Part shown: positions 1-38,824 of the stretch, piece after piece
Numbering within the stretch: position 1 is the stretch's first letter
How the letters are laid out: every line of letters begins with the position of its first letter
NCBI GenBank assembly: GCA_022784805.1
Contig: JALFYG010000019.1
Coordinates: 1 to 38,824, forward strand
Direction: 5' to 3'
Length of the DNA stretch: 38,824 bases
DNA from: Spirochaetales bacterium
GTDB taxonomy: Bacteria; Spirochaetota; Spirochaetia; Sphaerochaetales; Sphaerochaetaceae
Notes under the pieces: generated by a model
Seen by the model: the letters and a program-made list of their open reading frames with translations, nothing else
Database searches by the model: none
Told to the model about the DNA's origin: nothing
Program-made: the position numbers and the translations under genes

Positions 1-19
1 AATTGAGGCATTCATTTTT

Positions 20-69
20 CAGCCTTACATCCTCCACCTTGAAAGGTGGAAGCTTTACGGCTGTTTTTC
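20..69 (+). terminator. Rho-independent terminator candidate for a + strand gene ending upstream of the window
   Basis: Outer stem CAGCC(20-24)/GGCTG(59-63) encloses inner stem TCCACC(33-38)/GGTGGA(45-50). TTTTT (64-68) follows directly. Confidence 0.5.
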
Positions 70-263
70 TGTAAAGAAACATTACCCAAAATAGAGAGGA
101 TGAATGACAGGATCTGATAAAAAGAGTAATGCTTTTTATTATGGAAATAAGAAAAACATGACTCTGTATTCTTTGTCATTCAGTCATTCCATAAAAACCA
201 GCAAACAGTGGCCTTGCTTGCGAGTAAACTGAAGAATAGTGGAAAGAGAATGAAGGAGACAGG

Positions 264-911
264 TTATGAAGAGAAAGCATTTATTTCTTTCTCCAACAGT
301 CTGAATACGTTTGCCACCAAGAATCCGTCTGCAATGGCATGGTTCATTCTGACAGAGAACGGCATCATCAGTCTTGAGTTCTCTTCTCTGTATTTCCCCC
401 AGTTCACGATGGGTGGAAAGTGTAGATATCCGTCTGGAAGCTCGATATGGAGGCTGTCGTAGCTGAGCCAAGGAATGAAGGAGGCATCAAACCAATTGGG
501 ATGACTCTCCGGATCTAGAGAGTAATCGTGGCTTTTCTTGGCTTTTTCAAGATCTTTTAAAGCTTCTCTGTAGAACCGGGAGTAGTCAGGATAGTAATTT
601 GTGTAAACAGGAGTGCAAGTCTCGGTATCTTCATGAAAGACATATTGGATGGGGTTGATTGTGTCATAGAGCACCAGCTCTTCTGTCTGCCAAAGCCAGA
701 CATATTTGTAATCGTCACGGCTATTGAGGACTTTGGATAGAAGATACAGGAAATTAATGTAGAACTTTGTCTCTGTTCTCCTTGAGTATTCAACCAGCTT
801 GGTGACATCCAGCCTTGCGGTTATGGAGAGAGAACATTTACAGTCATTTCTAAAGTGATTAAATACTCCTTTTCTGTAATATGTATCCATATCGACAACT
901 GTATAGCTCAT
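264..911 (-). CDS. cat: Chloramphenicol O-acetyltransferase (CatA-like) family protein
   Basis: 215-aa ORF of typical CAT length. C-terminal RMNHAIADGF matches the catalytic-His motif (HHAVCDG equivalent). SD GAAGAGGA lies upstream of ATG at 911. Confidence 0.8.
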   Translation of the reverse strand: MSYTVVDMDTYYRKGVFNHFRNDCKCSLSITARLDVTKLVEYSRRTETKFYINFLYLLSKVLNSRDDYKYVWLWQTEELVLYDTINPIQYVFHEDTETCTPVYTNYYPDYSRFYREALKDLEKAKKSHDYSLDPESHPNWFDASFIPWLSYDSLHIELPDGYLHFPPIVNWGKYREENSRLMMPFSVRMNHAIADGFLVANVFRLLEKEINAFSS

Positions 912-1060
912 ATATTTTCCTCTTCATCATATCAAATAAACAAAAAGGATTATGAAATAAGAGCTCCAATAGTGCAACAAGAGAAATGGAATGCACATTA
1001 TTTTCCTTCGTATGGATAATATGTGGTGAAGAGGATAGGTGTTTATTGGAATAATTTAAT

Positions 1061-1092
1061 GAAAAAGCCCCCCAAGAGAAACTTGAGGGCTT
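1061..1092 (-). terminator. Rho-independent terminator of the amino-acid ABC operon
   Basis: On the minus strand AAGCCCTCAAG (1092-1082) pairs with CTTGGGGGGCTT (1076-1065) with one bulge. Loop is TTTCT, then a T-run ending TTTTTC. It sits 8 nt after the stop at 1101. Confidence 0.7.
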
Positions 1093-1100
1093 ACCTTAAG

Positions 1101-1850
1101 TCAAGCTTGTTTTTTATCAGAAAGGAACCTGGATAAGAACTCTTTTGTTCTCTCTTTCTTTGGATTATTAAATACATCCATAGGGTTTCCATCTTCCTCG
1201 ATCCTGCCGTCTGCCATGAATATGACTCTATTGGATACATCCCTGGCAAAGGCCATTTCATGGGTTACAACAAGCATTGTCATGCCACTGGAAGCCAAGC
1301 TTTTCATAACATCCAACACTTCTCCAACCATTTCTGGGTCGAGAGCGGAAGTAGGCTCATCAAAAAGAAGAATCTCAGGACTCATAGCAAGAGCGCGTGC
1401 AATAGCTACTCTCTGCTTCTGTCCTCCAGACAGCTGACGTGGTTTGGCATTGATATACTGGGACATACCTACCTTTGAAAGGTACTCGAGAGCAATTTTT
1501 TTAGCTTCATCTTTCTTTCTCTTTAATACACATGTCTGCCCAACAATACAGTTATCCAAGACATCAAGATTATTGAATAGATTGAAGCTCTGGAAGACCA
1601 TACCAACTTTAGTGCGGTAATTGTCTTCGTTAACCTCACCCTTGAGAACATTCTTTCCATGGAAATAAATATTTCCTCCAGTGGCCTCTTCTAGCATGTT
1701 GATGCACCTGAGAAGAGTAGATTTTCCACTGCCTGATGAGCCTATGATGCTTATTACGTCTCCCTTATACACAGAGAAATCGATATCTTTTAATACATCA
1801 TTAGTTCCAAATGATTTTACAAGGTGTTCCACCTTCAAGAGTTCTTCCAT
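1101..1850 (-). CDS. Polar amino-acid ABC transporter, ATP-binding protein (GlnQ/HisP-like)
   Basis: Walker [10 protein letters not shown], signature LSGGQKQR, Walker [12 protein letters not shown]. Start overlaps the permease stop (TGATG). Confidence 0.95.
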
Positions 1851-2650
1851 CAGTGTGTGCCTCCTGTAGTTTTATTATACTTGGTCATGCCACTGGTGAA
1901 AGCTAGGGTATCGGAAGTGGCAAGATCGAAGTTTGCAGGTCCATCCATCTTATTCTCCACCCATCTGAGAATTCTTGAACAAGTGAATGTAAGAATAAAA
2001 TAGATGATCATTGTTACAGTTGCAGCTTCAAAATAAGTGTAGAGAGCACCTGAGATGCTCTTGAATGTAAAGAAGAGCTCAACTGTTCCTATGATTGATA
2101 GGACACAGGTATCTTTAATATTAATGATAAGGTTATTGCCAATCTGTGGCATGATATTTCTTAGAGCTTGAGGAAGTATGACCTTCATCATGGTCTGGAC
2201 ATGATTCATGCCGATGGCCTTTGCGCCTTCTGTCTGTCCCTTATCGATACTTAGGATTCCACCTCTTACAGTCTCTGCCATATATGCACCTGTGTTTATG
2301 GAAACAATAAGAATAGCAGCGCTCCACATGGAGAGGTTGATGTTAAATAGCTGAGCCATTCCATAGTAGATGAAGGCAGCCTGAAGCATCATCGGAGTTC
2401 CTCTGAAGATCTCTACATATGCATCAAGAATCCATTTGACAATTCTTAGAAGAGCTCTTTTGATCATACCGGAACTCTTCTTTGGCTCTGTAGTCTGTAC
2501 TAGTCCTACTGCAAAACCAATTATACACCCCAAAAGTGTGCAGACAATGGCGATAATCATTGTTGTAGCGGCCCCGTTAAGGAGGGAGCCGCTATAACGC
2601 TGGAGAATGTACCACATTCTCTGGAAGAAATTCATCTGTGATATAGTCAT
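1850..2650 (-). CDS. Amino-acid ABC transporter permease (HisM/GlnP type)
   Basis: 266 aa with multiple TM segments and an EAA-like loop ([21 protein letters not shown]). Sits between the SBP and ATPase genes. Confidence 0.9.
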
Positions 2651-2668
2651 CAGATCGTAGTTCCTTTA

Positions 2669-3514
2669 TTAGTTTGAAAGAGGCTGGACGGAGATAGCTT
2701 CATCCATCATGGCGTTAAAGTCTTCAACTGTAAGAGTAGCAAGTACTCCATTGATTGCTTCTGTCAGTGCTGTGTTGCTCTTTGATACAGAGATACCAAT
2801 GTTGATTTCTTCCTGGCTTACGACGAAGTTGTCGGAAGAATTTGTGAAATCCAGAAGGCGGAATGAAGGGTAGGCGACAAGAGCAGCCTGGGCTGTAGGC
2901 ATATCTGTGCAGATGAGATCAACTCTGCCTGCAGAGAGTGCGACTAGCATTGCTGGAGCGCTTTCCTGAGCTGGAAGAATGTTTGCCTTCTCAATCTGAG
3001 GAAGACATACATCATACCACACTGTATTCTGCTGGCTTGTACATACAGCTCCCTTAAGGTCTGAGATACCCTTTGCGCTCTCATACTGGCTTCCTTCGTT
3101 TACAAGACAAACGATGGATGCATAGTAGTAAGGAGTTGTAAAATCGACCATCTGGAGTCTGTCAGATGTGATGGACTGACCAGCGATTACACAGTCAACT
3201 GTACCAGACTGAACAGCTGGAACAAGGGAATCCCAATCGAGCTTTACGATTTCCAGCTCTTTTCCAAGCTTTTCTGCAATAAGCTTTGCCATCATTACGT
3301 CATATCCATATGCATATTCAGTGCTGCCGCTGATCTTTACTGCACCGTTGCTATCAGTAGTCTGAGTCCAGTTATATGGAGCATATCCGCATTCCATGGC
3401 TACTCTGAGTGTATTAGCTGAAGAAGCTGTTTCTTCCTTTGATCCATTTGCAAAAACAAAAGCGACGGAAAGAGCAAGAACTAATAGTACTGAAGCGATT
3501 TTTTTAGCGTTCAT
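2669..3514 (-). CDS. Amino-acid ABC transporter substrate-binding protein
   Basis: Track ORF 2669-3556 trimmed to ATG 3514, which has SD AGGGAGA upstream. Signal peptide MNAKKIASVLLVLALSVAFVFANGSKEE. First gene of the ABC operon. Confidence 0.85.
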   Translation of the reverse strand: MNAKKIASVLLVLALSVAFVFANGSKEETASSANTLRVAMECGYAPYNWTQTTDSNGAVKISGSTEYAYGYDVMMAKLIAEKLGKELEIVKLDWDSLVPAVQSGTVDCVIAGQSITSDRLQMVDFTTPYYYASIVCLVNEGSQYESAKGISDLKGAVCTSQQNTVWYDVCLPQIEKANILPAQESAPAMLVALSAGRVDLICTDMPTAQAALVAYPSFRLLDFTNSSDNFVVSQEEINIGISVSKSNTALTEAINGVLATLTVEDFNAMMDEAISVQPLSN

Positions 3515-3552
3515 TTCAATTATCTCCCTAAAGATACAAGTAGGATGATGAG

Positions 3553-3581
3553 ACAATACTCTTTTGTTAACGAATGGTCAA
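3553..3581 (-). promoter_or_regulatory. Candidate sigma70-type promoter of the amino-acid ABC operon
   Basis: Minus strand: -35 TTGACC (3581-3576), 17-nt spacer, -10 TATTGT (3558-3553). About 40 nt upstream of ATG 3514. Confidence 0.35.
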
Positions 3582-3602
3582 GATGTTAATAAATAATATT
3601 TA

Positions 3603-3620
3603 ATGTTATTATAATAACAT
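3603..3620. promoter_or_regulatory. Perfect 18-bp palindrome, candidate regulator binding site
   Basis: ATGTTATT-AT-AATAACAT (8+2+8). Lies just upstream of the candidate -35 of the ABC operon. Confidence 0.35.
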
Positions 3621-3720
3621 AATTAAGATAAATCTATGATTGTTTAATGGCGCCAAAAGAAATAAATCAGGGACACACAAAGTATTTAGTTGGAAATTGC
3701 AAGTGATTAGAGAAATAGAA

Positions 3721-3753
3721 AGACCTCAAAAGGCTCTTGTACCCTTGAGGTCT
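3721..3753 (-). terminator. Terminator candidate for the dehydrogenase/TIM-barrel operon
   Basis: 9-bp stem AGACCTCAA (3721-3729)/TTGAGGTCT (3745-3753). On the minus strand it is followed by TTCTATTTCTCT. It sits 32 nt after the stop at 3785. Confidence 0.5.
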
Positions 3754-3784
3754 AAGATTTTAACTGGGAGTTTTACAATAAATA

Positions 3785-4759
3785 CTACTTGTTCACAACG
3801 TTTTGAGGTTTACCCTCGATGAATGTCTTTACGTTGTCTGACGTAACGCTCATTATCCTTTCTCTTGCTTCCTTTGCTCCCCATGACATATGAGGTGTAA
3901 TAATGCAGTTCTTTGCCTTTAATAACGGGTTGTCTCCCTTGATCGGTTCAGTAGAGACAACGTCCAAAGCCGCACCACCTACTTTGCCGCTATTAAGTGC
4001 ATCAGCAAGATCTTGCTCGACGACAAGTTGTCCACGGGAATTATTTACAATAAGTACTCCGTCTTTCATCTGCGCAATGGTATCCTTATTTATCAATCCC
4101 ATTGTGTCAGGAAACAGAGGGCAATGAAGAGCGATTACATCAGACTCTCTATAGAGTTCTTCTCTGGTGACATATTTAAATCCTTCTTCAACAAACTTTG
4201 GGTTTTCAAAGTTGTCGTTGACAATGACATTCATGTTAAGAGCCTTGGCAATTTCTCCCGTTCTATGTCCGATTCTTCCAAATCCGATGATACCAATTGT
4301 CTTGGAAGCCAATTCAATAAGAGGGTAGTCCCAAAAACACCAGTCGATATTATTTTCCCATCTGCCATTATGGACTGCTTCGGAGTGATGCCCAATGTGA
4401 TGGCAAAGTTCAAGAAGCAGAGCAATTGCAAATTGAGAAACACTATCAGTGCCATAAGTAGGAACATTAGAAACCGGAATTCCTTTCTCTTTTGCATAAT
4501 TTACATCAACTACATTGTATCCTGTTGCCAATAGGGCCACGAAACGTATATTAGGACATCTATCGAATACTTCTTTGTTAATTGGAGTTTTATTTGTAAT
4601 TACTATATCTGCATCTCCAATTCTTCGTACTATTTCATCGACATCTCCAACAGGTGTTCTGTCAAAACAGACAAAATCACCGTGAGCTTTAAAACAATCC
4701 CAACTAAGATCGCCAGGGTTTTCTGTATAACCATCTAATACAACTATTTTGTGATTCAT
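3785..4759 (-). CDS. D-isomer-specific 2-hydroxyacid dehydrogenase (glycerate dehydrogenase-like)
   Basis: 324 aa. NAD fold GIIGFGRIGHRTG and catalytic region ITPHMSWG. Overall layout matches the HprA/GhrB-type family. Confidence 0.9.
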   Translation of the reverse strand: MNHKIVVLDGYTENPGDLSWDCFKAHGDFVCFDRTPVGDVDEIVRRIGDADIVITNKTPINKEVFDRCPNIRFVALLATGYNVVDVNYAKEKGIPVSNVPTYGTDSVSQFAIALLLELCHHIGHHSEAVHNGRWENNIDWCFWDYPLIELASKTIGIIGFGRIGHRTGEIAKALNMNVIVNDNFENPKFVEEGFKYVTREELYRESDVIALHCPLFPDTMGLINKDTIAQMKDGVLIVNNSRGQLVVEQDLADALNSGKVGGAALDVVSTEPIKGDNPLLKAKNCIITPHMSWGAKEARERIMSVTSDNVKTFIEGKPQNVVNK

Positions 4760-4810
4760 TAATATTATCCTATATAAAAAGAGGTAAAGGGTTCCTTTAC
4801 CTCTTCCAAA

Positions 4811-5758
4811 TTACTTAAAGAGCTCGTTCTCAATATGCTTCCAAAGATCCATGTAATCTCCTGAATACCTATATTTATCGATATCCAGTCTATCGGCGAT
4901 TTCAATGAATTTGTCTGTGATTCTATTGTTTGCTTCAAATGTTGAAACAACACCTGTTCTTGTAGGGGATGTATCTGAAACAATATATCCTTGATAATCA
5001 AACTTTTTGAGGTAGTAGACAAATTCAAGGTATTCGAGAATGTGTTTTGACCCTGTGAAGTAGTCCCAATCCCACTTTCCATCATTGTCATTCATGTGGA
5101 CATAGTATGGAATATTACAACTGTGTAGGAGGGCAAGCTCTTCAGCTGGATTCTTTCCACCATATAGTACATGTCCGACATCAATCGTTACCCCCAAACC
5201 TTTCTTGCCAATTTGATCGATAAGAAGAACAGTTTTTGCTGCATCGAATAAGAAACAAGTACCTCTTGTTTCTGAAGGTTTAAATTCAATAAAAGTAGTG
5301 ATTTCAGGCTTATAGGAAGCAGCTTCGCTGAAAGCCTCCTTTAAATATTCCCAGCATTTGATGTAATCAGCTTGGAAAGCAAACTCATACCCGTCACCGA
5401 GAGGGCAGACTGTAATCTGGTTGACACCGATTGCTTCTGCAAAATCTTTTCCTTCTTTAATAAAAGAAATAGCCCTATCTCTTACTTCTTTTACAGGAGA
5501 TGTGATACCACCCATTCTAAATTCAGGTTCAGCTTTAATGTTGACATTCACAGCTGAAATAGCCAATCCATATTTATCCATAAGGGCCTTGGTTTCTTCT
5601 GGAGAAGAGACTTCATAAGGATACACACACTCCATTGCGGAAATACCCTTAATTTGCTTTGCCATTGCAAATTTTTCCTCGAGAGTAAGCAATGTGTTGT
5701 ACTCATGGAAACGGTCTTTGGTTTTGCTCAAAAAAGATGAGATTACAGAATACTTCAT
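4811..5758 (-). CDS. Xylose-isomerase-like TIM-barrel sugar isomerase/epimerase
   Basis: 315 aa. IEFKPSETR resembles EPKPxEP of XylA-type enzymes. DVGH and VHMNDNDGKWDWD are metal-site-like motifs. Confidence 0.75.
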   Translation of the reverse strand: MKYSVISSFLSKTKDRFHEYNTLLTLEEKFAMAKQIKGISAMECVYPYEVSSPEETKALMDKYGLAISAVNVNIKAEPEFRMGGITSPVKEVRDRAISFIKEGKDFAEAIGVNQITVCPLGDGYEFAFQADYIKCWEYLKEAFSEAASYKPEITTFIEFKPSETRGTCFLFDAAKTVLLIDQIGKKGLGVTIDVGHVLYGGKNPAEELALLHSCNIPYYVHMNDNDGKWDWDYFTGSKHILEYLEFVYYLKKFDYQGYIVSDTSPTRTGVVSTFEANNRITDKFIEIADRLDIDKYRYSGDYMDLWKHIENELFK

Positions 5759-5777
5759 AAATAACTCCTTTTGTTTT

Positions 5778-6614
5778 TTATTTTAGTAACTCTTCGAGAT
5801 ATTTCTTACCGAACGAGTATTCGCTATCAACTAAGTCTGGGGTTGTCACTATTTCAAGATCAAGGGAACCCTGGTAGCCATTTTCCTTCAAGCCATTGAT
5901 TACGCTTTTCCAAGGTATATTGCCTTTTCCTGGTGCCAATGCAAGATTTTCGAAAGTAAAATTATCTTTTAAATGGGTTCCAAAAACTTTTGAACTAAGT
6001 TTTGAAGGAATTAACTCAATTCTTTCTTTGCTTGCCCAGGCATGACCAGTATCAAAATTAAGGCCTAGATTTTCCTTTCCACTATCACTGATTAATCTCA
6101 ATAACCCATCAGTGTTTTGCAAAATAGAACCAGGAACAATCTCCATCGCAAGACGCATATTACCATCGTCAGCAATTTCACAAAAAGTGGATATTTTCTC
6201 TACAAATCTATCCCAGATCCTTTTGTATTCCCCTGGACCATAGGAATGTCCTTCTGTTTCAAAAGGTCCACCAATCGGCAAAGTTATAGTAGAAGAATCA
6301 AGAATAGAATTTATTTCTACAATTCTCTTCATTTCTTCATAACCATAATCCGAGAAAAGCATGTCCTCTGTCTTTGTTGCATACAGAAGAAAATGCGCTA
6401 CAAACTGAGTTTCTTTCATGCCTAAGTCGTTTGCGGCTTTTTTTAATTCCGGTGCGTCTTTTGTCCATTCAGAAAGCTTTTCTTTTTTATATATCTCTCC
6501 TTGATAGCCATCAAATCCTGATTTCTTCAGTTTGTGTATTGCTTGAATGTAATCACTTACTGTGAAATCTGTGGTAAAAACAGAAAAAACATATGCAGGT
6601 GAAACTCCGAACAT
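5778..6614 (-). CDS. Sugar phosphate isomerase/epimerase (AP-endonuclease-2/xylose-isomerase-like TIM barrel)
   Basis: Track ORF starts at a TTG (6644). Trimmed to ATG 6614, which has SD GAGGA 5 nt upstream. Motifs LAMEIVPGS, NFDTGHAW, THLKDN. Confidence 0.75.
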   Translation of the reverse strand: MFGVSPAYVFSVFTTDFTVSDYIQAIHKLKKSGFDGYQGEIYKKEKLSEWTKDAPELKKAANDLGMKETQFVAHFLLYATKTEDMLFSDYGYEEMKRIVEINSILDSSTITLPIGGPFETEGHSYGPGEYKRIWDRFVEKISTFCEIADDGNMRLAMEIVPGSILQNTDGLLRLISDSGKENLGLNFDTGHAWASKERIELIPSKLSSKVFGTHLKDNFTFENLALAPGKGNIPWKSVINGLKENGYQGSLDLEIVTTPDLVDSEYSFGKKYLEELLK

Positions 6615-6631
6615 TCTTATCCTCATAAAAC

Positions 6632-6647
6632 ATTTTGTATTCAAAAT
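6632..6647. promoter_or_regulatory. Operator site A (15/16 match to ATTTTGTATACAAAAT)
   Basis: ATTTTGTATTCAAAAT. Lies just downstream of the -10 of the minus-strand promoter and 18 nt upstream of ATG 6614. Confidence 0.6.
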
Positions 6648-6656
6648 TATTAATTT

Positions 6657-6686
6657 ATATTAGATGTCTATTTTTGTATCTGTCAA
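6657..6686 (-). promoter_or_regulatory. Promoter of the TIM-barrel/dehydrogenase operon
   Basis: Minus strand: -35 TTGACA (6686-6681), 18-nt spacer, -10 TAATAT (6662-6657). Confidence 0.5.
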
Positions 6687-6693
6687 GAAAAAC

Positions 6694-6721
6694 TTGACTT
6701 ATGAAACGGTCTTAATAGAAT
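6694..6721 (+). promoter_or_regulatory. Promoter of the BKACE-GntR-GntR operon
   Basis: -35 TTGACT (6694-6699), 16-nt spacer, -10 TAGAAT (6716-6721). Confidence 0.55.
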
Positions 6722-6736
6722 AAATGTATACAAAAT
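6721..6736. promoter_or_regulatory. Operator site B (12/16, right half perfect)
   Basis: TAAATGTATACAAAAT. Starts at the last base of the -10 and so covers the expected transcription start. Confidence 0.5.
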
Positions 6737-6753
6737 TTTATTGGAGGTTTTAT

Positions 6754-7581
6754 ATGAAACGAAAAATAATCATTGCTGTTGCACCTGTCGCCCATATGGA
6801 GAAGAGAGTTCCAGAAGGGGTGATTAATCCTGTTGACCCAGATTCTTTGGCAGAAGAAGTCGTAAAATGTGCAGAAAACGGAGCCTCCCTCGTACATCTC
6901 CATGTAAGGGACAACAAAGGGCATATCGTAGGTAATCTTGATACATTTTCATATACTATCAATAAAATTAGGGAAAAAAGTGATATAATCATTCAAGGTT
7001 CGACTGGAGGTGTATCGGATCTTTCTCTTGATGCTCGGTCTGTTTCTGTTGAGCATCCTCTTGTCCAAATGGCGTCATTAAATATGGGCACTACAAATTT
7101 TGGAGAGTCTATTTATGTTAATAGTTATCCAGATATCAGATATTGGGCTAATAAAATGAAAAAGTATGATGTGGTTCCTGAATTAGAAATTTTTGATACA
7201 TCAATGATTGATACATGTTTGATGATGAGAGAAGAAGGAGTCCTTTCAGATCCTCTTCATTTTAATTTTTCTCTTGGATTTAAAGGATGTATGGCAGCTA
7301 CGGCAGATAATCTTTATATTCTTAAATCAAAACTCCCGCTTGGAGCAAAGTGGTCGATTCTTCATGAGGGAATGAATGATTTGAGCCTATTGGCTGCTGC
7401 AATATCTTTTGGTGCTACAGGTATTCGAGTAGGGTATGAAGATGGCTTCTATTTAGGTGAAAATCGAACAGCAAGCAACAGTGAACTTGTTGCAGCTGCT
7501 GCAGAATTAGTAAAAATGATGGGGTGTGAAGTGGCTACAATAGATGAGGCATATAATATACTTGAAATGCACCGAAAATAA
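6754..7581 (+). CDS. Beta-keto acid cleavage enzyme family protein (BKACE, DUF849; 3-keto-5-aminohexanoate cleavage-like)
   Basis: Trimmed to ATG 6754 (SD GGAGG 6743-6747). Motifs KIIIAVAPV, LVHLHVRD (His-x-His metal site), IIQGSTGG, IRVGYEDG. Confidence 0.85.
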   Translation: MKRKIIIAVAPVAHMEKRVPEGVINPVDPDSLAEEVVKCAENGASLVHLHVRDNKGHIVGNLDTFSYTINKIREKSDIIIQGSTGGVSDLSLDARSVSVEHPLVQMASLNMGTTNFGESIYVNSYPDIRYWANKMKKYDVVPELEIFDTSMIDTCLMMREEGVLSDPLHFNFSLGFKGCMAATADNLYILKSKLPLGAKWSILHEGMNDLSLLAAAISFGATGIRVGYEDGFYLGENRTASNSELVAAAAELVKMMGCEVATIDEAYNILEMHRK

Positions 7582-7656
7582 TATTAAGTTGTTGTAGTAT
7601 GAGGGCCTGTATATATTAAAGTACGTTGCCCGTCATCTTAAGGGGACTACTTTTTT

Positions 7657-8319
7657 ATGGAAGATAGCAACGCGGTTTATCAGGACCTATCTACAAAGGT
7701 ATATAACAGTCTTAAATCAATGATATTGTCTGGTGAATTGGAACAAGGGCAAAAATTGAAGCAAGAACAGTTGGCAGAACAGCTTGGTGTTTCTCGTACT
7801 CCTTTGTTGCAAGCCACCAGCAGACTTGCAAAAGATAAATTAGTTGATTTAATTCCTAGACGGGGAGCATATGTTCGTGTAGTTAGTTCAAAGGAAATGA
7901 TTGATGCCTTTGATATTCGTTCTTCTCTTGAACCACTTGGTGCTGAACTAGCTTCAAAATACATATCCGAAGAAAACATTCACACATTAGAGTCTATCCT
8001 TGATGAACAGGAAAATAAAATTAAAGGTGGACAAATTCGAGAGTCATTTGAGGAAGATTGCAAGTTCCATATTTTACTGATGAAAAGCAGTGGTAATAAT
8101 TATCTTTACGACTATCTGAAAAACATTATTAATATGCAGCTTTCTACTGAGAGATATTTAAAAACTCCTGAAGAAAGTGTTTTGGAACATAGACTAATAC
8201 TGCAAGCAATAAAAAACCATGAAGCATATTCTTCTAGAAGTAAGATGGCTATGCACATGGATCATGGAGCAAAAGAACAGTTGGAGGAAATCCTTTCTAA
8301 TAAGGAGGTTAAAAAATAA
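7657..8319 (+). CDS. GntR-family transcriptional regulator (FadR/FCD subfamily), copy 1
   Basis: 220 aa. N-terminal winged HTH (LKQEQLAEQLGVSRTPLLQATSRLAKDKLV) and an all-helical C-terminal FCD-like domain. Confidence 0.9.
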   Translation: MEDSNAVYQDLSTKVYNSLKSMILSGELEQGQKLKQEQLAEQLGVSRTPLLQATSRLAKDKLVDLIPRRGAYVRVVSSKEMIDAFDIRSSLEPLGAELASKYISEENIHTLESILDEQENKIKGGQIRESFEEDCKFHILLMKSSGNNYLYDYLKNIINMQLSTERYLKTPEESVLEHRLILQAIKNHEAYSSRSKMAMHMDHGAKEQLEEILSNKEVKK

Positions 8320-8966
8320 TGGAACCTGTTGAGAATGTGGCTCTTAAAGAATATCTGTATAAAGCAATAAAAGATATGGTTGATAGAGGAGAATTAAAAA
8401 TAGGTGAGAAAATCTCCAAACCTGATCTGGCCAAAAAATTCAATGTTAGTCAAACTCCTGTCAATGATGTTTTAAATCGTCTGGTGGGTGAAGGATATAT
8501 CGCGATGGAGTCCAGAAAAGGATTCTTTGTCAAAGAAGTGACAGACGAAGATCTTTGCCAAGCATTTGAGATGCGTGCAGGAATTGAAATGATTGCAGTT
8601 AGATTATGTTGTGAAAAGGCAACAGACGATGAAATAAATGAGCTTTCTTCTCTGTTCAATGATTTTTCCCTTCCTCTTGATGACGAAGCTTACAAACGTT
8701 ATATACAAGTAGACAATGAATTTCATCAGAAAATAATTCAGTATTCGGGTAATGTTTTTTTGGCTCAGTCGCTGACATATAGTGGGTTTCTTGTCAGATC
8801 CAACAGAAAAGGTCTGGTAAGACCCCCTGAAGAAACTCTTGAAGAGCATCGAGCAATATCAGATGCTTTGAAAAAAAGAGAGGGAGAAAAAGCTTCTTCC
8901 TGTATGATGAGGCATCTTTTGGCTTCACGTGAATTAATTCGTGAAGCCATGAAAAAGAATCAATAG
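8319..8966 (+). CDS. GntR-family transcriptional regulator (FadR/FCD subfamily), copy 2
   Basis: 215 aa. HTH KPDLAKKFNVSQTPVNDVLNRLVGEGYI and a helical C-terminal domain. TAATG overlap with copy 1, SD AAGGAGG 8302-8308. Confidence 0.9.
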   Translation: MEPVENVALKEYLYKAIKDMVDRGELKIGEKISKPDLAKKFNVSQTPVNDVLNRLVGEGYIAMESRKGFFVKEVTDEDLCQAFEMRAGIEMIAVRLCCEKATDDEINELSSLFNDFSLPLDDEAYKRYIQVDNEFHQKIIQYSGNVFLAQSLTYSGFLVRSNRKGLVRPPEETLEEHRAISDALKKREGEKASSCMMRHLLASRELIREAMKKNQ

Positions 8967-8974
8967 CATCAAAT

Positions 8975-9520
8975 TTAATCTTCTTCAAATACTGTTATTC
9001 TTTCCACCTCTTTATCAGTGAACTGATCAAGAGCATCTCTGACGCATGTAGAGAAGCTTATGACAACACCTCCTTTCTCTCCACCACTTATCCAGTGTTT
9101 TTTTCCTGATGGAATAATAACTTGTTTTCCTGGTGTCAAAACATGGAAAGATCTGGTTGAATATTGGTCCCTTTTTTCTTCAGGAAGTGCAGATAATGGA
9201 CAATTGTCTTCCCCTTCTTCTCCATAATGGCATTCTCCAAATAATCCCCTTAGTATTTCTTCTTTTCCCGGGTCGTTGCCGACAGGTGGGTGCCAATGCT
9301 CAGGCAAGAATTGTCCTGGGAAAAGGACAATAAGTTTTGCGCTTATTCTTTCTGTTGCGAATAATGTCAGAATTTGCGCACCTTCTCTTTCAGGATTATT
9401 TAACCCAAAATCAGCGATGGCTGTTGTTTTTAATTCATCTTCGGAGAGAGGGAATCCTGTCATTCGAAGTATTTCATTAGCTCGTTCTCTGAGCTCTCGT
9501 TCTTTTGACCTTTTTATCAT
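8975..9520 (-). CDS. D-lyxose/D-mannose ketol-isomerase-like cupin
   Basis: Track ORF 8975-9613 trimmed to ATG 9520 (SD AAAGGAGG). Cupin motifs LPEHWHPP...GKEE and KKHWISGGEKG. Length 181 aa. Confidence 0.7.
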   Translation of the reverse strand: MIKRSKERELRERANEILRMTGFPLSEDELKTTAIADFGLNNPEREGAQILTLFATERISAKLIVLFPGQFLPEHWHPPVGNDPGKEEILRGLFGECHYGEEGEDNCPLSALPEEKRDQYSTRSFHVLTPGKQVIIPSGKKHWISGGEKGGVVISFSTCVRDALDQFTDKEVERITVFEED

Positions 9521-9571
9521 GTTTCCTCCTTTTTCTAGTATATAAAGATTCTTGAAATAGGCAAATAAAAA

Positions 9572-9587
9572 ATTATGTATACAAAAT
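9572..9587. promoter_or_regulatory. Operator site C (15/16)
   Basis: ATTATGTATACAAAAT in the divergent cupin/transketolase intergenic region. It overlaps a minus-strand promoter: -35 TTGTCA (9599-9594), 16-nt spacer, -10 CATAAT (9577-9572). Confidence 0.6.
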
Positions 9588-9678
9588 TTTTGATGACAAG
9601 TCTCAAAACGCATGCTAAATTGACGTTGGACAAGCAGAAGGTTCTGCGTATTTGATTTTTATTCAAAAGGAGAATGGA

Positions 9679-10521
9679 ATGAACGTTTCTGATCAGAAAC
9701 AACAGAAGATCAACTTCTTGAAAGAAAAGGCAAAAGAGGTAAGGAAAACAGTTCTTACCATGATTCATGAAGCACAATCTGGCCATCCGGGCGGATCCCT
9801 TTCCGCTACAGATATAGTAACAGCGCTTTATTTTTCAGAAATGAATGTAGATCCATCTAATCCGAAAAATCCGGATAGAGATAGATTCATACTTTCAAAA
9901 GGACATGCATGTCCTGTGCAATATGCAAATCTGGCATTGAAGGGCTTTTTCCCTATGGAAACAATCTATACCCTTAGAAAAGAGGGTTCAATCCTTCAAG
10001 GTCATCCAGATATGAAAAGATGTCCAGGAATTGATATAAGTACTGGTTCTCTAGGACAGGGACTTTCATGTGGTGTAGGTATGGCAATTGCAGGAAAAAG
10101 AGACAAAAAAAACTATAGGGTATTTGTTGTTGTTGGAGACGGAGAAGTAGATGAAGGTCAAATCTGGGAAGCTGTTGAGTCTGCCGCAAAGTACAAATTA
10201 GATAATTTGGTTATTTTTGTTGATAGAAATCGTCTTCAGAATGATAACACAACAGAAATTGTCATGCCTTCGCTAGATTTGGTTGAGAAGTTCAAGTCTT
10301 TTGGATGTGAAACATTTCATATTGATGGGCATGATATGGAACAAATTGTAGATGTTTTAGATGAGATTAGGAAATCAGATAAAGGTAAACCATTTGCTGT
10401 CGTGGCTGAGACTGTAAAGGGAAAAGGTGTTTCATTTATGGAAAATGTTGTGAAATGGCATGGTCAGGCTCCCAACGATGAACAATTCTTACAAGCTATG
10501 AAAGAAGTGGAGGAAATGTGA
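9679..10521 (+). CDS. Transketolase, N-terminal (TPP-binding) subunit
   Basis: Trimmed to ATG 9679 (SD AAAGGAGA). Motifs SGHPGGSLS and GDGEVDEGQIWEA. Confidence 0.92.
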   Translation: MNVSDQKQQKINFLKEKAKEVRKTVLTMIHEAQSGHPGGSLSATDIVTALYFSEMNVDPSNPKNPDRDRFILSKGHACPVQYANLALKGFFPMETIYTLRKEGSILQGHPDMKRCPGIDISTGSLGQGLSCGVGMAIAGKRDKKNYRVFVVVGDGEVDEGQIWEAVESAAKYKLDNLVIFVDRNRLQNDNTTEIVMPSLDLVEKFKSFGCETFHIDGHDMEQIVDVLDEIRKSDKGKPFAVVAETVKGKGVSFMENVVKWHGQAPNDEQFLQAMKEVEEM

Positions 10522-11462
10522 TGACAATTTTTGAAAAAGGAATTGCATTAAGAGAAGCATACGGCAAAGCAATTGTTGAACTTGGAAAGAATAATAAGAA
10601 CATTTATGTTGTTGATTGCGATATCGGAAAATCATGTAAGACTTTAGATTTTATCCAAGAATGTCCTGATCAACATATTAACGTAGGAATCGCAGAACAA
10701 AATGCCGCAGGTGTTGCAGCAGGGCTTGCAACATGTGGCAAAATACCATTTGTGACTACTTATGCCGTATTTGGTTCAATGAGAATGCTTGAACAAATAA
10801 GACAAGAAGCATGCTATCCACATTTGAATGTAAAAGTAGCTTGTTCTCATGGCGGTTTTACTCCTGCAAATGATGGAGCAAGTCATCAAGGTATAGAAGA
10901 TTACGGTATATATAGAACAATACCAAACATGACAGTTCTTGCTCCTAGTGATTATGAACAGGCATATCAGCTGGTAAAAAAAACTGCGGAAATAGATGGC
11001 CCAGTTTATATTAGATTCACAAGAGATGCTGTACCATGCATTTACAAAGAAGGAACTAATTTTGAAATAGGAAAAGGTGTCGTCTTAATGGAAGGCGATG
11101 ATATAACTATCATTTCATCTGGAGATGTGCTCTCAATTGCATACAATGCGGCAGAAGAATTAAGAGATAAAGGCATAAGCACCAGATTAATTGATATGCA
11201 TACGATAAAACCCTTAGATAAAGATCTTGTTTTAAAAGCGGCAAGAGAAACCAAAGGTATTATTACTGTTGAAGATCATACAATTATAAATGGGTTGGGA
11301 AGTGCAGTTTGTGAAGTGGTGGCAGAAAATGGTGGATGCAAAGTAAAGAGAATGGGAATCCAGGATCGCTTCGGAGAATCAGCACCCTATAGTCATTTGT
11401 TAAAAAAGAATGGCGTGTCAATTGAAGATATCGTACAGGCTGCGATTGAAGTCATTCAATAA
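10521..11462 (+). CDS. Transketolase, C-terminal (pyrimidine-binding) subunit
   Basis: GIAEQNAAGVAAGLA motif. ATG 10521 overlaps the upstream stop (TGATG). SD GGAGG 10509-10513. Confidence 0.92.
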   Translation: MTIFEKGIALREAYGKAIVELGKNNKNIYVVDCDIGKSCKTLDFIQECPDQHINVGIAEQNAAGVAAGLATCGKIPFVTTYAVFGSMRMLEQIRQEACYPHLNVKVACSHGGFTPANDGASHQGIEDYGIYRTIPNMTVLAPSDYEQAYQLVKKTAEIDGPVYIRFTRDAVPCIYKEGTNFEIGKGVVLMEGDDITIISSGDVLSIAYNAAEELRDKGISTRLIDMHTIKPLDKDLVLKAARETKGIITVEDHTIINGLGSAVCEVVAENGGCKVKRMGIQDRFGESAPYSHLLKKNGVSIEDIVQAAIEVIQ

Positions 11463-11521
11463 GAGATAGTACCAATAGATAAGGTGATTATGAACGGATT
11501 GAATTGTATTTTCGAATTTTC

Positions 11522-11549
11522 TTGACTGATTATCTTTCTATGGTAATAT
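11522..11549 (+). promoter_or_regulatory. Promoter of the tctCBA-kinase operon
   Basis: -35 TTGACT (11522-11527), 16-nt spacer, extended -10 TGGTAATAT (11541-11549). Confidence 0.6.
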
Positions 11550-11550
11550 A

Positions 11551-11566
11551 ATTTTGTATACAAAAT
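11551..11566. promoter_or_regulatory. Operator site D (perfect 16-bp palindrome)
   Basis: ATTTTGTATACAAAAT. Starts 2 nt after the -10 and covers the expected transcription start. Confidence 0.65.
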
Positions 11567-11590
11567 CTTTTCAAAAAAAAGGAGAATATT

Positions 11591-12598
11591 ATGAAAAAGC
11601 TTTGTATCCTTGCTTTAGTGTGTTTAATTGCAATCACTGGAGCTTTCGCTCAGGGAAGTGGTGAAGTTTACCCTTCTAGAGACATTACTAACGTTATGGT
11701 TTGGGGGGCAGGTGGAGGAACAGACCTTGCAAACCGTCTCGTTATGGCAGAAATGGGCAAAATACTTAATGTCAACATCAACGTTAATAACGTAACAGGT
11801 GGTGTTGGTGGATCCATCGGTCTATTTGAAGCATATGGAAGAGAAGCAGACGGTTATACACTTGTTGGTGTTTCAGAATCCTGTGTAACTTCTTCAGTGC
11901 AAGGTGGCTTTGATAAGAGAATGAACGTTTGGGATTTCTTTATTATTGGAGGTTCTCCAGACGTACTATCTGTAACTCCAAATGCTCCTTTCAACACAAT
12001 TGTAGAATTAGTTGAATATTGTAAAGCTCATCCAGGCGAAGTAAGAATCGGAGGCTCCGCAGCAGGATCAATTCATCATTTGAACGTATTAGGTTTCTGT
12101 AATGGAGCTGGAATAGAGATGAACTTCATTCCTTATGATTCATCAGCTGGAAGCCAGAATGCTGCAATGACAGGTGAAGTTACATGTGTTATCACTTCCG
12201 TACAGGAGCAGGCAGAATTGCTTAAAGCAGGAAAGCTTAGACCACTTGGCATGATGACACCAAATGAATTTGAATTCGAGGGAAAGACTATTCCATCTGC
12301 TTTCGATTTTTATCCAGCACTTGCAGATTACCTTCCACTTGAACAGCAGATTGGTTTTGCAATTAGAAAAGATGCTCCAGAAAGTGTAAAAGCAACACTT
12401 CAGGATGCTTTTACAAAAGCAATGGCAACAGAAGCAGTCCAGAACTATGGCAGAGACAGATATTTCACACTTAAGGGCCTTTACGGAGAAGAAGCAAATA
12501 AGATTTTTGACAATCTTGAAGCTACATTCTGCTGGACTCTTTGGGATCTTGGCGCAGCAAAGATCGAACCATCAAAGTTTGGAATTGAACGTCCGTAA
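11591..12598 (+). CDS. tctC: Tripartite tricarboxylate transporter, periplasmic substrate-binding subunit (TctC/Bug family)
   Basis: 335 aa with signal peptide MKKLCILALVCLIAITGAFAQG. Motifs GGVGGSIG and IPYDSSAGSQNAAMTGEV. Followed by tctB and tctA. Confidence 0.85.
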   Translation: MKKLCILALVCLIAITGAFAQGSGEVYPSRDITNVMVWGAGGGTDLANRLVMAEMGKILNVNINVNNVTGGVGGSIGLFEAYGREADGYTLVGVSESCVTSSVQGGFDKRMNVWDFFIIGGSPDVLSVTPNAPFNTIVELVEYCKAHPGEVRIGGSAAGSIHHLNVLGFCNGAGIEMNFIPYDSSAGSQNAAMTGEVTCVITSVQEQAELLKAGKLRPLGMMTPNEFEFEGKTIPSAFDFYPALADYLPLEQQIGFAIRKDAPESVKATLQDAFTKAMATEAVQNYGRDRYFTLKGLYGEEANKIFDNLEATFCWTLWDLGAAKIEPSKFGIERP

Positions 12599-12614
12599 CG
12601 CAAAATCGATAAAT

Positions 12615-12638
12615 AGATGCCGTCGTAGGGCGGCATCT
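12615..12638 (+). other. Intercistronic stem-loop after tctC (no U-tract)
   Basis: AGATGCCG (12615-12622)/CGGCATCT (12631-12638), loop TCGTAGGG. It is followed by GTCGAG, not a T-run. Confidence 0.5.
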
Positions 12639-12658
12639 GTCGAGTTAAGAGGTAGTTT

Positions 12659-13414
12659 ATGATTGACAAAGAAAAATTGAGAGGATCCGACTTGGTATCA
12701 GGAGGGATATTTCTGGTAGTTGGCATAGTTATTATAGCTATGGCTCTTCAGATGCCACTGTCTGATTCTTTTGGAGGTGTTCAAAGTCAATGGTATGTCT
12801 CTCCAGCATTGTTACCATTGGTTATAGGTGCTTGTCTCATCATTCTTAGTATTTGTATCATTGTATATGCTCTAAAGAATGGTGGTGTGGAGCAATTTAA
12901 AAAAAGTTTGGCGGAAAAAAAGGGAAAGTCCATTGTTACAGACAAAAATCTGAGAATGGCTGCTGTAATACTTCCCCTTTGTACTTTAGTGTATGTACAT
13001 TTGAAGGCTTTTGATTTTTATTTGACAATCACAATATATCTTTTGTTCTCAACAAGTGTTTTTTACTTTGAAGATATGGAATTCTTAAAAAAGTCCCTGA
13101 AACTATATTTAGTTCAGTTTGTGGTTATGGTTATTCTTGTTGCAACAGGACTAAGCAAAACATTGAATAAGCTTTTCTTTGCTACAATGGATATTGTTGG
13201 CTTCATAATTCTAATTTCACTAACTGTAAATGTGGTTCTGTTCGCAAAGAGATCAGATGATGTTATAAAGAAGAAGAGACGAATCGTTCTATTGATTTCT
13301 TTTCTAGTTCCTTTGTTGGTTATTCCTCTTTTCAGGTATGCATTAAGAGTACCTATGCCAAAAGAAGGCGTAATCATCAATGTGATGTCCCAGATTTATT
13401 ATTCGCTAAGATAG
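12659..13414 (+). CDS. tctB: Tripartite tricarboxylate transporter small membrane subunit (TctB-like)
   Basis: 251-aa polytopic membrane ORF between tctC and tctA. SD AAGAGG 6 nt upstream. Confidence 0.7.
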   Translation: MIDKEKLRGSDLVSGGIFLVVGIVIIAMALQMPLSDSFGGVQSQWYVSPALLPLVIGACLIILSICIIVYALKNGGVEQFKKSLAEKKGKSIVTDKNLRMAAVILPLCTLVYVHLKAFDFYLTITIYLLFSTSVFYFEDMEFLKKSLKLYLVQFVVMVILVATGLSKTLNKLFFATMDIVGFIILISLTVNVVLFAKRSDDVIKKKRRIVLLISFLVPLLVIPLFRYALRVPMPKEGVIINVMSQIYYSLR

Positions 13415-13427
13415 AGGAGAGAAGACA

Positions 13428-14945
13428 ATGAACATTATACAGAGTTTCACTTACTTTTTCTCATCTTTGGGTCAGGTAATCACAGATCCTGTCTCCATTC
13501 TGCTTCTTTTTGGAAGTGTTATGATGGGAATTATCTTTGGTGCATTGCCTGGACTAACAGCAACTTTAGGTGTTGCGCTTCTTACGACACTGACATATGG
13601 AATGCAGCTTTCACATGCACTTGTTTCTTTAATGGGAATATATGTTGGAGCAGTCTATGGTGGTTCCTATGGATCAATCATGATTAATATCCCGGGAACT
13701 GCAAGTGCTGCCGCAACTGCTCTTGAAGGATATCCATTATCTAAAAGAGGTCTAGCAGGAAAAGCATTAGGTCTGACTACAACTGCTAGCGCCATTGGAA
13801 CAGTAGTAGGAATGTTCTTTGTTGTCATATTTACCCCACTGATAACAAAGCTTTCACTTCAGTTCACTTCTTTTGAATTCTTCTTGCTTGCCTTCTTTGG
13901 GATAATGATAAGTGGATCTATCTCCTGCCCGGATACTCCTCAAAAAGGCTGGCTTTGTGGATTCTTTGGTTTGTTCCTGGCGATGATTGGACGAGATCAG
14001 CTGCAGACTTATCCAAGATTCACATTTGGAATTACTTCATTGGAAAGTGGACTGGAGACAGTTCCTGTCCTCATTGGAGCATTTGGTATTCCTCAGATCA
14101 TCCAGGTGCTTAGTGATAATAGGGCAATGCCTAAACAGAATAAGATAGATAGAGTTCTTCCTTCCTGGAAAGCTATAGGAAGAAATATTAAGCACATTGT
14201 AAGAAGTGCCCTTATTGGCGTTGGTATTGGAGCTGTCCCTGGTATTGGTGAAGATATCGCAGCTTGGGTTTCATATGGAACAGCAAAAAAGACAAGTAAA
14301 CATCCAGAAGAGTTTGGAAATGGATCAGAAGAAGGTATTATCGCTTCAGAGACGGCAAATAATTCTTGTATCGGCGGGGCTATGATACCTCTGTTATCTA
14401 TGGGAATCCCAGGAAGTCCACCAGCTGCAATGCTTTTGGGTGCTTTGTTACTTCATGGTATTGCTCCGGGACCAATGCTTGAAGTAGAACGACCAGGCTT
14501 TACATTGACTGTGTCTGCAATATTGCTTCTTGCTTCAATCTCAATGTGGATTATTGGTATTTTGCTTGCCAAACAAGTATCAAAAATTCTGAAGGTACCA
14601 TCACAACTATTGATGCCTATTGTCGGAGTTCTCTGCATTATTGGTTCGTATGCTCTTGGACTCAAAGCAATTAATTTGTATCTTATGGTACCAATGGGAA
14701 TAATTACATATTTGATTACAGAACGTGGATATCCAATACCTCCTCTAGTAATCGGTGTAATTCTTGGAAACATGGCTGATGCAAACTTAAGAAGAGGTCT
14801 TATGGTTTCAAAAGGAAGTCTTCTTCCATTTATTCAGAGACCAGTGTGCCTTATTCTTGTAATCATAATTATATTCACTTTCCTTAGTGGTACTTCTTTC
14901 TTCAAAAACTTCTTAAGTAAGTTGAAGGGAAAGATTATAAAATAA
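13428..14945 (+). CDS. tctA: Tripartite tricarboxylate transporter large permease (TctA)
   Basis: 505 aa with about 12 TM segments. Motifs GALPGLTATLGVALL and GIPGSPPAAMLLGAL. Confidence 0.9.
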   Translation: MNIIQSFTYFFSSLGQVITDPVSILLLFGSVMMGIIFGALPGLTATLGVALLTTLTYGMQLSHALVSLMGIYVGAVYGGSYGSIMINIPGTASAAATALEGYPLSKRGLAGKALGLTTTASAIGTVVGMFFVVIFTPLITKLSLQFTSFEFFLLAFFGIMISGSISCPDTPQKGWLCGFFGLFLAMIGRDQLQTYPRFTFGITSLESGLETVPVLIGAFGIPQIIQVLSDNRAMPKQNKIDRVLPSWKAIGRNIKHIVRSALIGVGIGAVPGIGEDIAAWVSYGTAKKTSKHPEEFGNGSEEGIIASETANNSCIGGAMIPLLSMGIPGSPPAAMLLGALLLHGIAPGPMLEVERPGFTLTVSAILLLASISMWIIGILLAKQVSKILKVPSQLLMPIVGVLCIIGSYALGLKAINLYLMVPMGIITYLITERGYPIPPLVIGVILGNMADANLRRGLMVSKGSLLPFIQRPVCLILVIIIIFTFLSGTSFFKNFLSKLKGKIIK

Positions 14946-14950
14946 ATTTA

Positions 14951-14970
14951 GGCGCCTAAAAAAAGGCGCC
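14951..14970 (+). other. GC-rich stem-loop after tctA (weak terminator or processing site)
   Basis: GGCGCC (14951-14956)/GGCGCC (14965-14970), A-rich 8-nt loop. It is followed by AACTTTAT, so there is no clean U-tract. Confidence 0.35.
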
Positions 14971-14993
14971 AACTTTATAAAAGGTTATATATT

Positions 14994-16562
14994 ATGAATT
15001 TAGAGAAGTCTTCAATTGGAATAGAATTTGGTTCAACCAGAATAAAAGCAGTTTTAGTAGATGAAAACTATATTTTTAGAGCATCAGGAAGCTATAAATG
15101 GGAGAACTCCAAAGAAGGAGATATTTGGACATATTCTCTTGAAGAGGCTATTATTGGGTTACAATCCTGCTTTGCTTTAATGAAGTCTGATTATGAAAAA
15201 AAATATAATCAAAAACTTACAGTAGTCGGATCTATTGGCATATCGGGTATGATGCATGGATATCTGGTGTTTGATAAAAATGACTCACAAATTTGCGAGT
15301 ACAGAACTTGGAGAAATACGATAACTCAAAAAGCATCAGAAGAGTTATCTGATTTATTCGATTTTAATGTACCCCAAAGATGGTCAATTTCTCACTTGTA
15401 TCATGCAATACTCAATAATGAAAATCATGTGAAAGACATAGAATGGATGACTACATTATCTGGATTCGTTCATTTTGTATTAACCGGACAAAAAATAATT
15501 GGTGTTGGCGATGCTTCTGGAATGTTTCCTATTGATGAACAGAAAGCAGATTATGATGAAATAATGATTCAACGTTTTGATTCTTTGGTAAAAGGAAAAC
15601 TATCGAAAGGAATCTATGATATTCTCCCTAGAATACTAAAAGCTGGTGAAATAGCCGGTTATCTTACAAAAGAAGGATCTCGTATTTTAGATGTTAGTGG
15701 AGAACTCATGCCCGGTATACCATTCTGTCCATGTGAAGGAGACGCAGAAACAGGTATGGTTGCTACTAATTCTATTGGTATAGGTACAGGTAATATCTCT
15801 GCGGGGACTTCTATTTTTGCGATGATTGTTACAGGCAGAAGAGGTACAAGACATAGAGAAATAGATATTGTTACAACTCCAACTGGTGAATGTGTATCAA
15901 TGATACATTGTAACAATGGAACGTCTGATCTAGATGGATGGATTGAGATGTTTGGAGACTTTTTAAAAAGATATAATGGTGATGTGGATCATAACAAAAT
16001 ATATGAAATACTCTTTAAAAGTGCATTGGAGGGGAGTTCCGATTGCAATGGAATGATTAATATAAATTATGTGGCAGGGGAAGAAATTACAAAATTCAAT
16101 GAAGGTTCCCCCATTTTTACTCGTCTTTTTGGATCTGAATTCTCCTTCGCAGATTTATCCCGAACGCTAATTTCTTCGATATATGCAACACTTTCTATTG
16201 GTTTAAGAATTTTGCAAGATGATGGTATATCTTTTTCGAGGATTACTGGACATGGAGGTCTTTTCAAAACTGGAAATGCCGCCCAGATAATTCTAAGTGC
16301 TGCTCTCGGCGTTCCCGTGTCAACAATGAATACAGCAGGAGAGGGTGGATCGTATGGTATAGCAATTCTCGCAAAGTACATGATAGAAAAGACAAAGAAT
16401 GAATCTTTAGAAAGTTATTTGTCTGACAAAGTATATGCAGAATCAGAAATTAAAACAGTATTTCCAAAAGAAGAAGATATCAGGGGATACAAAATATTTC
16501 TTGATAGATATTCGTCTTTTGTCCATTCAATATCCTTCGCTAATAAAGCTAGAGAGGTATAA
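14994..16562 (+). CDS. FGGY-family carbohydrate kinase (xylulokinase-like)
   Basis: 522 aa. N-terminal phosphate-1 motif IGIEFGSTRIKAVLVD. Length and two-domain layout fit the FGGY family. Confidence 0.8.
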   Translation: MNLEKSSIGIEFGSTRIKAVLVDENYIFRASGSYKWENSKEGDIWTYSLEEAIIGLQSCFALMKSDYEKKYNQKLTVVGSIGISGMMHGYLVFDKNDSQICEYRTWRNTITQKASEELSDLFDFNVPQRWSISHLYHAILNNENHVKDIEWMTTLSGFVHFVLTGQKIIGVGDASGMFPIDEQKADYDEIMIQRFDSLVKGKLSKGIYDILPRILKAGEIAGYLTKEGSRILDVSGELMPGIPFCPCEGDAETGMVATNSIGIGTGNISAGTSIFAMIVTGRRGTRHREIDIVTTPTGECVSMIHCNNGTSDLDGWIEMFGDFLKRYNGDVDHNKIYEILFKSALEGSSDCNGMININYVAGEEITKFNEGSPIFTRLFGSEFSFADLSRTLISSIYATLSIGLRILQDDGISFSRITGHGGLFKTGNAAQIILSAALGVPVSTMNTAGEGGSYGIAILAKYMIEKTKNESLESYLSDKVYAESEIKTVFPKEEDIRGYKIFLDRYSSFVHSISFANKAREV

Positions 16563-16565
16563 GAA

Positions 16566-17981
16566 ATGAAAATCAATGAAGTCCTAAATAAATACAATGT
16601 ATATGATAAGAAGATAGTTAAAGAAATATATACAGAAGAAATTCAGAAAGCAAACTTTAAAATAATCGTGTTGGATGATGACCCTACAGGAGTCCAAACT
16701 GTTCATGATGTATATGTATATACAAAGTGGGATTACGAAACTATTTTAGAAGCATTTAATGATGAAAAGAGAGTGTCTTTTATTCTAACAAATAGTAGGG
16801 GGTTGACACGAGATGAAACGGTTGCCCTTCATAGAGAAGTTGCTGAATCAATCAATAAAGCTTCTGTTGTCACAGGAAAAGACTATTTGGTAATGAGTCG
16901 AAGTGATTCTACTCTGCGAGGTCATTATCCATTAGAAACAGAAGTGTTGGAAACAACTTTATCCGGGATATTTGACGGAGAGATAGTTATGCCCTTTTTT
17001 TTAGAGGGTGGAAGATACACTGTCAATGACATGCATTATGTACTTCAAAAGGAAGAATTAATACCTGCAGGAGAAACAGAATTTGCAAAAGATAAAACTT
17101 TTGGTTATAAGAATTCAGATTTGAAAAAATGGATTGAGGAAAGGACTGAAGGAAGAGTAAAAAAAGACGATGTATTATCCATTTCCTTGGAATCATTAAG
17201 AAATCTAGATATAAATGGTATAACAAATACCATCGAGTCTGTAAAAGATTTTAATAAAATTGTTGTCAATGCGTTATCTTATGAAGATGTAATGGTTTTC
17301 TCTTCTTGTTTGATGAAAGCAATCAGAAATGGGAAAAGATTTATCTGTCGATGTGCTGCCTCTTTGGTAAGAGTATTAGGAGGTGTCACCGAAATCCCTT
17401 TGCTTACAAATAAGGATGTCATATCTGAAGAGCAATTATTAGGAGGTTTGGTAATAGCAGGCTCTCATGTGAAGAAGACAACGAAACAGCTTAACTCTCT
17501 GTTGGAATTGGAAAACACAGTTGGAATAGAGCTAAATCAACATTTGGTTGTGAATCCTATTGCTTTTGAAGAAGAAAGAATTAGAGTAATTCATGTTGCT
17601 CGAGAAATAATCACTTCTGGAAAGACTGCAGTTGTATATACAAAAAGAGAACGTTTTGATTTAAATACTGGAAATAAAGAAGATGAATTATTGCTGGCTA
17701 AGAAAATATCAGATGCCGTTACTTCTGTTGTATCTGATATAGGCATCTGTCCAAGTTTCATTATTGCAAAGGGCGGAATAACGTCTAGTGAAATTGGAAC
17801 TAAAGCATTAAGATGCAGGAAAGCGCTTGTTTTAGGCCAAATAAAGAAAGGAATACCTGTTTGGAAAACGGGAGAGGAGTCATTATACCCAGGAATAAGT
17901 TATATAATATTTCCTGGGAATGTCGGTGATGATGATACATTAAAGGACATTGTCAAGGAACTTGCTCTTAAGTGTAAGTAA
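16566..17981 (+). CDS. Four-carbon acid-sugar kinase family protein (DUF1537; OtnK/DtnK/OiaK family)
   Basis: 471 aa. N-terminal VLDDDPTGVQTV and TNSRGL. C-terminal nucleotide-binding part AKGGITSSEI and FPGNVGDDD. Confidence 0.85.
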   Translation: MKINEVLNKYNVYDKKIVKEIYTEEIQKANFKIIVLDDDPTGVQTVHDVYVYTKWDYETILEAFNDEKRVSFILTNSRGLTRDETVALHREVAESINKASVVTGKDYLVMSRSDSTLRGHYPLETEVLETTLSGIFDGEIVMPFFLEGGRYTVNDMHYVLQKEELIPAGETEFAKDKTFGYKNSDLKKWIEERTEGRVKKDDVLSISLESLRNLDINGITNTIESVKDFNKIVVNALSYEDVMVFSSCLMKAIRNGKRFICRCAASLVRVLGGVTEIPLLTNKDVISEEQLLGGLVIAGSHVKKTTKQLNSLLELENTVGIELNQHLVVNPIAFEEERIRVIHVAREIITSGKTAVVYTKRERFDLNTGNKEDELLLAKKISDAVTSVVSDIGICPSFIIAKGGITSSEIGTKALRCRKALVLGQIKKGIPVWKTGEESLYPGISYIIFPGNVGDDDTLKDIVKELALKCK

Positions 17982-18023
17982 TCTGAACGAACCTTCAATT
18001 TCAATGTTCAAAACTCAATTATT

Positions 18024-18063
18024 TAGGTGCTTGCCCAAAGAGGTTTTGCACCTAGTTTTCTTT
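18024..18063 (+). terminator. Terminator candidate ending the catabolic operon
   Basis: TAGGTGC (18024-18030)/GCACCTA (18048-18054), followed by GTTTTCTTTATT. Confidence 0.5.
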
Positions 18064-18161
18064 ATTACTTGTTTTGTTCAATACAAAGGGGTTAATCTGC
18101 AGCCTTACTTTGAAAGTTTTCGTACAACAGTTCACGATCTAGATGGCAAAACATACAAGAA

Positions 18162-21155
18162 TCAAGTTATATAATTTACATCTTTATTGGGTTTTGTCAG
18201 TTCTTTATAAATAATGTTTGCAAGAGCACTCTTTATTGCACTGTATTTGGCATGATCTTCAAAGAGACTTGTATATGACTGCTGTGCTTCTGCATATCCA
18301 TCTTGAGCTGCATCATTAAAGTAACTATCAAACATACTGTTGTTGAACATCTGAGCGTCGTTATTCTTTGCCACATTTTTGAGCTTCTTGTTCTTTATAA
18401 GCCTATCGTGAAGATCTTGGATGACAACCTTGTCGCCATCAGTGAAATCACCTTTATATTTTTCATTTACTAGCTCAATAATCTCGTCCAAAGTCTTCTT
18501 TTCATCTTTGCCTTTTATGCCTAGTTTTGTCGAAGGCTGGATGGAAGCAGTTCCTTTGTCAAGATTGATTTGGCCTTCGAATGATTTCTTGAGTTGATAA
18601 TATTCAAGCTGAAGTTTATCTTCAAGATCAATGATTTCAACCGGATCGGTAGGGATGAGTCTCAACAGATTAGTGCAGAAAGCGTTCTCCTTTAACAGCA
18701 TCTCATCAAAGGTCCTACATACCTGAGATACAAATCCATACCACCTAGTAAACTTCCTGAGGTTACGGCGGAAGTTATATCTCTTATCCTCTTCCATATC
18801 GTTATATCTTTCGACAACAGGCTTGAGCACAGCAGAGATCTTTCCAGATTTTGCTTTCTTTTCAGCGTTATCATAATAAATAGAGGCCAATGAGATTACA
18901 TCATTGTCACTATATATTTTGTACTCTCTTAATTCATCTCTTACTTTATAGACAAGATCTACGTTAACTTCGCCATCAAGTATTGTTTCTTGGTAGAAAG
19001 GCTGAAACGCCTTCTGTATTTCTTCAACCTTGTTTATGAAGTCAAGGATGAAGGTGTCGTTCTTTCCTATGCAAGTTCTATTAAGGCGAGAAAGTGTTTG
19101 TACAGCCTTAATTCCCTTGAGTTTTTTGTCTACAATCATCGTGTGCAATAGAGGTTCATCGAAACCTGTCTGGAACTTCTCTGCAACCACTATCATGTTG
19201 AAGTTATTATGGAATTCTGCTGCAGTCTGGTTTTCCGATATATGGGTACCGTCAGGTCTCATATTGAGGGAGGACTCTGTCTGATCGTCTCCATTCTCGT
19301 CTTTTATTGCACCGGAAAAGGCCACCATAGACTTTACATCAAGTTGATATCCCTTCTCTTCAACATATCGTCTAATCTCCTTCACATATTTGACAGCAGC
19401 AGCCCTTGAAGATGTGACGACCATCATTTTGCCTTTACCACCAATCTTGTACCTTGTAGTGTCCATGAAGGTTTCAACGATAATCTGGGATTTCTGGGTT
19501 ATGTTGTATGCATGTAGACTCTGATACTTTGCGATGACTTTTGCAGCCCTACTTGATTTGAGAAGTGGGTTATCTGTCGTATTCTTTGCAATCTTAAAAC
19601 ATGTATCATATGTCATATAGTTCTGGAGAACATCAAGGATGAATCCTTCCTCAATGGCCTGCCTCATACTATATATATGGAAAGGTTTGTACCCTGATCC
19701 ATCAGTGCTTTGAGTGCCAAACAGTTCAAGTGTCTCAGGCTTAGGAGTAGCAGTAAAAGCAAAGAAACTAAGATTCTTGTGTTTCCCATGATTGATAATT
19801 TCTCTTACAATCGGGTCGTTTTCATCAATCTCATCTTCCTTTTTTCCTTCAATCTCTGCATATTCCTTGAAGGCATCCTCAGTATCTGCAAGGGCAGTTT
19901 TGAGCTTTATCGCAGATTCTCCTGTTTGGGAAGAATGGGCCTCATCCACGATGATGCCAAAGCATCTTCCCTTGACCTTGTCTACCTCTTGATAAATCAC
20001 TGGGAACTTCTGAAGGGTAGTAACAATGATCCTTACTCCTTCGTTGATAGCATCCCTTAGATCAGCAGAAGTCTTCTTGTTGTCAATAGTAGCAATGGTA
20101 CCTACTACATGATCAAAACCTGATACAGTAGCCTGAAGTTGGGCATCAAGGTTGCGCCTATCAGTGACGATGATGATAGAAGAGAATATAGGTTTGTTAT
20201 TGGAGTCGAAGAGAGAAGCCAATCTGAACGCAGTCCATGCGATGCTGTTGCTCTTTCCAGACCCTGCACTGTGTTGTATAAGATAGTTCTTGCCACTTCC
20301 GTTGGCCTTAACATCTGCAATTATATTCCTAACTACATCGAGCTGATGATATCTAGGAAAAATGAGATTCTTTTTTGAGTCAAGGTTAAGGAACTTCTGA
20401 AGAATGTCTAGCATGCTATCTTTAGTGAAGACTTCCTTCCATATATATGCTGTCTGATAGTCGTTGGGATTATTCGGGTTGCCGGCTCCTCCATCCCTTC
20501 CGGGACCGTTGGAACCTTGGTTGAAAGGTAGAAAGTATGTATCCTTACCTGCAAGCTTAGTGGTCATACAGGCTACAAGCTGATCTATGCAGAAGAATGC
20601 CAGGATCCTTGAGTTGAAACGGAAACACAGTTCTCTTGGGTCTCTGTCATACATCCACTGTTTCTTTGCATTATCGATGCACTGTCCTGTAAACTGGTTC
20701 TTTAGTTCAAAGGCGAAGACAGGAATACCGTTTACAGCAATCATCAGATCCACTGAATTCTTTGTATCAGAGGAGTAGTACCACTGACGGTAACACTCGG
20801 CAACATTCTTTTCATACATTTCTGCGTCGAGCTGGTTTAGCTCTGATTCGGGTTTAAAATAACAGACTTTAAATGAGCATCCACGATATGTGAAACCCTT
20901 CCTAAGAACGGAGAGGAGGCCATTGGTTTCAACAGCAGTACAGAAAGCCATTATAAACTTCATTCTTGTGTTATCAGGATTTTGTATCTCGAACTTGTGC
21001 CACATCTTTGGCTGGGTATCTTGAATGAATTTGATGAGAACATCTTCATAGAGGGCGGTCTTTGGATTATATTTGGCGGTGCCTTTGGAGTAGCCGCCGT
21101 CAGTAAGCATCGAAGCCTCTATATCTGTTTCCAATTGTTTCTCTGTAAGGCTCAT
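18162..21155 (-). CDS. hsdR: Type I restriction enzyme, R subunit
   Basis: 997 aa. N-terminal PD-(D/E)XK nuclease (D...FELK). SF2 helicase motifs SAGSGKSN, VDEAHSSQ, QTLSRLNR. ATGA overlap with hsdS. Confidence 0.95.
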   Translation of the reverse strand: MSLTEKQLETDIEASMLTDGGYSKGTAKYNPKTALYEDVLIKFIQDTQPKMWHKFEIQNPDNTRMKFIMAFCTAVETNGLLSVLRKGFTYRGCSFKVCYFKPESELNQLDAEMYEKNVAECYRQWYYSSDTKNSVDLMIAVNGIPVFAFELKNQFTGQCIDNAKKQWMYDRDPRELCFRFNSRILAFFCIDQLVACMTTKLAGKDTYFLPFNQGSNGPGRDGGAGNPNNPNDYQTAYIWKEVFTKDSMLDILQKFLNLDSKKNLIFPRYHQLDVVRNIIADVKANGSGKNYLIQHSAGSGKSNSIAWTAFRLASLFDSNNKPIFSSIIIVTDRRNLDAQLQATVSGFDHVVGTIATIDNKKTSADLRDAINEGVRIIVTTLQKFPVIYQEVDKVKGRCFGIIVDEAHSSQTGESAIKLKTALADTEDAFKEYAEIEGKKEDEIDENDPIVREIINHGKHKNLSFFAFTATPKPETLELFGTQSTDGSGYKPFHIYSMRQAIEEGFILDVLQNYMTYDTCFKIAKNTTDNPLLKSSRAAKVIAKYQSLHAYNITQKSQIIVETFMDTTRYKIGGKGKMMVVTSSRAAAVKYVKEIRRYVEEKGYQLDVKSMVAFSGAIKDENGDDQTESSLNMRPDGTHISENQTAAEFHNNFNMIVVAEKFQTGFDEPLLHTMIVDKKLKGIKAVQTLSRLNRTCIGKNDTFILDFINKVEEIQKAFQPFYQETILDGEVNVDLVYKVRDELREYKIYSDNDVISLASIYYDNAEKKAKSGKISAVLKPVVERYNDMEEDKRYNFRRNLRKFTRWYGFVSQVCRTFDEMLLKENAFCTNLLRLIPTDPVEIIDLEDKLQLEYYQLKKSFEGQINLDKGTASIQPSTKLGIKGKDEKKTLDEIIELVNEKYKGDFTDGDKVVIQDLHDRLIKNKKLKNVAKNNDAQMFNNSMFDSYFNDAAQDGYAEAQQSYTSLFEDHAKYSAIKSALANIIYKELTKPNKDVNYIT

Positions 21156-22525
21156 ACAGCAGGCACCTCCTTCTTTCCTGTAACATACTCAAATATCAAG
21201 GACTTGCGGTAAGCTGTCAACTCTTCGATGAGCTTTTCCTTTGACTTGATGAGAGATTCGATTTCGGAGCATCTAGTATCAAGATAATCAGCTATCTTCT
21301 GTTGTTCATCCATTGGAGGGATTAGTATGGGCATATTTTTCAGTAATGTTTGTCCCAAAGAAGCCCTAGTTACTAAGTTCATCTCTTTTGAGAAATATCG
21401 TCTATGTATGTCACTTCTAAAATAGTAAGAAGAATACTTCTCGTTCAGTTCCTTATTAATTGGTCTAACGCGAATTAAAAATCCAGCAAATGTCGCATCA
21501 GGTATTGTTTCAAGACAAACAGATGAAAATCCGATTTCTTCAATTGTTTCAGATGTTCTTGTAAAGAAGATATCTCCTTTTTCAACAGAATACAAAGAAC
21601 GTTCTTTCTGTGTGCTGTCTATTATCTCAGAAGGAATTGGCAAGTTAATATTTTTGTATACATCAGAATAGCTGACAAAAGGATATCCTTTTGTCCCAAA
21701 GGATTCTGCTCCTTTACTGATGCCATTTTGACAAGAACCAAAAAATCTAAGTTTTTTCACCCCCCATTTTGAGGGGATAGTACCAAGATAGCCAGTGCGA
21801 CTATCCTTCATCTCCACACCCGGATCCAATCCCTTTGTGACAGCTTCCGTGATGATAACCTGTCTCAGCTTCCTGTACTCTTCAATCGATGCCTTTGTAG
21901 CCTCAATGGCCTTGTCAATTTCAGCACACTTGGAGTCAAGGAAAGAGGCGATACGATTTTGATTAGTAAGGGACATCATAGGTAACCATAAGTTCCCTAT
22001 CATTTCACTATTTATATTACCCAACCCAGAAGTAGAGTTCTGTAAATAAACGAATTGGGATCTAGCAACACTAGAATTAAGTATATACCACAATAGTTTA
22101 GAAGAATATCTTTCAGATACCCTTATCCTTCCAAGAAAGTTTGAATAGAAGAATTTTTGTTTAGCAATTTCTTGAGTTACAAGTGTTGTTTTCCCTATAT
22201 GATCATTACTGCCACTTGATTTCGTGATAAGTAAATCATTTTCTTGTACTGCATATTTTGATAACGATGGAATTGATGATAAATCTCTCTCAGCAGGTAC
22301 AGAAATATTCCATTGACCGTCAACCGTTTGCTCTGTTGAGCGTAATACTTTATATGTTTCTATACCGGGAATAGGATCATCGCCCCAAACACCATTATCA
22401 ATACTTTTAACTATTTTTTTTACTTTAACAACATTCCAATCGACGGGAATCTCCCCAATCCACTCAATCCCGCTGTCCTTCATTTCTCTTACCATATCAC
22501 TCACCGTCCTTTGCGATAGTTTCAA
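21152..22525 (-). CDS. hsdS: Type I restriction-modification specificity subunit
   Basis: Two target-recognition domains are separated by conserved helical repeats (LDSKCAEIDKAIEATKASIEEYRKL and LDTRCSEIESLIKSKEKLIEELTAYRKSL). The first ATG overlaps hsdM by 29 nt. An alternative ATG at 22495 lies 1 nt after the hsdM stop. Confidence 0.9.
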   Translation of the reverse strand: MKLSQRTVSDMVREMKDSGIEWIGEIPVDWNVVKVKKIVKSIDNGVWGDDPIPGIETYKVLRSTEQTVDGQWNISVPAERDLSSIPSLSKYAVQENDLLITKSSGSNDHIGKTTLVTQEIAKQKFFYSNFLGRIRVSERYSSKLLWYILNSSVARSQFVYLQNSTSGLGNINSEMIGNLWLPMMSLTNQNRIASFLDSKCAEIDKAIEATKASIEEYRKLRQVIITEAVTKGLDPGVEMKDSRTGYLGTIPSKWGVKKLRFFGSCQNGISKGAESFGTKGYPFVSYSDVYKNINLPIPSEIIDSTQKERSLYSVEKGDIFFTRTSETIEEIGFSSVCLETIPDATFAGFLIRVRPINKELNEKYSSYYFRSDIHRRYFSKEMNLVTRASLGQTLLKNMPILIPPMDEQQKIADYLDTRCSEIESLIKSKEKLIEELTAYRKSLIFEYVTGKKEVPAV

Positions 22526-24254
22526 GAACCTTGGCGATATCCGCTTCTAGGACACGTATCCTTGCCATGATGGCGTCTGAGGATTCAGGCTTCTGGTAGC
22601 GGTAGAAGTATCTTGTCATCGGAATCTCATATCCGATCTTTGTCTTTGACTTGTCGATCCATGCATCTGGAGCGTAAGGGAGCACCTCTCTCCTGAAGTA
22701 TTCGTCGACGTCTTCCTTGAGAGGGACGTTCTCATAGTCCCTGAGGGAAGAGTCCGCAACAGGCTTGCCTTTCTTGAAGACTGGGTTCCCGTTCTCATCA
22801 AGAGTAGGACGTTCAACAGTAATACGTCTGTAGCCGAAGTCATCGTTATCGAAGATCTTACTTTCGCAGTAGATGCCGTTTTCATCGCCGTAGATGCCTT
22901 CAGAGAAATCGCCGTATGCCTTGATGATGAGTCCTCGGCACCTGTCTGTTATGTCGTTTCTCTTTGTACCGATGCTCTTTCTTCTTGGCTCCGCACAATG
23001 AGAAGCGTCAATGAGCTGTACTTTGCCGATCCTGTCATCAGGCTTATCTTTGTTGATGACCCAGATGTATGTACTTATGCCGGTGTTCATGAAAGCATCT
23101 GTGCTGAGCTGGACGATGGCCTCAAGCCAGTCGTTCTCAATGATGTAGCGTCTGATCTCAGAAGGACCGCTTCCTGCATCTCCGCTGAAGAGAGGGGAAC
23201 CGTTCTGGATGATCGCCATCTTTCCGTCATCTGCAAGCTTTGCAATTCCATTGAGGACAAAGAGCTGCTGGCCGTCGCTTATCTTCGGGAGTCCAGGTGC
23301 AAATCTGCCTGCTTCACCTTTCTTTGATTCTGCAATGACACTGTCCTTTTCTTTTTCCCATGGAATGCCGAAGGGTGGGTTGGAGATGATTCTATTAAAC
23401 TTATATCCTTTAAACTGGTCATCAGATAAAGTATCTCCGAACCTCATGTTGTTTGGATCTCCTCCTCTGATCATCATGTCAGCTTTGGCAATGGCAAAAG
23501 TAGGAGGGTATATTTCTTGTCCAAACAAAGTGATCTCAATGTCTTTGGAAAGCTCCTTTGCTCTCTCCTCCATGCATGAAAGCATTTGGGAGGTTCCCAT
23601 AGCCATATCATAGACTGTCATAGACTCTGTCTTAGTAAAATCGATGTCGCTAAGAAGAATATCTGTCATGAGATATATTATGTCGCGGGAAGTGAAGTGT
23701 GCACCGGCATTATCACCAAAAGATTCCGAGAATCGTCTTACAAGCTCTTCAAAAATATATCCGCAGTCAACTGTGGATATCTTATCTGGGCCAAGATATC
23801 CCTTGGGGCCTTCAAACTCCTTGATGGTTACATAGAGAGTATTGCTTTCAACAAGCCTTTTTAATGTTGCCTCGAACTCAAATCTGGATAGTATTTCCTG
23901 TACGTTTGGGGAGAACCCTCCTATGTAGTCACGGAAGTTGGATTCAATGTTGGAAGGATCAGCAATAAGGGTTTCAAAGGTGAACTTCGAAGTATTGTAG
24001 AACTGATAGCCAGAGGCTTTTCTCAAAAAGCCATCGATAACTTCAAGGTGTTTTACTTTTTCATATTGTGCAAGTACGGCGTCCCTTGTAGGGAGGAGAC
24101 AGTCATGAAAACGCTTGATCACAGTCATCGGAAGAATAACAAGGCCATACTCATGGGGTTTGAATGGCCCGACAAGGCCATCAGCCACATTCCAGATCAT
24201 TGAAGCTTTTTCCGATATATTTGTCCCTACTACGTTGAATCTATCTTTATCCAT
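22497..24254 (-). CDS. hsdM: Type I restriction-modification N6-adenine DNA methyltransferase subunit
   Basis: 585 aa. Catalytic motif IV NPPF (IISNPPFG), an AdoMet-binding-like VYDMAMGTSQML, and an HsdM-N-like N-terminus. Confidence 0.93.
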   Translation of the reverse strand: MDKDRFNVVGTNISEKASMIWNVADGLVGPFKPHEYGLVILPMTVIKRFHDCLLPTRDAVLAQYEKVKHLEVIDGFLRKASGYQFYNTSKFTFETLIADPSNIESNFRDYIGGFSPNVQEILSRFEFEATLKRLVESNTLYVTIKEFEGPKGYLGPDKISTVDCGYIFEELVRRFSESFGDNAGAHFTSRDIIYLMTDILLSDIDFTKTESMTVYDMAMGTSQMLSCMEERAKELSKDIEITLFGQEIYPPTFAIAKADMMIRGGDPNNMRFGDTLSDDQFKGYKFNRIISNPPFGIPWEKEKDSVIAESKKGEAGRFAPGLPKISDGQQLFVLNGIAKLADDGKMAIIQNGSPLFSGDAGSGPSEIRRYIIENDWLEAIVQLSTDAFMNTGISTYIWVINKDKPDDRIGKVQLIDASHCAEPRRKSIGTKRNDITDRCRGLIIKAYGDFSEGIYGDENGIYCESKIFDNDDFGYRRITVERPTLDENGNPVFKKGKPVADSSLRDYENVPLKEDVDEYFRREVLPYAPDAWIDKSKTKIGYEIPMTRYFYRYQKPESSDAIMARIRVLEADIAKVLETIAKDGE

Positions 24255-24593
24255 ATAATTGAGTTGTCCCCCGCTGCATTTCGTATATACGTGTATATTT
24301 TATATAGTATAGCACAGGCGAGAAAAACAAAGCATACATGGAAGTATTTTGAAGCTTTACTCCATCTTTACTTTTATTAACCAAACACACAGAACAACAA
24401 TGTTGTCATATTATGTAGGTTCAACTATGAAAGCATTTCAAAGCTAATAATGTAATATATCCATATACACTTATTCTGCCAGTCTTTAACCTTTTTCTGT
24501 TTTCCTTTAAAAGTATGGTCTATTATTTCTATTAGTATTATTTTCTTCGAGGTCTTGTTTGTACCTTAGAGCATGGTTCATAGGAGGTAGTAA

Positions 24594-26768
24594 ATGGATA
24601 ATCAGTTTCAATGGGTGGATTTCTATAAGGAGTTTGCATCAAAGCTGTTGTCTTATAAAGACAATCGAACAGCTCTGAGTGAAAAGGTTAAAGCCATATA
24701 CATGAATACAAACATTAATATGCCTACTCTTGAAAGAGGAAATAATATAGTAGACATAGACCCTTTCACTGTGTTTGGACTGTTTAATAAAAGTTCTATG
24801 AAGGAAGAGAATAGGATAAGAATCATAAGTGAAATAAAGAATCTTTTCTCTGTAAACGAGGCAGTACCAACCTCTTTTGATAGTATTCCTGTACTCAATA
24901 ACCAGAATGCCATCTTCTATTATTTCATAGGTGAACGAGGAGCTGATGATATCAATGAGCTCTGGAGTCTCTTTGAATCAGCTCTAATATATGCCTCTAA
25001 CCCCAATGAAGAGAATAAAAGAATCATATCTCTTTATTTTGATAAAGCAATCAATAAGAAGGGAAATGGAAGCAGTAAGATTACTATGGGCCTTTATTGG
25101 ATTGATCCAGACTCCTTCCTTAACTTAGATAGTCGTAATGAATGGTATATCTATAAATCCGGTCAACTTTCAGAAGATGTTGTAGCTACATTACCCAAGA
25201 TGGAGGCAAAGATCTCTGCTGAAGTTTATTTTTGTATCGTTGAAAAACTACGTTTGTTTCTCCATAGCGAAGGCAGTACCCTAAAAAACTTCAAGGAACT
25301 TTCATTTGAAGCATGGAAATATTCTAATAAAGTCAACGATGAAATAAAGGCGGCAAATAAGGAAAGAAATGAACGAGCTTCAAAAGGGGCAGGGCTGGCA
25401 GATGAAGATGTGGATACTCAACGTTACTGGCTTTATTCCCCTGGAGACGGGGCCACAAAATGGGAAGAGTTCTATGCTCTAGGTGTAATGGGCATAGGGT
25501 GGAAGAGAATAGGAGATCTTACCCAGTACTCAACGAAAGAAGAAATGAAGAATGCTCTGAAGGAAAACTATGATTCCTCAACATCATTCAAGAATGCAGC
25601 ACACTTAACATGGCAGTTTGTCAATGAAATGAAGTCTGGAGATATAGTTTTCGTAAAGAAAGGCTTGTACCAAATTGCTGGAAAGGGAATTGTAACTTCT
25701 GATTACTACTATGATCCTGATATTGATGGAGAATATCCGAATCTAAGAAAAGTAAAATGGACTAATAAAGGGGAATGGCCTCATCCTGGCCAGGCTGTAC
25801 TGAAAACACTGACAGACATAACACCTTATACAGATTATGTGGCACAGCTCAACGCATTGTTTAATGACGATGAAAGTGTTACTGAAACAGAAGAAGCCGA
25901 GCAGAGATTTCCGCTGTACACAAAACAAGACTTCTTGGATCAGGTGTATATGGATGAGAATAGTTACAACACTCTCGTGGACCTTGTTCGTATCAAGAAG
26001 AATGTCATACTTCAAGGAGCCCCTGGGGTAGGTAAGACATATTGTGCAAAGCGCCTTGCCTATTCAATGATGGGAGTGAAGGATCAAGATAGGGTCATGA
26101 TGGTTCAGTTCCATCAGAGTTATACATATGAGGACTTCATCGAAGGGTTCCGTCCATCAAGTGGCGGGGTTGGATTTGAAATCAAGAAAGGTTCCTTTTA
26201 TAACTTCTGTAAAAAAGCATCTGATGATCAAGACAATGAGTATTTCTTTATCATCGATGAAATTAATAGAGGTAATCTTAGCAAGATATTTGGTGAACTC
26301 TTTATGCTTATTGAAAATGATAAGCGTGGTAATGCCTTACAGCTTCTCTATTCTGACGAGAAGTTCTACGTGCCGTCAAATGTAATGATTATAGGCATGA
26401 TGAACACTGCAGATAGAAGTTTGGCCATGCTTGATTATGCATTGAGACGTCGTTTTGCTTTCTTTAGTATCACTCCGGGGTTTAGGTCTGAAGGCTTCAG
26501 AAAATATCGAGATAGTCTCAATGACAGTCGTTTTAATAATCTAATATCCCGCATTGAAGAGCTTAATGATGTCATCATCTCTGATGTTTCCCTTGGAGAA
26601 GGTTTCTGTATAGGTCATAGCTATTTCTGCAATATTGAGTCAATAACAGATAGAACTCTATCTAATATCGTCGAATATGAAATCATCCCGCTTCTTAATG
26701 AGTATTGGTATGATGATATAGCAAAGGCAAGAGAGTGGTCCGATAAGCTGAGAGGATCTATCAAGTGA
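24594..26768 (+). CDS. mcrB: McrB-like AAA+ GTPase with a long two-module N-terminal extension (type IV restriction, specificity subunit)
   Basis: 724 aa. Walker A GAPGVGKT (aa 475-482), Walker B FFIIDEINRGN (aa 551-561), McrB signature MNTADRS (aa 603-609). SD AGGAGG 24583-24588. Confidence 0.85.
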   Translation: MDNQFQWVDFYKEFASKLLSYKDNRTALSEKVKAIYMNTNINMPTLERGNNIVDIDPFTVFGLFNKSSMKEENRIRIISEIKNLFSVNEAVPTSFDSIPVLNNQNAIFYYFIGERGADDINELWSLFESALIYASNPNEENKRIISLYFDKAINKKGNGSSKITMGLYWIDPDSFLNLDSRNEWYIYKSGQLSEDVVATLPKMEAKISAEVYFCIVEKLRLFLHSEGSTLKNFKELSFEAWKYSNKVNDEIKAANKERNERASKGAGLADEDVDTQRYWLYSPGDGATKWEEFYALGVMGIGWKRIGDLTQYSTKEEMKNALKENYDSSTSFKNAAHLTWQFVNEMKSGDIVFVKKGLYQIAGKGIVTSDYYYDPDIDGEYPNLRKVKWTNKGEWPHPGQAVLKTLTDITPYTDYVAQLNALFNDDESVTETEEAEQRFPLYTKQDFLDQVYMDENSYNTLVDLVRIKKNVILQGAPGVGKTYCAKRLAYSMMGVKDQDRVMMVQFHQSYTYEDFIEGFRPSSGGVGFEIKKGSFYNFCKKASDDQDNEYFFIIDEINRGNLSKIFGELFMLIENDKRGNALQLLYSDEKFYVPSNVMIIGMMNTADRSLAMLDYALRRRFAFFSITPGFRSEGFRKYRDSLNDSRFNNLISRIEELNDVIISDVSLGEGFCIGHSYFCNIESITDRTLSNIVEYEIIPLLNEYWYDDIAKAREWSDKLRGSIK

Positions 26769-27811
26769 TAAAGATCCAAAACATCTACTACATGCTTTCT
26801 TATGCTTTCCAATCCCTGAGGGAACAGGGATATAAGGATGTTGCCACAGAAGAGTTTAGCAATGTAGCTGATCTTTGTTCAGAAATTTTAATAAGAGGTG
26901 TTACTCTCCAGATAAAGCAAGGACTAGGAAGAGAATATATTTCCTACACAGAAAGGTTATCTAGTATTAGAGGGAAAATAGACATCTCCCAATCTATTAA
27001 GACCCAATCTATGCTTAGAAAACAGATGGTCTGTACTTATGATGACTTATCTACAAACACATACATGAACCGGATCATAAAGACGACAATGTGTAAGCTA
27101 TTATACGCTGACATAAATAAGACAAGGAAGAAAGAAATCAAGAGGCTTTTGGCATTCTTCTCTGATGTCGATGAACTGGAAATACATACAATCAATTGGA
27201 AGCAGTATTATTACCGCAACAACCAAACTTATCAGATGCTTATTTCTATTTGCTATCTTATTATAAAGGGCCTTATCCAGACTACATCAAATGGGAAAAC
27301 ACGAATAATGGATTATTTTGATGAGCAGCGTATGTGCCACTTATATGAGAAGTTTATCCTTGAATACTACAGATCTGTATTTCCTATGATTAAGACTGAG
27401 GCATCAGAGATAAAGTGGATACTTGATGATGACAACAGTTTTATGCTTCCAACGATGAAAAGCGATATAACGCTTTCTTATGGAAACAAAATCCTCATCA
27501 TAGATGCAAAGTACTATGACCATATAACACAGGTCCATTTTGATAAGCATACCATTCACTCAGGCAATCTCTATCAGATTTTTACTTATGTAAAGAACAA
27601 AGAAGCGGAAGTGAAGGGAAGGGGGATGGAAGTCTCTGGTTTGCTGCTTTATGCAAAAACAGATGAAGCGATTATCCCTGACAATGAATATAAAATGAGT
27701 GGCAATACCATAAGTGTAAAGACCCTTGATTTAAGCGTTGACTTTTCAAAGATTGAGGAGCAACTGCATAGAATCGTTAAAGGCTTCTTTGTGAGTATTC
27801 CGCAAAAATGA
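26765..27811 (+). CDS. mcrC: McrC-like PD-(D/E)XK nuclease subunit
   Basis: 348 aa. GTG start in a GTGA overlap with mcrB-like. Nuclease motif SDI...ILIIDAKYY followed by LYQIFTY. Confidence 0.85.
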   Translation: MIKIQNIYYMLSYAFQSLREQGYKDVATEEFSNVADLCSEILIRGVTLQIKQGLGREYISYTERLSSIRGKIDISQSIKTQSMLRKQMVCTYDDLSTNTYMNRIIKTTMCKLLYADINKTRKKEIKRLLAFFSDVDELEIHTINWKQYYYRNNQTYQMLISICYLIIKGLIQTTSNGKTRIMDYFDEQRMCHLYEKFILEYYRSVFPMIKTEASEIKWILDDDNSFMLPTMKSDITLSYGNKILIIDAKYYDHITQVHFDKHTIHSGNLYQIFTYVKNKEAEVKGRGMEVSGLLLYAKTDEAIIPDNEYKMSGNTISVKTLDLSVDFSKIEEQLHRIVKGFFVSIPQK

Positions 27812-29250
27812 CCCCCTGAAATCCGGTTAATTTGACTAAGGGGAATTCCGACTAATTTGTCCCTTTAAGCCTCCTCTTTGGTTCCTGCGGAGATATCCTT
27901 CAGCCTTATCTCAAGCGGTTTTCCAATATTCTCCATCAGACTCGTAACCATCGCCTTTGTACCTAAAAGTCTGTCCCTCCATCCCTTCGGGTCGCAGTGA
28001 GAAACCAGAATGGTACCGACATTGTTTGTCCTGTAGTCCAATACTTCCTTTATCATCAGCACACTTTTCTCATTCACTTCCGCATTAAGCCTGTGGTCGA
28101 TGATGAGCAGTTTCACCTCCCTCATCAGGGATAGGTCTGAACATATTGCATTCTCCCTTCTTTCACCCAAAGTGGGATTGAGGAAATGCGAGAGTTTCAC
28201 ATAGGTGCAGTTCTCCCCATCTCTGAATGCTATGTTCATGTCTTCCAGTGAATAGAAGGTGCAGTTCCTCAAAGGTGCATATATTTTTGTATATGCTGCA
28301 TTCACATTGCCTTCGACACGGGGCTTCTCCTTCGGGGAATAAGGAGAACAGGCGCTCACTTCCGCTCCATACGACCTTGCAAGCTCCTCAATGGAGGAGT
28401 TGAGTATCGCCCAATCAGTCCTGCTTCCCTTTATCATTCCGCTTTTCGTGCAGTCTGGAACCTAGATCGGCGCGACGGCACCGAAATAATCGCAGGCATC
28501 TATTATCGCATGCAGGAAAAGCTCCATCCCTTGGCTCCTCAACACCTTTACGAATGTAGCGTTGCTGTAGGTGAGAGTAGCTACGAATATTACACACTGC
28601 ACTTTCTTTTCCGTCTCCGTGTTTATATAGAAAACCGTGTCTCCTGCAAAGTCCAGCTCCATCCTTCTGCCAGGCTGCCTTCTTATATGGGAAATAAGCT
28701 GCTTCTCCTTAACCCACATATTGTAGGTATCGTAGAATACAGTCTTGCTCATGGCCTCCTTTCCCGCTCTTTCCACCTCAACTATGTACTCGGAGTAGAG
28801 GAGAGCCATGGTGGTGTGGTTTGAATCGGAGCATTTCGACCCCCATTTTGTAAGCTCTTCGTGTACTTTCGCCCAGTCTGCAGGATGGAAGTTCTTCTTT
28901 GACTTGCTCCTGGGATTCATCTTGGCCTTGAGGTCATCCTCCCCATAGTTCAGATATGCGTCAGGCAGCAAACTCAGCTTCTCAGCCTTTTCGATTATTC
29001 TCCTGACCGTCTTCTTCGTGGTCTAGAGGGACTCTGCAATATTTTTGTTGGTCTCCCCCCTGACATGCCGGTCAAGAACCGATTTGTAGGACAGTTTCAT
29101 CTTCGTCCTCCTTTGATGTAAGAATTCCCCCTTTTGGATCAGTGGGTTCTCTTACGATACCAAATCTGGAGTTTTTTTTAGCAAGGAAGAATTATCCGGA
29201 AATAGGATAGGTCCAATTAGTCGGAATCGAGGGGGTACTTTCAGCGGAGC
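27812..29250 (-). mobile_element. Decayed IS21-family insertion sequence (ends approximate)
   Basis: 13-nt perfect inverted repeat ATTCCGACTAATT (27845-27857 versus reverse complement of 29215-29227). Second repeat type: TCCGGTTAATT (27822-27832) versus reverse complement of 29190-29200 (TCCGGATAATT). Two subterminal repeats per end is typical of IS21. The element encloses istA/istB remnants. Confidence 0.6.
27865..29100 (-). pseudogene. istA-istB fusion pseudogene (IS21 transposase plus helper ATPase remnants)
   Basis: The HTH N-terminus (ATG 29100) is stopped by an in-frame TAG at 29025-29023. The DDE-integrase part is 28971-28462. A frameshift lies near 28440-28465. The IstA C-terminal part (SPYSPKEKPRVEG) then runs directly into an IstB C-terminus (KLLIIDH...ILVSHCDPKGW...), so about 1 kb has been deleted. 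Confidence 0.75.
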
Positions 29251-29454
29251 AGGTTTACTTTATTATATACTGTATCAAGAAATGAGACTGCGTCCTTTTT
29301 TCATTCGTTTATAGCCCTTCTTCAGAAGAGAGAAGGTTATAAGATGAATCTTTCACTAGAAGGAGGATACTGCTCGTTATAATCATCCCATGTAGTAGAA
29401 GATTTTCTCTTTCGCTATTGCAAGATGGGGCCATTACTATAATAATTTATCTAT

Positions 29455-30270
29455 ATGGAAAGAATCAGATTAGTATGCTGTGACTTGGATGGAACTCTTC
29501 TTAATGATGATAAATCTATCAGTAAAGAGAATATCAAGTGGGTTAGAAAACTTAAAGAAGAGAAGAATATACCCTTCGTAATTGTTTCAGGTAGATTTTA
29601 TCCATCTGTAAAACGCATTTCTGATGCTCTTTCAGTTACAGGCCCCCTTTCTTGTGTAAACGGTGCCCTTCTTTATGATGAAAGGGGAAATGAAATCAAA
29701 AGTCATACGCTTCCATTAGAGACAGCGCAGAAAGTCTATTCTCTCTCTAATTGTTTTAATGTGGAAATGCTCTCTGTATATGGAAAAGAGTGGGCATTGG
29801 AGAGTAGGAACGGATATCTCTTTAAGAAAAAGAAGCCCATCTATATTACAGATGGAACCCTCTGTAGCTTTGATGACACCCTCGGTTGTATTCCTATGAA
29901 TAAGCTTCTCTTCATGGCAGAAGAGGAAGAAGAGTTAAGAGGGCTTGAATGTATTATAAGAAAAGAAATTGGAGATGATGTCTCATATTACGCCGGCTCA
30001 GATTTCTTGGAGATAATGCCTCGTAACACAAACAAAGGTCAAGCAATCAAAGATCTCTCATCTTTATTATCAATTCCGTTATCTGAAATAATGGTTATCG
30101 GGGATGATAACAATGACATCGAAATGCTGAATTTGTCTGGAGTATCCGTGGTAATGGAAAATGCAGATGATAAGATAAAAATGCTAGGGGATTACATTAC
30201 TGCTCGAAACAACGATAATGGAGTTGCCCATGCAATCAAACACTTTTGGGAGGATATAAAGAATGACTAA
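29455..30270 (+). CDS. Cof-type HAD-IIB sugar phosphatase
   Basis: Motif I CCDLDGTLLN and motif IV GDDNNDIEML. Length 271 aa. Confidence 0.9.
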   Translation: MERIRLVCCDLDGTLLNDDKSISKENIKWVRKLKEEKNIPFVIVSGRFYPSVKRISDALSVTGPLSCVNGALLYDERGNEIKSHTLPLETAQKVYSLSNCFNVEMLSVYGKEWALESRNGYLFKKKKPIYITDGTLCSFDDTLGCIPMNKLLFMAEEEEELRGLECIIRKEIGDDVSYYAGSDFLEIMPRNTNKGQAIKDLSSLLSIPLSEIMVIGDDNNDIEMLNLSGVSVVMENADDKIKMLGDYITARNNDNGVAHAIKHFWEDIKND

Positions 30271-31039
30271 CGCGGAAAGAAAACAGATGATTTTGGAAAT
30301 GGTATCCAGAAACAAAAGTGTTCAGATAACAGATTTGGTGAAACAGTTCGATGTTTCTGTTATGACAATAAGACGGGATTTGGCTGAACTGGAAGATAAG
30401 AAATACATCAAACGGGTCTATGGTGGAGCAGTTCTTAATGAAGAAGAACTTAATAAACCATATTTTCCCAGAGCAGAAATAAACAGCTATATAAAAGATG
30501 AAATAGCCAAGACTGCATCAAATCTTGTAGAGAGTGATGATACAATCATTCTTGATTTAGGTACTACTGTCCTACAGGTATCAAAGCATTTGGGTGGAAA
30601 GAAAAACATATATGTAATTACATGTTCTATTCCTGTAATCAACGAACTGGAGAAGTATCCCAATGTCAACGTTATTTCTTTAGGGGGCGAACTGAGAAGA
30701 GATAACCATGCTTTTCTAGGCAGCACTACTGAGACAGAAATTGAGAAATACTGCGCAGACATAGCATTTATCGGAGTGGCCGGCATTTCTTTTGAGTTCG
30801 GTCTTACCAACTATTATCATCAGACAGCTTCATTATGCAAAAAGATCATCAAACAATCTAAGAAAGTTGTGCTTCTTGCAGACTCCAGTAAATTTGGAAA
30901 AGCCAAACCGGCAATTGTAGGGAAACTTAATGACATCGATGCCATTGTTACAGATGATGGAATACCTGAAGACTACAAAGACTATTTTGCTAAAAACGAC
31001 ATTGAAGTCATAATGGTAAAGAATAAGAAAATTGAATAA
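30263..31039 (+). CDS. DeoR-family transcriptional regulator
   Basis: N-terminal HTH VQITDLVKQFDVSVMTIRRDLAELE and a DeoR-C sugar-phosphate sensor domain. 8-nt overlap with the HAD gene. Confidence 0.9.
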   Translation: MTNAERKQMILEMVSRNKSVQITDLVKQFDVSVMTIRRDLAELEDKKYIKRVYGGAVLNEEELNKPYFPRAEINSYIKDEIAKTASNLVESDDTIILDLGTTVLQVSKHLGGKKNIYVITCSIPVINELEKYPNVNVISLGGELRRDNHAFLGSTTETEIEKYCADIAFIGVAGISFEFGLTNYYHQTASLCKKIIKQSKKVVLLADSSKFGKAKPAIVGKLNDIDAIVTDDGIPEDYKDYFAKNDIEVIMVKNKKIE

Positions 31040-31097
31040 TTTTCAATCATAAGTTTTACATCAAAATAAACATTTTATTAAAAACCGAACAAAAAGT

Positions 31098-31126
31098 TTG
31101 ACAGATTGTGTTCTCGATTATACCAT
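31098..31126 (+). promoter_or_regulatory. Candidate promoter of the ABC importer operon
   Basis: -35 TTGACA (31098-31103), 17-nt spacer, -10 TACCAT (31121-31126). SD GGAGG 31141-31145. Confidence 0.4.
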
Positions 31127-31149
31127 TCTATTGGTATCTTGGAGGACAT

Positions 31150-32268
31150 ATGAGAAAAAACATAACAATCAAACATGCTGTTAAGAAGTATGGTCAGAAT
31201 ACAATCATTCCTGATTTGAATTTGAAAGTTAAGGAAGGAGAGTTCTTTACCCTTCTCGGACCTTCCGGATGTGGCAAAACTACGCTCTTAAGAATGATTG
31301 CAGGTTTCAACTCCATTGAAGGTGGTGATTTCTATTTCAATGAAACAAGAATCAACGACATGGATCCTTCCAAGAGAAACATTGGTATGGTGTTTCAGAA
31401 CTATGCCATTTTCCCAAACATGACAGTAAGAAAGAATGTTGAATTTGGGCTAAAGAACAGAAAGCTCCCTAAGGATACGGTCAGGGCACAGGCAGAACAC
31501 TTCATGAAGCTCATGCATGTATACGAATATGCAGATAGACTCCCAGAAAGATTATCTGGTGGCCAACAACAGCGTGTTGCACTTGCAAGAGCTCTTGCAA
31601 TCGAACCTGAAGTTTTGTTAATGGATGAGCCATTGTCCAACTTGGATGCAAAACTCAGAGTCGAGATGAGATCTGTCATCAAAGAAATACAGAACAAAGT
31701 TGGAATTACAACAGTCTATGTTACTCATGACCAGGAAGAGGCAATGGCTGTCTCCGATCGAATCGCTGTCATGAATCAAGGTGTCATACAGCACATTGGA
31801 ACTCCAAAGAATATCTACCAGAGACCTGCAAATTTATTTGTTGCAACATTTATCGGAAGAACAAATGTAGTAAAAGCAAAATTGGAAGTAGTGGAAGGTA
31901 AGTCATTCCTTCATTTCAGCTGCGGTTACAAGACAGAAATCAACGGTGTCAGAAAAGAGATGATGAAGAATCAAGATGTAGTTGTTTCTGTTCGACCAGA
32001 GGAATATAGGCTCACTACAGAAAATGTGGATGGAATCGACGCTACAGTCCGCGACTGCGTCTTCTTAGGTCTTAACACTCACTATTTCGTCACTCTATCA
32101 ACAGGAGAGGAAGCTGAGATTATTCAGGAATCCACCATCGATTCCATCATCGAGAAGGGAACAAAAATCAGACTCACCATAAATACGGAGAAAGTGAATG
32201 TTTTCAACAGTGACGGTAGTGAAAACATTCTCTATGGCGTACTCAACGATAAGAATGAAGAGGCATAA
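31150..32268 (+). CDS. ABC transporter ATP-binding protein (FbpC/PotA/AfuC type)
   Basis: Track ORF (GTG 31108) trimmed to ATG 31150. Motifs GPSGCGKTT, LSGGQQQRVALARAL, LLMDEPLSNLD. C-terminal TOBE-like extension. Confidence 0.93.
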   Translation: MRKNITIKHAVKKYGQNTIIPDLNLKVKEGEFFTLLGPSGCGKTTLLRMIAGFNSIEGGDFYFNETRINDMDPSKRNIGMVFQNYAIFPNMTVRKNVEFGLKNRKLPKDTVRAQAEHFMKLMHVYEYADRLPERLSGGQQQRVALARALAIEPEVLLMDEPLSNLDAKLRVEMRSVIKEIQNKVGITTVYVTHDQEEAMAVSDRIAVMNQGVIQHIGTPKNIYQRPANLFVATFIGRTNVVKAKLEVVEGKSFLHFSCGYKTEINGVRKEMMKNQDVVVSVRPEEYRLTTENVDGIDATVRDCVFLGLNTHYFVTLSTGEEAEIIQESTIDSIIEKGTKIRLTINTEKVNVFNSDGSENILYGVLNDKNEEA

Positions 32269-32269
32269 T

Positions 32270-33928
32270 ATGACAAAAAGACATAAGGCAGATATTTGGT
32301 CTATTGTATCGATAATTCTTTTCCTGTTGTTTATGGTCTTCCTCATTTATCCTCTGTTTGGGATAATGAAACAGTCTGTAATAGGAAGCGACGGTTCATT
32401 TTCATTTTCACAGTTTAAGAAGTTCTTTTCCCAGAAGTATTACACCAACACTATTTCCAATAGCATAAAAGTGACGTTGGCTGTTACACTATGTTCTCTT
32501 TTAGTTGGAATACCGATGTCATATTTCTATTCCTTCTATAAACTTAAGCTTTCCAAGCTTATCTTTACCATCAGTATTCTCTGCTGCATGAGTGCTCCTT
32601 TCTTGGGTGCATACTCTTGGATTCTACTTCTTGGAAGAAGTGGAGTAATTACTTCTTTTTTCAAGAATACTTTTGGAATAAACATTGGTAACATATACGG
32701 TTTTGGAGGGATACTACTTGTCCAAACATTGAAGTTTTTCCCGTTGGTATTCATCTATATGAATGGTGCCTTTAAAAACATCGACAACTCATTGATGGAA
32801 GCATCTGCGAATATGGGATGCACAGGAATAAAAAGACTATTTACAGTTGTCCTAAGCCTAGTAATGCCAACAGTCCTTGCCGCTTCTCTTCTTGTATTCA
32901 TGAGGGCTTTTGCCGACTTTGGAACTCCTGTGGTCATTGGAGAAGGCTACATGACATTTCCTGTCCTTATCTATAGAGAGTTTGTAAATGAAAACGGAGC
33001 TGACTTCGGCTTTGCTTCAGCTATTTCTGTAATAGCAATCATAGTCACTGCTTTGGTGTTCCTTTTACAGAAATGGGCTACAAGAAAGTTCAGTTACTCT
33101 ATCAATTCACTCCATCCAGTGGAGAAGAAGGAAGCAAAGGGAATTGGTGGCGTATTGATGCATATCTACTGCTATGCAGTATGTATTATTGCATTCCTTC
33201 CACAGGTATATATCATTTATCTTTCATTTAGAAAGACAAATGCAGCAGGAACAATATTCCTCGATGGCTTCTCTCTTGGCAGCTATAAAGCAGCAATGAA
33301 TAGACTCCTTATGAGATCTATGACAAACACAATCAAACTTGGTGTTCTGGCTCTCATAATCATCATCGCTGTTGCTATTATGATCGCTTATCTTACAGTA
33401 AGAAGAAAGAACCTTCTGAATGACACCATTGATACTTTCTCCATGATTCCATACATCATGCCAGGTGTCGTAATCGGCATAGCTCTTCTTACTGCCTTCG
33501 GAAAGAAACCTTTCAAACTAACGGGGACTTTCACCATCATGCTTTTGGCTGTAGTAATACGTCGTCTGCCTTATACGATAAGAAGTGCTACGGCTACTTT
33601 GGCTCAGATTCCTATGAGCATCGAGGAAGCCTCAATAAGTCTTGGAGCTTCAAAGTTCAAGACTCTGACAAGAATTACAGTGCCAATGATGAGTAATGGA
33701 ATAATGTCTGGAGCAATTCTTAGTTGGGTTGCAATCCTTACAGAGGTCTCCAGTGCAATCATCCTATACAACAATAAGAGTATTACCATGACAATCTCTG
33801 CATACGTTGCCATAAGCAGAGGAAACGACGGTATGGCTGCAGCTTTTGCTGCGATACTGACCGTCATGACAATAATCTCGCTATTGATTTTCCTTAAGGT
33901 AAGTAAATCGGAAGACATAAAGCTATAA
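32270..33928 (+). CDS. ABC transporter permease with two fused MetI-like domains (FbpB/AfuB/ThiP type)
   Basis: Trimmed to ATG 32270 (TAATATG junction with the ATPase stop). About 12 TM segments in two homologous halves. Confidence 0.88.
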   Translation: MTKRHKADIWSIVSIILFLLFMVFLIYPLFGIMKQSVIGSDGSFSFSQFKKFFSQKYYTNTISNSIKVTLAVTLCSLLVGIPMSYFYSFYKLKLSKLIFTISILCCMSAPFLGAYSWILLLGRSGVITSFFKNTFGINIGNIYGFGGILLVQTLKFFPLVFIYMNGAFKNIDNSLMEASANMGCTGIKRLFTVVLSLVMPTVLAASLLVFMRAFADFGTPVVIGEGYMTFPVLIYREFVNENGADFGFASAISVIAIIVTALVFLLQKWATRKFSYSINSLHPVEKKEAKGIGGVLMHIYCYAVCIIAFLPQVYIIYLSFRKTNAAGTIFLDGFSLGSYKAAMNRLLMRSMTNTIKLGVLALIIIIAVAIMIAYLTVRRKNLLNDTIDTFSMIPYIMPGVVIGIALLTAFGKKPFKLTGTFTIMLLAVVIRRLPYTIRSATATLAQIPMSIEEASISLGASKFKTLTRITVPMMSNGIMSGAILSWVAILTEVSSAIILYNNKSITMTISAYVAISRGNDGMAAAFAAILTVMTIISLLIFLKVSKSEDIKL

Positions 33929-33950
33929 AAACAAAAAAAAGGAGAAATAT

Positions 33951-34988
33951 ATGAAAAAACTAGGAATCGTTTTGTTGTTGGCAGTTTTTACCCTCTCGTT
34001 TGTATTTGCAAATGGAGCCAAAGAGGAGTCAACCACAAATAGTGGAGTAGGCGATGCTCTCGTCATCTACACTTCTAATACAGAAGCGGAAATTGCAGCT
34101 ATGACTGCTCCATTTATGAAGCTCTATCCAGATTGTGAGATTGAGATTGTAAATGGAAGCTTCGGAGAGCTCTTTGCTCGCCTTCAAGCAGAAAAAGATG
34201 ATCCAGTGGCAGACATCATGCTTGGCGGTCTCTCATCTACAGATGGAAGAAAGTATGAATCCTATTTCATGCCTTATACATCCAGCCATAATGATGAGCA
34301 GATTTCACCTATGACCAATGGTTATTACAGTGTCTATGGCATGAGCACAGCTTGCTTTGCTGTAAATACAAGGCTTGAAAAAGAACTTGGTCTTAACATC
34401 CGCACATATGAAGATCTCCTTAACCCAGCCCTCAAGGGAAAGATAATCTTCTCTGATCCAAATAGCTCTTCAGCAGCTTGGAACAATCTCTGTAATATTT
34501 TCTCTGTCTATGGCGTCGATACTCCTGAAGCTTGGTCAATCATTGAAGGCTTGATGAGAAACGGCATGGTTGTTGGTTCTTCATCTTCAAAGTGCTTCAA
34601 GGATGTTGCAAATGGTGAGTATGTTGTTGGAATCACCTATGACAATGGTGCTGTAACTATGCTTGGTGCCCCTGATTATGAGATGCGCTATCCAGAGAAT
34701 GGAACAAGTGGAAAGGATTCCTGTTTTGCAATTATCGCTAATTGTAAGCATCCTGAAGCTGCAAAGGCATTTGTTGAAGCAATGACAAGCCAGGAAGGAA
34801 CTGAATTGATGTATTCGATGTATGGTGGTGTCAGATTCACAAACGCAAAGGTCACGGAGCCTGATACTTTCCAACTTGGAAAGACAAAGGATATCAAGTG
34901 GGTTGATAGACCTGTAGAGGAACTTACAGAGAGAAAGGATGAACTTCTTGCAAAGTGGAACGACCTCTATTCTAAGATCTATAAGTAA
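33951..34988 (+). CDS. ABC transporter substrate-binding protein (FbpA/AfuA/PhnS/ThiB-type cluster)
   Basis: 345 aa. Signal peptide MKKLGIVLLLAVFTLSFVFANGAKEE. SD GGAGA 33941-33945. Last gene of the transporter set. Confidence 0.85.
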   Translation: MKKLGIVLLLAVFTLSFVFANGAKEESTTNSGVGDALVIYTSNTEAEIAAMTAPFMKLYPDCEIEIVNGSFGELFARLQAEKDDPVADIMLGGLSSTDGRKYESYFMPYTSSHNDEQISPMTNGYYSVYGMSTACFAVNTRLEKELGLNIRTYEDLLNPALKGKIIFSDPNSSSAAWNNLCNIFSVYGVDTPEAWSIIEGLMRNGMVVGSSSSKCFKDVANGEYVVGITYDNGAVTMLGAPDYEMRYPENGTSGKDSCFAIIANCKHPEAAKAFVEAMTSQEGTELMYSMYGGVRFTNAKVTEPDTFQLGKTKDIKWVDRPVEELTERKDELLAKWNDLYSKIYK

Positions 34989-34999
34989 AAAAATTGACA

Positions 35000-35023
35000 G
35001 GGGATTGCCCTGCGGCAGTCCCC
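35000..35023 (+). other. 10-bp GC-rich stem-loop between the SBP gene and gnd (no U-tract)
   Basis: GGGGATTGCC (35000-35009), loop CTGC, GGCAGTCCCC (35014-35023) with one G-U pair. It is followed by AAATTG. Confidence 0.55.
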
Positions 35024-35059
35024 AAATTGCCCTCAAATCTAATATTAATGGAAGAAAAA

Positions 35060-36514
35060 ATGTCAAAAAAAGCAGATATAGGATTAATTGGTCTTGCCGT
35101 AATGGGTGAGAATCTGGTGATGAATATGGAATCAAAGGGGTTTAGTGTAGCCGTCTACAATAGAACTCTTGATAAGGTCGATGCTTTTATTAATGGAAGA
35201 GGAAAGGGAAAAAACATTATTGGAACACATTCCATCGAGGAACTTTGTGCTTCTCTTTCGAGACCGAGAAAAGTGATTATTCTGGTTAAGGCTGGAAATC
35301 CTGTAGATGCTTATATTGATAGTCTTCTTAAATATCTGGATGAAGGGGATGTGATTATCGACAGTGGAAACAGCAATTACACTGATACAATTCGGAGAAC
35401 AAAGTACGTAGAAGATAAAGGTCTCTATTATGTAGGAATGGGAATCTCCGGAGGAGAAGAGGGCGCCTTAAAAGGCCCAAGTATGATGCCGGGAGGATCT
35501 GAAAAGGCATGGCCTTTAGTAAAACCAATTCTTCAGGCTGTGGCCGCCAAAGTGGATGATGGAACTCCATGTTGTGACTGGGTGGGACAAGATGGAGCTG
35601 GTCATTTTGTCAAAATGGTTCACAACGGCATTGAATATGGAGATATGCAGCTTATTGCTGAATCGTATAGTTTGATGAAGAATCTCCTGGGAATGACAGC
35701 AGATGAAATGCATAAGGTCTTTTCTGAATGGAATAAGACGGAATTAGATAGCTATCTGATTGGTATAACTGCAGAAATACTAAATAAGAAAGATGATGAC
35801 GGATTACCGTTGGTCGACAAAATACTAGATTCTGCGGGGCAGAAAGGGACTGGCAAATGGACAGGTATAACAGCCTTGGAAGAAGGTGTACCTTTGACAC
35901 TGATTTCGGAAGCAGTGTTTGCCAGATGTCTTTCATCCATGAAAAATGAAAGAGTCGAAGCCGGCAAAGAATATAGAATAGAAAGAAAACCACTTGAGTG
36001 TAATAAAAACGAGATGGTGGAAGATATAAGAAAAGCTTTATTGGCATCTAAGATTATTTCTTATGCCCAAGGCTATGCATTGTTGCGTTCTGCAGCTTCT
36101 TCCTATGGCTGGAAGCTAAACTATGGGGGGATTGCATTAATGTGGCGAGGAGGATGCATCATAAGATCTACATTCCTTGGAAAAATAAAGGAAGCCTTTG
36201 ATCGTAATCCTGAGATTACAAATTTGCTCTTGGATCCTTATTTCAAGAACATGATGGATACGCTGATTCCTTCATGGAGAAGGGTAGTGTCTGCATCAGC
36301 CCTTTCCGGTATTTCAATCCCTGCTTTCTCATCTGCCCTTAGTTATTTTGACGGTTACACGACAGAGACTCTACCAGCTAATCTGATCCAAGCTCAGCGC
36401 GATTTCTTTGGTGCACACACATATGAAAGAATAGATGCTGAAAGAGGCAGATTCTTCCATACTAATTGGACAGGAGAGGGTGGAACTACGGCCGCAACAA
36501 CATACTCTGTATGA
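35060..36514 (+). CDS. gnd: 6-phosphogluconate dehydrogenase, decarboxylating
   Basis: Track ORF (TTG 34994) trimmed to ATG 35060. MSKKADIGLIGLAVMGENLVMNMESKGF parallels the E. coli Gnd N-terminus. Signature GHFVKMVHNGIEYGDMQLI. Confidence 0.95.
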   Translation: MSKKADIGLIGLAVMGENLVMNMESKGFSVAVYNRTLDKVDAFINGRGKGKNIIGTHSIEELCASLSRPRKVIILVKAGNPVDAYIDSLLKYLDEGDVIIDSGNSNYTDTIRRTKYVEDKGLYYVGMGISGGEEGALKGPSMMPGGSEKAWPLVKPILQAVAAKVDDGTPCCDWVGQDGAGHFVKMVHNGIEYGDMQLIAESYSLMKNLLGMTADEMHKVFSEWNKTELDSYLIGITAEILNKKDDDGLPLVDKILDSAGQKGTGKWTGITALEEGVPLTLISEAVFARCLSSMKNERVEAGKEYRIERKPLECNKNEMVEDIRKALLASKIISYAQGYALLRSAASSYGWKLNYGGIALMWRGGCIIRSTFLGKIKEAFDRNPEITNLLLDPYFKNMMDTLIPSWRRVVSASALSGISIPAFSSALSYFDGYTTETLPANLIQAQRDFFGAHTYERIDAERGRFFHTNWTGEGGTTAATTYSV

Positions 36515-36889
36515 AGACTGAGATGTATCACAGCAAGAATCTTTTCATTTATATCTAAATGAATAGCATTCTTGGTGCTATTGGTATTGTCTTCAGACAA
36601 AAATACGGGTACAAGCAAAAAGATAAGATCTAAGAATAGGGATACCTTAACCAGATTTAGTTTATTTTTCTGCAACCTAGAATAACAGTATGCCATCCAT
36701 ATGCTTAAAGTAGAGGCAACATTGGTTTGAGTATCTAATCATGGTAAAACTATATAAAGGCTTAAAATTCTTTGAGTTGAGAGTGGTATTGGAATAGAGG
36801 CCATGCCTATTGTCAGGTAAAAGACTCAATCAGCTTTGAATAGTTTTGACAAGTTTGCAATGCTTGAAGTCTCTGTGCTATCCCCATTT

Positions 36890-37285
36890 ATATGTTTTAC
36901 AGAAAAATAAGTGAAGGCGCTTTGCCTCAAATTTTGATAAAGTAAATAAATGGTACGATGGATATCATCTCGATCAAGCCCATCTATCGCCCTTTTGGCT
37001 TCCATGGAGTATTACTTTAAACCTGTCAGAGAATTACCCTCAGGGAAAGGCTTTGCAAATCTTATATATATCCCGAAACCAGAATATATAAATTTGTATC
37101 CAGCTCTTCTGGTGGAGCTCAAGTGGGATAAAAGTGCACTCTCTGCAATCGAGCAGATTAAGGAAAGAAAATACCCTGATGCTTTATCTCAGTATGCAGG
37201 AAGTATTCTTCTTGTCGGAGTCAATTATGATAAGAATACCAAATGTCATCAGTGCTTAATTGAAGAATATACAAAGAATTATTAG
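36890..37285 (+). pseudogene. Remnant of a predicted AAA-ATPase/PD-(D/E)XK nuclease (DUF1703-type) gene
   Basis: KWYDGYH...PWS is encoded in one frame (from 36948). At about 37010-37030 it switches frame into the C-terminal nuclease part (RELPSGKGFANLIYIPKP...LLVELKWDKS...QIKERKY). The N-terminal ATPase and the middle region are absent. Confidence 0.6.
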
Positions 37286-37635
37286 ATTATAAGATTTTAC
37301 AGTTTAGAAAACAAAACCGAAAATCATAATACTCAAAGAAACTATTCTTGAGTTATCTCGTTCTCTTTAACTTCGTATATATCTAAATTCTATAAACTCT
37401 TAATCGTTTCTACTGCAGTACACGATACCAATAAGAGAACAGTCATCAATACAACACAAAAAAAACTTCATCCCCATCTCCATAAAGCTAGTTATAAACT
37501 TATAGGGCAAAGAGAGCTTTTGACGAACACTCCCAAATCCATTCTATTGGCCACAGGAATACGATGAAGCTTCAAAATGATTGTGGCCTTACTTTAAACG
37601 ATAGGCGGCCCAAGCTCCATGTCGCTTTGAAGACG

Positions 37636-37674
37636 TGGAGGTCTTACCTCCATAGACTTAATGCCCTGGAGGTG
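37636..37674 (+). promoter_or_regulatory. Possible SD-sequestering structure in the small-toxin leader
   Basis: TGGAGG (37636-37641)/CCTCCA (37647-37652) form a hairpin. The CCTCCA arm is also complementary to the true SD TGGAGG (37667-37672), 8 nt before ATG 37681. Confidence 0.4.
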
Positions 37675-37680
37675 ACTGAT

Positions 37681-37791
37681 ATGACTAACTATGAGACTCT
37701 AAGTTTAGTAGTTTTAATTATCGGATTGGTCATCTCGGCAGTTTTGCTTGGGATTACCATTGGGAAAAAAGATAAAAATAATCGCCACTAG
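37681..37791 (+). CDS. 36-aa hydrophobic peptide, holin-like / type I toxin candidate
   Basis: MTNYETLSLVVLIIGLVISAVLLGITIGKKDKNNRH has one TM helix and a Lys-rich tail. Strong SD GGAGGTG with 6-nt spacing. The upstream 39 codons of track ORF 37564 have no SD. Confidence 0.45.
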   Translation: MTNYETLSLVVLIIGLVISAVLLGITIGKKDKNNRH

Positions 37792-38112
37792 TATCCGCCA
37801 AGATTTATAGTGACGATTTAGTCATACAATAACTTGGAGCGAACACCGTCTATCGACAGGTCACTCTCTATATGTATAATAACTCCTCCATGTTTTATAC
37901 ATCAACAATAAGAGAATATAAAAAGATTCCAGAACGACTCTGTCAAAATAAACCATAATCCTAGTTTGAAAGCATACTTACTTCGAGGGAAGGTAAGATG
38001 AAGACAAAGGCAAAGAAGAATAATCGTAATAATTCCACTATTTCCATCTAAGTATTTTGATTTAATAACAAGACTTTAATAGCGGCTTTTAAGAAAAGGT
38101 CCAGACTTGGAT

Positions 38113-38138
38113 AAGAAAAGCAGGGCTCATCACCCTGC
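38113..38138 (-). terminator. Rho-independent terminator of trxA
   Basis: Minus strand: GCAGGG (38138-38133), loop TGATGAG, CCCTGC (38125-38120), then TTTTCTT. It sits 10 nt after the stop at 38149. Confidence 0.7.
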
Positions 38139-38148
38139 CAAGTCTTTC

Positions 38149-38460
38149 CTAGTTTTCAAACATGCGTCTGATTCCAGCTTCCTGCATTACTCCCGAATAC
38201 TGGCCGATCTTGTTTCCATTCTTGAAGAAGACAAGATTAGGAATTGTCATGACTCCAAATTCCGATGCCAGCTCTGGGTTATCATCTACATTGCACTTAC
38301 AGATCTTGATTTCTCCTTCAAATTTTGGAGAGAGTTCTTCTAATATTCTGCCTTGTGCTTTACATGGGCCGCACCAGTCAGCATAGAAATCGAGAAGTAC
38401 TGGGATATTAGAATCCAGAACTTCATTCTTAAATGTATCTTTAGTTATGTGTGTAATCAT
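38149..38460 (-). CDS. trxA: Thioredoxin
   Basis: 103 aa with active site WCGPC in FYADWCGPCK. Confidence 0.92.
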   Translation of the reverse strand: MITHITKDTFKNEVLDSNIPVLLDFYADWCGPCKAQGRILEELSPKFEGEIKICKCNVDDNPELASEFGVMTIPNLVFFKNGNKIGQYSGVMQEAGIRRMFEN

Positions 38461-38485
38461 TTAATCCTCCACATAATAAGTATAA

Positions 38486-38824
38486 CTAAGGAATAATGAA
38501 TGTGGCAACGACGGCAGAGAGATCTGTCTTTTCCAAAGGAAGAGTGTATGAAGACTGTGGGATAAGACCCTTACTCCAAATGAAGTCCAGTCTCTCCTCG
38601 ACTTCTCCGTTTCTTCTTGTTACGCCGCTATCCATCTCGCTGTTAAACCTGGTTGCATCATAAACGTCCTGCCACTTCAGGTCAGAGAGAATCTCGGAGA
38701 TCATGAAAGACTGATCCTTTCTATACTCATAGTCTGTCCAATCTGTCCAATCTGTGGAGGAAGGAGCGTAGGAAGTGAGGAAGAAGAGCTTTCTGTCACT
38801 ACCGTTCTGGCTTACATATTCCAC
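38486..38824 (-). CDS. C-terminal part of an endonuclease/exonuclease/phosphatase-like protein (5' end outside window)
   Basis: ORF is open to the window edge. ERLDFIWSKG resembles the R(I/L)DYI motif near EEP C-termini. No other motif could be checked. Confidence 0.35.
   Translation of the reverse strand: MEYVSQNGSDRKLFFLTSYAPSSTDWTDWTDYEYRKDQSFMISEILSDLKWQDVYDATRFNSEMDSGVTRRNGEVEERLDFIWSKGLIPQSSYTLPLEKTDLSAVVATFIIP

Follow-up and report, generated by a model that had tools for sequence, protein, structure and literature searches.

A conserved gene cluster under shared regulation, probably for import and breakdown of a sugar acid, combines a BKACE-family enzyme with a split transketolase

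The E. coli yiaK-S and ula routes degrade 2,3-diketo-L-gulonate and L-ascorbate: reduction or oxidation of a keto-acid gives 3-keto-L-gulonate, an FGGY kinase and a decarboxylation then lead to a pentulose or its phosphate, and an AP_endonuc_2 TIM barrel epimerizes the product before it enters the pentose-phosphate pathway. In the 3-oxo-tetronate route for L-threonate and D-erythronate (LtnD/DenD, OtnI, OtnK and OtnC; ygbJKLM in E. coli), a 3-oxo acid is first phosphorylated by a DUF1537 kinase and then decarboxylated; the route extends to C6 acids, which OtnI, OtnK and OtnC can convert to pentulose-5-phosphates, and an L-threonate 3-dehydrogenase yields 3-oxo acids directly (PMC12994016). Cleavage of 2-deoxy-3-keto-ribonate, in the oxidative deoxyribonate pathway, genetically requires a BKACE, and growth on deoxyribonate also requires a short-chain dehydrogenase, a thiolase and a glycerate kinase (Price et al., bioRxiv 10.1101/205583). 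Split transketolases act in the D-apiose pathway (ApsI, AplK and AptAB; MetaCyc PWY-8089) and in the sulfo-transketolase pathway (SqvD, SqwGH, SqwI and SqwF), where SqwGH makes two cuts, separated by an isomerase step, in an anionic sugar that is not phosphorylated (PMC9594981). The original prediction for the locus described here set it against known DUF1537 and transketolase routes, a list to which have to be added the BKACE precedent of the deoxyribonate route (bioRxiv 10.1101/205583) and the 2-oxo-tetronate kinase/decarboxylase and L-threonate 3-dehydrogenase routes (PMC12994016).

The locus spans positions 3785-17981 of the window, the whole 38.8-kb stretch of Spirochaetales DNA that was analyzed. 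All 14 of its named ORFs were confirmed at their coordinates and in their named families, the D-lyxose-isomerase-like cupin included (Table 1), so that the predicted gene content stood. None of the cluster's proteins reached an NCBIfam equivalog cut-off and no paper in the literature searched mentioned both DUF1537 and BKACE, in agreement with the view that the locus is uncharacterized. The predicted absence of OtnC, PdxA2 and RuBisCO-like proteins was also borne out: no Aldolase_II (OtnC), PdxA, RuBisCO_large, thiolase or CoA-transferase was found among the ORFs scanned across the window, a scan that left out a 585-aa ORF at 22497-24254 and most ORFs shorter than 100 aa.

Table 1. Genes and regulatory features of the sugar-acid cluster.
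Feature	Coordinates	Strand	Match or position
D-2-hydroxyacid dehydrogenase, last gene of leftward operon	3785..4759	-	Pfam 2-Hacid_dh + 2-Hacid_dh_C (192 bits)
TIM1, xylose-isomerase-like TIM-barrel enzyme	4811..5758	-	Pfam AP_endonuc_2
TIM2, second TIM-barrel enzyme, distantly like ketose 3-epimerases	5778..6644	-	Pfam AP_endonuc_2
Operator-like palindrome TTTTGTATTCAAAA	6633..6646	.	Start of TIM2 operon
Operator-like site ATGTATACAAAATTT, core TGTATACA	6724..6738	.	16 bp upstream of BKACE start
BKACE/DUF849-family enzyme, first gene of BKACE-GntR-GntR operon	6754..7581	+	Pfam BKACE 230 bits
GntR/FCD regulator 1	7657..8319	+	Pfam GntR + FCD
GntR/FCD regulator 2	8319..8966	+	Pfam GntR + FCD
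Cupin, D-lyxose/D-mannose isomerase family	8975..9613	-	Solved D-lyxose isomerases 2Y0O + 7NZO, E ~3e-29
Operator-like palindrome TTATGTATACAAAATTT	9573..9589	.	Between cupin and transketolase genes
Transketolase N-terminal (ThDP-binding) subunit	9652..10521	+	Pfam Transketolase_N 186 bits
Transketolase C-terminal (Pyr + C) subunit	10518..11462	+	Pfam Transket_pyr + Transketolase_C
Perfect operator palindrome TTTTGTATACAAAA	11552..11568	.	~30 bp upstream of tctC
TctC, solute-binding protein of TTT importer	11591..12598	+	Pfam TctC
TctB small membrane subunit, unusually long (251 aa)	12659..13414	+	Pfam TctB
TctA large membrane subunit	13428..14945	+	Pfam TctA 441 bits
FGGY-family sugar kinase, accessory, pentulose-kinase-like	14994..16562	+	Pfam FGGY_N + FGGY_C
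DUF1537-family kinase, accessory	16566..17981	+	Pfam SBD_N 165 bits + NBD_C 105 bits
Hairpin + T-rich tail, likely terminator of TctCBA-FGGY-DUF1537 transcript	18025..18065	+	Read from sequence

The logic of the cluster would be that of the yiaK-S/ula routes and of the animal glucuronate-xylulose pathway, except that the window yielded neither an OMP-decarboxylase-type 3-keto-gulonate-6-phosphate decarboxylase nor a 4-epimerase of the class II aldolase fold; decarboxylation would have to come from the BKACE. As in the 3-oxo-tetronate route, there are a carboxylate importer, a 2-dehydrogenase, a member of the TIM-barrel isomerase family and a DUF1537-family kinase, and the cluster would pass through a beta-keto acid that loses C1. 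However, the dehydrogenase is of the D-2-hydroxyacid rather than the 3-hydroxyisobutyrate type, import is by a TTT system in place of GntP, BLASTP shows no similarity of the kinase to E. coli OtnK (YgbK), and the TIM barrels have no significant similarity to OtnI/YgbM. The DUF1537 kinase is optional in the cluster's relatives, a class II aldolase-fold decarboxylase is missing, and BKACE, cupin, transketolase and FGGY genes are added. With the deoxyribonate pathway (bioRxiv 10.1101/205583) the cluster would share a BKACE-family enzyme as the C-C-cleaving step of an acid-sugar route and the downstream need for a kinase acting on a small hydroxy-acid; it has no short-chain dehydrogenase and no nearby thiolase, whereas deoxyribonate clusters lack the transketolase, cupin, TIM barrels and TTT importer, and the presence of a 2-hydroxyacid dehydrogenase points to a 2-hydroxy rather than a 2-deoxy substrate.

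The predicted likeness to the D-apiose route, in which split transketolase, FGGY kinase and sugar isomerase also occur together, holds at the level of families and no closer, since the two subunits of the transketolase share 40% and 33% identity with AptA and AptB of E. coli SE15 and the FGGY kinase is related to AplK by family only, with no BLASTP similarity. Apiose clusters, moreover, use an ABC transporter for a neutral sugar and lack BKACE, DUF1537 and 2-hydroxyacid dehydrogenase. A dedicated split transketolase, aldose/ketose isomerases, a terminal reductase and possible action on an anionic, non-phosphorylated sugar recall the sulfo-transketolase pathway, and some relatives of the cluster carry a transaldolase like the sulfo-TAL variants; the isomerases belong to other families, though, and BKACE and the kinases have no counterpart there (PMC9594981).

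An operator-like palindrome, TTTTG[T/C]AT[A/G]CAAAA, was detected in the promoter regions of the cluster's transcription units: ahead of the TIM2 operon, of BKACE and of tctC, and in the stretch that separates cupin from transketolase genes. In 24 related loci it matched 47 times, against 1.8 expected from shuffles, and 45 of these matches fall between -40 and +250 bp relative to a cluster gene's start. Its positions are the same in related loci of other phyla; that of the tctC site recurs in L001, L016, L020, L024, L039, L044, L053, L054, L086 and L087. The pair of GntR regulators is kept in the core loci, and tctA is followed by a 48-nt gap, lacking a T-tract terminator, and then by the FGGY and DUF1537 genes. 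Because a GntR-type operator is conserved at its units, the locus reads as one co-regulated unit, a single regulon under this predicted operator, as had been proposed.

In two metagenome contigs the genes from BKACE through DUF1537 occur in identical order at 70-97% protein identity, and the core recurs in Spirochaetota-type and other contigs, its gene set being kept across phyla while order and orientation are rearranged. The conserved order, the recurrence of the core and the shared operator together show that the genes are not associated by chance. The core consists of TctCBA, the two TIM barrels, the cupin, BKACE, the two GntR regulators, the split transketolase and the 2-hydroxyacid dehydrogenase, and the genome-neighborhood analysis suggested by the original prediction thus finds it in other genomes of several phyla. 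That the locus holds no single pathway but unrelated systems side by side, for example a TTT transporter and kinases next to a pentose/transketolase module, is very improbable. Four transcription units on two strands would suit such an arrangement, as would kinases that are dispensable in relatives and less conserved with respect to locus L001 (70-72% protein identity, against 85-97% for the rest). However, the units share an operator, in this locus as in distant relatives, the core survives changes of order and orientation, and DNA identity to L001 falls off smoothly, without an abrupt drop at the kinase module.

All seven close core loci, defined by a BKACE of 60% identity or more and by flanks of 3 kb or more on each side, contain genes for the transketolase, the 2-hydroxyacid dehydrogenase, the two TIM barrels, the cupin and the two GntR regulators, whereas a DUF1537 kinase is found in two and an FGGY kinase in none. 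An aldo-keto reductase, missing from this window, is constant in the closest cross-phylum versions. The idea of a DUF1537-type pathway was therefore not upheld, as the kinases are usually missing from the closest cross-phylum loci, in which TctCBA and the other core enzymes are constant. The DUF1537 kinase belongs to a long (~470-480 aa), uncharacterized subfamily: it scores 44 bits against the DtnK model (cut-off 450) and matches no solved structure below 1e-3. Core loci L020, L024 and L060 carry relatives of it (46-50% identity) as insertions. For the FGGY kinase, the top NCBIfam match is XylB, at 96 bits far under the 380-bit cut-off; relatives at 51-54% identity adjoin AraD-like Aldolase_II and AraA genes, and by these sequence comparisons the nearest ones look like pentulose kinases. 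Profile searches thus placed both kinases in their Pfam families, and orthology to OtnK, DtnK, OiaK or AplK was rejected. The importer's TctC matches solved TTT binding proteins (E down to 4e-27), and the long TctB recurs as homologs of 251-253 aa in L001 and L013.

No kinase is encoded within ~10 kb on either side of the spirochaete-type core loci, so the transketolase there would need either a kinase encoded elsewhere or a non-phosphorylated substrate. The second option would suit a carboxylate version of the sulfo-transketolase and sulfo-transaldolase pathways, in which the imported compound is a uronic or keto-uronic acid and its carboxylate provides the anionic handle. A keto-uronate would be formed by the cupin or TIM isomerases, the split transketolase (with a transaldolase in some relatives) would cleave it without prior phosphorylation and pass C2 or C3 units to glyceraldehyde-3-phosphate, and the remaining C4 or C3 aldehyde-acid would be isomerized to 3-oxo-tetronate or hydroxypyruvate, which BKACE and DUF1537 would process to the end or the 2-hydroxyacid dehydrogenase would reduce. 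SqwGH offers a precedent, four of the seven close core loci have a TAL_FSA gene, and on a Roseibium plasmid relatives of TIM1 adjoin genes for an aldose 1-epimerase and a TRAP carboxylate transporter, suggesting a cyclic sugar with a carboxylate; the aldo-keto reductase and the glyoxylate-reductase-like dehydrogenase would suit disposal of aldehyde-acid products. We nevertheless consider this scheme improbable: it is argued from analogy, we know of no transketolase acting on uronates, the one here is no nearer to characterized special-purpose transketolases than is usual within the family, neither SqvD, SqvB, SqwI nor a sulfoquinovosidase was seen in the window, and the pentulokinase-like FGGY enzyme would have no clear purpose.

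Among the core enzymes, the D-2-hydroxyacid dehydrogenase falls under every NCBIfam cut-off and has 5TX7 as its top solved match, followed by glyoxylate reductases and glycerate dehydrogenases. TIM1 matches the solved structure 3KTC (E=8e-34) and, weakly, xylose isomerases, making it a candidate 2-oxo/3-oxo or aldose/ketose isomerase; relatives at 63-67% identity occur in every close core locus. TIM2, which adjoins TIM1 in all core loci, weakly matches D-psicose/D-tagatose 3-epimerase, IolO, IolE and L-ribulose-5-P 3-epimerase. The cupin, whose true start is probably near 9520 (181 aa, as called in L001), lies under the Pfam threshold (Lyx_isomer, E=0.019) and is ~35% identical to proteins named 'D-lyxose/D-mannose family sugar isomerase' by NCBI, such homologs being present on plasmids. 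It adjoins BKACE in at least ten loci of different phyla (L009, L010, L015, L035, L036, L041, L048, L053, L060 and L077).

The BKACE, with its true start probably at 6754 rather than 6724 (275 aa, as called for relatives), matches the solved structure 2Y7D (E=3e-40) and scores 239 bits against the Kce model (cut-off 382). What we take to be the zinc ligands (H46, H48 and E230) and catalytic residues (E143, R226 and D231) of Kce are all kept, whereas two further positions, presumably T106 and Y145 in Kce, are changed to Ser and Phe. The change from Tyr145 to Phe no more than hints at altered chemistry; Clostridial BKACEs encoded beside thiolase genes have Phe at this position too. Canonical BKACEs require a C2 methylene and acetyl-CoA and form acetoacetate and an acyl-CoA, not a ketose; to our knowledge, decarboxylase activity has never been demonstrated in the family. 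In 10 of 22 more distant loci BKACE and DUF1537 genes are adjacent or near, with two different DUF1537 subfamilies, and this adjacency in many unrelated gene contexts backs the predicted functional link between them.

The residues kept would suit canonical chemistry of the kind known from the oxidative deoxyribonate pathway, with a 2-deoxy-3-keto sugar acid as substrate: a beta-keto acid and acetyl-CoA would give acetoacetate and a hydroxyacyl-CoA (e.g. glyceryl-CoA or glycolyl-CoA), and DUF1537 would act as a glycerate-type kinase on the freed hydroxy-acid. The 2-deoxy keto-acid would be supplied by transketolase, cupin and TIM barrels; transketolase could, for instance, split 2-deoxy-5-keto-hexonate, and an aldose-to-ketose isomerization would then give 4-hydroxy-3-oxobutanoate. 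The cupin next to BKACE suits a beta-keto acid made from an alpha-hydroxy-aldehyde acid, the dehydrogenase resembles glyoxylate/hydroxypyruvate reductases, and a Clostridial operon (TIM, BKACE, thiolase, DUF1537, SDR and RpiB) has the deoxyribonate make-up with DUF1537 in the glycerate kinase's place. However, that Clostridial BKACE is only 25-27% identical to the one studied here and therefore belongs to another subfamily, and thiolase, the CoA-linked partner that was looked for, was found in none of ~60 neighborhoods of this BKACE clade. Moreover, it is hard to see what the dehydrogenase would do with a 2-deoxy acid, the scheme leaves the pentulokinase-like FGGY unexplained, and Phe replaces Tyr145, so that canonical chemistry seems a doubtful explanation.

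The best model, which we put forward tentatively, runs from a sugar acid through a 3-oxo acid and a BKACE-dependent loss of C1 or C-C cleavage to a ketose for the transketolase; the gene families are established, and from them we infer the order of steps and every substrate. In this GntR-controlled catabolic regulon, a sugar acid or keto-acid would enter by the TTT importer and be oxidized at C2 by the D-2-hydroxyacid dehydrogenase. In the subgroup of L037, L044, L086 and L087, in which that enzyme was not detected, a short-chain dehydrogenase is present in the cluster and may take its role, paralleling L-threonate 3-dehydrogenase (PMC12994016). TIM1 would isomerize the product to a 3-oxo (beta-keto) acid, whose carboxyl end the BKACE zinc enzyme would remove or cleave off, by canonical acetyl-CoA-dependent cleavage or a decarboxylation-type variant, in the chemical slot that OtnC, PdxA2 or RuBisCO-like proteins occupy in published DUF1537 routes. 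The ketose so formed, in the simplest case a pentulose derived from a C6 acid, would be tailored by the epimerase-like TIM2 and the cupin isomerase, phosphorylated in this lineage by the FGGY enzyme, and fed by the dedicated transketolase into the pentose-phosphate pathway; the window lacks L-ribulose-5-phosphate 4-epimerase, which a pentulose scheme by way of L-sugars would require. The DUF1537 kinase, as a lineage-specific add-on, would phosphorylate a terminal hydroxyl, either of the 3-oxo acid before the BKACE step or of a small hydroxy-acid produced after it. The data do not point to the C4/C5, possibly branched, substrate of the original prediction; the pentulose-kinase-like FGGY relatives fit conversion of a C6 acid to a C5 ketose at least as well.

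In any case, the 14-gene cluster is real and under shared regulation, and it probably serves the import and breakdown of a sugar acid. It recurs in several bacterial phyla and matches no characterized pathway, and C-C cleavage in it is most likely the work of an enzyme family that had no earlier link to these kinases or to transketolase.

The gene content named in the original prediction was recovered in full by ORF listing and Pfam scans, with a leftward operon spanning 6644 down to 3785 and the remaining genes arranged as listed in the table. The Pfam families TctC, TctB and TctA were found on adjacent genes, which identifies the TTT importer, and TctC matches solved TTT binding proteins. 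On the evidence of two Pfam domains lying in order and covering the protein (SBD_N, 165 bits, residues 33-270; NBD_C, 105 bits, residues 295-459), the product of 16566-17981 belongs to the DUF1537 acid-sugar kinase family, and the BKACE matched PF05853 with 230.6 bits against a cut-off of 24.8 bits. The cupin gave nothing above the Pfam threshold, with PF07385, which we take to be built on the E. coli type, falling below it. The earlier description of this protein as D-lyxose-isomerase-like was nevertheless right, since its sequence finds the D-lyxose isomerase structures 2Y0O and 7NZO at E about 3e-29 and is ~35% identical to proteins named by NCBI as D-lyxose/D-mannose family sugar isomerases; by sequence it is a member of that cupin family, substrate specificity aside. 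The folds of the proteins are already fixed by sequence matches to solved structures, and no specific ligand clue came from the solved relatives of TctC or of the 2-hydroxyacid dehydrogenase.

Positions of the genes and operator-like sites of the locus and of the adjoining defence genes
Feature	Position (nt)	Arrangement
D-2-hydroxyacid dehydrogenase	3785-4759	leftward operon, after TIM1
TIM1, xylose-isomerase-like TIM barrel	4811-5758	leftward operon
TIM2, xylose-isomerase-like TIM barrel	5778-6644	leftward operon
Imperfect operator copy, fourth at the locus	6633-6646	start of TIM2 operon
Operator-like site	6724-6738	16 bp 5' of BKACE start
BKACE	6754-7581 (longer ORF from 6724)	rightward operon, diverging from TIM2 operon
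GntR/FCD regulators, two	7657-8319 and 8319-8966	rightward, 3' of BKACE
Cupin, D-lyxose-isomerase-like	8975-9613	lone leftward gene
Operator-like site	9573-9589	between cupin and transketolase genes
Split transketolase	9652-10521 and 10518-11462	diverges from cupin gene
Operator-like site	11552-11568	about 30 bp 5' of tctC
TctC, TctB, TctA	11591-14945	consecutive genes 3' of transketolase
FGGY kinase	14994-16562	after TctA
DUF1537 kinase	16566-17981	after FGGY
Type I restriction enzyme R subunit	18162-21155	
Type I S subunit	21152-22525	
585-aa ORF	22497-24254	presumed M subunit
McrBC-type pair	24594-27811	

The recurrence of this gene set was examined in related loci. Two metagenome contigs carry the DUF1537 kinase's closest relatives (70% identity), and on both the window gene order is kept: BKACE, two GntR, cupin, transketolase, TctCBA, FGGY and DUF1537. 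The core persists in more distant loci. Those whose BKACE is 62-65% identical, several of them source-named Spirochaetes, Spirochaetales or Sphaerochaeta, retain TctCBA, an aldo-keto reductase, the cupin, both TIM barrels, the BKACE, both GntR regulators, the split transketolase and the 2-hydroxyacid dehydrogenase; a transaldolase/FSA-family gene is frequent among them, and no kinase was found within about 10 kb on either side. A further 80 loci were fetched with a BKACE profile, and all loci were scored by tblastn with the window proteins and extra references. Where the BKACE is at least 60% identical and the flanks reach at least 3 kb on both sides, the transketolase, 2-hydroxyacid dehydrogenase, aldo-keto reductase, both GntR regulators, cupin, TIM1 and TIM2 were present in all seven loci, DUF1537 in two (L020 and L024, with the gene inserted between cupin and TIM1) and FGGY in none (0/7). 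At 37-59% identity, with the same flank requirement, DUF1537 lay near the BKACE in 10 of 22 loci. The aldo-keto reductase is missing from the window and from the two loci closest to it; all three have FGGY and DUF1537 in the slot after tctA instead. These counts call for a change in how the original prediction framed the cluster: the core consists of BKACE, cupin, TIM barrels and transketolase, and the kinases are accessories. A scan of species-representative genomes returned four loci only, none above 50% identity, and for the BKACE clade at least 418 relatives were confirmed in a metagenome scan.

The kinase genes also differ from the core in their divergence. Between window 6754-17981 and positions 207-11410 of the closest related locus, L001, protein identity is 96-97% for TctC and TctA, about 90% for the transketolase, 85-86% for BKACE and cupin and 70-72% for FGGY and DUF1537. 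DNA identity declines smoothly, from ~80% to ~70%, and shows no break across the kinases; a recombination origin of the kinase module was therefore rejected, the uneven protein identities reflect different constraint, and no claim of horizontal replacement is made within this lineage. FGGY and DUF1537 thus appear, from these comparisons, to be under weaker constraint.

The proposal that the locus is one co-regulated unit is supported by a shared putative operator, TTTTGTATACAAAA, in promoter regions here and in related loci. The intergenic regions share a palindrome with the core TGTATACA, of which the window has four copies where 0.5 would be expected, three of the four sitting in promoter regions of the locus. 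In 24 related loci (351 kb), a set that includes near-duplicates yet spans contigs of clearly different lineages, TTTTGTATACAAAA with at most two mismatches gave 47 matches, compared to 1.8 in shuffled sequence, and 45 of them lay from -40 to +250 bp of a cluster-gene start (tctC, transketolase N subunit, BKACE, TIM2, first GntR gene or cupin). Two GntR+FCD genes, together with TTTTGTATACAAAA and close variants in promoter regions, place the cluster among GntR/FadR-type regulons. That a single motif recurs at equivalent places in the promoters gives good support to one regulon, governed by the GntR proteins of the cluster itself, with TTTTGTATACAAAA as the predicted operator. The two kinase genes are probably read through from the tctC promoter, because no operator was found 5' of FGGY, the 48-nt tctA-FGGY gap holds a hairpin without a T-tract, and a hairpin with a T-rich tail follows DUF1537. 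A near-perfect copy of the operator core, TTTTGTATACATCA, at 21652-21665 within the gene for the type I specificity subunit probably arose by chance.

That these genes merely belong to unrelated systems lying side by side is, given the common operator and the conserved gene set, very improbable. We regard it as established that the cluster is conserved, co-regulated and catabolic, with a TTT importer at its start, a beta-keto-acid enzyme within it and, at its end, ketose-handling enzymes and a transketolase. As it starts with such an importer, its substrate is presumably a carboxylate.

The surroundings of the locus hold other systems. Upstream lie a chloramphenicol acetyltransferase-family gene (264-911; Pfam CAT, 149 bits) and, adjoining it, an amino-acid ABC transporter (1101-3556). 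A defence island (18162-27811) follows directly downstream, and a second sugar-related locus at 29455-36514 encodes a Cof-type HAD phosphatase, a DeoR regulator, an ABC transporter (ATPase, fused permease and binding protein) and a 6-phosphogluconate dehydrogenase.

The cluster was then compared with known pathways. Published DUF1537 pathways cluster with OtnC (Aldolase_II), PdxA2 or a RuBisCO-like protein, whereas, as originally predicted, no OtnC-type class II aldolase, PdxA or RuBisCO-like protein was found in the locus or elsewhere among the scanned window ORFs, a set that excludes the 585-aa ORF at 22497-24254; neither a thiolase nor a CoA-transferase was found in the same set. None of the ten enzymes scanned, nor TctC, reached an NCBIfam equivalog cut-off. 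The likeness to the D-apiose transketolase route that had been suggested did not hold up beyond family level. The FGGY kinase gave no significant BLASTP alignment with AplK, to which it is related at family level only, and the two transketolase subunits share 40% and 33% identity with AptA and AptB, respectively, from the apiose cluster of E. coli SE15, values that we regard as ordinary among split transketolases; the joint presence of AplK and AptAB orthologues that marks a D-apiose pathway is thus not seen in the window cluster, and orthology to that route was rejected. Orthology to E. coli ygbJKLM was likewise rejected, as the DUF1537 kinase shows no significant BLASTP similarity to YgbK and neither TIM barrel shows significant similarity to OtnI/YgbM. 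Among characterised pathways we found none with this set of genes, which agrees with the original view of an uncharacterised route.

The remaining enzymes allow partial readings. The best solved match of TIM1 is the uncharacterised 3KTC, and TIM2 bears a distant likeness to ketose 3-epimerases and to IolO/IolE. On a Roseibium aggregatum plasmid (L097, 5421-11863), a TIM1 relative (39% identical) is accompanied by a GntR regulator, a TRAP transporter, an aldose 1-epimerase and a second TIM barrel unrelated to TIM2, company which hints that the TIM1 family may act on a cyclic sugar with a carboxylate. The nearest relatives of the FGGY kinase (51-54%) adjoin an Aldolase_II gene, with araA nearby in one case; as this is the layout of a ribulokinase and its 4-epimerase, the FGGY kinase is best read as a putative pentulose kinase. 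The 2-hydroxyacid dehydrogenase resembles glyoxylate/hydroxypyruvate reductases and phosphoglycerate dehydrogenases.

Judged by its sequence matches, the DUF1537 kinase does not appear to be one of the characterised kinases OtnK, DtnK or OiaK. The DtnK (D-threonate kinase) model was the sole characterised-kinase model matched, at 43.8 bits against a cut-off of 450; the OtnK and OiaK NCBIfam models gave no match at E<0.01, and no solved-structure sequence fell below 1e-3. The kinase belongs to a long subfamily with at least 8000 relatives at E<=1e-20, widespread in gut and soil Firmicutes, whose listed members carry generic names or that of 'hydroxyacid dehydrogenase', which looks wrong. One member, 54% identical, occurs in Bacillus massiliigorillae (L003, 8099-13826) with a GntR regulator, a 3-hydroxyisobutyrate-dehydrogenase-family enzyme, a GntP permease and a class II fructose-bisphosphate-type aldolase, a further uncharacterised DUF1537 context without OtnC or PdxA2.

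The BKACE aligns with Kce (2Y7D; E=3e-40), its score with the Kce equivalog model being 238.8 bits, below the cut-off of 382. Canonical BKACEs convert a beta-keto acid and acetyl-CoA into acetoacetate and an acyl-CoA. In an alignment with 2Y7D that allows for a 6-residue tag offset, H46, H48 and E230, which we take to be zinc ligands, and E143, R226, D231 and S82, presumably catalytic or binding residues, are all kept, and are invariant in 30 clade members. Two positions differ: Thr106 of Kce is Ser, and Tyr145 is Phe (F147 in 275-aa numbering), the latter invariant across the 30 members. In canonical BKACEs this Tyr is reported to contact the CoA sulfur, and BsfD, a DUF849 enzyme with Phe at that position, has non-canonical chemistry (bioRxiv 10.64898/2026.01.15.699783). 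Phe is also found in uncharacterised Clostridial BKACEs adjoining thiolase genes, so that the substitution, considered as proof of non-canonical chemistry, was downgraded to a hint. The motif after the first strand is AVAPV in the window BKACE and AAITG in the Clostridial ones.

These Clostridial enzymes bear on a different explanation of the cluster. Kinases of the window's subfamily that are ~55% identical occur in an operon of TIM, BKACE, thiolase, DUF1537, SDR and RpiB on Clostridia-type contigs and in the Anaerocolumna sedimenticola genome (L005, 6612-12352; L006, 6970-12727; L007, 7023-12732; RpiB seen in L006 and L007), adjoined by a LacI regulator and a PCC-domain gene. A PCC (PF03479) gene and a LacI-family regulator also flank a spirochaete-type core locus (L014, 16289-17825). 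The operon's BKACE, only 25-27% identical to that of the window, scores 386 bits with the 3,5-dioxohexanoate acetone-transferase model (cut-off 430). The operon resembles the genetically defined deoxyribonate pathway, with DUF1537 in place of glycerate kinase. That pathway is the sole carbohydrate-related precedent found in BKACE papers since 2015; there, genetic evidence shows that 2-deoxy-3-keto-ribonate cleavage needs a BKACE (bioRxiv 10.1101/205583). By analogy, the window BKACE could cleave a 2-deoxy-3-keto acid in the canonical, acetyl-CoA-dependent way, DUF1537 serving as a kinase of the glycerate type, as the make-up of the operon and the conserved catalytic residues would suggest; we consider this unlikely, however, as no thiolase genes were found near this BKACE clade and a 2-hydroxyacid dehydrogenase is present.

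The linkage of BKACE and DUF1537 extends beyond the spirochaete-type loci. In six metagenome loci (L067, L073, L074, L078, L082 and L084), four genes lie together: BKACE (~50% identical to the window's; L078, 8318-14085), DUF1537, an MFS transporter and an Asp/Glu-racemase-like gene; a DcuA/B-type C4-dicarboxylate transporter adjoins them in L078. Their DUF1537 proteins mostly belong to another, shorter (~407-aa) subfamily, 32-37% identical to the window's. Recurrence of the linkage across subfamilies of both proteins argues for their functional coupling, and the four-gene set may be the minimal BKACE-DUF1537 system and the easiest to study. No report coupling DUF1537 with BKACE was found in a literature search that did not include the primary DUF1537 and apiose pathway papers. 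Other small combinations occur among the more distant BKACE relatives: Planctomycetota-type contigs (L015, L035, L036 and L041) hold a module of TIM, MFS transporter, cupin and BKACE, and L009 combines cupin and BKACE with an FGGY kinase, an aldo-keto reductase and a GntR regulator.

Published work offers chemical parallels. In the 3-oxo-tetronate route, a DUF1537 kinase phosphorylates the 3-oxo acid and decarboxylation follows; enzymes of this route can turn C6 acids into pentulose-5-phosphates, and a short-chain 3-dehydrogenase can stand in for the pair of 2-dehydrogenase and isomerase (PMC12994016). We tentatively favor a scheme in which an acid is taken up, converted to a 3-oxo acid, acted on by the BKACE to yield a ketose and passed to transketolase. 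After uptake by TTT, the 2-hydroxyacid dehydrogenase would oxidize C2, TIM1 would isomerize the 2-oxo to the 3-oxo acid, the BKACE would remove or cleave the carboxyl end, TIM2 and the cupin would tailor the ketose, the FGGY kinase would, in this lineage, phosphorylate it, and transketolase would give entry to the pentose-phosphate pathway. DUF1537 would have an accessory part, phosphorylating either the 3-oxo acid or a small hydroxy-acid formed as product. A weak guess is that a C6 acid (gulonate, idonate, keto-gulonate or glucuronate type) is converted to a pentulose, a conversion in which every part would find a use.

The core loci without kinases, the transaldolase genes and the precedent of SqwGH (PMC9594981) would also be consistent with a pathway that parallels the sulfo-transketolase/transaldolase routes but handles carboxylates, its transketolase acting on keto-uronates that carry no phosphate. 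The sulfo-transketolase pathway markers SqvD (FucI-like), SqwI (RpiB family) and sulfoquinovosidase were absent from the Pfam families of the scanned window ORFs, and we hold this alternative to be rather improbable. A further proposal is possible, if doubtful: that the Phe145/AVAPV BKACE clade supplies the missing step of C-C breakage or decarboxylation of 3-oxo sugar acids, taking the place of OtnC, PdxA2 and RuBisCO-like proteins without being homologous to them, partnered by the cupin isomerase and, in kinase-less core clusters, by a transketolase accepting carboxylate rather than phosphate sugars.

The cluster is one among many uncharacterised catabolic clusters and overturns no established biochemistry; it is plausibly a new version of a sugar-acid catabolic pathway, with two enzymes that may have new functions. 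With a conserved operator and compact minimal clusters at hand, the question lends itself to direct testing. Clusters of the Phe145/AVAPV clade were seen in Spirochaetota, Planctomycetota, Deltaproteobacteria and Clostridia-type contigs, and the proposed role of this clade, if true, would represent an unrecognised way, widespread among anaerobes, of feeding sugar acids into the pentose-phosphate pathway. It would add a sugar-acid catabolic route joining a TTT importer to transketolase, would supply a function for the long DUF1537 subfamily, and would give a large uncharacterised BKACE clade a role in carbohydrate pathways, perhaps with a new type of reaction.
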